64,000 nucleotides of DNA, taken from NCBI GenBank assembly GCA_963783575.1, contig CAWAOD010000003.1:96001-160000 (forward strand). The letters run 5' to 3'. Origin of the DNA: an uncultured Spirochaetota bacterium. Lineage in GTDB: Bacteria; Spirochaetota; Brevinematia; Brevinematales; JAOACQ01. Positions 1 to 64,000 of this stretch are shown here, one piece after another (position 1 is the stretch's first letter; each line of letters begins with the position of its first letter). The notes beneath the pieces are model-generated. The model was not told the origin of the DNA and ran no database searches. It saw nothing but the letters and a program-made list of their open reading frames with translations. A program made the position numbers and the translations under genes.

Positions 1-152
1 TTCTGGCAAAGCTATTTGCGCCGTATGAAAGGGAATTGCTTATCTGGATTGAAGATTCACCTCGCAGACTTTTTATTAAAGGGGTCTACGCAGGCGGGGG
101 CGAAGTAATAATCGAAGAAGTATCCACTATCAGGGAAAAGGGAATGGAGTAA
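1..152 (+). CDS. 3' end of a gene running in from the window edge (hypothetical)
   Basis: Open frame LAKLFAPYERELL...REKGME ending in TAA at 150-152, 6 bp before the next ATG. Confidence 0.5.
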   Translation, partial: LAKLFAPYERELLIWIEDSPRRLFIKGVYAGGGEVIIEEVSTIREKGME

Positions 153-158
153 ACGCCC

Positions 159-1286
159 ATGACCAGGATAAATTTGAGCGTAAAGATAAAATGGTTTATA
201 TTTTTAATCGTATTTCTTTTTAGCAGCTATTCATTTAATTTTGCACGCACGGAACCAATAGAACAAATCAGGGATATGTCGAGTGACATAAATGCCTTTT
301 ATTTTCCTTCTCTCGGTTTGGGATCATTGCCCTATTTTGACAACTTTTCGATCACGGGAAATTGGATAAACCTTTTTCCAAAAGGTAATAACCTGAATTT
401 CTATTACGGCTATAATCATTCTGTTGCGAACAGTGTAATTCTGCCGTCAGACCAGGCTGAATTGATAAATTACCAGTATACTCCGCAAAGCCTGGACAAT
501 ATGTTCGGGTCTGTCAATTTCGCATTTCTGGATTATTTCCAGCTTAGTAGCCGCGTTGACTATACTGTAAACAGGGTTGTGGCTGAAAACGCATTCCGGG
601 ATTACAATTACAACATGACAAGTTATACATTCAATTTTATTTACGATTGGCGTTATTCTTCCCTGGAAACCTGGTACAAGGGTATGGTTTTCATTTATCC
701 GGAAGAGGGATTTTATATCTCGCTTGGCAGCAGTTACAACCAGGTACAGAATTCCATAACAATGGGTAATGATAATTTCACTAAAGTTAACGGTGAAGTC
801 CAGCAATTATTTCATTTTATGAATTTCTGGACGCTTTCCTTTGACCTTTCCTGTGATGCACATTTACAACCATCACCCAACCGGGCATATTATACACTGA
901 CGAAAGTAGTTGGCACATACCAGATTCCCGGTGACTATATGGCAGATGGAGCGGTCGAACTACGATTTCTCCATCCCTCCGGGTTATTCTGGGAATCGCC
1001 TGAATTCTGGTATATCGCGAGTTTTCTTTTCAAATTCTCACCGGGATTCATCCTGGGTTATAACGGGGGGCTGGCTGGCCGTTACGGCTTAGGAAAGCCG
1101 GAATACCTTCAGTCGTTTTTTATATCGCCCATTGTGGCCGTGAGGGTTTCGGGAAGCCTTGTATCAGTTCTTCGCCTGGACATTGCATTTGGTTCCAGTA
1201 AGACATACAATTATGTTGTTTCGCTGAATTTCGGCTTAGCAATCGGGCAGAAACCCGTACCCGTATTTCAACAGGGAGAGAGGTAA
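159..1286 (+). CDS. Secreted or outer-membrane beta-barrel-like hypothetical protein
   Basis: 375 aa with an N-terminal signal-like hydrophobic stretch and aromatic-rich alternating segments. Confidence 0.55.
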   Translation: MTRINLSVKIKWFIFLIVFLFSSYSFNFARTEPIEQIRDMSSDINAFYFPSLGLGSLPYFDNFSITGNWINLFPKGNNLNFYYGYNHSVANSVILPSDQAELINYQYTPQSLDNMFGSVNFAFLDYFQLSSRVDYTVNRVVAENAFRDYNYNMTSYTFNFIYDWRYSSLETWYKGMVFIYPEEGFYISLGSSYNQVQNSITMGNDNFTKVNGEVQQLFHFMNFWTLSFDLSCDAHLQPSPNRAYYTLTKVVGTYQIPGDYMADGAVELRFLHPSGLFWESPEFWYIASFLFKFSPGFILGYNGGLAGRYGLGKPEYLQSFFISPIVAVRVSGSLVSVLRLDIAFGSSKTYNYVVSLNFGLAIGQKPVPVFQQGER

Positions 1287-1289
1287 TGA

Positions 1290-2168
1290 ATGAAGAATTT
1301 TATAATCTGCTTAATGCTGATTCTCATCCGGTCAGCCCTCTTTAGCTATACTCTTGATGAATTCAATTCGGATGCGGATAAACTTCTTAATCTTCAAAAC
1401 CGGATGATAAAGGGTGCTATACCGGCATATATGACGGTCAAAGTAAACCATCCGGTTCTATCGATGGAGAATAGCATAGGGTTTTCAGGAGAACTGTCTT
1501 ACGGAGGGGTATTAGCTCCGTCTTTCATTTATAACAACAGCCTTAATAATATCTTTAATAATTCCGGGAATATCTTCCCCGTGAATGGAGAATATCTTCC
1601 CATCTTGCAGCTTACCGGCAATATGGCCCTGCCGGCTAATTTTTACTCTACTGTCGGCATTGCGTACTTTCCGGAAATGATCGCTTTCGGGGCGGACCGG
1701 ACGGCTTTCAAGTGCGGCTTAAATATTTATTACCGCATCCTGCCCGACAAGTTCACTGCTGCCGGAATGCTTGCAGGCGGCGGCATCTCCTACGCAGGAG
1801 GCGCTGTAAATCATCCACTCGATCTTTCATACGGCAACACGGTTTTCAAAGGCAATTTGAAAAACCAATTTGGTTACACTGGTTTAAACGCAGAAATCTT
1901 TGTTCATAAAACCTTCTTTATTATCAACTGGTACGGCAGATTGAATTATGTTTATACCATTGGGGAGACAGTAAGCTCTATATCCGGCAGTTTTACATCC
2001 AACCCTTCCTTTTCTTCCAGCCTGCGGGACAATTCCTCGGGGCAGGGGCTTGTCATTTACGCCGGGATGGAAATTATCCTGGGATTTGTTAAAGTAAACG
2101 CCGAGGGAGGAAGGGACCTTATTTCTGGTAATTTAACAGGTAATATCGGGCTTAGCTTCGGAATGTGA
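1290..2168 (+). CDS. Outer-membrane beta-barrel-like hypothetical protein
   Basis: 292 aa with a signal peptide, Gly/aromatic beta-strand pattern, C-terminal GNIGLSFGM; 3 bp downstream of the previous gene. Confidence 0.55.
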   Translation: MKNFIICLMLILIRSALFSYTLDEFNSDADKLLNLQNRMIKGAIPAYMTVKVNHPVLSMENSIGFSGELSYGGVLAPSFIYNNSLNNIFNNSGNIFPVNGEYLPILQLTGNMALPANFYSTVGIAYFPEMIAFGADRTAFKCGLNIYYRILPDKFTAAGMLAGGGISYAGGAVNHPLDLSYGNTVFKGNLKNQFGYTGLNAEIFVHKTFFIINWYGRLNYVYTIGETVSSISGSFTSNPSFSSSLRDNSSGQGLVIYAGMEIILGFVKVNAEGGRDLISGNLTGNIGLSFGM

Positions 2169-2197
2169 TTTCAATTGAAAGATTATTTTAGTCCATT

Positions 2198-3343
2198 TCA
2201 GCTTCTAGTTTCAATCGGTATATATTTAAGGTCTATCGGCCCTTTATAAAGCGATTCGGGCCTGAAAATCCTATTGTCTTTTCTCTGCTCGAGAATATGC
2301 GCCAGCCATCCGGGTGCCCTCGCCGCCGCAAATATCGGTGTGAATAAATAATCAGGAATTCCTAAAAGCGAATAAACGGAGCCGGAAAAGAAATCAACGT
2401 TAGGATAGATCGGCTTTCCCTTAGAATCCATATATTTCCTGACAATGTCGTTAATTTTAACAAGCATTTTGTAATATTTATCATCCTTCTTTTTTTCAAC
2501 AAGCTCTTCAAGAAGACGCTTCATTATAACTGCCCTCGGATCCATAGCTTTGTATTCGCGATGCCCCATTCCCATAATCTTTTCTTTATCGGCCAGGGCT
2601 TTATTCACCCAGTTTTCAACATTCTCAATCGAACCGATATCTTTGAGCATTGTTAAAACCTGCTCATTCGCTCCGCCATGTAGCGGACCCCGCAATGCGC
2701 CGATCGCCGCGGAAATACTTGCATAGCAAGTTGATATTGTGGAAGCCACAACCCTTGCCGTGAATGTTGATGCGTTAAACTCATGCTCCGCGTGCAGCAG
2801 AAAGCAGGTATCCATAATTTTCCCTTCGTATTCTTCCGGCTTTTCTCCCCGGAGCATATAAAGAAAATTCGCGCCATGGCTTAAAGAATCATCGGGTTCT
2901 ACATAGCTTTTGCCTTCCTTAAACCTCTGGTAAGCGGCTATAACTGTTGCAAGCTGGGCTACCTGATGAAGCGTGGTCTGGCAGTTACATTTTGCCGAAT
3001 GTTCAATAACATGCTCTACATATCCGCTCAAATACGACATAACCGACTGAAGGAGCTCCATCGGCTTTCCCTTTGGAGGGAAGTTCTTTATCATTTCAAG
3101 AATCTGAGGAGCCAGTTTCCTGCTTTTACGAATATTGGAGGTAAATTCCTTGAGTTCATTGTGATTGGGGAGTTTTTCAAAAATTAGCAGGTAAGTCACC
3201 TCCTCAAAAGAAGACTTTTCTGCCAGTTCGTCGATAGGATAGCCCCTGTAATATAATTTCCCTTCAAGGCCGTTAATCTTGCAGATTGTGGTTTCACCAG
3301 CAATAACCCCTTCAAGTCCCTTGGAATATGTTGAATCCGGCAT
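2198..3343 (-). CDS. gltA: Citrate synthase (citrate/2-methylcitrate synthase family)
   Basis: Motifs GLEGV, HAEHEFNASTF, GPLHGGAN, MGMGHR, YPNVDF. Confidence 0.9.
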   Translation of the reverse strand: MPDSTYSKGLEGVIAGETTICKINGLEGKLYYRGYPIDELAEKSSFEEVTYLLIFEKLPNHNELKEFTSNIRKSRKLAPQILEMIKNFPPKGKPMELLQSVMSYLSGYVEHVIEHSAKCNCQTTLHQVAQLATVIAAYQRFKEGKSYVEPDDSLSHGANFLYMLRGEKPEEYEGKIMDTCFLLHAEHEFNASTFTARVVASTISTCYASISAAIGALRGPLHGGANEQVLTMLKDIGSIENVENWVNKALADKEKIMGMGHREYKAMDPRAVIMKRLLEELVEKKKDDKYYKMLVKINDIVRKYMDSKGKPIYPNVDFFSGSVYSLLGIPDYLFTPIFAAARAPGWLAHILEQRKDNRIFRPESLYKGPIDLKYIPIETRS

Positions 3344-3356
3344 AGACTCCTCCTGT

Positions 3357-4256
3357 CTACTTTATAAAAGTACCGTTTTGATATTCTTCAAAAGCAATAT
3401 TAAGTTCTTCTTCCGTATTCATAACAATCGGCCCATACCAGGCAATAGGTTCTTTAAGCGGTCTTCCGGAGATCAATAAAAATCTGACCGGTTTATCCGA
3501 AGTATAGATTTCGATCTCGTCGCCTTTGTCAAAAATAACCAGATGTTCATTTTCGATATTAATCTTTTTTTCAAAATCAAAATATCTTGGGCTTTCAACT
3601 TTGTGCTTTTCATCAATTTTATCGTCAAAGCAGGCCGATCCATCGATAACATAGGCGAAGACCGTATGCTCTTTGTCTGTATTATGCCTGAAAACTGATT
3701 TTGAAGGTATAGTAACATCAAGATATTCCGGTTCAATTACAATATCCCTCACAGGCCCTTTTATCCCGTTAAACTCACCGCAAATTATTTTTACAAGGGC
3801 GCCTTCATTTGTTGTAATTGCAGGAATTTGTTTATTTTTTACATCCCTGTATTTCGGATCTGTCATTTTATATTTTGCCGGAAGATTCGCCCACAACTGG
3901 AATCCTCCCATTAAGCCGTTTTTATCTCCTTTGGGCATTTCCTGGTGGATTATCCCGCTGCCTGCCGTCATCCACTGAACATCGCCGGGATATATCACCC
4001 CTTTGTTTTTCATACTGTCTCCATGCTCGACTTCACCATTCAGCATATATGTAATAGTTTCAATACCGCGGTGAGGATGCCATGGAAAACCCGGAAGATA
4101 GCGGTCGGGATCATTTGAGCGGAAATCATCCAGCAGCAAAAATGGATCAAGCAACGCGGCTTCATAATAACCGAAAGCCCTTTTTAAATACACACCGGCT
4201 CCCTCGAACGTCGGTTTGCTCTTTAAAATTTTCGACACTCTTCTGATCTCCGGCAT
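3357..4256 (-). CDS. Pirin family protein
   Basis: Motifs DPFLLLD, GFPWHPHRGIET, WMTAGSGIIHQE, YGPIVMNT; start moved to the ATG at 4256, which follows AGGAGG. Confidence 0.92.
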   Translation of the reverse strand: MPEIRRVSKILKSKPTFEGAGVYLKRAFGYYEAALLDPFLLLDDFRSNDPDRYLPGFPWHPHRGIETITYMLNGEVEHGDSMKNKGVIYPGDVQWMTAGSGIIHQEMPKGDKNGLMGGFQLWANLPAKYKMTDPKYRDVKNKQIPAITTNEGALVKIICGEFNGIKGPVRDIVIEPEYLDVTIPSKSVFRHNTDKEHTVFAYVIDGSACFDDKIDEKHKVESPRYFDFEKKINIENEHLVIFDKGDEIEIYTSDKPVRFLLISGRPLKEPIAWYGPIVMNTEEELNIAFEEYQNGTFIK

Positions 4257-4267
4257 ATTACACCTCC

Positions 4268-5701
4268 TCAACCTTTCATTTTCGGCAGTGAATGGATCGA
4301 CCAACCATCAGCATCCATCGCAGCTTCTTTGACAACCTCCGATAATGACGGATGGGCATGAATTGTTCTCGCAACATCCTCCGCATTACCGTTAAATTCC
4401 ATTACCGTAACAATCTCACAGATAAGTTCGGACGAATTCGGCCCTATGATCTGCGCTCCCAACAGCCGACCGGTTCCGGAATCCGAATATATTTTTACAA
4501 ACCCATCTGAATTTTCACCGGCTAAAGCCCTTCCATTAGCCCTGAACTGAAAAGTCCCTGTTTTAAAAGCCAAACCGGTTTTAAGAAGCTCGGTTTCGCC
4601 TTTGCCGACAGCCGCATATTCAGGCCAGGTATAGACAACCGACGGGATGGCGTCATAATTGACTGTTCCAAAGCCTTTCGCTATTATTTCCGCGGCGGCA
4701 ATACCTTCTTCGCTGGCTTTGTGCGCAAGCATCGGCCCGTTTACGATGTCACCAATCGCATAGATATTGGAAACCGAAGTCCTGTAATTTTTATCAATCT
4801 CTATCCGCCCGGTTTGCGGATCGATCCGGATCCCGGCTTCTTCCAATCCCAGTCCTTTGATTTGAGGTTTCCGCCCAGCCGCCACAAGGACTTTATCGCA
4901 GAATAATAAGCTTTCGTTATTGTTTTTATCTTTAACAAGCAATTTTATTTTATCATTTTCAATATCAGCTGACTTCACCATTGAGGATAGCCTGAAATTT
5001 AGGTCCTGTTTATTTAAAATCTGCGCAAGCCTGCCGCAGATTTTCTCATCCGATTGAGGCAGAATCTGATCCATCATTTCAATAATTGTTACATCCGAGC
5101 CAAGCCTGTTCCAAATGCTCCCGATTTCAAGCCCGATAGCGCCAGCGCCGATAACCGCGAGTTTCCCGGGAACTTCCGAAAAAGACAGAGCCGAGGTTGA
5201 ATCCACGATATTTTCCCCATCGAACGGAAGGCCCGGAATTTCGGCCGGAACACTGCCGGCTGCAAGAATAATATTCGAGCTTTCAATTTCTTTTATTGTT
5301 CCATCCGGTTTTTCTATTTCGATTAAATGATTGTTTTTTAATTTTCCGAAGCCATTATAAGTTTCCACTTTATTGTTTTTCAATAAAACATCAACTCCGC
5401 CTGTCATCTTTGCGATAATTTGCTCTTTTCTTTCCATCATCCTCTTCAGATCGAAATGAATAGAACCCTCATCGATCATAATCCCATGATTTGAAAATTT
5501 ATTTTTAGCGGCGGCGAACAATTCCGTTGAGTCCAGAAGGGCTTTAGACGGAATACAGCCGACATTCAGGCATGTTCCCCCGAATGTCCTGTCTTTTTCT
5601 ATTACTGCGGTCCTTAAGCCAAGCTGGGCACAGCGTATTGCGGCGACATAACCGCCCGGACCGCTGCCGATAATTGCGGCATCGTATTTCATAACCGGCA
5701 T
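4268..5701 (-). CDS. lpdA: Dihydrolipoyl dehydrogenase (E3)
   Basis: Motifs GSGPGG, GGTCLNVGCIPSK, HAHPSLSE. Confidence 0.96.
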   Translation of the reverse strand: MPVMKYDAAIIGSGPGGYVAAIRCAQLGLRTAVIEKDRTFGGTCLNVGCIPSKALLDSTELFAAAKNKFSNHGIMIDEGSIHFDLKRMMERKEQIIAKMTGGVDVLLKNNKVETYNGFGKLKNNHLIEIEKPDGTIKEIESSNIILAAGSVPAEIPGLPFDGENIVDSTSALSFSEVPGKLAVIGAGAIGLEIGSIWNRLGSDVTIIEMMDQILPQSDEKICGRLAQILNKQDLNFRLSSMVKSADIENDKIKLLVKDKNNNESLLFCDKVLVAAGRKPQIKGLGLEEAGIRIDPQTGRIEIDKNYRTSVSNIYAIGDIVNGPMLAHKASEEGIAAAEIIAKGFGTVNYDAIPSVVYTWPEYAAVGKGETELLKTGLAFKTGTFQFRANGRALAGENSDGFVKIYSDSGTGRLLGAQIIGPNSSELICEIVTVMEFNGNAEDVARTIHAHPSLSEVVKEAAMDADGWSIHSLPKMKG

Positions 5702-5726
5702 TCTAATTTCCTCCTTTCGTGATAGA

Positions 5727-5746
5727 CAAGGGACTTAAGCCCCTTG
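5727..5746. repeat. REP-like palindrome CAAGGGACTTAAGCCCCTTG
   Basis: Imperfect palindrome with CAAG...CTTG ends, resembling the palindromes at the RAYT locus. Confidence 0.5.
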
Positions 5747-5769
5747 CTTTGCCCCTTGCTCACCATCAG

Positions 5770-6930
5770 CTATAGTTCAATCAATAAGCTTTCGGGATCC
5801 TCAATGTATTTTTTTATGCTCATCAAAAACAGTACGGCGTCCCTGCCGTCTATCACCCTGTGATCGTAAGTAAGGGCAACGTACATTATCGGTTTTATTT
5901 CGATTTTTCCATCAACCACATACGGCCTGTCCTTTATGGCATGCATACCCAAAATTGCAGTCTGCGGATAACTTGGGATCGGCGTCGACATCATTGAACC
6001 GAAAAGGCCGCCGTTAGTAATTGTAAATGTCCCGTCCTTGAGATCATCAAGGGTAATTTTTTTATTCCTGGCTTTTTCAGCCAGTTCATTGATTTTTAGT
6101 TCAATCCGGGCAAAAGACAACTTATCTGCACCTTTTATAACAGGAACTATAAGGCCTTCATCCACCGAAACTGCCACGCCGATATTATAATAATGATTAT
6201 AAACTATCTCATCACCCCTGACCATAGTATTCACATCGGCAAATTCCTTCAATGCCTGGCAGCTTGCTTTAACAAAAAACGACATAAAACCCAGCTTGAT
6301 GGAATATTTTTTTAAGAAATCATCCTTATACTTTGAACGTATATTAATGACCTGTTCCATATTTATTTCATTGAAAGTCGTAAGATGTGCCGCTTCCTGC
6401 CTTGACTGCATAAGATTTCTGGCTATTGCGCGCCTCAATGGAGACATCTTGACAACGGTTTGTTTTTTATCATCTCCGGTGATATTCAGTTTATTCAGAA
6501 CATCCTCATTAGTTATTCTTCCATCCTTACCGGTGCCTTCGATTTCCTTCAGGGATAAATCATTCTCTACGGCGATCCTTCTCACGGAAGGTGATGTTTT
6601 CATAATTTCTTCCATTTTATTTTCTACCGGCTTCACAGGTTTCTCTTCGGCCGGTTGTTCGGCGATTTCCGGTTTACCGGTTTCTTCCGCTTTAAACTCA
6701 GAATCAATATATGCCACAAGCTGTCCTATGGCGACTTCCTCCCCCTCGGCAGTCAAAATTTCAATTTTACCTGAAGCCGGTGAAGGAACATCTACATTCA
6801 CCTTGTCCGTTTCCATCTCGAAGATGGATTCGCCTTCCTTTACAATTTCGCCGTTATTTTTAATCCATTTAGTCAAAATTCCGCTGACAATCGATTCGCC
6901 GACGGATGGAACTTTTACTTCAACTTTCAT
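5770..6930 (-). CDS. sucB: 2-oxoglutarate dehydrogenase E2, dihydrolipoyllysine succinyltransferase
   Basis: Lipoyl motif ETDKV, E3-binding GTGKDGRI, catalytic LTYDHRVIDG. Confidence 0.95.
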   Translation of the reverse strand: MKVEVKVPSVGESIVSGILTKWIKNNGEIVKEGESIFEMETDKVNVDVPSPASGKIEILTAEGEEVAIGQLVAYIDSEFKAEETGKPEIAEQPAEEKPVKPVENKMEEIMKTSPSVRRIAVENDLSLKEIEGTGKDGRITNEDVLNKLNITGDDKKQTVVKMSPLRRAIARNLMQSRQEAAHLTTFNEINMEQVINIRSKYKDDFLKKYSIKLGFMSFFVKASCQALKEFADVNTMVRGDEIVYNHYYNIGVAVSVDEGLIVPVIKGADKLSFARIELKINELAEKARNKKITLDDLKDGTFTITNGGLFGSMMSTPIPSYPQTAILGMHAIKDRPYVVDGKIEIKPIMYVALTYDHRVIDGRDAVLFLMSIKKYIEDPESLLIEL

Positions 6931-6950
6931 AACCGGCTCCTTTTTGTATA

Positions 6951-6985
6951 CTCCCCTCCTAATTTAGGAGGGGGCGGGGGTGGTC
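6951..6985. repeat. CCCCTCC/GGAGGGG hairpin repeat with G-rich tail, between sucA and sucB
   Basis: CCCCTCCTAA-T-TTAGGAGGGG followed by GCGGGGGTGG; a related sequence ends at about 13902. Confidence 0.5.
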
Positions 6986-6987
6986 TA

Positions 6988-9753
6988 TTATTTCAATGCT
7001 TCGTTCAGTATATTGCCCTGCTCGATTTTAAAAAGCGCAAGAGACCCTGTCGAGGGGCTGGCGCTTGGGTTCCTGCCTATATATCCCGGTTTTATATTAA
7101 ATAGATTTTCAAACCGGTTTTTGATAAATGTCCAGGCACCCCGGTTTTGAGGCTCTTCCTGAACCCAGTATTTTTCCATGGCATTTTTATATTTTGAAAG
7201 AATATTTCCCGTTTCTTTTTCAGGAAACGGGTAAAGCTGTTCCACCCTTATAATTGCAATATTTGTTTTTTTCAACTCCTCTCTTTTTAACAGCAGATCA
7301 TAATAGATTTTCCCGGTGCAGAATAACAATTTTGTTACATCATTTTTATTCATAACATCATCAATAACAAACTGAAATTGTCCTTTTACAAGCTCATCTT
7401 TCGTTGAGACCGCAAGTGGGTGGCGCAGAAGGCTTTTGGGAGTAAAAATGATCAAAGGTTTTTCAATCTTCAGCTTTGCCTGCCTTCTCAACAGGCAGAA
7501 ATACTGCGCCGGGGTTGTCACATTGCAGACCTGGATATTTTCCTGGGCAGCCAGATGCAAAAACCGTTCCATATGAGCGTTGGAATGTTCCGGGCCCTGG
7601 CCTTCATAACCATGAGGCAGGAGAAGCACAACACCGCTTCTGATATTCCATTTGACTTCGGAAGCTATTATATAATTATCAATGATTACCTGCGCTCCGT
7701 TTGAAAAATCCCCGAACTGCGCTTCCCATATAACCAGCCGGTCCGGGCAGGATATTGAGTAGCCGAATTCGAAGCCTAAGATCGAGTATTCGGACAGAGG
7801 ACTGTCGTAAACCGAGATTTGAGACTGGTCTTGATTTAAATGATTGAGCGGAATGTAAAACTTAGGCTCATCCACCCCGATTTCCCACCATACAAGGTGC
7901 CTCTGCGAAAAAGTGCCCCTTTCGCTGTCCTGGCCGCTCAGCCTTACTCCATGACCTTCCAGAAGCAATGACCCAAGGGCTAACGATTCGGCAAACGCCC
8001 AATCGACCTTCCCGTTTGAATTGAAGTTTTTAATCCTGGTTTCGAGAATACGTTCCAGTTTATCATGAATTTTAAAATTCTCAGGAATAGTATTAATTTT
8101 CCCGGCCATATCCATTATTATTTTTTCTTCAAGTCCTACATCTTTTTTCAACATCGCTTCCTCATCAAAATACCCGATCTTATGCGGAGTAAAGCCTTCG
8201 AATCCCTTGAAACTTTTATCTTTATGCATTTTATCAAAAGAATCTTTCAATTCTTTGCCGATATTTTCCTTCAGCTTATCCGCAGCTTCCTTTTGAATAA
8301 TGCCATTCTGCAGACAAAACTCCAGATAAATCCCGGTGACACTTTTATGGTTTTTAATGATTTCATACATCCGGGGATGAGTGAAGGAAGGATCGTCGCC
8401 TTCATTATGGCCGTATTTTCTGTAACATATTATGTCGATAACTATATCTTTTTTAAAAGTCTGCCTGTATTCAATCGCAAGTTTCATCATTCTGACGGCG
8501 GCTTCAGGATCGTCGCCGTTTACATGCAGGACAGGTATGGAAAATGCCTTGGCAATGTCCGTTGCAAAACCGCTTGAATGCTCATTCCTGGATGAAGTCG
8601 TAAAACCGACCTGGTTATTGATTATAATATGGATTGTGCCTCCGGTTGTATATCCTTCCAATCCGGACAAATTCAAGGTTTCCGCCACAACGCCCTGGCC
8701 GGAAAAAGCCGCCTCTCCATGCAGGAGAACCGGTATAACTTCATCGACTGATATTTTTTCCTGGATTCCTCTTGCCCGCCCCAGGGCAACCGAATCAACC
8801 GATTCCAGGTGGCTTGCGTTCGGCGGAAGCGTAACCCTTACGCCGCTGCCGTCCGGATGGGAATGGTCCATTGTATAACCGATATGATACTTGACATCTC
8901 CGCCTCCGTCTGTCATTTCCGGATCAAAGTTTTCCTCAAACAGGTAAAATATATCCTCAGGCGGAAGCTGTAAAATAAGATTAAGGATTGTAAGCCTTCC
9001 CCTGTGTGTTGTCCCTATCACTATTTCCTTTACATTGATCTCAACTGATTTATTTACAAGGTAATGAAGACAGGGAATAACGGACTCGGACCCTTCGATT
9101 GAAAATCTCTTCTGCCCGATATAATTTTTCTGCAGAAAATGCTCGAATTCCTCGGTTTTTATTAGATCTTCCAGGATTATCTTTTTCTCATCCGCTGTCG
9201 GATTAAATTTTTCCCTTTGTTTTTCAAGATTTTGTATGAACCATTTCCTAATCTCTTTATTCTGTATATGCAGAAACTCTGCGCCGATGGATGAACAATA
9301 AATCTTTGAATAAGCTTCTATAATTTCTTTTAAAGATCTTTTTTCATAGTTAAAAATGGGCCCGCCGTAATAAAGCTTTTTTAAATCGTCCGGAGACAGC
9401 TCAAAATCCTCAGCATTTAATTTTTCAAATATGCCTTTCCTTATCAGTGGCAGATTAGTATAATGTTCCTGGTAATCCTTTCCGAGTGGATTAAGTTCGG
9501 CATATATGTATCCGATATCCCTGAAAGCCCAGATGAGGCTGTCCACCCTGCCCTGTTTCCTGATTTCATCATTAAAGCCCGGTATTGTTTCATCAAGCTG
9601 AACGGCTTCATTTTCAAGCATCGGTTCATATTTATATTCGGTTTGCGTTTTGACAGGCGGTCGGTTTTCAGCTTCCTGTCGAATTTTCTCCGGCATTGGC
9701 GGCTCAAAATCCTGAAATATTTTTTCAAGATATTTAATACTGTTATTTATCAT
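6988..9753 (-). CDS. sucA: 2-oxoglutarate dehydrogenase E1
   Basis: Motifs KRFSIEG, GDVKYH, HGEAAFSGQGVV, WEAQFGDF, LLPHGYEGQGPEHS. Confidence 0.96.
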   Translation of the reverse strand: MINNSIKYLEKIFQDFEPPMPEKIRQEAENRPPVKTQTEYKYEPMLENEAVQLDETIPGFNDEIRKQGRVDSLIWAFRDIGYIYAELNPLGKDYQEHYTNLPLIRKGIFEKLNAEDFELSPDDLKKLYYGGPIFNYEKRSLKEIIEAYSKIYCSSIGAEFLHIQNKEIRKWFIQNLEKQREKFNPTADEKKIILEDLIKTEEFEHFLQKNYIGQKRFSIEGSESVIPCLHYLVNKSVEINVKEIVIGTTHRGRLTILNLILQLPPEDIFYLFEENFDPEMTDGGGDVKYHIGYTMDHSHPDGSGVRVTLPPNASHLESVDSVALGRARGIQEKISVDEVIPVLLHGEAAFSGQGVVAETLNLSGLEGYTTGGTIHIIINNQVGFTTSSRNEHSSGFATDIAKAFSIPVLHVNGDDPEAAVRMMKLAIEYRQTFKKDIVIDIICYRKYGHNEGDDPSFTHPRMYEIIKNHKSVTGIYLEFCLQNGIIQKEAADKLKENIGKELKDSFDKMHKDKSFKGFEGFTPHKIGYFDEEAMLKKDVGLEEKIIMDMAGKINTIPENFKIHDKLERILETRIKNFNSNGKVDWAFAESLALGSLLLEGHGVRLSGQDSERGTFSQRHLVWWEIGVDEPKFYIPLNHLNQDQSQISVYDSPLSEYSILGFEFGYSISCPDRLVIWEAQFGDFSNGAQVIIDNYIIASEVKWNIRSGVVLLLPHGYEGQGPEHSNAHMERFLHLAAQENIQVCNVTTPAQYFCLLRRQAKLKIEKPLIIFTPKSLLRHPLAVSTKDELVKGQFQFVIDDVMNKNDVTKLLFCTGKIYYDLLLKREELKKTNIAIIRVEQLYPFPEKETGNILSKYKNAMEKYWVQEEPQNRGAWTFIKNRFENLFNIKPGYIGRNPSASPSTGSLALFKIEQGNILNEALK

Positions 9754-9756
9754 AAT

Positions 9757-10629
9757 TCACCTTCCGAGCATTTCAAGCATGATATCGGGTATTTCATCCG
9801 GCCTGTCCGCCACCGGGACTCCGGCATTCTTAAAAGCCTCAATTTTGGCTTCGGCCGTGCCCGATCCGCCGGAAATAATAGCCCCTGCATGCCCCATTTT
9901 TTTGCCCTTAGGGGCTGTTCTGCCAGAAATAAAAGAAACCGCTTTTTTCATAAAATTATTTTTTATCCAGAGAGCGGTTTTTTCCTCTTCATCGCCGCCG
10001 ATTTCACCGATAATCACAACTCCATCCGTTTCAGGATCGGTGTTGAATTTTTCAAGCAGGCCGATAAATCCGGTACCGACAACAGGATCGCCACCGATGC
10101 CGATGCAGGTTGACTGCCCGAGTCCTTTTTGAGTAAGGTTATAAACTACTTCATAAGTTAGAGTCCCGCTCCTTGAAATCACGCCGATATTCCCTTTTTT
10201 ATGGATCTTGCCCGGCATAATGCCGATTTTACATTTATCAGGAGTAATAAGTCCCGGACAATTCGGTCCGATGAGAGTCGAATTCATTCTTTTAATACAA
10301 TCGTAATTTTCCAGCATCTCAAGCACCGGTATTCCCTCCGTTATGCAGACTATTAATTTGATTCCATTTTCGGCTGCTTCTTTAATAGCGGCGGAAGCAA
10401 ACCTCGCGGGAACAAAAATTATCGAGGCATCGGCATCGATTCCATTTTTCGCTTCTTTAACGGAGTTAAAAACAGGGACCGATTCAACAAACTGCCCGCC
10501 TTTACCGGGTGTAACGCCTCCAACTACCTTTGTTCCGTATTCCATCATCAGTTTAGTATGAAAGCTGCCGTCCCTCCCGGTTATCCCCTGAACAATAACC
10601 TTTGTGCTTTCATCAATCAAAATACTCAT
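9757..10629 (-). CDS. sucD: Succinyl-CoA synthetase alpha subunit
   Basis: MSILID start at 10629; motifs [21 protein letters not shown]. Confidence 0.96.
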
Positions 10630-10704
10630 ATTAACCTCGATATTTGTTATAATCAGTCCATTGCCATAGGCCATAAACAAATCAGGGATCAGGCATCATG
10701 CTTG

Positions 10705-11829
10705 TCATTTCAGGGAAACAACGTTTTTAACCGCTTCCGTAAGACTGGAAAAAGCCGTAAAACCGCCGGTTTTAAGTATCTCAATACCTTCCCTGTCGTT
10801 AGTGCCTATCAGCCGGATTACAAGCGGCAATTCAATACTGAATTCTTTTTCCGCTTCGACAAGTCCTTTTGCTATATCGTCGCAGCGGGTAATTCCCCCG
10901 AATATATTAATTAAGATTGCTTTCAAATTTTTATTTCTTATTAATATTTTCAAACCATGGACGACCTTTTGCGGATCGGAGCTTCCGCCAATGTCAAGAA
11001 AATTGGCAGGCTCGCCGCCGAAATACTTGATCAGGTCCATTGTTGCCATTGCAAGCCCCGCACCGTTTACCATGCAGCCTATATTCCCCTCAAGGCTTAC
11101 AAAAGCCAGCGATGCGGCTTTTGCATCCAGTTCGTCCCTGCTGTACTCTTCCATATTTCTCAATTCCTCAAGACTGGGATGCTTAAAAAGGCCGTTATCA
11201 TCAATTACGATCTTTGCGTCAAGGGCAATGAGACTGCCTTTTTTGTCCAGAACAAGCGGATTTATTTCAACAAGGCTGCAGTCATTTTTAATAAAAAGAT
11301 CGAATATTTTTGCAATTATCTGTAAAATCTCTCCAACTAATAATGGATCAAAAACTTTTATAAGCTCTTTCATGATCACTTTTTCATCCGATAATAATTC
11401 TCGGCTTAAAGGAATTTTGTGGATTTTTTCAGGTGATTTTATAGCAACCTCTTCAATCTCTATTCCGCCCTCTTCGCAAACTATGCATTCAATTCTTTTT
11501 TCACCGCTGTTCACAGCAATGCTTACATAAAATTCTTTTTCAATATCAACCGCCGGTGAAACGAAAACTTTATTAACCGGAATATCATTAATTTTCATTC
11601 CGAGGATTTGCCTTGCAGCAGTTTTCGCTTCCTCCTCAGTTGAAACAACCTTTACACCACCGGCTTTTCCCCTTCCCCCGGTCAAGACCTGTGCTTTTAT
11701 AACGACTTTTCTTCCTATTTCTTTCATTATAGCCCCGGCTTCATCAACGCTGAAAGCCAATTTACCCCCGGGAACCGGTATTCCGTATTCATCAAGCAAT
11801 TTTTGTCCCTGATATTCAAACAGTTTCAT
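10705..11829 (-). CDS. sucC: Succinyl-CoA synthetase beta subunit
   Basis: Motifs KAQVLTGGRGKAGG, NGAGLAMAT, NIFGGI. Confidence 0.96.
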   Translation of the reverse strand: MKLFEYQGQKLLDEYGIPVPGGKLAFSVDEAGAIMKEIGRKVVIKAQVLTGGRGKAGGVKVVSTEEEAKTAARQILGMKINDIPVNKVFVSPAVDIEKEFYVSIAVNSGEKRIECIVCEEGGIEIEEVAIKSPEKIHKIPLSRELLSDEKVIMKELIKVFDPLLVGEILQIIAKIFDLFIKNDCSLVEINPLVLDKKGSLIALDAKIVIDDNGLFKHPSLEELRNMEEYSRDELDAKAASLAFVSLEGNIGCMVNGAGLAMATMDLIKYFGGEPANFLDIGGSSDPQKVVHGLKILIRNKNLKAILINIFGGITRCDDIAKGLVEAEKEFSIELPLVIRLIGTNDREGIEILKTGGFTAFSSLTEAVKNVVSLK

Positions 11830-12548
11830 TTTATACTCTCTTTATATTCTTTTAAAATATTTTTAGTCAGATTAATGTTTTTTGTAACTTTAATGCCCCT
11901 CGGGCAGACCTTTGTGCAATTGAATTTATTCTCGCACGACCAGACCCCATCCGGTTTGTCCAGAGCGTCAAGCCTGTCGATAAGCCCGATATCCCTTGAA
12001 TCAAACAGGAATCTTGCCGCCTGGACAATCGCCGCCGGACCTATAAAGAGAGGATTTTTTTCATTTTCCACAGGGCATGAAGAAAAACAGGCGGCGCAGA
12101 GAATACACTTTGTCGTATCGTCATATTTTTCTCTTTCTTCGATACTCTGCAGCCTTTCTTTTGCTTCAACCGGATTTTTATTTATAAGAAAAGGCTTAAT
12201 TATTTTATAATTTTCAAAGAAACGGCTGTAATCAACCATTAAATCCCGTTCCAGAGGCAAAGCTTTTAAAGGCTGGATTTTTATAATGTTATTAGAACTA
12301 TCCGTTGCATCTTTAATAAGCGTCTTACATGCCAGCCTTTCAACACCGTTGATAACCATGCCATCCGAACCGCAAATCCCATGTGCGCAGCTTTTTCTGA
12401 AAGCTAGAGAACCGTCTATATAGGTTTTGATAAACATCAGCGAATCTAGGAGCCTCTCATTCGAGTCCGCTTCAATTTCATAATCCTTAAAATAAGGCTC
12501 CCTGTCTTTTTCCGGATTGAACCTTTGAATACTGAGAGTTACTTTCAT
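11826..12548 (-). CDS. sdhB: Succinate dehydrogenase/fumarate reductase iron-sulfur subunit
   Basis: Motifs SCAHGICGSD, CILCAACFSSCP, CENKFNCTKVCP. Confidence 0.95.
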   Translation of the reverse strand: MKVTLSIQRFNPEKDREPYFKDYEIEADSNERLLDSLMFIKTYIDGSLAFRKSCAHGICGSDGMVINGVERLACKTLIKDATDSSNNIIKIQPLKALPLERDLMVDYSRFFENYKIIKPFLINKNPVEAKERLQSIEEREKYDDTTKCILCAACFSSCPVENEKNPLFIGPAAIVQAARFLFDSRDIGLIDRLDALDKPDGVWSCENKFNCTKVCPRGIKVTKNINLTKNILKEYKESIK

Positions 12549-12558
12549 TGATTTCTCC

Positions 12559-13582
12559 TTAATCCGCCGAACGGTCCTGGCCCTGTCTCGCGAGCATCCA
12601 ACCCGGGTATTCAGGCGTTAAAGCACTAATATCGTCAAGTTCTTTCATCTCGCTTTCGCTTAGTTCAAGCTTTGTCGAGGCGATATTATCGATAAGCTGA
12701 TCTTCCCTTTTGGCTCCTATAATAATGCTTGTCACGCCAGGTTTTTTCGACAACCAGGCCAGTGCTACCTGTGCAGCGGAAACATTATGATTTTTACCGA
12801 TTTTAAGCATGAGGTCGATAATATCATAAGCTTTTTCCTTATTAATAAGCGGGAAATCAAATTCATCCCTCCGGCTGTCTCCTGCTTTTTCTTTTTTTCT
12901 AGTGAATTTACCGGATAAGAAACCGCCTGCAAGCGGGCTGCCATGGCATCAGCCCGAGATTTTCGCTGAGAGCCATAGGAACTATCTCCCTTTCCACATC
13001 GCGGCTTGCGATGCTGTAATAATACTGAAGGGCACAAAGCGTGCTCCAGCCCATTTTACCGGCATATCCGTTCGCTTTAGCGACCATCCATGCCGGATGG
13101 TTACAGACTCCTATATACCGTACCTTCCCGCTCCTTACAGCGTCTTCCAGCCCCCTCATTGTTTCCTCAAGCGGCGTCAACCGGTCTACTCCATGCAGAT
13201 AAAGGAGATCGATGTGTTCCAGATTGAGCCTTTCAAGGCTTGCATCAATTGAATCTGAAATATGAAGCCTTGATAATCCGGCCTCATTCGGCCCCTGCCC
13301 CATTCTCAGCCGGACTTTTGTTGCAATAAATACCTGGCTTCTCATTACTCCCAGAGTTTTCAGGGCGCCGCCAAGCAACCTTTCCGACATTCCTTCGGAA
13401 TAAGCATTTGCCGTATCGAAGAAATTAATTCCATTATCAAGTGAAATTTTAATAAGTTTTGCCGCATCGTCCTGCTGGACTTTACCGATATTCTCCCAGT
13501 AGCCCTTACCGTAGAAAGTCATTGTACCGAAACAAAGCTCCGAAACCAAAACCCCCGATTTTCCCAAAAGTTTATATTTCAT
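12559..13582 (-). CDS. Aldo/keto reductase with one frameshift near 12940 (probably a sequencing error)
   Basis: Motifs VSELCFGTMTF, FFDTANAY, GKVRYIG. Removing one C restores PWSPLAGGFLSGK and joins the AQVALAW...IIGA C-terminal part. Confidence 0.85.
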
Positions 13583-13673
13583 AAAATGCTCCTTGGCAGC
13601 ATGATGCTGCACTCGATATAATAGCTATTAAGTAGCCTGCCCTGTGCTTGTAAACTGCAATAACTAAGTTATC

Positions 13674-13903
13674 CGTCATTTTGAGCGGAGTCAAGAAATA
13701 CCTATTTATTCAGGATGACTCCACTCAGGATTACAATCGCCGGAGTTTACCTGAGCCTGCCTGCCTGGCGGCAGACAGGCCGGAGTGCTCAGTATGACTA
13801 TCTATTTTAACACAAGTTTTACTCTATACCTTCCCTAGCCTCCTTCGACATCCCCAGCCGAGCTGGGGCACTCAGGACAGGCTCTCCTTATCAAGGAGGG
13901 GGA
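13674..13903. repeat. Cluster of nested REP-like palindromes
   Basis: GTCATTTTGAGCGGAGTC, CCTGCCTGCC..GGCAGACAGG, CTTCGAC..CTCAGGACAGG, CCCCAGC-CGA-GCTGGGG, CTCCTT-ATC-AAGGAG. Confidence 0.65.
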
Positions 13904-13939
13904 ATATTGTTCACCAAGCTCCTTCAAGCGGTAAGCTTG

Positions 13940-15676
13940 CTAATATGTTCTCGGCTTGGGTTTGAACATCGACAGATCAACGCTTTTATACTCAATTTTA
14001 AGTTTATCCCCATCGGTGGAAATCATTGTATGTTTAAGCCATTCTTCATCATTTCTTAGCGGGTAATCCTCCCTGGAATGCGCACCCCTTGATTCAGTTC
14101 TGTTTTGGGCTGATACAGCGGTTACATAAGCAAGATCAAGCAGGTTTTTAAGCTCAAGTAACTCCTGAAGATCTGTGTTGAATTTTTTATTTTTATCTTC
14201 AACCCTCACATCAAGGTATTTCTTTTTTAATTCCGCTATCATATCGACGGCTTTCTGCAAGTCTTCATTTTTCCTGAATATACCTGTGTTCTCCATCATA
14301 ATATCCTGCATTTCTTCCCGGATTTTACCGCCATGAATTCCTTTTTCCCCATTCATCAGAACAGATATTATTTTTCTGGAATAATCTGCGGCGCTTTCTG
14401 AAACAATTCCGAAATCTGAATTTCTGATATATTCAGACATATCTTTCCCAGCCCTTCTGCCGAAAACGACAAGATCGACAAGGCTGTTTGTCCCCAGCCT
14501 ATTGGCTCCATGAACTGACACACAGGCGCATTCCCCGGCCGCATAAAGCCCCTCGTAAACCTCCCCGGAAAAATTCTTGAGTACCCTGCCATTGATATCC
14601 GTTGGAATTCCGCCCATAGCGTAATGTGCGGTCGGCTGAACCGGGATCGGTTTTTCAGAAGGATCTATACCGAGATAATTCATACAGAATTCCGTGATGT
14701 CGGGAAGCTTGGAATAAATCACATCTTTACCCAGATGCGATGCGTCAAGCATGACATAATCATCGATTTTTCCGTCGCCCCTCATACCGTTACCTTTTTT
14801 AAGCTCCGTTATGATCGCCCTGCTGATCAGGTCCCTTGGAGCAAGGTCAAGAAGTGTCGGCGCATATTCCTTCATAAATGGCTCGCCCATTCTATTCTTC
14901 AGTATTCCGCCCTCACCCCTTACTGCCTCTGTAATAAGAATTCCCATACCGGCGATACCGGTCGGGTGAAACTGGAAAAACTCCATGTCCATCAGGGGAA
15001 TTTTCCTTCTGAATAAAACCGCCGGCCCATCGCCGGTATTGGCATATGCGTTTGAAGTGGTCTTAAAAATCCGGCCGAACCCGCCTGTTGCGAAAAGAAC
15101 GCATTTAGACTTAAAGATATGAATATCCCCCGTTGATAATTCCAGGGCAACTATTCCGTTGCACTTTTTATCATCAATGATAACATCCGTCACAAAAAAT
15201 TCATCAAAAAAAGCCACGTTGTTTTTAATACACTGCTGGTATAACGTCTGAAGGATCATATGCCCGGTTCTGTCCGCGGCATAGCAAGAACGCTTTACCG
15301 GGGCCTCGCCGAAATTCCTTGTGTGGCCCCCGAACCTCCGCTGGTCTATTTTGCCGTCAGGAGTTCTGCTGAAAGGCAGTCCGCGGTTTTCAAGGTCGTA
15401 AACCGCATTGACCGCCTCTTCTACAAGAATTTTAGCGGCACTTTGATCGGCAAGATAATCTCCGCCCTTGATTGTGTCGAACGCATGCCATTCCGGCCTG
15501 TCCTCTTCGACATTGCCTAAAGCGGCTCCAATACCGCCCTGCGCTGTACCTGTATGGCTCCTTATGGCATAAAGCTTTGAAATGACGGCGGTTTTCCCCT
15601 TACCGCTTGCTTCAAGGGCTGCGTAAAGCCCCGCTCCACCGCCCCCGACAATGACCGCATCGAATTCATGAATCAT
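13940..15676 (-). CDS. sdhA: Succinate dehydrogenase/fumarate reductase flavoprotein subunit
   Basis: Motifs [16 protein letters not shown] (FAD-binding His), QFHPTG, HGANRLG, ESRGAH. Confidence 0.95.
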
Positions 15677-17595
15677 CTGCCTTCCTCCGCTAAATTGAGA
15701 TATCCTCCGGCGAGGAGAATCTTCCTATGCCTTGGAGAAACATCAAGGATTGTGACGATTTTTCTTCCGTTTACTTCAACCGGAATTTCAGCATTGCCGT
15801 TTTCAATGATCTTTTTAATATCAAATAATTTTATCTTATCTCCCAATTTTATTGTGTCAAAATCACTTTTATCTTTGAAAGTAAGAGGTAAAATTCCGAA
15901 ATCTATGAGGTTATCTTTGTGAATCCTGGCGAAGCTTTTAACGATTTTTGCCTTAACTCCCAAAAACCTAGGCGCCAGGGCCGCATGTTCCCTCGAAGAG
16001 CCCTGACCGTAGTTCTCCCCTCCTATTACAATCCCGCTGCCTTTTTCCTTTGCCCTTTTTGAAAAGTTTTCATCTATAATATCAAAGACAAATTCGCTGA
16101 TCTTTGAAATATTGCTCCTGAAAGGTAAAGCCCTGTTCCCCGCCGGCATTATAATGTCGGTACTGATGTTATCGCCCACTTTTATGACAACTTCACATTC
16201 AAGCGATCCTGGCAGCGCTTCGAACCTGGGTATAGCCTGGATATTCGGCCCCTTTATCAATTCAACATTGGAGCCTTTTTCAGCAGGCTTTATGAACCAT
16301 TTCATATTGAAAACATATTTTTCGGGATAATCTATCACGGGATAATTGCCCATTGTCCTAGGGTCTGTAATTTTACCTGTCAATGCCGATGCGGCAGCCG
16401 TTTCAGGAGAGCACAAATAAACAGCGTCATCGTTTGTTCCGCTTCTCCCTTTGAAATTCCTGGGAAATGTCCTTAAGGAATTCGTCCCGCTTGCAGGCGC
16501 CTGCCCGATTCCGATACATCCCAGGCAACCCGGCTCGTGGACTCGCGCGCCCGCTTCGATAAAATTCTTTATCCCGCCCATAATCAGGACGTTTTCAAGG
16601 GTTTCCCTGCTTCCGGTGTTTATCTCAAAACTGACCTGGGGATGCTTGATTTTGCCTTCGACCATTTTCGCCGCGATCATAAAGTCCCTGTAGCTTCCGT
16701 TGCAGGACGACCCTATTATCACCTGGTGAATATCGGTGCCGCTAAGTTCCTTTGCCGGTTTGACATTATCAGGGCTTGAAGGACAGGCGACAAGAGGTTC
16801 GATTGCGGAAAGATCAAGCTCGGAGTTAATTTCGAACACGGCGCCATCTTCGGTTTTTAAGGGTTTCCAGTCATTTTCCCTGTCTTCCTTTCTTAAATAT
16901 TCTTTTGTGATTTCATCAGAAGGAAAAATAACCGCTGTAAGGCCCATATCCACGCCCATATTTGCGATCGTCGCCCTGGCTGCCAGATCCAGGTTCAAAA
17001 CCCCGGGACCGTAAAACTCCATAATCTTGCCAAGTCCGCCGTTAGCCCTGTAAGTCCTCAATAACTGCAGTATCACATCCTTCCCTGAAACAAAATCCTG
17101 CAGTTTCCCAGTAACATAAACCCCCCAGATCTTCGGCATAATAATATGATAAGGAACTCCCGCCATTGCCATTGCGACCTCGATGCCCCCCGCTCCCATA
17201 GCCAGCATGCCCAGGCACCCTCCGGTTGTCGTATGGCTGTCGGAGCCGAGGAGCGTTTTACCTGGAATCCCGAATCTCTGCCTGTGCACATGGTGAGAAA
17301 CTCCATTCCCCGCCGGAGATAGAAGGACCCCGTATTTCGAAGCCGCTGATTGCAGAAACCTGTGATCGTCGGCATTTTTATAATCGGTTTGTATTATGTT
17401 ATGGTCGATATAGCTTACTGCCAGATCAACCTTTACCCTGTCAATATTCATTGATTCGAATTCCAGGTAAACCATCGTTCCGGTAGCATCCTGTGTCAGA
17501 GTTTGATCGATTTTGATGCCGATTTCTTCACCCTGGACAAGCCTTCCTTCAACAATATGGCTTTCAATTATTTTTTCAGCGATTGTTCCTTTCAT
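15673..17595 (-). CDS. Aconitate hydratase
   Basis: Motifs [40 protein letters not shown]; 640-aa aconitase in TCA context. Confidence 0.9.
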
Positions 17596-17910
17596 TACAA
17601 CCTCCGGAATTGGATAATATCAAAATACTTGATAGTAGCTTTTTATATTCAGGAATTGAAATCTTGAAAGGAATCAATGAAATGCAATGTCGGTACAATT
17701 TTCTCATAATTCACACCCCATAAAAAAAATGGGACGGTTCCTCGTTGATCATATGTTAAGATCATTAAAACTAATATAACTTAATAGATAGTAAATAGTC
17801 AAGCCATTTTCAGGTAAATTTTTAATTATAATAATTCATTGACTCATTTTACCGGTCTTTTTAAGATAAATTGTTCATGTCAATTGAAAATAATAACCGG
17901 GAGCGTATTT

Positions 17911-19290
17911 ATGAATTACCGTATTGAAAGCGATACAATGGGTGAAATGAAAGTCGAAAAAGATAAACTATGGGGCGCGCAGACGCAAAGATCCCTGGAA
18001 AACTTCAACATCGGGCATGAAAAAATGCCTATTGAAATCATTTATGCCCTGACGCTTATAAAAAAAGCCGCGGCTGTTTCGAACAACAAACTGGGAAAGC
18101 TCCCGGCGGATAAAATGAAAGCTATCGTAAGCGCAAGTGACGAAATATTGAACGGAAGGCATGACAGTCAATTTCCTCTGTCAATATGGCAGACGGGGAG
18201 CGGGACGCAAACCAATATGAATGTAAACGAGGTGATCTCAAATATCGCAATCTTAAAAATGGGCGGTGAACCAGGCTCAAAGGAGCCGGTACACCCGAAT
18301 GACGACGTGAATAAATCGCAGTCTTCAAATGATATTTTCCCCGCCGCAATGCAGGTATCAGCGGTTACAATGATTGATAAGTTTTTGCTTCCCTCCGCAA
18401 ATATTTTACTTGATACATTAAACAAAAAAAGCGAGGAATTTAATGGCATAATCAAATGCGGGAGAACTCATCTTCAGGACGCAGTTCCGATAAGGCTCGG
18501 ACAGGAATTTTCGGGGTATGCCGAGCAAATCCGGGCTTCGATAGAAAGGATAAAAAGTGCCCTGACGGATGCGTATCTTTTACCTATAGGGGGATCGGCA
18601 GTAGGAACCGGGTTGAACGTTCCACAAGGATTTGATATATCGGCTTGTGAACTAATTTCAGAATATACAAATTTACCTTTCAAACCGGCTAAAAATAAAT
18701 ACATATCGATGGCCTCCCATGATAACCTTGTTCATCTCTCCGGAGCATTGAACAGCCTGGCCTGTTCCTTAATGAAGATCGCCAATGATATCCGTTGGAT
18801 GGGTTCCGGTCCCCGCTGCGGCATTGGTGAAATTACCCTTCCTGAAAACGAACCCGGAAGTTCCATTATGCCCGGCAAGGTTAACCCGACCCAGTGCGAG
18901 GCCCTTACAATGGTCTGTACCCAGGTGATGGGCAATCATACGGCGATAAGTATTGCCGGGGCGTCCGGCAATTTTGAGCTTAATGTTTTTAAGCCGGTGA
19001 TTATTTATAACCTTCTTCAATCTATCGATATCCTCGCCGGTTCAATGGATAGTTTTACAAAAAAATGCCTCGTCGGTATAAAAGTCAATCAAAATAGAAT
19101 CAGGGAATATCTTGAAAAAAGCCTGATGCTTGTTACAGCTCTTAACCCGCATATCGGTTACGAAAACTCTGCAAAAATAACCAAACTTGCTCATGAAAAA
19201 GATATCACCCTGAAGGAAGCAGCTCTTGAGCTGAAACTGTTGTCAGCGGAGGAGTTTGACAAATATGTTAAACCGGAGGAAATGGTTTGA
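17911..19290 (+). CDS. fumC: Fumarate hydratase class II
   Basis: Motifs RIESDTMG, WQTGSGTQTNMN, GSSIMPGKVNP; ATG at 17911. Confidence 0.96.
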   Translation: MNYRIESDTMGEMKVEKDKLWGAQTQRSLENFNIGHEKMPIEIIYALTLIKKAAAVSNNKLGKLPADKMKAIVSASDEILNGRHDSQFPLSIWQTGSGTQTNMNVNEVISNIAILKMGGEPGSKEPVHPNDDVNKSQSSNDIFPAAMQVSAVTMIDKFLLPSANILLDTLNKKSEEFNGIIKCGRTHLQDAVPIRLGQEFSGYAEQIRASIERIKSALTDAYLLPIGGSAVGTGLNVPQGFDISACELISEYTNLPFKPAKNKYISMASHDNLVHLSGALNSLACSLMKIANDIRWMGSGPRCGIGEITLPENEPGSSIMPGKVNPTQCEALTMVCTQVMGNHTAISIAGASGNFELNVFKPVIIYNLLQSIDILAGSMDSFTKKCLVGIKVNQNRIREYLEKSLMLVTALNPHIGYENSAKITKLAHEKDITLKEAALELKLLSAEEFDKYVKPEEMV

Positions 19291-19718
19291 AAGTTCACTT
19301 TTCTGAAAATATACCTGTCATTTTTTCCATGCGTGACCCGCAAAATACACTTTTTTTTAAAGAATACTTGACGAAATTACAATTATTTGTGAAATTTTAT
19401 AATCCTAAAACTAAAATTACTTTCTCAAGCTTTTCCCAACCCCAAATTCGACAGGCTCAGTGCATTGCTCCACGGGAGGGTTCACTGAAAAATGAGTTAA
19501 AATTTGAAAACTATAACTAACTGTTTCTAATTGTATTTATAACTCATTGTTATAAAATAGGATATGACACCAATAAAATACTGTTTATTAAACATTTTAA
19601 GATTTATGATGATTTTCAGTGAACACACGGGAGGGGGTATTGTTAAACAGTAATAATCCATTAAGTTTATGGTAAAAGCTTTTGGCATTATTTGAGAGAA
19701 ATAATTAGGAGATAAGCC

Positions 19719-20483
19719 ATGAAAAGACCGTGTTTTTTTATCATGCTGGTTTTTATTTATAATTTGCTTAATGCTTATGAAAATAACCTCCCCAACCTGA
19801 CTACACCATCAATCTTGCAGCCGGGCCAGCTGGAATTCGAGATAATTCACCGGCTGTATGATGATCTTCCGGATGTTCCTGAAAACGGTTTTCTGGTATC
19901 GGGAGCAAATGTCAGGGTGGGATTAAAGGCGTGCATATGGAACAGCCTGGCTGTTTATGGAAATTATGGTAATAACCAGACGGAGTTCCAGATTGGCGCA
20001 AATTATTCGATCCTTCCCGAAAACTCATTTATAAAAGGATTGGCGGATACCTCATATTTCAGCTACCAGGATTTTTTCAGACAAAGCAGGAGCCAAAATA
20101 TTTTTTTATTATTATCCATGCAGACAATGAGGATAAATAAAATACTCTGTACAAGCTTAAATTTAGGTTACGATAATTTCAACCAGGCGTTCGGCGCAGC
20201 CCTGGGGCTTGACGCAAAAGTCGTTTCAGGATTTAACCTGTTTCTGGAATACGGCCAGGATTTAATCCACAACCCGCAGAATACAAATATTCTGCAAAAC
20301 GGATACATCTCCGCGGGGTTCAAAATCGAAACCTGGGGGCATCACTTCATGTTTGTTTTTCAAAATACCCCGGAGATTGGAATGCGCAGGCTTTTGAACG
20401 GTACATCATCTTATACGAACTGGTATTTCGGTTTTACCATTCAGAGGCTGTTCGACCTGGCGCCTGCCCAACAAAGCGAATAA
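19719..20483 (+). CDS. Secreted beta-barrel protein (DUF5777-like)
   Basis: Signal peptide; motifs LEFEIIHR, IETWGHHF, WYFGFTIQRLF. Confidence 0.65.
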   Translation: MKRPCFFIMLVFIYNLLNAYENNLPNLTTPSILQPGQLEFEIIHRLYDDLPDVPENGFLVSGANVRVGLKACIWNSLAVYGNYGNNQTEFQIGANYSILPENSFIKGLADTSYFSYQDFFRQSRSQNIFLLLSMQTMRINKILCTSLNLGYDNFNQAFGAALGLDAKVVSGFNLFLEYGQDLIHNPQNTNILQNGYISAGFKIETWGHHFMFVFQNTPEIGMRRLLNGTSSYTNWYFGFTIQRLFDLAPAQQSE

Positions 20484-20499
20484 AATAAGGGAGGATATT

Positions 20500-20862
20500 A
20501 TGAAAACTGAAAATGCTTTAATGATCTTTGGAATGGCTTTGATTACCTTAATTCTCTTTTCCTGCAACACTTATTCGAGTGGAGGTTCCGGCAGCAGTAC
20601 TGCAAACAGCTCGGCAAATATCCAGATAACCGGTTTTGCTTTCAGCCCCTCTACCTATACAGCCGCAGTGGGGCAATCGATAACCTGGCAGAATAATGAC
20701 AGTACCGCGCATACCGTAACAAGCACATCCGGATCGGAATTAAACAGCGAAAACATCAATCAGGGGGGTACTTACTCGCATATCTTCGCCACTGCCGGTA
20801 CGTATAACTACATATGCAGCATTCACACCTATATGCACGGCAGTATTGTGGTGACAAATTAA
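20500..20862 (+). CDS. Cupredoxin (plastocyanin/azurin-like) lipoprotein
   Basis: Lipobox LFSC; HTVT and C-x2-H-x2-M (CSIHTYM) type-1 copper ligands. Confidence 0.88.
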   Translation: MKTENALMIFGMALITLILFSCNTYSSGGSGSSTANSSANIQITGFAFSPSTYTAAVGQSITWQNNDSTAHTVTSTSGSELNSENINQGGTYSHIFATAGTYNYICSIHTYMHGSIVVTN

Positions 20863-21003
20863 AGGCAATACCGGATATACCAGTGAAAATAGCAGATGCC
20901 GATATTATTAATGCGGGTTTGATGGCATATATTCGCATTATGTGAGCCTTCTAAAAGGGGATCAAGTCTTTCTTTATAGAAATATTATGATAAGGAGGAC
21001 TTT

Positions 21004-21372
21004 ATGCTGATTCTGAAATTTACATCTATTTCCTTTTTTATTGCCGCAACCCTGTTCTTTATTTCCTGCAATTCAGTTACGACACAGGGCGGCGGGACAT
21101 CAACCAATTTAGTATTGTCGTATGATGTACCGATTCAGTTTTATACTTTTGAACCTTCAAGTTTAACGGTACCGGCCGGGTCGACTGTAACTTGGGTTAA
21201 CCATGATACGGCGACACATACGGTTACAAGCACCGGCGGACCGCAACCTTTCAACAGCGGTAATTTAACCGTCGACGCGGGTTATAGTTTCACTTTCACA
21301 ATATCAGGTACAAACACATACCGCTGTAATATCCATACATATATGACGGGGACTGTTATAATTACAAATTAA
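21004..21372 (+). CDS. Cupredoxin lipoprotein, paralog of the previous gene
   Basis: Lipobox FISC; HTVT and CNIHTYM. Confidence 0.88.
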   Translation: MLILKFTSISFFIAATLFFISCNSVTTQGGGTSTNLVLSYDVPIQFYTFEPSSLTVPAGSTVTWVNHDTATHTVTSTGGPQPFNSGNLTVDAGYSFTFTISGTNTYRCNIHTYMTGTVIITN

Positions 21373-22777
21373 ACAGACTTTGCTTTGATCGATCTGACCC
21401 TGTATACGTCGATTAAGTCCTTTTTGCCTTTGATCTGCTGATCTTTTAAAATTTCTGCATCAGTTTCCGGCCTTACTTTTGAGAAAACTGATTCTGAAAT
21501 AAGAATATTGCCCGGTTTGGCCAATGAGCAAAGCCTCGACACAACATTGACTGTGTCTCCGATAACGGCGTATTCCAACCGGTTCCTGCTACCGATGTTT
21601 CCGGAAAGCATCTCTCCGGAGTTGATTCCAATTCCAACCTCAAGGCCGAGGTTCAATCCCCTGACCTCCCGGATCATCGCCGCGGCGCAGTGAAGCGCAA
21701 TCGATTCGCTTTCAAAAATCGCCATTATTTCATCGCCTATGAATTTATCCACATCGCCGCCACATTTTTCCACACTTTCCGCCTGGACTTCAAGAATTTT
21801 ATTAAGGCTGCCGACGACAACTTCCGGAGCATGACTTTCCGTGAAAGATGTAAACCCGCGTACATCGGAGAACAATACGGTGAGTGTTTTCTTTTCAGGC
21901 AGGCCGGCCATTTCACCTTCGCTTGCCGCCATATTGCGGGTGGAAGAGGAAACATATTTTGTCAGTTTGAATCGTTCTTCCAGCCCTTTAATCATATTAT
22001 TGATCCTTTCGGCAAGGTTGCCAAGTTCGTCTTTCCTATTAAGGTTAACACGGGCTTTGAAGTCTCCTCCGCCCAGCAGTTCAACCGCATATCCGATTTT
22101 CAAGATTGGGGAGATTATCAGGTTCCTGAGAAATAAAAACAGGACGGCAATTAAAACCGCTCCGGCGGATAAGAAGAAAATTATAAGGATTGTCCTTGTA
22201 TTTTCTATCTGTTTATATGTCCCGGCGATGGAAAGCTTAAAATTTATCAATCCCCGGTAAGGATAACCGCTTCCATGGCGTTCATGCATTCCGCCTGGTT
22301 TTCTATCGGGTAATAATATTCCAGTTCCTTTGTCCCGGAATAAAACTCCTGTTTGAAAACCTGCCTGTCAAGGGCGTCGCTGATATCGGATAAAATATTT
22401 TTCTTCTCATTGCTTGTATGATTGTCGGTAAGCCTGGGCGTTTTTTCAAAACTGATCCCTTTCTGGTTACTGTTCACATAATCCAGCGTTTGGAAATCGC
22501 TGAACGCCATTATTCCGTTTGTATGATAAATTGCAATGGACTTGTATTCATTCAGGTCCTGAAGGTCCGATATTGTGCGTACCAAAAGCGGCGCTCTTCC
22601 GTCAAGCATCATATTTTTTAAGGCTGTAAGGAGGATTCCACGGTTCATTGCACTTATCAGGTTTGAACTTTGTGTCGAGTTGATAAAATATACGATAAAC
22701 ACTCCGGCGCTTAATAACACCAGTACAATAAGAGAAATGATCTTAAACTGGATCGAAGAAAAGCGGTAGGATTTCAT
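21369..22777 (-). CDS. Membrane adenylate/guanylate cyclase (periplasmic sensor, HAMP, class III catalytic domain), split by a frameshift near 22280
   Basis: Motifs LFSDVRGFT, DKFIGDE, IGDTVN; HAMP DELGNLA. The two overlapping ORFs join into a two-TM sensor. Confidence 0.85.
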
Positions 22778-23283
22778 GGATTTTTTTCCAGTTTATGCAT
22801 TATAACAAAATCATTATTTATAAATGCTTTATGGCAGTTAATGCAGGACCCGACCTTGCCGGACGAAAGAATTTTACCGTTCGGCGAGTATTGCGCCCAA
22901 TACCAGTCATTGCCGGCGGGATTAAAATCCTTAATTTTAACCATAACGCTTATATTATTCATCTCCTGATCCGAATCATATGCTTCTTTTACTATTATTC
23001 CGCCTTCAGGCACGGTTTTATTGGTCATAGGAATTGCTTCCCTGATTATATCGTTAATGAATATTTTATGAAATGGCCCGTGCGGCGCACGTCCAGGCTG
23101 CATACCTTTATGGTCCGGCCAGAAAGAATATTTATGATAATCGTCTTCTTTAGTTATTCTGTTCCAGAGCGAATCAGCATTGATGCTTTTATTATCGAAA
23201 TTCTCCATATCTTTTTTTGCGAAAAGCGCCGATACGTCAATTACTATAAGAATTACAAAGGTAATCATAAAAACATTTTTCAT
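22774..23283 (-). CDS. Cytochrome P460-family monoheme protein
   Basis: Signal peptide; PEGGIIVKE, VMVK, DWYWAQY, and C-terminal CINCH heme-c motif. Confidence 0.82.
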   Translation of the reverse strand: MKNVFMITFVILIVIDVSALFAKKDMENFDNKSINADSLWNRITKEDDYHKYSFWPDHKGMQPGRAPHGPFHKIFINDIIREAIPMTNKTVPEGGIIVKEAYDSDQEMNNISVMVKIKDFNPAGNDWYWAQYSPNGKILSSGKVGSCINCHKAFINNDFVIMHKLEKNP

Positions 23284-23342
23284 TTTATCCTCCTATAGAT
23301 TTAATAATTTCAAAATTTTTTCCAGTAAATTCAAAACGGATA

Positions 23343-23785
23343 TTACCATAATTGCGGAAGCGCATGCCCGGTTTCCAGAAGGGATTTCAGGCTTGAGATT
23401 ACTTTAGGCCAGCCTTCGGTTATCTCCTGAAGCATATCGGAATCGCTTTCAAGGAGATTATGCTCTAATATTAAACGAGTCACCCCAAGGAAAGGCTCAA
23501 TCTCAAGTGTGAATCTTGTATGCTTTTCTTCGTTAGCAATATCTTCCGGAAAAGCCCAGGTTATTACAAGCCGCTTTGGAGGTAAAAATTCAACAACCTT
23601 ACCGGCCAGGTCGATTGGCCCGTTTATATCATTCCTCCGGTGCTCCCATTTTGAACCCGGCTTCCAGTCTGATACATTCACATGCTGCCAGTATTTCTTT
23701 GTTATTTCATGGTCTATAAAAGCATTCAGGTCTTCTCCGGCGTTGATGAAATGTATGCAACATAAATAAATTTAACTTTTTCCGT
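23343..23785 (-). pseudogene. SRPBCC/AHSA1-family protein with ACG in the start position and a frameshift near 23730
   Basis: Reconstructed (M)EKVKFIYVAYISSTPEKTW NAFIDHEITKKYW...SDWKPGS...GWPKVISSLKSLLETG, preceded by AGGAG. Confidence 0.7.
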
Positions 23786-23892
23786 AAACAAACTCCTGAC
23801 GATTTATTACTAATAATAATAATATTTTTACAATTCATCAAATTATATTTTTAATTTATAATAAAAATCCGTCAGAGCCGCTACGAGTAAAT

Positions 23893-24318
23893 TTATTTTA
23901 ATTCTTTGACAAAATATTTAGGTTCTTCAATAAAGCCCTGCCTTTGATAAAACCTGTGGGCATCATTCCTTCTTGAATGGCAGTGGACTTCTATTCTTTC
24001 ACAGTTCCTGTCCCCTGCGATTTTTACACATTCTCTTTCCAGAAGATCTCCTATGCCCCTGCTCCTGCTTTCCTCATCAACGCAGAAATAACTGATCCTT
24101 GCAATATCGCCCTGCATTGCAAGCTGAGGGATAAAGTGGATTGACATTAAACCGTATACAATCTCATTCTCCTCGGCAATAAGAATCATTTCATTCTCAT
24201 CTTTTGAAAACTGGCTGATTTTATTGTCAATAAATTTTTCAGTGTCATTATAATCAAGCTGTGCAAGCAGCTTGATTATTGAAACGGCGTCGTTTAAAAC
24301 TGCTTTTCTAATGGTCAT
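23893..24318 (-). CDS. GNAT family N-acetyltransferase
   Basis: MTIRKA start; motifs VDEESRSRGIG, AHRFYQRQGF. Confidence 0.9.
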   Translation of the reverse strand: MTIRKAVLNDAVSIIKLLAQLDYNDTEKFIDNKISQFSKDENEMILIAEENEIVYGLMSIHFIPQLAMQGDIARISYFCVDEESRSRGIGDLLERECVKIAGDRNCERIEVHCHSRRNDAHRFYQRQGFIEEPKYFVKELK

Positions 24319-24469
24319 GATTTTCTCCTTAAAACGGTTAACAATATAATTAATTGCAGGAATAAAAACAAGAAAATTGATGATTTTATTCGGACTGAAA
24401 TTGTAATCAGGCAATATTTTCCCTTTTGGCAAAAGGGAAGCAAAAGCTTTATTAAAAACTCTCTTTTTA

Positions 24470-24700
24470 TTAAAGAGCCTCACTATGCAGTCCTGCTGAG
24501 TTTGGGTCGCATCCGTCCTGGCGGCGAAATATGAACGGATCTATTGATAATGAAATGGGAATAACAACGAAAGTTATACCAAGATCGTTTTCAACCGCAG
24601 GGAAGCTTAATCGGAAATGGCGCTCATGCTGCGGGATGCGATTAAGAGGGTTGCGGTCACTGAGTAGGACGTTAGCCCGTATCGAAGTGACCATTATGAA
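24470..24700 (+). repeat. Structured non-coding element; partial inverted copy at about 25900-26105
   Basis: Shared blocks AGCCTC..CAGTCC, GGAATAACAACG and TTAATCGGAAATGGCRCTCATRCTGCGGG (27/29 identical); internal nested stems. Confidence 0.6.
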
Positions 24701-24932
24701 GGCCAGTTGTATAATCAATTTAATAAATTATATATTTAACCTTGCCGGAAAAAACTGTTAGGTGTATAATAAACTATAAAATAAAAATTAAGCCGGGTAA
24801 AAAATGGATCGGAATGAGAATCCAGGCGAATTAATCCATCATACTGATCGCATAAAAGCCGTTGTCGAACATATCAAAATAACTGCCTGCTTTAATGTAA
24901 TTAAACATTTCATGTTAAAGGAAAAGTATATT

Positions 24933-24968
24933 TTCCAGAGCAAGTGGGCATGCCCACTTGCTCTGGAA
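24933..24968. repeat. Perfect 36-bp palindrome (REP) immediately upstream of the RAYT gene
   Basis: TTCCAGAGCAAGTGGGCA|TGCCCACTTGCTCTGGAA. Confidence 0.85.
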
Positions 24969-24984
24969 GGATGAGGAAATAAAT

Positions 24985-25520
24985 ATGGCTGAAATATGGC
25001 ATACGACATGGTCAACACACAATTCCAGAGTTCCTACGCGCAAAGCTGTTTGGCTGGATGATGAAAGCGAAAATTTTATTACAAAAACCATTGTCCGTAT
25101 TATTGCCGGGGATAAATTAAAAGTATATGCTTATAATATTTGCGGCGATCATGTTCATTTGCTGATCGAGGCGGAATATGCCATTCTCCCGGGAATCATC
25201 GGTAAAATTAAATCCATGAGCGCACGAGAGTATAATATTCATATGGGTCGGACAATTCCCCATCCACATCTTCGTCCCATTCCAGAACAAGGGGGCATGC
25301 CCCTTGTTCTGGAATGGGACGGGACCGGACCCAAAACTCTCTTTGGGCGCAAAAATATAATAAATGGCGGATTGACGACAAAAATGAATTCATCAATACA
25401 ATAAATTATATTTTGTCCAACAGGACAAAACACGGTCTGCCGGAAAATAAAAATCTAGATACATTAATCCAGTCAATGATAGATTTTTCCGGGATTTACG
25501 AAAGGGGCATTGAAAAATAA
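24985..25520 (+). mobile_element. Y1 HUH transposase (IS200-like / REP-associated tyrosine transposase), frameshift near 25300
   Basis: WHTTWST, HUH motif DHVHLL, KIKSMSA, LWAQKY, and catalytic-Tyr region NYILSN in the shifted frame; flanking and internal palindromes. Confidence 0.8.
25273..25321. repeat. REP palindrome inside the RAYT coding sequence
   Basis: CGTCCCATTCCAGAACAAGGGGG-CATG-CCCCTTGTTCTGGAATGGGACG, with the same core as 24933-24968. Confidence 0.85.
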
Positions 25521-25801
25521 ATAAAATCTCCCCAAAATTCATAAAAAAGAGGGCAAGGAATAGCCATGCGGTTAATTTAATCTATTTATCACAATTATAG
25601 TTAGTTAATAAAAGCAGCATTACTTATTTATACAATTAACCGCTTGCAGAACCTCGTTTCTTTCAAGATTCCGAAGCAGGACATGGCTGAAGTAACAGCC
25701 GCGATTACAACCCTGTAAGCTAAACTTTTGCTGTTTAAATTATACTTTGCCCCCAATTTACTCCACCCATCGCTCGCCAATCGAAGATTCGGCGGCCCTA
25801 T

Positions 25802-25884
25802 TCGACATCATGTCGCTTGTATAACTAGCATTCTGCACAATATTGATTATTTAAGTGATGCTCTCATAGCACGTCCGTGTGCCT
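25802..25884 (-). repeat. Three-hairpin element, copy A (diverged)
   Basis: Minus strand GGCACACGGACGTGCT...GAATGCTAGTT...CGACATGATGTCG. Confidence 0.65.
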
Positions 25885-26209
25885 AATGTGGCTTCATTTT
25901 GTGCGCCCCGCAGTATGAGTGCCATTTCCGATTAATCCTTTATTAAATAAAAAGAATTCTCAGAATAAAACCGTTGTTATTCCTGTCCGACATAGTCTAA
26001 ACAAGCTTGAGGGTTTCAGACAGGAGGACTGAAACCGATGAATCAGTCCAAGCCTGCCCTGAGCATAACAAAGTGAACGGACTGATGAGGAGGCTGTTAT
26101 TTAAAGACAGCTCTTACAAAAACCACGAATAACAACACCAAGATATTATAAAGCATTCAAAACATACTATTCATACTGTTATAAATAATCAGTTATCTGC
26201 TTTAATCTT

Positions 26210-26287
26210 GGGAACAGGATGTTCCATGAAACTTTTCATTAATTATGAAGATAGTTGAACGCTAGTTTGTCAGCGCAACGATTGCGC
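26210..26287 (+). repeat. Three-hairpin element, copy B
   Basis: GGAACAGGATGTTCC-N28-GTTGAACGCTAGTTTGTC-A-GCGCAACGATTGCGC. Confidence 0.8.
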
Positions 26288-26481
26288 AGAAATGGCGTTC
26301 ATACGAAGGAGCGATTCTTTCTTGCGCCAACTCGGTTGGTGAGGTTACTCTCATTCTGATCGATCAGAAAGAGAGTAACAAAGCCCCACTTTTTTGCAAA
26401 AAATCCGGTTTTTTAATATCATATAATGTTGATTTTTATATCAGTATAAAACAAACAATAACTTTCAGGGAGGTTCTATCA

Positions 26482-27066
26482 ATGTCGGAAGATATGATGG
26501 AAATAAGATGGCACGGTAGAGGCGGGCAGGGAGCTAAAACGGCGGCCTTGCTTCTCGGTGAAGCGGCGATATCTGCCGGTAAATATGTCCAGGCTTTCCC
26601 GGAATACGGTCCGGAGAGAATGGGTGCGCCGGTGGCGGCTTATGACAGAATTTCAGGTAAGGAAATCACGATTCATTCGCCGGTATTGAAGCCGAATGTT
26701 GTGCTTGTTCTTGATGAAACATTAACCGATTCGGTAAATGTCGCCCAGGGATTACCGGAGGATTCGGGTGTTTTGATAGTCAACACGCCGTTTTCAAAAG
26801 AATCCATTAAAAACAGGATCAAATGGAACGGCAAAAAACTATTTACAATTGACGCTTCAAAAATCGCGCAATCTTTTATCGGTAAGCCTATTCCAAATAC
26901 GCCTATGATCGGGGCTTTAATCGGCGCGACGGGCCTTCTGCCGATAGAGGCTTTTATGGACGATACAAAAAGAAAACTGGAGAAGAAATTCGCTTCAAAG
27001 CCGGAGGTTATAGATGGCAACCTTAAAGCGATAAGAGCGGCTTACGAGGAGGTAAAAAAGTTATGA
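26482..27066 (+). CDS. porC: Pyruvate/2-oxoacid:ferredoxin oxidoreductase gamma subunit
   Basis: Motifs EIRWHGRGGQGA, FPEYGPERMGAP, PNTPMIGA. Confidence 0.9.
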   Translation: MSEDMMEIRWHGRGGQGAKTAALLLGEAAISAGKYVQAFPEYGPERMGAPVAAYDRISGKEITIHSPVLKPNVVLVLDETLTDSVNVAQGLPEDSGVLIVNTPFSKESIKNRIKWNGKKLFTIDASKIAQSFIGKPIPNTPMIGALIGATGLLPIEAFMDDTKRKLEKKFASKPEVIDGNLKAIRAAYEEVKKL

Positions 27067-27482
27067 CGGCAAAACCCGAATTTAAAACATGGAAGGATAT
27101 ACCGGCCGGAGGTGTGCTGGATAGCGGCACGGCTGAATATTTTCATACCGGCGACTGGAGGAGCAAAGTCCCGGTCTGGCAGGAGAAAAACTGCATCCAC
27201 TGTATGACTTGCTGGGCATACTGTCCCGATAATGCCATTAAAATCAGGGAAGGCGCTAAAGGTAAAGAAAGGGCGGGATTTGACTACGATTTCTGCAAAG
27301 GCTGCGGGATATGCCCTGAGGAATGCCCTCAGAACGCAAAAATAGTAAAAGAACTCAAAGCAAAAGATCCGGGATTGAAAATGACAGCATCATCCGGTAC
27401 CGGCAATCAGGAATTTGAAAACAGGGCAGCGATTCTTCTTGTGAGTTTGAAAGACGCCAAAGATAAATTCAATATTAAATGA
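27063..27482 (+). CDS. porD: Pyruvate/2-oxoacid:ferredoxin oxidoreductase delta subunit (2x[4Fe-4S])
   Basis: Motifs TGDWR, CIHCMTCWAYCP, CKGCGICPEECP. Confidence 0.9.
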   Translation: MTAKPEFKTWKDIPAGGVLDSGTAEYFHTGDWRSKVPVWQEKNCIHCMTCWAYCPDNAIKIREGAKGKERAGFDYDFCKGCGICPEECPQNAKIVKELKAKDPGLKMTASSGTGNQEFENRAAILLVSLKDAKDKFNIK

Positions 27483-27497
27483 CGGAGGAAAAAAATA

Positions 27498-28683
27498 ATG
27501 GAAAAAATTATAGCCGCGAGAACGGGTAATGAAGCCATGGCCGAGGCCATGCGCCAGATCAACCCCGACATATGCGCAGCGTACCCGATAACTCCGGCAA
27601 CTGAAATAATGCAGATTTTTGCGGGATTTGTAAATGACGGAAAGGTAAAAACAAATCTTATAACGGTTGAATCGGAGCATTCCGCAATGAGCGCTTGCGT
27701 TGGATCGGCCGCTTCGGGCGCGAGGACAATAACCGCGACATCTTCCCAGGGGCTTGCCCTGATGCATGAAATACTATTCATCGCTTCAGGTTTAAGGCTG
27801 CCGATAGTTCTTGCCGATGTAAACCGCGCTCTTTCCGCGCCGATAAATATCCACTGCGACCATTCCGATACAATGGCGGAAAGGGATTCGGGCTGGATAC
27901 AGATATTCTCCGAGAATTCACAGGAAGCTTACGATTCCAATGATCCAGGCGGTCAGGATAGCGGAGCATAAAGATGTGATGCTTCCGGTAATGGTAACAA
28001 CCGACGGATTCATTATCAGTCATGGAATGGAAAGGCTTGAAATGTACCCGGATATTGAAGTCCAAGAATTTACCGGGGAATATAATTTCCCATATAATGT
28101 ACTCGATACGGATCATCCTATCACAGTCGGATCTATCGTATTAACCGACTATTATTTTGAGTTTAAAAAAGCCCAGAGAGAAGCCATGAAGAACGCGAAA
28201 AAGGTCATCCTCGAAATCGGCAGGGAATTCGGGAAAAAATTCGGCAGGGAATACGGCCTGATTGAGACCTACCGCTGTGAAGACGCGGATTATATTACCG
28301 TATCGATGGGCTCAACAGCCGGTACATCAAAAGCTGCCGTTGATGAGCTCAGGCAGGAAGGCATTAAAGCGGGCCTTATCAAAATCAGGGTATTCAGGCC
28401 TTTTCCGGCGGAGGAAATTGCCGGAATTTTATCAAAATCAAAAGCCTCTGCCGTTCTGGACAGGGCAGAAAGCCTTTCAAACCAGGCAGGGCCGGTCGCT
28501 ACAGAGATAAAAGCCGGTTTATATGATGCCGGCGTTAATATTCCACTGTCAAGCTATATTTACGGACTTGGAGGCAGGGAAATATTTATTGAGGACATCA
28601 AAAATGTTTACCGCGGATTGAAAAATATGTCTGAAGGAAAAAGTAAACCAGTACAGGCCGCCTATATCGGCTTGAAAGAATAG
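27498..28683 (+). CDS. porA: Pyruvate/2-oxoacid:ferredoxin oxidoreductase alpha subunit, frameshift near 27938
   Basis: Motifs AYPITP, ESEHSA, TATSSQG, DGFIISH, RPFP, YGLGGR; one extra C splits the ORF. Confidence 0.9.
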
Positions 28684-28696
28684 TGAGGAGGGTAAA

Positions 28697-29626
28697 ATGT
28701 CAACACCAAAACAAGCTTCGGCGATAGAGACTAAATTTTCCGGAGGCCATAGGGCCTGTGCGGGCTGCGGATTTCCAATAGCGATAAAGGAAGTATTATC
28801 CTCCTGTAAAGAACCTGTAGTTGTTGTCAACGCGACCGGATGTATGGAGGTTACCTCCACTATTTTTCCGTTTTCGGCATGGAAAGTTCCTTTTCTCCAT
28901 AACGCATTTGAAAATGCGGCAGCGACTTGCTCAGGGATCGAAGGGGCTTATCAATCATTGAAAAAACAGGGTAAATTGGATAAAAACATTAAGTTTGTCG
29001 CGTTCGGCGGAGACGGCGGGACTTATGACATAGGCATTCAGTCATTGTCCGGCGCAATGGAAAGAGGGCATGATATGCTTTATGTCTGTTACAACAACGA
29101 TGCTTATATGAACACCGGTGTCCAGAGGTCTTCCGCGACACCCCGCGCCGCGCATACAACAACGGCTCCGGCCGGGAAGGCTGTCGGAGGTAAACAGCAG
29201 TTTCCGAAAGACCTGACGGAGATCATGGGCGCCCATTCGATAGCATACGCGGCGCAGACTGTTATAGGCATGTGGACGGACGCAACAAAAAAATTTGAGA
29301 AGGCTTTCGCTTTACAGGGTCCGAAATTCGTAAATATTTATTCACCCTGCGTACTGGGGTGGGGTTATGAAACTACCCAGACCGTGAAGATGTCAAAACT
29401 TGCCGTAGATACCTGCCTCTGGCCTGTTTACGAAATCGAGAACGGCAAATACAAAATCAATTATAAACCTGCGAATAAACTGCCTGTGACAGAGTTTTTT
29501 AAGACACAGACAAGGTTCAAACATATTTTGAAGAATGAGGCCGTAATTGCCGAAATTCAGGCTTATGTCGATTCAAAGTGGGAAAGGCTTTTATTAATGG
29601 AAGAAGCGACGAATAAAGTTAAGTAA
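28697..29626 (+). CDS. porB: Pyruvate/2-oxoacid:ferredoxin oxidoreductase beta subunit
   Basis: Motifs GHRACAGC, ATGC, TPP-binding GGDGG...YNNDAYMNTG. Confidence 0.92.
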   Translation: MSTPKQASAIETKFSGGHRACAGCGFPIAIKEVLSSCKEPVVVVNATGCMEVTSTIFPFSAWKVPFLHNAFENAAATCSGIEGAYQSLKKQGKLDKNIKFVAFGGDGGTYDIGIQSLSGAMERGHDMLYVCYNNDAYMNTGVQRSSATPRAAHTTTAPAGKAVGGKQQFPKDLTEIMGAHSIAYAAQTVIGMWTDATKKFEKAFALQGPKFVNIYSPCVLGWGYETTQTVKMSKLAVDTCLWPVYEIENGKYKINYKPANKLPVTEFFKTQTRFKHILKNEAVIAEIQAYVDSKWERLLLMEEATNKVK

Positions 29627-29642
29627 GTTTAATATTTATATA

Positions 29643-29669
29643 AGCCCCGGAAATACCCGGGGCTTTTTA
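29643..29669 (+). terminator. Rho-independent terminator after the por operon
   Basis: AGCCCCGG-AAATAC-CCGGGGCT followed by TTTT, between convergent genes. Confidence 0.8.
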
Positions 29670-29681
29670 TTTATTACTTTA

Positions 29682-30362
29682 TTACCTGAGATACTCTATT
29701 TTAATATCCGGCTGTATTGAAATCCCCGGTTTTGCAAACAATTCGACAAATCTGCAGCCTTTTTGCGGATGGAATAAATTGGCGGAAGCGCTGCTTCTTA
29801 TTATCCATGCGGTATCCAGTCCTCTTTCAGTGCCGGCAAGCGCCAGAACATTCTCGTTTTCTGGGATGACACCGGCATCCGTACACATTAAAACCGATTC
29901 AAGACAGACAAGTGTCCCGGTAGAAATCAATTCAAGAGTTTTAGCTAAAATATCCATGGACGATATATGTTGTAAGTGCAGCCTCATAGAAAAACTCGGC
30001 CCAAAAAATGGAATGGTTCCCCTGACAGTCTTCACACCAAGTTTTTCCAGTTTAATTTTATTTTCCTCAGTAATTTCCATAGGTACGGTTTTCAGGCCAT
30101 TTTTCAGCCAATCATCCCTTATTTTTGATAATTCCGGGATTTCTGCAAATATATCACGGCCCATTTTATCCGCTTCCCAGAACATTCCCTGCGGGCAGGT
30201 TACGCAAATAATATTTTTATCTTTGACCCTTTCAGCCAATTTTACAGCACTGTCGTCGGTAACTGAGGCTACAGCGATATACCGGTATTTTTCCGCTTCA
30301 ATCAGGGCAATTTCAATAATGCCCATGGTATTTACCGGCCCGGGCCTCTCAAATACTTTCAT
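29682..30362 (-). CDS. Stand-alone pyruvate kinase C-terminal (alpha/beta) domain protein
   Basis: Motifs FERPGPVNT, VAS, MCTDAG, AGTERGLDTA. Confidence 0.7.
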   Translation of the reverse strand: MKVFERPGPVNTMGIIEIALIEAEKYRYIAVASVTDDSAVKLAERVKDKNIICVTCPQGMFWEADKMGRDIFAEIPELSKIRDDWLKNGLKTVPMEITEENKIKLEKLGVKTVRGTIPFFGPSFSMRLHLQHISSMDILAKTLELISTGTLVCLESVLMCTDAGVIPENENVLALAGTERGLDTAWIIRSSASANLFHPQKGCRFVELFAKPGISIQPDIKIEYLR

Positions 30363-30445
30363 AATACACTTCCTTCTTAATGAAAGTCACATTATCTTAA
30401 TAACAATATTGTTTCTAAGAATATCGGTCAATTTTAGTTATAAAT

Positions 30446-31117
30446 TTATTTTTGATTATTCTTTTTCGGTTTCTTTATACCCAATTTTTCAAGCTTATCC
30501 GGCTTATCTTTGAGAGCTTTAACAGAAACTTTACGAAAGCCTGCCATCCATATGTCAAGCTCATTGAGTTTTTGATCCATTTTAATCCTGGATTCCATAG
30601 CCGTCAGCATTAATTTTTTCTGTTTAATAAGCTTATTTGAAACATCTTTTACTAGTGAATACTCCGAATCAAACCTGGATGACGAATATCCGAAACGGGA
30701 CATTTCAGCAGCAAGCCAGGGATTTTTTATTAAAGCCGAATAAAAGGATTCCGCCTGTTCTATCCAGCCGAATAAAGTCCTGCATCTTTCATTATTAAGC
30801 TTAAGAATTTTATTCGTACCGGTACTTTCATCGCAGATGATCCTTACTATTTTGAGTGATCTTATATATATGTTTACAGCCTTATCCCAGGCCTTTTCAA
30901 CTTCTTCAGCCAATTTGATCTGAGCCTCATAATCGGTTTTATGCCGCTCAAAAAGTTTCTGCGCCTCTTCACACAGATTTTGTCCGTATTTTATCCTATC
31001 GCTGTCATACCCAGTCACGGAAAGCGGATTCCTGATTTCTGAATCATCCATAACATTAATTAATGTCTTTCTGCTTGACTGCAAAAATTTTTCCAGCCTG
31101 TTTTTTTCCTCAGACAT
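30446..31117 (-). CDS. Hypothetical helical protein
   Basis: 223-aa ORF with GGAGG RBS; ends ...LEKLGI. Confidence 0.65.
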   Translation of the reverse strand: MSEEKNRLEKFLQSSRKTLINVMDDSEIRNPLSVTGYDSDRIKYGQNLCEEAQKLFERHKTDYEAQIKLAEEVEKAWDKAVNIYIRSLKIVRIICDESTGTNKILKLNNERCRTLFGWIEQAESFYSALIKNPWLAAEMSRFGYSSSRFDSEYSLVKDVSNKLIKQKKLMLTAMESRIKMDQKLNELDIWMAGFRKVSVKALKDKPDKLEKLGIKKPKKNNQK

Positions 31118-31332
31118 AATATCCTCCCTAAAATTTTTCCATCAATTATATTACTCTATAGTTTACTGTAAAAACAAGCCGAAAAACAATATGCTTTCGG
31201 GTATAATTATTATATGACTATGGTCACAATTTATGATGATATAATAATCCCTTTGTGAAATCAATCCCGCTGCAGCAAACTAAATAAAACTAATTTTATT
31301 CCAATAAATATGTTAAAATAATTACTATATAT

Positions 31333-33573
31333 TTGAGGTTATATATGATACTCCCGTTGGTCAGACAATCTTTATTGTTTATTTCGTTTACAATGGTTTT
31401 TATTAATATAGCTGCCTCAGTTTTTCCCCTGGTGAACCTGGAAGCGCTTGAATTATACTCTGAGGGGAATTTCAGGCACAGTGTTGAAGTTTTGACCAAT
31501 AAAAGCGGCCTTTCAAGCCTCGAATATTATCTTCTGGGACGGGATTACCAGGAATTGAACGATATGCCCGGGGCAATATCAAATTTTGAAAAGGTCAAAA
31601 CGGATGATTTAAAGAAAGAGGATTCGGGAAGCTTTTATTTAGAGAATTACTGTTATTTTTGTTCAAAAGCATTATTAAGCTCTTCAGCCGCCGATACGAA
31701 TACGTTTATTACTAATCTTGAAGCGGTTTCAAACCTGTTCTGCATTCTGCCAGAAAATTCAGTCTACTCAAACCAGATCCTCGACACTTACCTTTTCTTT
31801 TTATGGAAATCCCGCCATTATAAAGGAATCACAAATCTGGAAGGTTCAAATTTTATATTAAATTTCTACAAAAATTTTTCAGAGCTGGCGTTAGGGAATA
31901 AAAAATCTCTGTCTTTAATATTGCAATACAGGAAAAATCAAACTTTTTTTTCTCTTTATAAAGATATAATGCAGCCGATCGAGGTTGATGATTTTAACGG
32001 GCTGAACAGGCAGGAATTATCAGAAGCTTTTTCGGCCTACCTGGGAATGAATCCGGATAAGAATAATTTCCGGTTCATGGATTATCTTCTTCAGCTTCAA
32101 TATTCGCTCAGCAAGGATGAAGATTTTTACATCAGCAGCAAAATGACAATTGAATTCCTGAAAGGCAATAAAAATTCAGCTGTTAAAGGGCTGATGAAAT
32201 TTTATGAGCAAAAAAAAGCATCGCTGAAAACCGTTAGGCTACTCGTTACATACCTTAATTTGACAGGAAAATACAACTCAGCTTTGAGTATCTTAAAAAA
32301 TGAAATTTTAAATGAGTATTCTCTCTATGATGATTACATCAATGTATTAACAAAGCTTGGAAAATTTGAGAACCTTTATGCCTGGTACCTGTCAAAATCC
32401 GGTAATCCGGCTTTTCTGAGGAATCATGAGGATGAAATATTCCGTATACTTTTGCGCAATAATTTAAATCTGGCAAAAAAAATGGCTGAATATTCGATAC
32501 GGAATAATAAGAATTATCATTTCGTTTATCTTTCCGGGCTTATTGATCTTAACGGAGGGGATGAGTCTACCGCTTACAGAAAATTTTTAGATGTTGAACT
32601 TAATGATCCTTATTCTTTTGAATGGATCGTGTCAAAGCAATATGAGGAAGCCTTACGGACAAATTATTTTCAGATTTACCGGGAAGAATTGAATAAAAAA
32701 ATCGAAAATCTTTCCACTCAATCCAATAAGACTGATCTATCAGCATTTTTAGCCGTTAATGAATCTGAGGATGGCAATTTTCATGGAACTGATCCCTGGA
32801 TAAATGAGATCGAATTATTCAGGCAGAAAATTAATGGAAGCCTGACTGCTGTTTCGAATGAACAATTGGATCCTTATGAAAAATATGTTAAGTCAGGGGA
32901 CAGCCAAATTTGCGGCTTTATCCCGGAATTATCCGGTATGATGGAAGCAAATATAAATGATAATGCCTTAAAAGCCAGGGCTGTTTACTATTACAGGGAC
33001 TGGTTTAAATCGATTCATTTGAACAGCCTTATCTTAAGCAGGCTGAATTCATACACAGAAATGCTTATGGGTTATAATAATTATTATCTAATGCTTGATA
33101 AAAACCTCCAGAAAGACCTGTTTCCCGTAGATCTTTTCGAAAGCGTCAATTCGGTTATCGGAGATACAAATCAGTCATACTGGGTTTTGTCGGCATTCAG
33201 GCAGGAGAGTTATTTTAACTATTCCGCCGTTTCACGCACAGGAGCAATTGGAATTTCCCAGCTTATGCCCGCAACGGCCGAAACTTTAAAACAAAGGCTG
33301 GGGAAAGAAGAATTGAGCATCTATGACTCAATGGATAATATCAATCTTGGAGCGGAATTTTTCAGGATTTTATTTAAAAAATACGGCGGAAATATCGCTT
33401 ATTCTTTAGCCGCTTATAATGCCGGTGAAACAACTGTAAATGCCTGGAGAAAAAAGTATCCTTACCGTAATGAACTCTGGTTTGAATGCCTGGATTATAA
33501 CGAGACAAGGGAATATATTAAAAATATTTATATCGCCAGGTTTTTTTACAGCAGAATATATAATAGCCACTAG
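31333..33573 (+). CDS. Soluble lytic murein transglycosylase (Slt-like, TPR-like N-terminus)
   Basis: Motifs RQES, SRTGAIGISQLMPATA, AAYNAG, ETREY; exact start uncertain. Confidence 0.88.
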   Translation: MRLYMILPLVRQSLLFISFTMVFINIAASVFPLVNLEALELYSEGNFRHSVEVLTNKSGLSSLEYYLLGRDYQELNDMPGAISNFEKVKTDDLKKEDSGSFYLENYCYFCSKALLSSSAADTNTFITNLEAVSNLFCILPENSVYSNQILDTYLFFLWKSRHYKGITNLEGSNFILNFYKNFSELALGNKKSLSLILQYRKNQTFFSLYKDIMQPIEVDDFNGLNRQELSEAFSAYLGMNPDKNNFRFMDYLLQLQYSLSKDEDFYISSKMTIEFLKGNKNSAVKGLMKFYEQKKASLKTVRLLVTYLNLTGKYNSALSILKNEILNEYSLYDDYINVLTKLGKFENLYAWYLSKSGNPAFLRNHEDEIFRILLRNNLNLAKKMAEYSIRNNKNYHFVYLSGLIDLNGGDESTAYRKFLDVELNDPYSFEWIVSKQYEEALRTNYFQIYREELNKKIENLSTQSNKTDLSAFLAVNESEDGNFHGTDPWINEIELFRQKINGSLTAVSNEQLDPYEKYVKSGDSQICGFIPELSGMMEANINDNALKARAVYYYRDWFKSIHLNSLILSRLNSYTEMLMGYNNYYLMLDKNLQKDLFPVDLFESVNSVIGDTNQSYWVLSAFRQESYFNYSAVSRTGAIGISQLMPATAETLKQRLGKEELSIYDSMDNINLGAEFFRILFKKYGGNIAYSLAAYNAGETTVNAWRKKYPYRNELWFECLDYNETREYIKNIYIARFFYSRIYNSH

Positions 33574-33608
33574 TCGCTAGCTGAAAGCGGTTTATTATTG
33601 TTTTGTTT

Positions 33609-34031
33609 TTAATGCCCATTATGCTTTTTCTTTTTTTTAACCTGCTTTAATTCAAATTTCATTTTTTGAATTGCTTCTTTTTCTTCACGGCCAATTTTTT
33701 TCACCTCGATTTTACCGGCTTCTCTTTCTTTTTTAATCGCATCATAGGCTTTTTTTGTTCCCGCTTTTGATTTGAGTTCTTTTGAAGCCATCCTTTGAAG
33801 CCTTTTCGGATTTATAACGCTGATATCATCCGGCATAATATCATTTTCCACTTTAACAGGTTTTGAATAGTTAAGCTTGATTTTATTATTTTTAATCAAT
33901 GTATATACTTCAAGATCGGTCGGTTCAGAACCGAAAACCCATCTCGCAGCCGAATAATGTCCATCTTCGATTTTCTCAAATAATCCGACCCAGAATGGGT
34001 CCTCAAAATGTACTAATATTTTGGTATACAT
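33609..34031 (-). CDS. yjdF: YjdF family (DUF2992) protein
   Basis: Motifs FEDPFWVGLFE, FGSEP, NPKRLQR, C-terminal KKKKHNGH; ATG at 34031 follows GGAGG. Confidence 0.9.
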   Translation of the reverse strand: MYTKILVHFEDPFWVGLFEKIEDGHYSAARWVFGSEPTDLEVYTLIKNNKIKLNYSKPVKVENDIMPDDISVINPKRLQRMASKELKSKAGTKKAYDAIKKEREAGKIEVKKIGREEKEAIQKMKFELKQVKKKKKHNGH

Positions 34032-34051
34032 AAAACCTCCAGTTTGTAAAC

Positions 34052-34148
34052 GGTATGAAACGGACATCCCCTGGAGGAAGGTTACTGACATATTACTTTT
34101 TGATCTATGCATCCGGACTACCAACCGGATAGTGTTTTTATCCATACC
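34052..34148 (-). ncRNA. yjdF riboswitch
   Basis: Minus strand AAAAACAC..CGGTTGGTAGTCCGGATGCA..TGTCAGTAACCTTCCTCC..GGGATGTCC with closing stem GGTATG/CATACC, directly upstream of yjdF. Confidence 0.92.
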
Positions 34149-34237
34149 AATAAATCACTTATTTCCTTTAGTTAATAACTTTATTAATAACTTTTTTTTA
34201 AAACCTCCTTATATTGAGATATTGAGACTTAGAAAAT

Positions 34238-35971
34238 TTACATATCAAGGAAATCCTTGCCGGAGAAGAGATATCTTTTGATCTTCCTTGTCGATGTTTT
34301 CTCGAATTCATCCCTTCTGATACGCCAGCCGCGGATTTTTTTATAATCGGCAAGTTTTGAAGAAACTTCTTTTATATGCTTGTCAATCATTTCCTCAATT
34401 AATTCATCTGTAATCTTGATCGAATTGATGCTTCCGTAAGTATCGAAATATTCATAATTAGGCACCACATAAGCGTAAATATTTTCACCTTTGCTGTGTT
34501 CGGCTTCAGGAACGCCCACAATCAAGGATTCCAGGACAAACGGGCTGTTGTTAAGCTGTTCCTCAATCTCTTCGGGATAAACATTCTTTCCGCCAGCGGT
34601 AACAATAATATTCTTTTTTCTTCCCGTAACGTATAGATAACCCTCGTTATCAATCTTCCCGATGTCGCCTGTGTAAAGCCAGCCGTTTTTATCAAGAATT
34701 TCTTTTGTGGCCTTCGGGTTTTTATAATATCCCCTCATCACATTCGGCCCTCTAACAAGGATTTCGCCATTTCCTTCGATATCTTCTGAATCTATCCGTA
34801 CTTCAACGAGCTCGATAGGGATACCGACGGATTCATTTTTAACTTTCCTGTCAAGGCGGTTTACCGCAACCACCGGCGATGCTTCGGTAAGGCCGTATCC
34901 GTTAAGCAGTGTCAGCCCGAGTGTTTCAAAGCCTTTGGCAACCTTATAATTCAAAGGAGCGGCTCCTGAAACGGCGAATTTTACTCCGTCTAGAAAGGCT
35001 TTTTTCCTCAAAAACTTAAATATGGATTTACCGGCGTTATTATTTGTGAATTTATTGAGCCCGGTTGTCAGATAGTAAAGGCCCATTATAAGCTGCTTGA
35101 GAATAATTGGAAGATTACGTAGCTGCCTCATAATACCCTCGTAAAGTTTCTCAAAAATCAAAGGCACTCCGATCATAATCGTAACGCCGGTTTCCTTTAT
35201 GTTTGCAAGCATTTTATTCGGCTTCAGGCTTTCGGCATAAGTCAGTGTTCCGCCGACATAGAGAACCGTCATTTCAACTGCAAATTCGAAAGTATGATGC
35301 AGTGGAAGTAAGGAAAGTATTGTGTCTGTCGGTCCTATCGGAACGGCCCTGCACAGGTAATTAAACTGGTGGGCAAAATTTTTATGCGAAAGCAGAACGC
35401 CCTTTGGATTTCCCATTGTTCCGGAAGTATAAATCAGGGACGCGATATCATTCTCTTTTACGTCATTGAATTTTACTTTTGAGACATACTTTGCCCCTTC
35501 ATCAATGATCTGCGAAAAAAATTTGATTTTTTTGTCGGAACGTATCAGGTGCGGCACATCATCGAATAGAATGAATTCGTTAACAAACTTCATAAGCTCC
35601 GGTTCGCCGGAAATATTTTCATATAGAGATTTCGAAATGAAAATGATTCTGGCCTTGCAGTCCATTATCAGGTTTTTAACTTCCAGGTCTGACAGGCGTG
35701 CGTCCAGAGGAACGGCCCACACACCTTTGGCGACAATACCCAGGTAAGCCATCAGCCATTCCGGCCTGTTTTCCGAATATATCGCAACCATATGGCCGCG
35801 GCGCATATGTTTGACTTTGTCAAAATAAGCGGCAATATATTTGGCGTTTTTTTGATAATCTTCAAATGTAAATTTCCTATATTCTCCAGTGTCGTCTTTC
35901 ATCTGGCTGACTACCTTATCGCCGAAAATGCCTATATAATCGACAAGAGCCTGAATAGTCTTAATCTCCAT
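34238..35971 (-). CDS. Long-chain fatty acid--CoA ligase (AMP-binding)
   Basis: Motifs YTSGTMGNPKG, GYGLTE, TGDIG, GRKKN. Confidence 0.92.
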   Translation of the reverse strand: MEIKTIQALVDYIGIFGDKVVSQMKDDTGEYRKFTFEDYQKNAKYIAAYFDKVKHMRRGHMVAIYSENRPEWLMAYLGIVAKGVWAVPLDARLSDLEVKNLIMDCKARIIFISKSLYENISGEPELMKFVNEFILFDDVPHLIRSDKKIKFFSQIIDEGAKYVSKVKFNDVKENDIASLIYTSGTMGNPKGVLLSHKNFAHQFNYLCRAVPIGPTDTILSLLPLHHTFEFAVEMTVLYVGGTLTYAESLKPNKMLANIKETGVTIMIGVPLIFEKLYEGIMRQLRNLPIILKQLIMGLYYLTTGLNKFTNNNAGKSIFKFLRKKAFLDGVKFAVSGAAPLNYKVAKGFETLGLTLLNGYGLTEASPVVAVNRLDRKVKNESVGIPIELVEVRIDSEDIEGNGEILVRGPNVMRGYYKNPKATKEILDKNGWLYTGDIGKIDNEGYLYVTGRKKNIIVTAGGKNVYPEEIEEQLNNSPFVLESLIVGVPEAEHSKGENIYAYVVPNYEYFDTYGSINSIKITDELIEEMIDKHIKEVSSKLADYKKIRGWRIRRDEFEKTSTRKIKRYLFSGKDFLDM

Positions 35972-36122
35972 ACCTATTCCTCCAAATTACCAGTCTGCCA
36001 CTTAATTATTTTACAAATAATCATAATTATTTTACCAATAATATATTTTTCATGCAAGAATGAGTATGGTTTTGTTTTTTTTAATAATTTGATATATAAT
36101 AAAATAAAGGAAGTAAACGTAT

Positions 36123-36482
36123 ATGAAAGGAATAATGATATTTTCGGCAACGATTTTATTCATAATATCGTTGTCGGCCCTTTCAGCCTGCCCTGACACA
36201 GACCTTGGAAACGGCAGCAATAGATATATAACAACACCGTCGGACAGGCAGACCGTAAGGGGTATTCAGACCATTGCCGTAACTCCGCCCGATAAGTTTT
36301 CCATCGACCATGTAGATTTCTTCATTGATGCTATTTTAAAGAAAACAGTATCCCAATCACCGTATACATATGAATGGGATACTCAAAATTACACAAACGG
36401 GCAGCACCAGATTTCGGTAAATTTATACAGCGTCGACGGGACCACCCTATCGGATGCAATTACCGTTTATGTCAATAATTAA
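36123..36482 (+). CDS. Ig-like (Big) domain lipoprotein
   Basis: Lipobox LSAC; VDFFID, PYTYEWDT..NGQH, ITVYVNN. Confidence 0.75.
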   Translation: MKGIMIFSATILFIISLSALSACPDTDLGNGSNRYITTPSDRQTVRGIQTIAVTPPDKFSIDHVDFFIDAILKKTVSQSPYTYEWDTQNYTNGQHQISVNLYSVDGTTLSDAITVYVNN

Positions 36483-36527
36483 CAAAAAATTCGGCAGAAT
36501 TTAAAATAATTTTGGAAGGATATTGAT

Positions 36528-37442
36528 TTGGTTTTGGAAAGATTGTCCGGAATACTGCCGGTAAACAAAAGTCCGGGAATGGGATCATACGACGTTATTA
36601 GAAAAATCAAGCGGATACTTCCCCCGGAATTGAAAAAGGAAAAGATCGGTCATGGCGGTACGCTTGACAATCTGGCTGACGGCGTTCTCCTGATACTTTT
36701 CGGCGAAGCGACAAAAGCTTTTGATTTTCTTTTAAATTCCGACAAGGTTTACCTAGCATCGGTACAATTCGGCGCTTTTACCAAAACCGATGATGCCGAA
36801 GGAAGTTTCATCAAAACTTTTGAGAAGAAAGCGTCTATAGCGGATATTGAGGGAATATTGCCGAAATTTATCGGTGAGATCAGCCAAGTTCCACCTGAAT
36901 ACTCCGCTTTAAGGGTGAACGGAAAAAGAAGCTATGACCTGGCCAGGGAAAATAAAAGCATTGAATTAAAACCCCGGCTTGTGAATATTAAAGATATTCA
37001 GATTAAGAATTTTGATAATCGGATGCAGCTTCTTACATTGAAAATAACATGCTCGTCCGGAACTTACATCCGCAGCATCGCCAGGGATATGGGTGCTGAG
37101 CTTGGATGCGGAGGTTATATCTCCGGGCTTACCCGCCTGAAAAGCGGAGGTATAAATATTGAAGATTGCATAACGCTGGAAGATTTGGGTAATGAGATAA
37201 TGCCGAAAATTGAACTTGAAAAAAAAATGATAGGGCTCTGCAGAGCGGTCCAGCTCCCGGAACTTGAAGTTAAAATGGATAAAGAATATATAAGGAATGG
37301 AAAATTACTTGACAATGAGGTTTTTACTTCTGCCCCGGTTAATAACGGACTTTATAAAATAATCAAAGACGATGTTTTGCTTGCCGTGATTGAGAAGAAA
37401 AATAAAATCTACAAATACCTCCGGGTGTTTAATGAACTGTAA
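36528..37442 (+). CDS. truB: tRNA pseudouridine(55) synthase
   Basis: Motifs GHGGTLD, QVPPEYSA, CSSGTYIRS. Confidence 0.93.
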   Translation: MVLERLSGILPVNKSPGMGSYDVIRKIKRILPPELKKEKIGHGGTLDNLADGVLLILFGEATKAFDFLLNSDKVYLASVQFGAFTKTDDAEGSFIKTFEKKASIADIEGILPKFIGEISQVPPEYSALRVNGKRSYDLARENKSIELKPRLVNIKDIQIKNFDNRMQLLTLKITCSSGTYIRSIARDMGAELGCGGYISGLTRLKSGGINIEDCITLEDLGNEIMPKIELEKKMIGLCRAVQLPELEVKMDKEYIRNGKLLDNEVFTSAPVNNGLYKIIKDDVLLAVIEKKNKIYKYLRVFNEL

Positions 37443-38748
37443 GCGGTCAATCCTCCTCATCAATCCGCACATAGAAGATTTCGCGGCTTACGACCATTTT
37501 TCCAAACCGCTCGGGCTTATATGGCTCGCTTCATATTTAAAAGAACATTTCACCCTGCACTTTGTAAATGCGCTGAACAGGCTCCATTCATCATTGCCGA
37601 AAATGAGGTTCAAGGAAGGAGGCACAGGCGATTTCCAAAAAATAGAAATTGAAAAACCGGCTTTATTGAAAGATATACCAAGAAGATTCAAGCGTTACGG
37701 TTTAAGCGGCTTGTCTTTTACAAATGAACTTAAATCGCTTCCCGAACCTCCTGATTATGTCTTCATAACATCCGGTATGACATATTGGTATACTGGTCTT
37801 GAGTACACAATTAGCCTTGTTAAGGATGTATACCCGGATTCAAAAATATTTTTAGGTGGAATTTACGCCTCACTCCTTCCCGAACATGCAGCGAAACGGA
37901 AGGGCGCTGATTTTATCAACCCGTTTCAGGATATGGATAAAACCCTGGGCTTTCTCGAAAATATTCTTCAAGTTAAATTTTCACGCGGGTATAAACCGCC
38001 TTCTTATGATTTGCTTGGCGAATATTATTATGCCCCGCTTATGACTTCATCGGGCTGCGTATTTAACTGCAAATATTGTGCATCAAGCTACCTGTCCGAA
38101 TTCCGTCAGTTCCCTGCCGATATGATCACCGATGAAATAATTCACCTTAATAATGATTTTTCCGTTGAGAATTTCGCTTTTTACGATGACGCGCTTCTTG
38201 TTAATTCGTTAAGCCATATCGACAGGATACTTGAGGGATTTTTAGAAAGAAGAGGCGGCAATGTATCGTTTTACACTCCTAATGGCCTGCATATAAGGTA
38301 TCTGACCGAAAAAACGGCACGTCTGATGAAAGAATCCGGATTTAAGGATATCAGGCTATCCCTGGAATCCTATGACCCGGGTTTTAACAGTATTGAAGGT
38401 GATAAAGCCCGTATGGACGAATTCCGCCTTGCTATGGAAATTCTCTATTACGCCGGTTTTGAGAGAAAAAATATTAAAGCCTATTCTCTCCTGAATGTCC
38501 CGGGTCAATCCTTTAAATCGGTTGAAAAAACAATGGAGGCTGTTTATTCCGCCGGTGCTTTACCGATGCTTGCTTTTTATTCCCCTATCCCTCACACTCC
38601 GGACTTTAAAAAAGCCATGCAGATTAGCGGCGTCAATGAGCCGCTTTTCCAAAATAACAATGTCTATTTATACCGGAACGGGTTCGATATTGAACATCTC
38701 AATTATCTTAAGCAGATGGAATTGAGGTACAGGAAAGAAGAAATATGA
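37432..38748 (+). CDS. B12-binding-domain radical SAM protein
   Basis: Motifs KPLGL, GGIYASL, GCVFNCKYC (CxxxCxxC), FYDD, TPNGL. Confidence 0.85.
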   Translation: MNCKRSILLINPHIEDFAAYDHFSKPLGLIWLASYLKEHFTLHFVNALNRLHSSLPKMRFKEGGTGDFQKIEIEKPALLKDIPRRFKRYGLSGLSFTNELKSLPEPPDYVFITSGMTYWYTGLEYTISLVKDVYPDSKIFLGGIYASLLPEHAAKRKGADFINPFQDMDKTLGFLENILQVKFSRGYKPPSYDLLGEYYYAPLMTSSGCVFNCKYCASSYLSEFRQFPADMITDEIIHLNNDFSVENFAFYDDALLVNSLSHIDRILEGFLERRGGNVSFYTPNGLHIRYLTEKTARLMKESGFKDIRLSLESYDPGFNSIEGDKARMDEFRLAMEILYYAGFERKNIKAYSLLNVPGQSFKSVEKTMEAVYSAGALPMLAFYSPIPHTPDFKKAMQISGVNEPLFQNNNVYLYRNGFDIEHLNYLKQMELRYRKEEI

Positions 38749-38764
38749 TGCCGCAGAGCCACGT

Positions 38765-38847
38765 ATAACATCGTGTTATTTGGCGAACTAATGTTCGCCA
38801 CTGGCTTATATATTAAAGAGTGGATATAATGGCGCATCCTTGCGCCC
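38765..38847 (-). repeat. Three-hairpin element, copy C
   Basis: Minus strand GGCGCAAGGATGCGCC-N31-GGCGAACATTAGTTCGCC-AA-ATAACACGATGTTAT. Confidence 0.8.
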
Positions 38848-39147
38848 AGAGTTCATGCCGAGCCCGTCGAAGCACGGTTTCCATAGCGTAGATATCTGCT
38901 TATTAAATATTGAATTATCCGATTTTTATTAAACATTCTTATTTCATTCAATAGCGGGACAATAGACAATCGTTTTAACCTTCAAGCTAAGAAGCAATAG
39001 GAGCACGGACAATTTTGCTGAAAAATAATGTGAAATGGCGCTAATGCTGCAGAGGCATTAAAGCAGACTTATTTTATTGCTAAAGATTATTGGAAACTGC
39101 TACAGGAAAAAGAATCACTGGTATAACCTACAAATCAAACAATCAAT

Positions 39148-39225
39148 GGGAGCAGGATGCTCCATAACATTCTCCCAATAGTTAAAAGCTAGCCGAACGC
39201 TAGTTCGGCAGCGACACGATGTTGC
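39148..39225 (+). repeat. Three-hairpin element, copy D
   Basis: GGAGCAGGATGCTCC-N28-GCCGAACGCTAGTTCGGC-A-GCGACACGATGTTGC. Confidence 0.85.
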
Positions 39226-39465
39226 AAAGAAGCTCTTAAATAATTTTATTTTTTCTATTGACATATGATTTTTTATGAATTATGATTAAGCGTTTGAAAT
39301 CAGTTGGATGCTATTCTGACAGAATGGTATTGATAAAATAATAAATAAAATGATTCCTTTCAAGAAACTAAGGCCATACCAAAGGTTTCTGGTTTTACCT
39401 TCAGTACCGATTTACTCAAAAATAATCATAACGGACCATTAATTATTATGAACCGGGAGGCGTTC

Positions 39466-39684
39466 ATGGATTATAACAAAGAAAAAGCGGACGAAGTATG
39501 CCTGGCTCTTCTGATTTTGACATCATTTGAGGAAAAGGGAATAATAAAAGACGAACCCATTCGTAAAGCATGGAAAGGGATGGCATGGGAAGTCCTGGGC
39601 AGGCTTTATGAAAAAGGGTATATCAGCGATCCGAAGAATAAAAACGGGGAAAGGATTAGTATACTTCGACTGCACTCTGTATAA
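39466..39684 (+). pseudogene. DUF6429-like small protein, apparently truncated at the C-terminus
   Basis: KADEVCLALL, AWKG, RLYEKGYISDP; the tail runs into a CTTCGACTGCACTC repeat-like sequence. Confidence 0.55.
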
Positions 39685-39761
39685 ACTCTGCCTCTGAGGA
39701 AGTATGGACTAGGGATTTGATGTTTTTTAACAGGAAAAAGGAACGGGGAGGAGAGAAAAAA

Positions 39762-41415
39762 ATGAAATTTACCGAAAAAGATATTCAAGCGATTACTTCG
39801 GAACAGTCATACCTGCGCGGTGTTGAATATTATCATGATGGCCTGGTTGAAATAACTGAACTGGCAAATGATTTTGTCCGGGCTGAAGTGGAAGGGTCGA
39901 TCACTTATATAGTGAAAGTGAACCTGAAAGATCTTGAGGATTATTCCTGCACCTGTCCATACGACCTGGGGGGAGCCTGCAAACATATCGCGGCAGTGCT
40001 TCTTGATGTACTGGAACAGCAGCATGCCGGTAAAATATCTTCCGTCATAAAGACCCCGGCTGCAGCGGAAACCACGGATGATATACTGAAAAAAGTATCT
40101 CTGGAAAAGTTGAGGAAATTCCTTAAAAAGGAAATGGATGATAATCCGGACATAAAAGACAGGTTTCTAATCCTTTTTGGTGAATTTTCTTCAAAAGAGA
40201 ACAGTCGGACGGTTGAGTATTACAGGAAAAAAATGACCAAATCCATGGAGGAATATGACCGGTACCATAGTTATATCTTATACAACGCTCCGGATTTCGA
40301 CCGTTTTTATAAAGAAGCAGACATCTGGATGTCAAAAAAACAAGCCTCTGGAAGCGATGAAAATTTACCGGGCGGCGGCGGAAAGTATAGCTGCGGTATC
40401 TGCAGGTGTGGATGATTCCGACGGGTATTTTTCGGATGAGTTTGAGTTTGCCGTCTCAGAATTCACGGATATAGCCGCCGGCCTGGATTTACAGGAAAAA
40501 AAGAATGCGATGGAATATCTATTTGACAGATATATCCGGAATGACCCGGACTACTATCAGGAATATTATGATAATGCGCTGAGAATACTGGCCGAAGGAA
40601 AGCAAGAGCTTCTCATCTGGGAAAACCTTTTGAAACCTTATTTTGAGAAAATACCGCAGGAAGGAGTGGAGGAAATCAATTATCAGGAACATGATATTTT
40701 GGATTCATGGCTCTGGATTCAGGACGGTCTGGATAGAAAAGAAGAGGTAAATAAAATATATGAAAATTATTACCACGTCAGCAGCATGATTTTCGAAAAG
40801 TATCTGGAGAAACTAATCGGGGCCGGTGAACCGGAAAAAGCGAAAGATATCGCCGAGGAGAGGGAGCCGCATTTATTTCCACGTGCGCAAATTGCGGCGC
40901 GCGAGTTTTTGGTTTCCTATTATAAAGGAAAAGACTGGGAAAAGTATTATGAAAAAATGGAGAAGCTGTTCAAGAGCAGTTCCGGATGGAATTATTATGA
41001 TGAAATGAAGAAGTCGCTTCCCCGTGAGATATGGGACAAAAAACTTCCCGATTTAATCGAATATATGAAAAAGAATTCTCATTATACGACATTGATTGAC
41101 CTGTATATCCGGGAAAACAGGAAAACCGAGGCGCTGGAAACGCTTCTCAAACAGTCGTGGACGGAGCCTCTGGCGAAATATCTGAAGACACTGGGTGATG
41201 TAAATCCCGGCTTATATTTTGAGGCGTTCAGGAAAGCCATAGAACCGCGGACTAAAGACGCTTCCTCCAGGGGGCATTATCGGAATGTGGCGGCATGGCT
41301 AAAAAAAATGAAGACTCTTAAAGGGCAGGAGAGAAAATTTCGGGATTTTTTGGATGAAATCAAAAGAAATAATACCCGCAGACCGGCTTTTTTGGAAGAA
41401 TTGAAGGGAATATAA
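39762..41415 (+). CDS. SWIM zinc-finger protein with helical C-terminus, frameshift in an A7 run near 40340
   Basis: RGVEYY, VEGS..Y, SWIM motif CTCP..GACKH, DDSDG, C-terminal RRPAFLEEL. Confidence 0.85.
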
Positions 41416-41454
41416 AAATAATGTTGACATTAAGATAAAAGAAGGGGGAAGTGA

Positions 41455-43971
41455 ATGGAGAAGGAAAGGGAGTTTATAGCGCATTATAGGGAAAAAGATA
41501 AGAAACCTCAAACTGTAGCAGAACATTTACTACAAGTTTCCCAAAAAACTGGTAAATTTGCATCAATAATCGGTTTAAAGGAAGTTGGAGAACTTATCGG
41601 TTTGCTTCATGATCTAGGAAAATACAGTGAAGAATTTCAAAATTATATTGGATCGGCAACGGGATTAATTGATATTGATGAAGAAAATTATGTTGATAAA
41701 ATCGGGAAGAAAGGAAAAATTGACCATTCCAGCGCAGGAGCGCAGGTAATTTTTGAATATTTTTTTCCTAAAGGCCCAGAGGGTCTGATTATCGGTCAAT
41801 TTTTATCTCTGTGCATAGCTTCACATCATTCAGGATTAATTGACTGCATTGAACCGGATGGAACAAATAATTTCAGTCGTCGTTTAAGTAAATCGGAAGA
41901 AAAGACTCACAAAAACGAGGCTATGAATAATATTTCCGATGATTTAAAACAAAAATTAAATAAGTTATTATCTGATGAAACTGTTGTCAATCAATTAGTC
42001 TGCAAGCTTAAGAATTTAATAGACAAAAATAACGATTCAAAAGAAACTTTTAATTTCAAGAGAGGTTTATTGATTCGCTTTCTTTTTAGCTGTCTGGTTG
42101 ATGCCGATCGTCTGGATTCAGCAGCTTTTGAAAAACCGGTAGGAACTATGTTTAGAAATTATGGGGATTATACCTCCTGGGATATTTTAATTGAAAGGCT
42201 GAATCAAAAAATCATCGAATTTGACGCTAAGGTAAATAGAAATAAAGTGGATCGGATCAGAAAAGAAATATCCGATGACTGCTATTCTTTTGCTGATCAT
42301 ACAAATGGAATTTATCAATTGACAGTCCCAACAGGCGGGGGGAAAACTCTTTCCAGTTTAAGGTTTGCTCTTTGCCATGCAAGACGGAATAAAATGGATA
42401 GAGTTGTTTATATTGTTCCTTTCACTACCATTATCGACCAAAATGCAGAAGAAGCAAGAAAAATTCTGGAGGATCGGGATTCAAAAGGAAAATATTTGAA
42501 CCGCGTAGTATTGGAACATCATTCAAACTTAACACCGGAAGAAGAGAACTGGACACAAAAGTTATTATCGGAAGACTGGGATGCGCCGGTTGTATTTACA
42601 ACCAGTGTTCAATTTTTAGAATGTTTGTTTGGATTCGGTACCAGAAGTGCAAGAAGAATGCACCAGCTGGCTAATTCGGTAATTATTTTTGATGAGATTC
42701 AAACTATACCGATAAGGTGTGTTCATCTTTTTAATATTGCTCTTCGCTTTCTGGTTCAGAATTGTGGATCGACGGCAGTACTTTGCACTGCGACTCAACC
42801 GCTCCTTGATTTATCTAAAATAAAACCGGAATATAAAACTCGCTCTTTATCCATCATGCCAGAACAACAGATGATGAAAGATGTGAATAAGCTTTTTAAG
42901 AATTTGAATCGGGTTGAGGTATTTTATAAGAGAATAGCTGGAGGCTGGACAGATATCGATGTAAAAGATTTGGTTCTGGAAGAACTTCAGGAAACGGGAA
43001 GTGTCTTGATAGTTGTTAATACAAAAAAATCGGCAAAAACATTGTATAAAACTATCCTGAATGAAAACCGGGGAAAAACTTTTCATTTGAGTACCGATAT
43101 GTGCCCCAGACACAGAATGATCGTTTTGAAGTATATTAAAAGACGTCTGAAAAAAGAACCTATTATTTGTATTAGCACACAATTGATAGAAGCCGGTGTT
43201 GATATTGATTTTGGGTCGGTTATCCGTTATCTGGCCGGTTTAGACTCCATTGCGCAGGCGGCTGGACGCTGTAACCGTGAAAACAGATTATGCGATTCCG
43301 AAGGGAATTTAAAACCCGGCCGGGTTTTTATTATTAATCCGATAGATGAAAATCTTGATAAACTTGAGAATATCAGTATAGGCAAAGAAATAACGGAACG
43401 TGTATTAAATGCGTATAAAAATACACCGAATAGTTTTGATAACAATATACTGGGACCAAAGGCTATGGAACTTTATTATCAATATTATTTTTATGAACGG
43501 CAGAATAAAATGAATTATCCTGTTGGAAAAAATTCGGAAGCTGGCAGGGAGGATAATTTATTTAACTTATTATCAGTCAACAGCCTGTCTGTTAAAAATT
43601 ACTGGAAAAACAATAATGATACATCACCGAACATACCGCTGAAACAGGCTTTTATGACCTCTGCGAAAGAATTTCGTGCATTTGATTTACCCACAAGAAG
43701 CTTGATTGTGCCTTTCGGAAGAATGGGAAAAAAGATAATAAATGAACTTTGTGCTTCACCGGATATGGAAAAAGAATTTAAACTTCGTAAAAAAGCACAG
43801 AGGTATTCAATTAATTTGTTTCCCTATATTTTCGATAAGTTGATTAAGAAGGGGGCTATTCATGAAGTTCAGAAAGGAGCAGGCATATATATTCTGGACA
43901 AACAATATTACAGCAATCAATTTGGACTGAGCGAAGAACCTGTCAACGAAATGGAATTTTTAAACATATAA
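41455..43971 (+). CDS. cas3: CRISPR-associated helicase/nuclease Cas3 (type I-C)
   Basis: HD motif LHDLGK, LVDAD, Walker A PTGGGKT, DEIQ, STQLIEAGVD, QAAGRCNR. Confidence 0.96.
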   Translation: MEKEREFIAHYREKDKKPQTVAEHLLQVSQKTGKFASIIGLKEVGELIGLLHDLGKYSEEFQNYIGSATGLIDIDEENYVDKIGKKGKIDHSSAGAQVIFEYFFPKGPEGLIIGQFLSLCIASHHSGLIDCIEPDGTNNFSRRLSKSEEKTHKNEAMNNISDDLKQKLNKLLSDETVVNQLVCKLKNLIDKNNDSKETFNFKRGLLIRFLFSCLVDADRLDSAAFEKPVGTMFRNYGDYTSWDILIERLNQKIIEFDAKVNRNKVDRIRKEISDDCYSFADHTNGIYQLTVPTGGGKTLSSLRFALCHARRNKMDRVVYIVPFTTIIDQNAEEARKILEDRDSKGKYLNRVVLEHHSNLTPEEENWTQKLLSEDWDAPVVFTTSVQFLECLFGFGTRSARRMHQLANSVIIFDEIQTIPIRCVHLFNIALRFLVQNCGSTAVLCTATQPLLDLSKIKPEYKTRSLSIMPEQQMMKDVNKLFKNLNRVEVFYKRIAGGWTDIDVKDLVLEELQETGSVLIVVNTKKSAKTLYKTILNENRGKTFHLSTDMCPRHRMIVLKYIKRRLKKEPIICISTQLIEAGVDIDFGSVIRYLAGLDSIAQAAGRCNRENRLCDSEGNLKPGRVFIINPIDENLDKLENISIGKEITERVLNAYKNTPNSFDNNILGPKAMELYYQYYFYERQNKMNYPVGKNSEAGREDNLFNLLSVNSLSVKNYWKNNNDTSPNIPLKQAFMTSAKEFRAFDLPTRSLIVPFGRMGKKIINELCASPDMEKEFKLRKKAQRYSINLFPYIFDKLIKKGAIHEVQKGAGIYILDKQYYSNQFGLSEEPVNEMEFLNI

Positions 43972-43981
43972 GGGGTGACAT

Positions 43982-44768
43982 ATGGAAAACAGAATCAGAA
44001 ACACGGTTGAATTCAAGGTATCCGGTAAATATGCCCTGTTTACCGACCCACTCACAAAAATCGGCGGTGAAAAATGTTCCTACCAAATTCCAACCTACGA
44101 AGCTCTAAAGGGCATTCTCAGTTCCGTTTACTGGAAACCCACAATTATCTGGATTATTGACAGAATGCGGGTAATAAAACGCATCAAAACCCAGACCAGG
44201 AGTATGAAACCTCTGAATTATGGAGGTGTATATCCAACGGCTAGAGATTTAAGCAAAAAAGAAGAACCATTTAACTCATTGTCAATTTATACTTATCTTG
44301 CCGATGTGGAATATCAGGTTCAGGCGCATTTTATATGGAACAAGTATCGGGAGGATATGACGAAAGACAGGAATGAAAATAAGCACCATTGCGTTGCCCG
44401 CAGGATGATCGAGCGCGGTGGCAGGCGGGATATTTTTCTGGGAACACGGGAGTGCCAGGGATATGTAGAGCCTTGTGTATTCGATAAAGAAACGGGATTT
44501 TATGACAATTATGGTGAACTTTCTTTTGACCTGATGTTTCATGGATTTGATTATCCGGATGAGATCGGAGAACCGAAACTTTACTCACGGTTTTGGAGGC
44601 CGAAGATGATAAACGGAATTATTGATTTTATCAACCCGGATGAAAAAAACGATAATCGTCATGAAACGGAAGTTTGTCAGAAGAATGACCGCAAAACCTC
44701 TGGCTTCAAACGGACTTGAAGAAGAAGGCTTGTTGGAAGGTTGTGAAAATAAGGAGGCGGAAATATGA
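43982..44768 (+). CDS. cas5: Cas5c (Cas5d); an extra A near 44645 shifts the C-terminus
   Basis: Motifs ALFTDP, SYQIPTYEALKG, FLGTRECQG. The corrected frame ends in an ATGA overlap with cas8c. Confidence 0.93.
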
Positions 44769-46726
44769 GCTGGATTCAAAAGCTCTATGATACCTATGAA
44801 GCATGTCAACCTGTGATTGGAAAGGATATTAAAAATCCGCTTTTGCCAATATGCCACATTTTACAAAAGGTTCAAATTGAGATTACAATTGATAACGAGG
44901 GCAATTTTATTAAAGCAGAACCAATATATAACGAAAACGAAGCAAAAACAATAATTCCTTGTACAGAAAACTCCGCAAGCAGAACAAATAGTCCAGCACC
45001 ACACGCGCTTTGTGATAAATTACAATATGTTGCGGCAGATTATAAGGAATTTGGCGGAGAAAAAAAATCATATTATAGTGATTATCTAAAACTGTTAGAG
45101 TCCTGGTGTAAATCAGAATTCAAACATCCGAAAGCTGTAGCTGTCTTTGAGTATATTAAAAAATGCCGAATAATTGCGGACTTAGTGGATTCTAAGGTTT
45201 TTTATGCTAAAGATGGAAAATTAATGAAAAAGTGGGAAGGAGAAAAAAAGGATAAGCCAAAACTGTTTACAATTTTCCAAAATCAGACTTGGCAAGCTGA
45301 GTCATTTATACGATGGATTATTATAAAACCGGGAGAACTCCAGACAAAAACTTGGACTGATGAATCTCTCTGGAAAAGCTGGATAGATTATTATTCAAAT
45401 TTAAGAAATGAAAAAGGATTCTGTTATGTAAAAGGAACTTCCTTATTACTTACAGACTTACACTCAAGGTACATCAGGAAAGAGGGAGATGGAGCAAAAT
45501 TAATTTCTTCTAATGACACATCTGGCTATACCTTCCGTGGTCGGTTCTTAAATGCAGATCAAGCCAGTGGAGTCAGTTTGGAAGTTTCCCAAAAGGCGCA
45601 TCTTGCATTGCAATGGCTAATAAGGCGGCAGGGGAAGATTTTTTATGTCAAAGGTGATAATGGAAAGTTTGAACCCGCTTTAACTATTGTTGCTTGGTCA
45701 ATTTCCGAAAATCAAACTCCTGATTTAATAATGGTTGATACCTCTGGGATAATAGGTGAAGACGATTTGCCAAGTGATGAAGCATCGTTAGCCTATACCG
45801 CCCAGGATTTTGCTTTAAAATTGAACAAAAAAATTTCCGGTTACAGTCAAAATCTGAGAGATACAAAAGGTGTAGTTGTGATGGGTCTGGATTCCGCCAC
45901 TCCCGGACGTATGGCAATCACTTTTTATAGAGAATTGACCAGTTCGGAATTCCTGGATCGGGTAGAAAACTGGCACAAGACCTGTTCCTGGATTCATGAT
46001 TATGGTGTAAAAGAAATAGATAAAGATGGTAAAATGGAGAAATCTTACTATCGGTTCGTCGGCGCTCCATCTCCTGATGACATTGCACTGGCAGCCTACG
46101 GCAGGCATTTGGATGATAAACTCCGTAAATCGACCGTGGAAAAGCTTTTACCGTGCATCATTGACGGGCAAAAATTGCCAAAAGGTCTGGTAGAGTCGGC
46201 GATCAGTCGTGCGAGTAACAGGGTTGGAATGAAAAATTGGGAATGGAACAAAACGCTCAGCATTGCCTGCGCGCTTTATAGAAAATATTACGAGAATGAA
46301 AATTATAACGGAAAGGAGGGTTTTGATATGGCACTTGAAGAAAACCGAAGAACCAGGGATTATCTTTACGGAAGGCTTCTAGCACTTGCAGACAGGCTGG
46401 AGGAATATGCGTTAAGCAAATCAGGAGAAAAAAGGGCGACAAACGCCGCAAGATATATGCAGCAATTTGCTAACCGTCCCAATAAGACATGGCAGCAGAT
46501 TGAGACGGCATTATCTCCTTATCTTGCAAGACTAGGAGGCAGGGCAATCTGGTATAAAGATTTGGTAGATGAAGTAATGGGCAAATTCGATTCAGTCGAG
46601 AGCTTTACGTTAGATAAACCATTAACTGGTGAATTCTTATTGGGCTATCATTGTCAAAGAGAAAAGCTAAAACCATCAAAAAAAGAAGAAAATCAGGATG
46701 ATTTTTCTGAAAAACAAGAAAGTTGA
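44765..46726 (+). CDS. cas8c: Cas8c/Csd1 large subunit
   Basis: Motifs MSWIQKLYDTY, PHALCDKLQY, AKLISSND, TPGR, DYLYGRLLA, FLLGYHCQ. Confidence 0.94.
   Translation: MSWIQKLYDTYEACQPVIGKDIKNPLLPICHILQKVQIEITIDNEGNFIKAEPIYNENEAKTIIPCTENSASRTNSPAPHALCDKLQYVAADYKEFGGEKKSYYSDYLKLLESWCKSEFKHPKAVAVFEYIKKCRIIADLVDSKVFYAKDGKLMKKWEGEKKDKPKLFTIFQNQTWQAESFIRWIIIKPGELQTKTWTDESLWKSWIDYYSNLRNEKGFCYVKGTSLLLTDLHSRYIRKEGDGAKLISSNDTSGYTFRGRFLNADQASGVSLEVSQKAHLALQWLIRRQGKIFYVKGDNGKFEPALTIVAWSISENQTPDLIMVDTSGIIGEDDLPSDEASLAYTAQDFALKLNKKISGYSQNLRDTKGVVVMGLDSATPGRMAITFYRELTSSEFLDRVENWHKTCSWIHDYGVKEIDKDGKMEKSYYRFVGAPSPDDIALAAYGRHLDDKLRKSTVEKLLPCIIDGQKLPKGLVESAISRASNRVGMKNWEWNKTLSIACALYRKYYENENYNGKEGFDMALEENRRTRDYLYGRLLALADRLEEYALSKSGEKRATNAARYMQQFANRPNKTWQQIETALSPYLARLGGRAIWYKDLVDEVMGKFDSVESFTLDKPLTGEFLLGYHCQREKLKPSKKEENQDDFSEKQES
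46328..46726 (+). CDS. cas11: Probable internally translated Cas11 small subunit
   Basis: In-frame ATG preceded by AAGGAGG inside cas8c, just before the DYLYGRLLA domain. Confidence 0.7.
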   Translation: MALEENRRTRDYLYGRLLALADRLEEYALSKSGEKRATNAARYMQQFANRPNKTWQQIETALSPYLARLGGRAIWYKDLVDEVMGKFDSVESFTLDKPLTGEFLLGYHCQREKLKPSKKEENQDDFSEKQES

Positions 46727-46740
46727 AATAACGGAAGCAC

Positions 46741-46808
46741 CCGGTCATTGAGCGGAGTCGAAATGACCGGTAGATATTTGACGGGCACCTCGGCTCCGCT
46801 CGGTGTCC
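46741..46808. repeat. Palindromic doublet (GAGCGGAGTCGA / CTCGGCTCCGCTCG) between cas8c and cas7
   Basis: CCGGTCATTGAGCGGAGTCGAAATGACCGG-N12-GGGCACCTCGGCTCCGCTCGGTGTCC. Confidence 0.8.
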
Positions 46809-46841
46809 AAATATAATAACAATTTTAAGGAGGAATTTTAT

Positions 46842-47805
46842 ATGGAAACTCTGAAAAACAAAATTGATTTCGCGGTAATTATCAGTGTCAAGAACGCCAA
46901 TCCGAACGGCGACCCACTCAATGGGAACCGTCCCAGGGTCAATTATGAAGGCGAAGGCGAGATTTCCGATGTCTGCATCAAGCGGAAAATCAGAAATAGA
47001 TTGATGGAAGCAGTTGAAACCGATGAAAAATGTGAACCAAAAATTAAAGATGGAAAGCCAATTTACAAATATAAAGTATTTGTCCAGCCGGATGATAATC
47101 GTTTAGATGATTATCGGAGCCTGCGTTCACGTGCGGAAGGCGAATTGAAAGGCATTGATATGAAAGATGATAAAAAGTACCGTGAAGAAGCCTGTAAGAA
47201 ATGGATTGATGTCCGTGCATTCGGGCAGGTGTTTGCCTATAAAGGTGGCAGTAAGAAAGGCAAGAAAGAAACAGAAGGTGAAGAGGAAAAAGGAGATGAT
47301 AAAGGGGTTTCGATAGGTATACGAGGCCCGGTTTCAATTCATTCCGCATTCTCGAAAGCTCTCGTGAATGATCGAGTATCAAGTATTCAAATAACAAAAA
47401 GCGTTAGTGGAGAAGGAGATAGCGGTAAGCGTGGTTCCGATACAATGGGTATGAAACATCGGGTAGATCATGGAATTTATGTATTCTATGGGGCTATGAA
47501 TCCACAGCTTGCAAAATTGCCGCATGGTACTGGCTTCAGTGACGATGATGCAAAAGCGATTAAAGAGACTTTAATTAAATTGTTCCAGAATGACGCTTCA
47601 TCGGCGCGTCCGGAAGGGAAGCATGGAAGTCGTAAAATTGTACTGGTGGCAGCATAATTGTGCTTCCGGGCAATATTCATCAGCTAAAGTTCACCGATCG
47701 TTGACGGTAGAACCAAAAAGTGATAATCCGAAATCGATTGAGGATTATGAGATAAAATTATCAGAATTGCCTGGTTTAAAGCCGGAAATATTGGATGGTT
47801 TATAA
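46842..47805 (+). CDS. cas7: Cas7c/Csd2; an extra G near 47616 shifts the C-terminus
   Basis: Motifs NPNGDP, SDVCIKRKIRN, DVRAFG, DTMGMK; corrected NDASSARPEGSMEV..SSAKVH. Confidence 0.94.
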
Positions 47806-47840
47806 ATTTTCTCGAAATACTATAGGTTTTCTACTTTCCC

Positions 47841-47886
47841 TTCAGGATTGTACGGAGCAGTCGCGACTGCTCCGTACAATCCTGAA
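47841..47886. repeat. Perfect 46-bp palindrome between cas7 and cas4
   Basis: TTCAGGATTGTACGGAGCAGTCG|CGACTGCTCCGTACAATCCTGAA. Confidence 0.9.
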
Positions 47887-47940
47887 AGGCATAATGCGGC
47901 AAGGGTTCCTTAAGTAATATAATAAAAAGGAGGCCATCCA

Positions 47941-48589
47941 ATGCCCTATCCCGAATCCGATCTAATCGCCATCTCCGCACTCCAGCATTACATCTTCTGC
48001 CCCCGCCAGTGCGCGCTGATACATATCGAGCAGGCCTGGGAAGAGAACAGTTTAACCGCCGAGGGAAGAAACCTCCACGACCGCGCACATGGCGATTCGG
48101 CCGAAACCCGTCCGGATTGCCGGAGGATTTTTTGGCATGCCATTGAGGTCGCTGGAACTGGGTCTAACAGGAAAGGCCGACTGCGTAATGGAGACGCCGG
48201 AGGGTAAGTATATTCCACTTGAATATAAGCGCGGGAGGCCGAAAGTAAAAGAAATGGACACCGTCCAGCTCTGCGCGCAGGCTTTTTGCCTGGAGGAAAT
48301 GACGGGGAAAAACATTGAAGAGGGATTTATCTATTATTTCCGGATTAAAAAAAGGCTGCATGTTAATATCGATAAACCTTTAAGGGACTTGACGGAACAG
48401 ACTGTCCGCGGCATACGGACAATGATGGAAAGCGGCAGAACACCGCCGCCGGAATATTCCAAACGCTGCGAATCGTGCTCTCTGGAGGAACAATGCCTGC
48501 CGGAAGCGGTAGGTAAGAAAAAATCCGTGAAGAAATATATCGTGAAAATGTTGGCGGATGATATTTCTAAAGTAAATATAGGAGGCTGA
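47941..48589 (+). CDS. cas4: Cas4; an extra T near 48130 splits the ORF
   Basis: Motifs ISALQHYIFCPRQ, GKAD, EYKRG, QLCAQ, CESCSLEEQC. Confidence 0.93.
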
Positions 48590-48591
48590 AT

Positions 48592-48978
48592 ATGCCTTAT
48601 ATGTATATACTTGAATGCTCTGACGGGACCTATTATACTGGAAGTACATGGGATTTGGAAAAAAGATTGGATGAGCATAATAGTGGTGCCTCGGAGCCGC
48701 CAAGCGGCCGGGGAGCAAATTATACCAGGAAAAGACTGCCGGTAAAAATTGTTTATTTTGAACAATTTGAACGGATTGAATCTGCTTTTAAACGGGAAAA
48801 GCAAATTCAAAATTGGAGCCATGTGAAAAAGAAGGCTCTTATAGATGCAAATATTAATTTAATCCATAAATTTGCTATTTGCAGAAACCAAAGCCGGTCT
48901 CCGAGCGTAGTCGAGGAGCCGGATGATACGAAATGGTCGTCTCGGCTTCGCTCGACGACCGATATAAAAGGAAATTAG
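48592..48978 (+). CDS. GIY-YIG nuclease family protein
   Basis: YMYILECSDGTYYTGST, RLDEHN, GANYT..RLPV, AFKREKQIQNWS..KK; GGAGG RBS. Confidence 0.9.
   Translation: MPYMYILECSDGTYYTGSTWDLEKRLDEHNSGASEPPSGRGANYTRKRLPVKIVYFEQFERIESAFKREKQIQNWSHVKKKALIDANINLIHKFAICRNQSRSPSVVEEPDDTKWSSRLRSTTDIKGN
48894..48960. repeat. Palindromic doublet in the 3' end of the GIY-YIG gene
   Basis: CCGGTCTCCGAGCGTAGTCGAGGAGCCGG-N12-GGTCGTCTCGGCTTCGCTCGACGACC. Confidence 0.8.
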
Positions 48979-48980
48979 TC

Positions 48981-50012
48981 ATGAAACGCCTTCTCAACAC
49001 TTTATTTGTAACCACACAGAAAACCTACATGAGAAAACAGGGGGAAACACTGGTTGTCCAGCAGGGAAAGGACATTCTGCTTCAACTGCCGCTGATCAAT
49101 CTTTCAAGTATCGTCTGCTTCGGAAATATCCGCATCAGCCCTTTCCTGCTTGGGAATTGCCCGAAATACGGGATCAGTGTGAGTTTCCTGTCCCAATACG
49201 GCAAATTTCTCGCGCGTGTACAGGGTCCGGTATCCGGCAATGTACTGCTCAGGCGTGCCCAATACCGGATGACGGACGATTCTAAAATCTGTGCTGATAT
49301 TATCCGAAATATAGTCATCGGAAAGATTTCCAACTGCAGGACAGTTCTGCAAAGGGCGCAAAGAGACCATGCAGGTAAAATCGATGAAGCTAAAGTCAAT
49401 AGCGCTGTCGAATCACTGGAAAGGGCAATGAACAAAGCCATGGAAGCGAAAGAAGCGGATGTATTGCGTGGAATTGAAGGTGATGCGGCCCGTGAATATT
49501 TTGGAGTATTCAATGAATTAGTCGTCACACAAAAAAATGATTTTACATTTAATGAACGTTCAAGAAGGCCGCCGCTGGACAGGGTTAATGCTCTTTTGTC
49601 CTTTGTTTATACCCTGCTTTATCATGATATGCGCTCTGTACTGGAATCTACCGGGCTTGATCCGGCAGTCGGTTTTCTGCACCGCGACCGGCCGGGGAGA
49701 TTGTCGCTCGCTCTTGATTTGATGGAGGAATTCCGGCCGTATTTTGCGGACAGGCTTGTTTTGTCATTGATAAATCTTAAACAGATCGAACCGAGACAAT
49801 TCAGAATTCTGGAAAACGGCGCCGTTTTAATGAATGATGCGGCAAGGAAAACGGTTTTAGCAGCTTATCAAAAGCGCAAGCAGGATTCGATCAGGCATCC
49901 ATTTGTTGACAATGATATGCACATCGGCCTGTTATTTCATACGCAGGCTCTTCTTCTGGCAAGGTATATCCGGGGAGATATTGATGGCTACCCGCCTTTT
50001 ATCTGGAGGTAA
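48981..50012 (+). CDS. cas1: Cas1 (type I-C)
   Basis: MKRLLNTLFVT, SGNVLLRRAQY, LRGIEG, RRPPLDRVNALLSF, LDLMEEFR, YPPFIWR. Confidence 0.97.
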   Translation: MKRLLNTLFVTTQKTYMRKQGETLVVQQGKDILLQLPLINLSSIVCFGNIRISPFLLGNCPKYGISVSFLSQYGKFLARVQGPVSGNVLLRRAQYRMTDDSKICADIIRNIVIGKISNCRTVLQRAQRDHAGKIDEAKVNSAVESLERAMNKAMEAKEADVLRGIEGDAAREYFGVFNELVVTQKNDFTFNERSRRPPLDRVNALLSFVYTLLYHDMRSVLESTGLDPAVGFLHRDRPGRLSLALDLMEEFRPYFADRLVLSLINLKQIEPRQFRILENGAVLMNDAARKTVLAAYQKRKQDSIRHPFVDNDMHIGLLFHTQALLLARYIRGDIDGYPPFIWR

Positions 50013-50014
50013 TT

Positions 50015-50302
50015 ATGATGGTTCTGGTCAGTTATGATGTTGCGGAGGATGAGCTTGGTAAAAAAAGACTCAGGCATGTTGCAAAAATCTGCAAAAACTT
50101 CGGGCAGAGGGTTCAGTATTCCGTATTCGAATGCCTGGTAGATCCCGCCCAATGGGCTAAAATGAAAGATGAACTGATCCGGGAAATTAACCCGAAGTTC
50201 GACAGTCTCCGATTTTATTTTCTTGGGGCTAACTGGAAAAAGAGGGTTGAACACCTCGGGGCAAAAAAGAGTTACGACCCGGAAGGTCTTCTATTAGTTT
50301 AA
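50015..50302 (+). CDS. cas2: Cas2
   Basis: Motifs VSYDV, GQRVQYSVFEC, DSLRFYFLG. Confidence 0.97.
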   Translation: MMVLVSYDVAEDELGKKRLRHVAKICKNFGQRVQYSVFECLVDPAQWAKMKDELIREINPKFDSLRFYFLGANWKKRVEHLGAKKSYDPEGLLLV

Positions 50303-50476
50303 TGCGCGAACTACAGGGAAACATAAATTTGCATTTTATTGAGGTTATAGAACTATAGGCTATATATGAAAATAAAAAGGATTACAAAACGGATAAATAA
50401 TTTCTTTGATAATTTCTGTGGCTTCGCGGAAACAGCAATATAATATTTTGTTATATATGAAAATATCTTATATACA
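50303..50476 (+). promoter_or_regulatory. CRISPR leader
   Basis: AT-rich stretch between cas2 and the first repeat, with inverted CGCGAA / TTCGCG motifs. Confidence 0.75.
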
Positions 50477-51900
<1,424 letters not shown>

Positions 51901-52204
51901 GCCACTAATTACACGAATAGATTCTACTGGTGTTCACTAATTCTTATTAATTAGGGCAACTTGTGGTGAGCTATTCCAAATCCATTTTTGGCTAAGTTTC
52001 TTCATGGCTTCCCGCCTTCCTGTGAAAAACACGTATATGCCCGATAGAAATATTCGATTAGAAGTTGAAAAAAGTATGTAAGAACCTGAAGAGCCATAAA
52101 TTTTATAGTTAAAAAAAAGTTTTTAATACAGTCATTGCCTTCTTTTTTTGAAAGAATATTAAATATAATATAAAATATTGAGCTGATTTTAATTAGGAAA
52201 TATT

Positions 52205-54493
52205 ATGAACAGTCGGATAGTATTTAAATTATGCCTGACATTTCTTTTTATATTTATCTTTGGTTTGAGCTACGCAGCAAATATATCACTTGATGCATCT
52301 TTATATCAATCGGGCAGCAAATTCTTTTTAAAAATCGTTAATAAATCAAGTACACAATTCAGCACCGCGGGTTTGACATGGTATTTTAATACCGAACAGG
52401 CCGCGGCGCCTTTTCAATATACAATCGCCCCTTTTGAGACAAGGGATTTCGAAATTCCTGTCTCACCGCCTGCCGTTCAGGGAAGTTATAATCTACTTGC
52501 CGTATTGAATTATATGAATGAAAACTCTGCCTGTTCGGTCCTTGCTGGCAGGGTTGTAAGTTTCGGCGCCGAATCGCCGATTAAACCTGACGCCGCTATT
52601 AATGCCCCTCCGGTATTTAAAGAAGGAATAATTTCAATTAAAATGAACAACCCGGACGCAGTTACTACTGTCAGGGCTTTTTTCCCGGACCAGCTGCAGG
52701 TAATGGATACTTTAACAAATGGAAATACTATAAGTTATAAAATTTCAAATAAAAATCCCTCAATGAATAACTCGGCGGATATTTATGTTTTATTCGAAAA
52801 ATCCGGTATTAACGGCAACACCCCCATACATTCAGCTGGTTTTATATCTAAAACAATTAAGATGGGCCCTTTTTATACAATTCTAAATCAATCGATCATT
52901 TTCTGGTTTATAGCCACCCCTATTTTCCTTCTGGTATTTTCAATTATTTTCGCGGCCGGGTATTTTTACAAAAAGAAGGGAAAACCGGAAAAAGGGGAAT
53001 TGATACAGTACGTGTCTTTAATATTGTTCATATCTTTCTTTACGCGATTTTTTATCTATAATTACCCGTTCAATACATTCTGGGATGAGAATTACCATGT
53101 CGCCTCGGCGCAGAAATATATCGGTCATGTAATGTTCATGGAACCTCACCCGCCGCTTGGCAAAATGCTGATTTCGCTGGGTGAAATAATTTTGAATCCC
53201 AACCAGGGAATCGATACTTCTTCTTTTCTGACTACGGATTACATCACGACATTCCCTGACGGTTACTCGTTTCTTGGCGTCCGTTTTATACCGACACTCC
53301 TTTCGGTTCTTTCCTCAGTTCTTTTTTTCCTTATTTTGTTTTATTTATCAAAACATCTTCAGTATTCTTTCCTATTCAGCACACTATTCCTGTTCGACAA
53401 CGGTTTGATAATACACACCCGCTCGGCAATGCTTGAAGGCACCCAACTATTTTTCATCCTGCTGGCGGCTCTTTATTTTGTCATCATTTTTGCTAAAGCC
53501 GGTAAGAGGAAATGGACTGAATATTTATACCTTGGCTTGCTTACCGGCCTTGCCGTTTCCGTAAAATTAAACAGCATGGTTCTGCTTCTTCTTTTTGCCT
53601 GCCTTATCATTAAAGAGTATTTTAATGAAATTAAAGATTTGCCTTGGAAAAATTTAACAAATAAAGATGCGAGCGGAATATTTAAGACTTTATTTCGGGT
53701 CATGAAAGAATTTTTAATTAAAGCCGGCGTTTCACTGGCGGGGATCGCGTTTGTATTTCTGCTGGTTTATTATATCCATTTCTCTCTTGGTGAAAGAGTG
53801 CTATCCGGCCGTTATTACAGGGCTACAGATCAGTATAAGCTTATAATAAGCTCCGGGCAAACTGCAAACCCATTTAATTTTCCGATTATGCTCAGGGACA
53901 ACCTTGAGTACACCCATAACTATGAAAAAGGCGTTCCGCAATGGGATCCCTCAAAAAAAGACGAGAATGGAAGCCCTGCGATAGGATGGCCGGTTGGCTA
54001 TAAAAGCATTAATTACCGGTGGGAAAAATTCGGCGGTAAAGTCTCATATTTCTATTTTCAGGGTAACCCTGTCGTATGGTGGGCAGCGCTGGCGGGAATA
54101 ATCCTGTCGGCAGCTCTTATAATAAGCAGATATGTTTTCGGTTTCATGAAAAAAGACAATGAAAAACTAAATATGATCCTTGTTTTCACCCTGCTCTATT
54201 GCGCATATATGGGGGCTGTCCTCCGGATTACCAGGGTGATGTATCTTTATCATTATTTGATTCCTTTGATCTTTTCCCTGATTTTGTTTTATCTGCTGTT
54301 TTTATATTTATTCAAGGAATTGATTGAAAAAAATGACAAAGTTTTATATTATACGGTTATTCTTTTTTCAGCCGAAGTTTTTGCTGCGTACCTTTTTTTC
54401 GGTCCGTTAACATACGGATTACCGCTTTCTGCTGCCGATTTCATCAAAAGGGCCTGGCTGAAAGTCTGGGATTTGCATTATATTTATTTTTAA
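52205..54493 (+). CDS. PMT-like (GT39) lipid-carrier-dependent glycosyltransferase with an N-terminal periplasmic domain
   Basis: Motifs FWDENYH, HPPLGK, GNPVVWW, RVMYLYHY; multiple TM helices. Confidence 0.85.
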   Translation: MNSRIVFKLCLTFLFIFIFGLSYAANISLDASLYQSGSKFFLKIVNKSSTQFSTAGLTWYFNTEQAAAPFQYTIAPFETRDFEIPVSPPAVQGSYNLLAVLNYMNENSACSVLAGRVVSFGAESPIKPDAAINAPPVFKEGIISIKMNNPDAVTTVRAFFPDQLQVMDTLTNGNTISYKISNKNPSMNNSADIYVLFEKSGINGNTPIHSAGFISKTIKMGPFYTILNQSIIFWFIATPIFLLVFSIIFAAGYFYKKKGKPEKGELIQYVSLILFISFFTRFFIYNYPFNTFWDENYHVASAQKYIGHVMFMEPHPPLGKMLISLGEIILNPNQGIDTSSFLTTDYITTFPDGYSFLGVRFIPTLLSVLSSVLFFLILFYLSKHLQYSFLFSTLFLFDNGLIIHTRSAMLEGTQLFFILLAALYFVIIFAKAGKRKWTEYLYLGLLTGLAVSVKLNSMVLLLLFACLIIKEYFNEIKDLPWKNLTNKDASGIFKTLFRVMKEFLIKAGVSLAGIAFVFLLVYYIHFSLGERVLSGRYYRATDQYKLIISSGQTANPFNFPIMLRDNLEYTHNYEKGVPQWDPSKKDENGSPAIGWPVGYKSINYRWEKFGGKVSYFYFQGNPVVWWAALAGIILSAALIISRYVFGFMKKDNEKLNMILVFTLLYCAYMGAVLRITRVMYLYHYLIPLIFSLILFYLLFLYLFKELIEKNDKVLYYTVILFSAEVFAAYLFFGPLTYGLPLSAADFIKRAWLKVWDLHYIYF

Positions 54494-54593
54494 CAAGCAT
54501 GCAAGCATAATGCTTTTAATAAATTTATAGAAGAGTTCTGACTTTGATACATTGAGGTTCTGCCTCAAGTGTACTTTAAAAACCGAGGTTTTA

Positions 54594-55163
54594 ATGGATC
54601 ATATCCTGAAACTGAGAAACGGATTTTTATGCCTGTTGATTCTGTTTGCTTTATTTATGATTTATAAAATGCGGCCGCGGATTTCTTTTATAAACCCGAT
54701 AAAAATGCAATTGATAAAACAGAAGGGAAATATAAAAAGACTGGCCGATCCTCAAAATATTGATTTTGAAGTAAATTATAGAATCCCGACCGTGGATTTT
54801 GTGGAAGGAACCGAACTTTATCATAAAAAGCTAGGCCCGCTCGGCTTCCAGAACGATTTTTTCCTGGATATTACTTCAAAATTCATCGTTCTGAAAGAAG
54901 GGAATTACGAGTTCAGCATAGCCTCGGACGACGGTTTTCAGTTCTGGGTAAATGATAACCTGATAGGAGAATTCCTTGATAACAGGTCATTAGCGACAAA
55001 CCAGTTCAGTCTTTATTTGAAGCCGGGGGATTATTCATTCAGGATTTATTATTACCAGGGTTACGGCAGAATGGGCCTGTATGCCGGTTACAAATATACC
55101 GGCGATAACAGATATTATATAGTTGGAGAAAATTCGCCGTTTATGCGATTCCATGAAAAATAG
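54594..55163 (+). CDS. Membrane-anchored PA14 domain protein
   Basis: GNYEFSIASDDG and YYQGYG PA14 motifs; N-terminal TM helix. Confidence 0.8.
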   Translation: MDHILKLRNGFLCLLILFALFMIYKMRPRISFINPIKMQLIKQKGNIKRLADPQNIDFEVNYRIPTVDFVEGTELYHKKLGPLGFQNDFFLDITSKFIVLKEGNYEFSIASDDGFQFWVNDNLIGEFLDNRSLATNQFSLYLKPGDYSFRIYYYQGYGRMGLYAGYKYTGDNRYYIVGENSPFMRFHEK

Positions 55164-55220
55164 CCCGTTTAAAAATAATCGGAAAGCTTATGAAAACAAT
55201 TCATTAGGAGTAAATTAATT

Positions 55221-56183
55221 ATGGGAGAATATTATCTTGATTTTGAAAAACCGATACAGGAGATAGAACAAAGCATTTCAGACCTGAAAGCTGTTGATAA
55301 GAAAGAGAAAAATGTCGACTTTTCAATCGAAATTGCCGAACTTGAAAAACAGAGGAATTTTATTCTGGAAACTATTTATAAAAATTTGACGCCCTGGCAG
55401 GTTGTCCAGGTTGCAAGGCATCCTGAACGGCCGCTTTTAACTGACTATATCAAAGGCATTTTCGACAGCTTCCTCGAATTTCATGGAGACAGGCTTTTTA
55501 AGGACGATAAATCAATAATAACCGGCTTTGCCAGTCTCGGCGGTGAGAATTATGTAATTATCGGACAGGAAAAAGGAAGAACCACTAAAGACAAAATTTT
55601 CAGGAACTTTGGAATGCCTCAGCCCGAGGGTTACCGCAAGGCGCTGAGGGCAATGAAGCTTGCTGAAAAATTCCATAAACCTATCCTTTCATTTGTAGAC
55701 ACTCCGGCAGCATATCCGGGGATGGAGAGCGAGGAAAGGGGCCAGGGAGAAGCAATCGCTAAAAATCTTTTTGAGATGTCCGCATTAAAAACTCCGATAA
55801 TCGTTACGGTGCTTGGAGAAGGTGGAAGCGGCGGAGCGCTTGCCATTGCGATTGGGGACCGCGTTCTTATGCTGGAAAATGCAATCTACTCCGTTATTCC
55901 CCCAGAAGGCTGCGCGTCAATTCTATGGAAAGACGCCGGAAAAAAGGAAAAAGCGGCTAAAGCGCTTAAATTGACGTCAAAAGATCTGCTTAAACTGGAT
56001 ATAATCGAGGAAATAATACCGGAACCACTCGGCGGAGCTCACAGGAATTTTAATGATACCCTTCAAAATGTAAAAGAAGCTATTTTAAAAAATATTGCCG
56101 AGATCAAAAAAATACCCATAAATAAGCTTGTACAGAAGAGATATGAACGATTCAGGAAACTTGGAAGGTATAATGAAGGATAA
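55221..56183 (+). CDS. accA: Acetyl-CoA carboxylase carboxyltransferase alpha subunit
   Basis: Motifs LDFEKPI, ARHPERP, NFGMPQPEGYRKA, GEGGSGGAL. Confidence 0.96.
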   Translation: MGEYYLDFEKPIQEIEQSISDLKAVDKKEKNVDFSIEIAELEKQRNFILETIYKNLTPWQVVQVARHPERPLLTDYIKGIFDSFLEFHGDRLFKDDKSIITGFASLGGENYVIIGQEKGRTTKDKIFRNFGMPQPEGYRKALRAMKLAEKFHKPILSFVDTPAAYPGMESEERGQGEAIAKNLFEMSALKTPIIVTVLGEGGSGGALAIAIGDRVLMLENAIYSVIPPEGCASILWKDAGKKEKAAKALKLTSKDLLKLDIIEEIIPEPLGGAHRNFNDTLQNVKEAILKNIAEIKKIPINKLVQKRYERFRKLGRYNEG

Positions 56184-56215
56184 GAATATATATTTTTTCT
56201 TGGAGGAAAACAGAT

Positions 56216-57983
56216 ATGTCAAAATTGACAGATGAATTATTAACGATGGAAGGACATAATTCCATTTTTGAACAGGAAATCCGAAAATTAAAAGTACCGG
56301 TCTGCAGTATTTTTTTAAAAAACAGTAAAATATTGCCCGCGTCATTCACAAAGGCTATGAAAACTCTTGGAACCGGTGATGTTGAAAATGTCAATAAAGA
56401 ATTTCCAAAAACCGTTAAAATGACCGAAAACCGCGTACTTGAAGGTAAAAATTCAGATAACGCACCGGCTTCGGGAAAAAAGAGTGGCCGTTTTATTTTC
56501 GGGAGGACCGGCGGCTGGCGGTCATAATGTAATAGTTGGGCTGATCAAGGTTCTTGGAAAGGATAATAAGTTATTCGGCGTTCAGGGCGGACCGAAGGGA
56601 TTGATTGACGGCAAGCTTTTTGAAATAAAAGAAGAAGATATTCTTCAGGTCATAAATACCGGCGGTTTTGATTTTCTCGGCTCCGACAGGACCAAGATCA
56701 AAACCGATGAACAGTTCGCAGCAGTTAAAAAAACGGCAAAAGATTTTCAATTGAACGGTATTGTTGTTGTCGGCGGAGACGACTCAAATACAAATGCCGC
56801 GATACTCGCCGAACTTCTATATGACGAAGGCGTGCAGGTTATCGGAGTGCCTAAAACAATCGACGGCGATCTTCAAATGGGCGACATGCTCCCGATATCC
56901 TTCGGTTTCGATACTGCCACTAAAATTTATGCCGAAATGGTGGGAAATATACTTCAGGATACGCCATCATCCAGAAAATACTGGCATTTTATTAAGCTTA
57001 TGGGCAGATCGGCCAGTCACGTGGCTTTGGAAGTTGCCCTCCAGACAAAACCAGCTATAACATTGATTTCTGAGGAAGTCGAAGAAAAGAAAATGTCTCT
57101 TTCGGAAATTGTGGCAAATATCTGCGATACCGTGGCAAAGCGCGCGGCAAAAGGAATTAATCACGGCGTTGTTGTGGTACCGGAAGGATTGATTGAGTTT
57201 ATACCGGAAATGAAAGATCTAATCGCGGAACTCAATGAAATAATTGCTGAGTTCGGCGAAGATTTAAGCAGGATAGCTTTCTTTGAGGGCAAAAAAGATT
57301 TCCTGTATAAAAAAATGACTGCCGATTCGGCAAAACTTATGGCATCACTGCCCGATGAATTTGAAAAGATGCTTCTCCTGGACAGGGATTCCCATGGCAA
57401 CCTTCAGGTTTCCCAAATACCGACAGAAAGGCTTTTGATCCAGATGGCTGAGGAAAAGCTTCAGGAAATGAAGCGCCATCCTGATGAATTCAAGCATCTT
57501 AACCTGAACCAGGGTGAGGCAAAGAAATTCATGGAATCAAAATTCGCTACAAATTCACACTTTTTCGGTTATGAAGGCCGCTGCGGCGCACCGACATTGT
57601 TTGACGCCGCATATACCCTCAACCTCGGATTAACAGCCGGTTCACTTATTCTGGACGGAAGAACGGGATACATTGCTTCCATTTCCGATCTTGATAAGGG
57701 CGGGAAGGTTCTTGCGCTTCCATTAACGGGTCTTTTGAATATCGAAAGAAGGCATGGGAAAAATGAGATGGTAATTAAAAAGGGCCTGGTTGAAACCGGT
57801 TCCCCCGCTTTCCAGTATTTTGCGAACCGCCGCAGCGAATGGGCTGCTAAAGATTATTTTACAAGCCCCGGCCCAAGACAGCTCTGGGGCCCCGTATCAA
57901 AACAGCTTCCGATGACCATAGCGCTTAACCGCTATTACGATTCAATCAGGTTTGACCTGGGCGCTGAAACAAAAATAGGCTGA
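56216..57983 (+). CDS. pfp: Pyrophosphate-dependent phosphofructokinase; an extra A near 56480 splits the ORF
   Basis: Motifs SGGPAAGG, GGDDS (PPi-type), PKTIDGD, MGR, GYEGR. Confidence 0.9.
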
Positions 57984-58025
57984 GTTTAATAATAAGTTTA
58001 ATCCGCATATTTATTTATTTGAACA

Positions 58026-58898
58026 TTATTGATTGTGATTCAACGTAAATGATATGCGGGTTTTGTACAAATCCGCAAGATCCTTTTCATCCTCTATGAT
58101 CAATGTATCTTCAGAGTGTGCTTTTGAATATCCTCTGAAAAAGTAGTTTATACCGCCGCCTCCCGGTTCGCCCTTCCAGGCTTTGATATTGAGCTTCTGC
58201 TCATAGAAATTCTTTACATTTTCCATTGAATCACGAGTCAAAAAGTAATGATAAAAAATCCCGCCTCCAATAGTCGATGAACGGGATGAATCATATACCG
58301 ATTCCGGAAATTTGGAAACGCCGAGTTCATCTTCGGAGGGAATAATATTTGGAACCGATTTTGAATAAGTTTTACCCATAATGCCAACCTGGGTATTATA
58401 ACCTTTTTTATAGTAAAAATTACATATTGTGATTTCAATAAAATTAATATCCCCGCCCGGGCTTTTCCTGTACCAATGAAAAGTATGGACAACGCCTCCG
58501 GAAACTGTCATGGACTCATAATACACAGGTGTCGAATCTCCGGGTTTTAGCAAAAGGGGATCGACAGAAATCCACTTTTGATAGTTCATATTAACACCAT
58601 TCAATTTTTTTAAATAAAACCCATATACGATATCCCTTTTTTCCGCGGTAATATAACAGTTTGTAAAACCGTCTTTAACCGGCGGGTTTCCCGGCAGTGC
58701 CCTAAGAGTTTCCTGAATAATCCCGCCTAAACTATAGGGTTTTGGCTGTTCATAAATTTCAGAACCCGGGAATAAGGGTATGTTTATATCAGAGTATTGT
58801 ACCTGATCTGCAATTATCGGAGATTTAATCAAAACTAAAAAGACCGCTAAAGCAACAGGAAAAAATATTTTTATCATATTCAAACTCCCAAAATTCAT
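58026..58898 (-). CDS. Secreted hypothetical protein with an internal two-domain repeat
   Basis: Signal-like N-terminus; two similar segments (FPGS...FYLKKL and FPES...FYEQKL). Confidence 0.6.
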   Translation of the reverse strand: MNFGSLNMIKIFFPVALAVFLVLIKSPIIADQVQYSDINIPLFPGSEIYEQPKPYSLGGIIQETLRALPGNPPVKDGFTNCYITAEKRDIVYGFYLKKLNGVNMNYQKWISVDPLLLKPGDSTPVYYESMTVSGGVVHTFHWYRKSPGGDINFIEITICNFYYKKGYNTQVGIMGKTYSKSVPNIIPSEDELGVSKFPESVYDSSRSSTIGGGIFYHYFLTRDSMENVKNFYEQKLNIKAWKGEPGGGGINYFFRGYSKAHSEDTLIIEDEKDLADLYKTRISFTLNHNQ

Positions 58899-59026
58899 TT
58901 TTTCAGAACAGCCTGATTGTTTGTTTAATGGCCATCTAATAATTATATACTAAATTTAATATTCTGTATAATCTTCTTCCACAAAAAAGAATTTTTTTAA
59001 TAAATTTGGAAGGAATGAAATAAATT

Positions 59027-59488
59027 TTATGCCTGTCTTAAAGTTTCTATGTCAATTTTGTCCATTTTAAGCATCGCCGAAAAGGCTCTTTTTGATTTCT
59101 CAGGATCCTTATTATTCATTATCTCGCCTAAAGCAGCCGGAACAATCTGCCAAGAGAGGCCATATTTATCTTTCAGCCAGCCGCATTGTCCCGTTTTTCC
59201 GCCTTCCGAAAGCTTCTCCCACATTTCATCCACTTCATCCTGATTCTTACAATTTACAAACAGAGATATTGCTTCAGTGAAAGGAAATTGAGGGCCGCCG
59301 TCTATCGCCATAAAATCCTGGCCATCAAGCTGGAATACAGCGGTCAAAACCTTCCCCTTTTGTTCCGGTACATCATCTCCATATCGAGTAATGCTAACAA
59401 TCTTGGAATTTTTAAAGATAGAAACATAAAAATTGATAGCCTCTTCGGCTTTACCGTCAAACCACAGGAATGGAGTTATTTTTTTCAT
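59027..59488 (-). CDS. VOC/PhnB-like (3-demethylubiquinone-9 3-methyltransferase family) protein
   Basis: MKKITPFLWF, CGWLKDKYGLSWQIVP; GGAGG RBS. Confidence 0.92.
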   Translation of the reverse strand: MKKITPFLWFDGKAEEAINFYVSIFKNSKIVSITRYGDDVPEQKGKVLTAVFQLDGQDFMAIDGGPQFPFTEAISLFVNCKNQDEVDEMWEKLSEGGKTGQCGWLKDKYGLSWQIVPAALGEIMNNKDPEKSKRAFSAMLKMDKIDIETLRQA

Positions 59489-59716
59489 ACAATTACCTCC
59501 TGGATTGAGTATATTGGCAGCCTTCATAATCAATCCATTTTTCAATTTAAAAATTAGCATAATAAATTCATTTTGACAAGTTGAAAGGTTTAAATTACTA
59601 AGATAAAAAATTTAAATCGGCGGGTAAGGAAAAGTAAAGTAAATAATTTCAAATTTAGACATTTTGTTAGCATATTTCAAACCCGGTAATCACTTTACTA
59701 ACACCGTGAGTGCATA

Positions 59717-59920
59717 TTAATTTTTGCCTTTTTGCATCCTCCAAGCGCCCAGGTTTAGAATGATGCCTACTACGAAAGCAATTGCACCGTTAATAACCCA
59801 TAGCATTTTCCCCGACATAACGCTGCCCGGAAGAACATTAATCCCCTGGAGAAACCATATTAAACCCATTAATGCCAATAAAATACCTATTATAATGATT
59901 ACAATTTTTAAAATTTTGAT
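59717..59920 (-). CDS. Small two-TM membrane protein (67 aa) missed by the ORF track; ATC in the start position
   Basis: AGGAGG-N6-ATC, then IKILKIVIIIIGILLALMGLIWFLQGINVLPGSVMSGKMLWVINGAIAFVVGIILNLGAWRMQKGKN*. Confidence 0.7.
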   Translation of the reverse strand: MKILKIVIIIIGILLALMGLIWFLQGINVLPGSVMSGKMLWVINGAIAFVVGIILNLGAWRMQKGKN

Positions 59921-60038
59921 ATTGCACCTCCTAAATTTTAAATATTTTATCTTAAATGATATATTAATGTCAATAATTTTTGAAATAATTTAATTATAAT
60001 TTTTTATTTAAATAAAATACGGCAGCCCAAGTAAGCTC

Positions 60039-60118
60039 GGGAGCACGGATGCTCCATGAAATCCTCTCTTTAGCCAATAAAACCGCCGAACGATAGTTCG
60101 GCAGCGCAACGATTGCGC
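60039..60118 (+). repeat. Three-hairpin element, copy E
   Basis: GGAGCACGGATGCTCC-N29-GCCGAACGATAGTTCGGC-A-GCGCAACGATTGCGC. Confidence 0.85.
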
Positions 60119-61636
60119 CTAGAACCCCCAATACAACTCTGCTCCAACATTATACATATAAAACCCGAGCTCCCCCGGGTATCTGCCCAGCTCCTTACCG
60201 TAATAGGTCAGGTTCAATTTCAGATGAGCGTAAGTTAACGGAAATGCGAAATAGGAAATGGTCCTGATCCAGGATATTTTTTCAAGCCAGGCAAAAGTTA
60301 AATGAAGCGTTGCGCCCAGAGTAGGATAGCCCTGGTTTATACCTGCACCGATATGCAGCGTATCGAATAAAATTTTTGAATCAATGCCAAGATGAAGTTT
60401 TGAAAAAAAAGACACCGGATAAGTATAAAACATATCATCCATTTGAAAATAAATTGCCGGTTCATTTACAAACAATGTAACAATGTCCGGGAGCAGAAAA
60501 GTGTATTTCATACCTAGTGAAAGATCCGGAGGCAGCCAGCCTAATTGTTTTGACTTTGTCCAGTAAATTGGAGACAAAATGTCCGAAAGTTTAGCCGCAA
60601 TTGTAAACTCTTCAGTTACTGCCTTTGTCATTCCTATATCCAGTGCTGTTCCCCAGCCTTCCTTAACGATATTACCGTTAAGAAAAGGCGATATATCAAA
60701 TACGTTTGATGAAGTATTGTAGCGCTGAACATAATTTGTTATTTCCGATGTAAACTCCATGTAATCCTGAAGATTGGAAGCTTCTCCGGTAAGCAAATAA
60801 TATCCCCTTAAGGTAAAACCAAGGTTGAATTTCTCAATGAAGGGAAGCGTCATTTCACCTCCGCCAAGTGAAACAGCGGCGCCGGTCTGAAAATTCAATT
60901 TTATCACAGGATCATTCAGGAAAAAAACCAGGCTTCTGTCTGTTCCGAGAAGCCCCGCATAACCGTCCAGTGTTGTGTAAGCGCAAAAACCTATACCGTT
61001 TCTATACAATGACAGCCAGTTTAAATTATACATTGCGTAACCGCCGAGCTGGTCATACTGAAGGATATACGGCATGGCATTGGTCAAGTTGCCTTGCTGA
61101 CCGGATTTATCGAAGAGCGGGTATAAGTCAAGCATACCCAGCGAAAGGAAATTGAGATAACTTATTAAATCGGAGAAATTGAAAATATTTAAAACCGGCA
61201 GAGGGATGGTTGAATTTAAATCCGCATTTGACAATGAGCCTTTCAATTGAGGAATGGCTTTGCGGGATGCGTTCAGAAAATCCGATGTAAAACCGATTCC
61301 GGTGTAGGAATCAAGAATAAAAATCCTTCCGGGATGATAGTTGATTTCAAAGGCTTTCGGATCATACGCGACATCTATCGGATCGGGTATCATTTCTTCA
61401 AAACCGTTAATGTCATTCCGGTCTGGCTCATCGCTTTCCATAAAAAGCCTCGAATCAGTCTTGATTCTACCGTATTCAACCATTAACGCAGGGTTATTGA
61501 TCCCCGTAAAAGGCCCGTCTTTATCAAAAAGAGTGACTCCTCCGATAAATCCGGTATCCATTGACTCGAGATCAAGAGAATAGAAAATCGAAGCGCAGGT
61601 AAAGAAAATAAATAAAAAAAATATTATAAGTTTCAT
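60119..61636 (-). CDS. Outer-membrane beta-barrel protein (TraF/FadL-like)
   Basis: Signal peptide; NPA motif, GWGTALDIG, KLHLG, AGINQGY, YGKELG; terminal Phe. Confidence 0.65.
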   Translation of the reverse strand: MKLIIFFLFIFFTCASIFYSLDLESMDTGFIGGVTLFDKDGPFTGINNPALMVEYGRIKTDSRLFMESDEPDRNDINGFEEMIPDPIDVAYDPKAFEINYHPGRIFILDSYTGIGFTSDFLNASRKAIPQLKGSLSNADLNSTIPLPVLNIFNFSDLISYLNFLSLGMLDLYPLFDKSGQQGNLTNAMPYILQYDQLGGYAMYNLNWLSLYRNGIGFCAYTTLDGYAGLLGTDRSLVFFLNDPVIKLNFQTGAAVSLGGGEMTLPFIEKFNLGFTLRGYYLLTGEASNLQDYMEFTSEITNYVQRYNTSSNVFDISPFLNGNIVKEGWGTALDIGMTKAVTEEFTIAAKLSDILSPIYWTKSKQLGWLPPDLSLGMKYTFLLPDIVTLFVNEPAIYFQMDDMFYTYPVSFFSKLHLGIDSKILFDTLHIGAGINQGYPTLGATLHLTFAWLEKISWIRTISYFAFPLTYAHLKLNLTYYGKELGRYPGELGFYMYNVGAELYWGF

Positions 61637-61652
61637 ATAATATTACTTCAAA

Positions 61653-63151
61653 TCATTGCAGATCGTTAATCAAATTACTCGCATTGGTCACATCCGGCGA
61701 ATTTACTACATTGCTTATCTGCGCCAGCGAATTGCTGATGATAAAAGTCACCGTATTTGAATCATTAATCAGATTATTGGACAAAATCGTGATCTCATTG
61801 CTGATTTCAATAAGATCATTTGACAATTTTGTGAAATTTGAATTAGGGATGAATGACGGAGGAATATCAGTATTGGTATCAAAATAATACATTAAATTAG
61901 TATTAGTTATGTTTAACGGATCATTAGTCAAACTAACTAAATTACTTATTTTATTAATGTTGCTAATAGCATTATTTGCCAGAACACTAGCTTGATTTGA
62001 TAAGTCCGGCAAGTTAGTCATTATATCGTAAATAAAGAGGAGCCCCCTTTAATTCCGCCGTTTGTACCGAATGTGTTATGAGTATTCCATGGCGTAGGAT
62101 TATAATTGCCTATACTTGTAATATAATTATAACTCCCTACGATAACAAAATGAAAATTGTTCATAACCTTACCGATAGCATCAGGCACTAATTTTCCAGT
62201 ATTTAACCTTTTAAAATAATTTGTCAAAATGCTCCTCGCGTTTGTATTGCTCATAGCATCCATAATTTCATCATAAAGATCGGCATAACCGTTATTTGTC
62301 CGGTAACCGTAGTCAGCATTAATCATTTTGAGATAATTTGAAGGTCTTATAACCGTATTATCTATTTTATCAGCGTAAGACAAATTATTAAAAACAAATT
62401 TATCAATCCCCATAACCTTTTCAATATTTTCATGGGCATTGGACAATTTATCAAGATTGGTTAAAACATCATTGGTTGAGAAGTTTGTCGATATGTTAGT
62501 CGTATCCATCAAATTAGAGATGATTTTATTATAATCGAAATTTGGGACCACATTCATGTTATCATTGGAAACAATTATGTAATCGTTGCTGTCGGCATAG
62601 ATTGAATTCCCGTCAGAATCCAGAAGATCAAGAAACAATGATGACATGTAAGCCATAAGAAGGATCTGGTTAATCTCCATATTATCGGGCGGGACAGCCT
62701 TATCGCCCTGGCCGTTTATTATGCCGTTGGGACTGTCAAGGACTCCGATTATATCCTTAAAAACCGTGGAAGTAGAGTACTTCATTAATATTTTTCCAGC
62801 ATCATCGGTATTAAGGGCATTGATTATATCGGCAGTTGTTTTTAACTCCCGCATTGAAAGATATATCAGTAAATCGGGCAGGAAAACCCTCATTTTTGTC
62901 CTGGCATAACCGAGGCGGGCCTTTGAATTTCCCGGATTTAAATTAATCGCGTTGGAATATTCTATCAAAGCCGCCGGATAATTTTGCTGGTTGTAATATT
63001 GATCTCCTCTCTGCGTATAATCTGAAGCCGAATAGCCTTCCATCGGCGGATTTATAGCCACAAATACATTGCAGGAAACTATTAATAAAAGTATAAAAAA
63101 AATGAATATGATATAGGCATAAAAAAAGAAGCCTTTTTTAAAACCGGACAT
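61653..63151 (-). CDS. TPR-containing Asn/Thr-rich lipoprotein, probably one gene split at a G5 run near 62045
   Basis: Lipobox IVSC and a TPR (GDQYY..AINLNP). Adding one G gives KGGLLFIYDIMTNLPD, which fuses the two ORFs. Confidence 0.65.
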
Positions 63152-63172
63152 TTATAACTGCTCCTTTTCAGA

Positions 63173-63814
63173 TCATTTGACTACGGAATTGGTTCCTGAA
63201 TTTGAGTCATTTGTCTTATTATCATTTTTTACAGGTGCTATCGTATTTATTATATAATTCAGAACTTCGTCGGTTCTGCCGGAAATTGTTGAAAGCCAGT
63301 AGTTATAACCTGTTTCCCTGTTGTGCAGGTTGACATCTATAACAATATAACTGGAAAAGAAATTCTTATCGAATTGAAAATATTCTATATCACCGCTTAA
63401 AATTATATTAATTTCTTTTATCATATTTAAATTGTAAAATATATACGATCCGTCATTAACGCTGGTAACTTTTAATGTGCCTTCCTGCTCCCTGCTGTCC
63501 CTTGATGTTCGGATGCTGTTGGCAAGCCCGTAATTAAAAACCTTAATGCCGGCTTTCATCAGCCTTTTTTTCAGCTCCAAATTGACAAAATGTTTAATTT
63601 CAACCGGATCTTCATTTTTTGCCAGCAGGTTATCCGATCCGAAATCATCAAACAGAACGGATGAAACAAGAACATCGCCGCTATAAGGCATGTCAACCAT
63701 CATTACTGTTTTGGAGGAAAAATTATAATTTTTCAGGCTTCCTCCGTAAAAATATACAAAAACGGTAAAAATCATAAATAAAGCTGCTATACCAGTATTA
63801 AAAATCCTTATCAT
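63173..63814 (-). CDS. Membrane-anchored hypothetical protein
   Basis: 213 aa with an N-terminal TM helix and GAGGAGG RBS. Confidence 0.6.
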   Translation of the reverse strand: MIRIFNTGIAALFMIFTVFVYFYGGSLKNYNFSSKTVMMVDMPYSGDVLVSSVLFDDFGSDNLLAKNEDPVEIKHFVNLELKKRLMKAGIKVFNYGLANSIRTSRDSREQEGTLKVTSVNDGSYIFYNLNMIKEINIILSGDIEYFQFDKNFFSSYIVIDVNLHNRETGYNYWLSTISGRTDEVLNYIINTIAPVKNDNKTNDSNSGTNSVVK

Positions 63815-63826
63815 AAAAAATCCTCC

Positions 63827-64000
63827 TCAAAATTTCTTGATTTTAAATTCAAAACTGAAATCCCAGCCTAATCTTCCGATAAATAAAGGCAGGACAGTTA
63901 ATTCATAATATACCTTGAATCCGATGTAAAAGTTTCTGAAAACCGGTATTTGAATCCCGGCTCCAGCCGGAAAAGATAATCCCGGATAATTTATTAATAC
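63827..64000 (-). CDS. 3' end of a beta-barrel-like gene running off the window
   Basis: Open frame VLINYPGLSFPAGAG...WDFSFEFKIKKF*. Confidence 0.5.
   Translation of the reverse strand, partial: VLINYPGLSFPAGAGIQIPVFRNFYIGFKVYYELTVLPLFIGRLGWDFSFEFKIKKF

Follow-up and report, generated by a model that had tools for sequence, protein, structure and literature searches.

Insertion sequences of the IS91 family transpose with polarity, without target duplication and in a one-ended manner, as described in the accessible parts of the sources (PMC13181058, PMC3189936), and TnpA-REP enzymes cleave at short motifs (PMC8266576). Miniature derivatives of IS91 and IS801 have one fixed end, subterminal palindromes and a short target motif, with no target duplication and a leaky second end that captures flanking DNA (PMC3189936, PMC13181058), and the element analyzed here, from a 64,000-nucleotide stretch of DNA of an uncultured Spirochaetota bacterium (the window), is like them in all of these respects. 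It also resembles REP, REPIN and BIME repeats, in being lineage-specific and intergenic, in forming ~100 diverse copies with clusters and tandem arrays, in lying close to stop codons, sometimes with the TAG in common, and in being targeted by IS elements (PMC8266576, PMC3733652, PMC3337134, 10.1101/279083). With BOX, SPRITE and similar streptococcal repeats, as far as their available description goes, it shares a modular, structured and intergenic make-up, an uncertain mover, and a frequent position at the stop codons of genes that are not truncated (PMC3049150). The TD-1 and TD-2 motifs of Treponema denticola are likewise species-restricted, multi-copy and covarying multi-hairpin structures of uncertain RNA status; they were compared by description, not by sequence, and mobility and junctions are not among the features described in the accessible part of that source (PMC1950547). 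We consider it probable (roughly 0.6) that the element is a gene-free mobile repeat, moved as single-stranded DNA in trans by an HUH-type (Y1 or Y2) strand-transfer enzyme.

The original prediction had placed five copies in the window, and all five are present there with the positions, strands and stems it gave (Table 1). They belong to a far larger family, with ~120 copies at 89 loci in the genome by profile HMM and covariance model: the profile HMM gave 126 matches at E<=1 and none in the reversed genome, and the covariance model at least 109 at E<=0.01, a lower bound since only 150 candidates were scored. Copies are diverse, with 76 of 80 full-length ones distinct in sequence and a mean identity between copies of 66%. 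The unit is longer than first described, with a conserved motif resembling CCAAGTAAC that precedes hairpin 1 by 5-13 nt and a terminal A directly 3' of hairpin 3, and its three hairpins are different and stand in direct order, rather than forming an inverted doublet of one palindrome.

Table 1. Copies of the element and associated features in the window.
Feature	Position	Strand	Parts and surroundings
Frameshifted Y1 (RAYT-like) gene	24958..25520	+	own, different palindromes; near copies
Copy 1, decayed	25801..25895	-	5' motif, hairpin 1 25868-25883, linker, imperfect hairpin 2; fixed end with hairpin 3 25802-25816 and terminal A 25801; at outer left end of family-A repeat
Family-A dispersed repeat	25905..26310	.	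~25-30 relatives, imperfect inverted ends
Copy 2 as inserted, ~123 nt	26166..26288	+	~42 nt extra 5' DNA, hairpin 1 26211-26225, linker, hairpin 2, hairpin 3 26273-26287, terminal A 26288
Copy 3	38764..38847	-	hairpin 1 38831-38846, hairpin 2, hairpin 3 38765-38779, terminal A 38764
Copy 4 5' flank	39032..39135	+	common to two contig C11 copies with different 3' junctions
Copy 4	39136..39226	+	5' motif, hairpin 1 39149-39163, hairpin 2, hairpin 3 39211-39225, terminal A 39226, then target AAG
Copy 5	60026..60118	+	CCCAAGTAAGC motif, hairpin 1 60040-60055, 29-nt linker, hairpin 2 60085-60102, hairpin 3 60104-60118

As had been claimed, the stems covary, and strongly: in an alignment of 38 of 40 full-length copies, from which two with hairpin-3 deletions were excluded, two-sided changes occur in 13 of 19 pairs and in 82 cells, figures inflated by kinship among the copies. 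In this alignment 93% of cells are paired, against 24-40% in slid controls, and 0 of 500 shuffles reached the observed covariation. Folding of the GGA strand beat shuffles for four of the five window copies (z -4.2 to -5.9) and was weak for the decayed copy 1 (z -1.3). The loops were described at first as near-constant; that of hairpin 2 varies widely across the family. G-T wobbles, thought to fall mostly on the GGA strand, show no excess there, with 31 G·T versus 30 A·C in 89 unique copies and 19 versus 19 among the alignment mismatches. This symmetry between strands sits uneasily with a strand-specific enzyme, which might be expected to leave an asymmetry.

Copies are strongly clustered, 56 of 114 having a neighbor within 400 nt (random mean 10.8, maximum 24, 300 placements). 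Single copies occupy 63 of the 89 loci; at the 26 multi-copy loci same-strand neighbors predominate, with five head-to-head pairs and no lone tail-to-tail pair. The fixed end, i.e. the hairpin-3 end, is no more than 15 nt from a converging stop codon in 19 of 77 cases, versus 21 of 972 random points. In the window, a radical SAM gene stops 16 nt before that of copy 3, and copy 5 abuts the TAG stop (60119-60121) of a converging 505-aa gene, the only gene examined for truncation by a fixed end, which is not truncated since its C-terminus matches its three closest homologues. Orientation relative to the replichore was 22 versus 35 (p=0.11), with 57 copies ambiguous.

The pile-up near converging stops would suit a functional RNA, in which dispersed CsrA-binding leaders or sponges, or stabilizers of mRNA ends, maintain the family; a few copies also end directly at a Shine-Dalgarno-like sequence, csrA is present in the genome, and hairpin 1, with GGA in its loop, fits the CsrA consensus (PMC8668096). 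The resemblance to a CsrA site, proposed from the outset, holds at the sequence level, with exact ACARGGATGT in 9 of 56 copies. Against such a function, csrA follows a gene that we take to be FliW-like, each unit has a single GGA hairpin, and the family occurs in one genus only among the genomes searched. Nor does the element fit a CsrB/Rsm-type sRNA, for which multiple GGA loops in a transcript are expected, since arrays here reach three at most. Furthermore, GGA is antisense in 31 and sense in 14 of the 45 copies placed right after stop codons (3'-UTRs) and unbiased upstream of genes (14 versus 12), neighboring genes share no common function, and copies lie within a transposase gene. We regard this explanation as very unlikely, though single loci may have been co-opted. 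The structured ncRNA family that the original prediction offered as one interpretation received no specific support, given the lack of wobble bias, the mostly antisense GGA after stops and the copies in a transposase gene and other repeats; judged from sequence, a CsrA or ncRNA role is less likely.

Filled and empty alleles instead indicate that the element is mobile and has inserted at new sites. It stands within the transposase gene in five IS1182 copies, and in a sixth hairpins 2-3 are gone; two IS1182 alleles in the genome are without it, and the closest database homologues of the transposase all have an empty linker. It is also present in several other repeats for which empty paralogues exist, the empty alleles being paralogues from the same genome and not true pre-insertion sites. 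Copy 2, for example, is cleanly inserted, with extra DNA on its 5' side and no duplication, within the right end of a family-A repeat whose empty paralogue is uninterrupted; this repeat, which contains copy 2 and lies next to copy 1, serves as a target and forms no part of the element.

The junctions are polar. The fixed end consists of hairpin 3 plus A, joined to a target NRG: among 77 non-redundant flanks, A takes position +1 in 83%, a purine position +3 in 96% and G position +4 in 79%, with RG at 60 flanks and absent from 17 (background 9.5%), and no conservation past +4. Across 31 junction groups compared with empty paralogues, some of which are chance matches, identity is 0.19-0.36 before the junction and rises to 0.43 at +1, 0.56 at +2 and 0.78 at +3. 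On the opposite strand, the foot of hairpin 3 reads as a loose CYNT, mostly target-derived. The other (5') end is ragged and carries extra DNA, and often 20-55 nt of target are replaced: two head-to-head dimers, both with fixed ends outward, replace ~31 and ~55 nt, and one further copy ~22 nt. No insertion compared with an empty paralogue showed a target duplication, and no empty allele gave a clean junction at the CCAAG-motif end. Copy 4 and two other copies have a common 5' flank and different 3' flanks; either the common flank travelled along with the element, or a neighboring deletion that began at the fixed end left it in place. A DDE-type MITE was rejected, as the element has neither terminal inverted repeats nor target site duplication.

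Two other routes to such junctions were weighed. In the first, a GGA-strand transcript ending in hairpin 3 plus A would be reverse-transcribed at a nicked site in a SINE-like manner by one of the genome's reverse transcriptases, which would leave the 3' end fixed, the 5' ends variable and deletions in the target. Junction polarity fits this equally well, the extra 5' DNA could be read-through transcript, and the genome holds seven reverse transcriptase matches; but these genes are not recurrent beside copies among the neighbors scanned, the GGA strand has no G·U excess and the fixed end has no poly(A) or T tail, and we find this route very unlikely. To our knowledge, no SINE-like element moving through RNA has been shown in bacteria. 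In the second, there would be no dedicated enzyme: the element would be a BOX/BIME-like mosaic module that spreads among neighboring repeats through breaks provoked by hairpins, template switching and repair at microhomologies, with quasi-palindrome correction restoring the stems. Interleaved hairpin repeats do fill this genome, GGA-loop hairpins outside the family number 99 versus 44 in a whole reversed-genome control, mismatches are symmetric, and the IS1182 junction has a few nucleotides of microhomology. A sharp NRG motif at a constant distance from just one of the two ends, and insertion into unrelated coding sequence, are nevertheless hard to obtain via generic repair, which leaves this scenario rather unlikely.

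Movement by an HUH-type enzyme, the other interpretation in the original prediction, is favored by the junctions, with their one fixed end, short motif, ragged end and absence of duplication, whereas no cognate enzyme was found. The element appears to behave as in IS91 one-ended transposition or in REP/BIME spread by an HUH enzyme and, since no cognate was found, the enzyme is one that we infer. Hairpins would extrude in single-stranded DNA and be recognized by shape and loop bases; the enzyme would nick beside hairpin 3, the origin-like end, and join this end to an NRG site, and an imprecise finish at or beyond the CCAAG motif would represent a leaky, terminator-like end. Many separate copies may serve as sources, so that stems stay paired while sequences drift, and head-to-head dimers and tandem arrays may arise by copies inserting next to or into one another. 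Some replacements and the stop-codon pile-up may be later deletions starting at the fixed end.

Within this reading, the element departs from the IS91/IS801, REP/REPIN and BOX systems, as far as the accessible parts of the sources describe them. The variable end has CAAG, which is also a boundary tetranucleotide of IS801, in 28 of 56 copies, but the target is a loose NRG after A, not CTTG/GTTC; some empty sites are CTTG/CTAG on the other strand, and in filled sites the base at this place belongs to the element. Unlike IS91/IS801 miniatures, it has no parent element that we found and its copies (66% identical) are not near-identical, and its frequent replacement of target DNA is not among the described features of IS91 (PMC3189936, PMC13181058). 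Unlike REP/REPIN, it has no GTAG or CGTC at the hairpin foot, it has three different hairpins in direct order instead of an inverted doublet, and it flanks no RAYT gene. BOX has IS-like terminal inverted repeats, whereas the element has none and its junction is polar (PMC3049150). The nearest described idea, compared by description only, concerns the 'atypical structures' of Y1 enzymes in class 3 and subclass 2.6.

Candidate enzymes in the genome (90% complete) include no intact or cognate HUH gene. Three Y1 remnants, 0.4-2.6 kb from a copy, are broken; the Y1 gene in the window was rejected as cognate, as its 13 homologue loci have no three-hairpin match and 11 of them carry a different palindrome. 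The Y2 core family is absent from the genome at E<=0.1, with fragments only, and the end sequence of the genome's own Y2 remnants differs from the element. A Y2 remnant was likewise judged probably not cognate: the 30 loci of the local Y2 family have no match to the element, most of them stopping before the origin end, and one that does reach it has a different end sequence. IS110 genes and other multi-copy ORF families were rejected too: just two IS110 genes come within 1 kb of any copy, and both flank one and the same copy, and among the other families IS1182 types alone are found next to copies more than once, as their parasites or hosts. No recurring DNA-processing gene was found beside copies with Pfam (56 of 95 neighboring ORFs) or PHROGs (14), and an atlas search with an orphan flanked by two copies likewise yielded none. 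One low-depth DNA sequencing run contained no joints. More speculatively, and in our view unlikely, the element may represent a new class of bacterial mini-replicators, i.e. a ~95-nt three-hairpin 'half-transposon' with one defined end, which overwrites NRG targets and captures upstream flanks, possibly also small genes that lie between two of its copies. Its motor would then be an enzyme that belongs to neither of the known Y1 and Y2 families, or else a reverse transcriptase, which would make it a bacterial counterpart of SINEs.

Among the genomes searched, a single genus holds the whole family, with chance-level matches only outside it. In line with the initial failure to recognize a named family, none of the window copies matched an Rfam model at gathering score, and eight copy-holding loci gave no Rfam match at E<=5. 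Exact-pattern scans, of collections from which near relatives may be missing, gave no match in GTDB contigs, metagenomes and viral contigs; 19 viral matches were to hairpin 3 alone, with the remainder of the unit absent. The covariance model found none in 10 family genomes of other genera and, with 27 candidates scored per genome, one weak match (E 0.007) in 150 genomes of the phylum, which by eye resembles coding DNA. A hairpin-2 pattern matched 34 times in genome G000, once in G001 and once in one other of 35 order-level genomes, with three matches in controls. No published description of the element was found, in a search whose scope stopped short of subscription papers, figures and supplements, which may bear on novelty.

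Taken together, these results caution that strong covariation of a multi-copy motif need not imply a functional RNA, since here the wobbles show no strand bias and the motif gives evidence of being mobile. The natural filled and empty junctions of the family show a clear polarity and a target rule, from which the strand and position of cleavage should be predictable, and the hairpins, used as bait, could retrieve the missing enzyme.

The five copies of the three-hairpin unit in the window have the predicted layout, and four of them folded far better than shuffled sequences on the strand on which the hairpin 1 loop reads GGA (the GGA strand), the first copy being decayed by this measure. A profile HMM, built from the five copies and then refined on 66 unique copies, returned 126 matches at E ≤ 1 in the genome (4.9 Mb, 90% complete) and none in the reversed genome; at E ≤ 0.01 there were 119 matches, spread over 89 loci, and a covariance model from 38 copies found at least 109. 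As many as 76 of 80 full-length copies were distinct, the sole repeated sequence being one borne by an insertion sequence (IS), and pairwise identity averaged 66% (stems 73–76%, linker 46%). The stems keep pairing, as originally predicted, with 93% of stem cells paired among the 38 copies and two-sided changes in 13 of 19 stem pairs, a result that is uncorrected for kinship and that none of 500 shuffles and no slid control reached. The expected strand-specific bias in G-T wobbles disappeared, since G·T and A·C mismatches were equal in number (19 and 19 in the alignment, 31 and 30 in 89 unique copies), and pairing therefore shows no strand choice. With loops located by anchoring on GGA, the hairpin 1 loop has GGA at its end, followed by ATGA; hairpin 3 resembles hairpin 1 but is shorter, a CCAAGTAAC-like motif lies upstream of hairpin 1, and the hairpin 2 loop varies instead of being near-constant. 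The unit had no match in Rfam, as the original prediction implied, and is not described in the literature searched.

Outside this genome, four confident copies were found in the lone same-genus genome (57% complete), where repeats of the family-A type also occur; the 10 other genomes of the family that were searched had none. Wider searches, by exact pattern in GTDB contigs, metagenomes and viral contigs (sets from which near relatives may be missing), by covariance model on 27 candidates in each of 150 phylum genomes, and by a hairpin 2 pattern in 35 order-level genomes, gave matches at chance level only. A 1.7-kb stretch that holds one of these four (locus L034, G001:C3) is 98% identical to contig C6 of this genome, and since orthologues of window genes are only 64–74% identical, that contig may be misbinned or shared by recent transfer.

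Filled and empty alleles argue for mobility. An IS1182-family element carries the unit within its transposase gene in five copies, and in a sixth, hairpins 2–3 have been deleted between short repeats; two alleles, one of them intact (494 aa), lack the unit, and because the nearest database homologues carry an empty linker, the empty state is ancestral. At this site ~26 nt were replaced by the unit and ~20 nt of foreign 5' DNA. The disabled allele likely continued to move in trans, as six disabled copies were seen versus one intact allele. Further dispersed repeats occur both with and without the unit: at window copy 2, ~123 nt, extra 5' DNA included, were inserted cleanly, a copy on contig C5 replaced ~22 nt of target, and two head-to-head dimers, with their fixed (hairpin 3) ends facing outward, replaced ~31 and ~55 nt. 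No target duplication was seen at any of these sites. We consider the unit to be mobile DNA, with a probability of about 0.85.

The 3' junction is patterned. In 77 non-redundant flanks, drawn from 93 anchored copies, the base after hairpin 3 (+1) is A in 83%; +2 is unconstrained, purines make up 96% at +3 and G makes up 79% at +4, and RG follows the fixed end in 60 of 77 flanks versus 9.5% in the background. Identity to empty paralogues (31 groups, some spurious) is ~0.2–0.35 inside the element and climbs to 0.43, 0.56 and 0.78 at +1 to +3, so that the A is usually the last base of the element and NRG is part of the target; exceptions include a group with C at +1 and a junction sharing a TAG stop, like window copy 5. 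At the 5' end no comparable rule holds, and ~100 nt of 5' flank at window copy 4 is common to two other copies, whose 3' junctions differ. Spread by mosaic repair without an enzyme, which would hardly give so constant a 3' junction, we regard as unlikely.

The copies are clustered, 56 of 114 having a neighbour within 400 nt (10.8 expected). By mechanical ORF calls, 19 of 77 fixed ends lie within 15 nt of a converging ORF stop, a position shared by 4 of 77 opposite ends and, among random points, by 21 of 972; truncation at the fixed end was not seen in the single gene checked. The predicted resemblance of the hairpin 1 loop to a CsrA site is real, but GGA is mostly antisense where copies follow genes, and retention for a selected RNA function is very improbable. 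The genes between directly oriented copies at L065 and L075 (table) are possibly captured passengers.

Coordinates of the three-hairpin copies and of other features (G000, this genome; C, contigs; L, extracted loci)
Feature	Position	Strand	Remarks
Three-hairpin unit, window copies 1–5	25802-25884, 26210-26287, 38765-38847, 39148-39225, 60039-60118	-, +, -, +, +	
Family A, second dispersed repeat family	window 24440-24640 and 25905-26310		~25–30 copies; ends imperfectly inverted, GGA hairpins inside; hosts window copy 2
Small palindromic repeat	window 26038-26090		in loop of GGA-type hairpin inside family-A repeat
Frameshifted Y1/RAYT-like gene	window 24958-25520	+	0.4 kb from window copy 1
Half a hairpin 1, then fragment matching 538-aa IS1182 end	window 39000-39030		compared by eye, scar left by IS insertion in GGA loop
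Disabled IS1182 allele copies	G000:C5:474950-481331, C10:76057-82498, C9:386605-387888		in cassette-like arrays with toxin-antitoxin genes
Copies abutting apparent tRNA gene 3' end	G000:C13:3295-3377 and 177244-177327		antisense to tRNA gene, by eye
Phd/ParE toxin-antitoxin pair	L065 (G000:C10:204989-206001)		between directly oriented copies
Doc-like gene	L075 (G000:C11:628826-630291)		between directly oriented copies
Truncated IS91-like zinc-binding ORF	L134:1465-1767		in-frame palindrome insertion; between two near-identical esterase-like gene copies
Type I-C-like cas operon	window 41455-50302		cas3, cas5, csd1, cas7, cas4, cas1; 128-aa GIY-YIG nuclease ORF between cas4 and cas1
Azaaromatic (yjdF) riboswitch	window 34044-34151	-	DUF2992 gene downstream
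Pyruvate:ferredoxin oxidoreductase alpha subunit	window 27498-28683	+	split over two frames that overlap, through a frameshift or an assembly error

The hairpins are themselves targets. A 538-aa IS1182 element, of which there are four copies, inserts into GGA loops with a 6-nt duplication, in one case clearly inside hairpin 1. The small palindrome inserts immediately before GGA, and a 35-copy IS1182 element in turn targets this palindrome. Hairpins with GGA loops are widespread in the genome's other repeats.

Several candidates for the moving enzyme were considered. The window Y1 gene has long palindromes directly upstream and within its coding region (in its C4 paralogue another IS sits in the inner palindrome), and two further Y1 genes, both broken, lie within 2.6 kb of copies; 11 of 13 homologue loci of the window gene bear a different palindrome, and none the three-hairpin unit. 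The IS91-like Y2 family is present only as fragments, and 30 loci of that family, most of them stopping short of the origin end, showed no link to the unit. Neither IS110 genes nor the remaining multi-copy ORF families adjoin copies consistently. On these results the enzyme is lost, unassembled or unrecognised. Seven reverse transcriptase matches occur in the genome, and insertion templated by RNA is a reading to which we give little credence.

In excerpts of PMC13181058 and PMC3189936, IS91-type one-ended transposition is marked by a single fixed end, a short target, a second end that is leaky and the lack of a duplication; the three-hairpin unit shares all four, although it lacks a CTTG or GTTC target. 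Diversity, clustering and stop-codon position liken it to REP, REPIN and BIME sequences as portrayed in portions of PMC8266576, PMC3733652, PMC3337134 and 10.1101/279083, but it has neither a GTAG or CGTC tag nor an inverted doublet, and it differs from both IS91 and REP in that no parent gene was found. We somewhat favor HUH-type strand transfer of single-stranded DNA as the process that would move the unit. It is best filed among non-autonomous palindromic mobile repeats, in which company it is notable for its missing enzyme and its polar junction rule.
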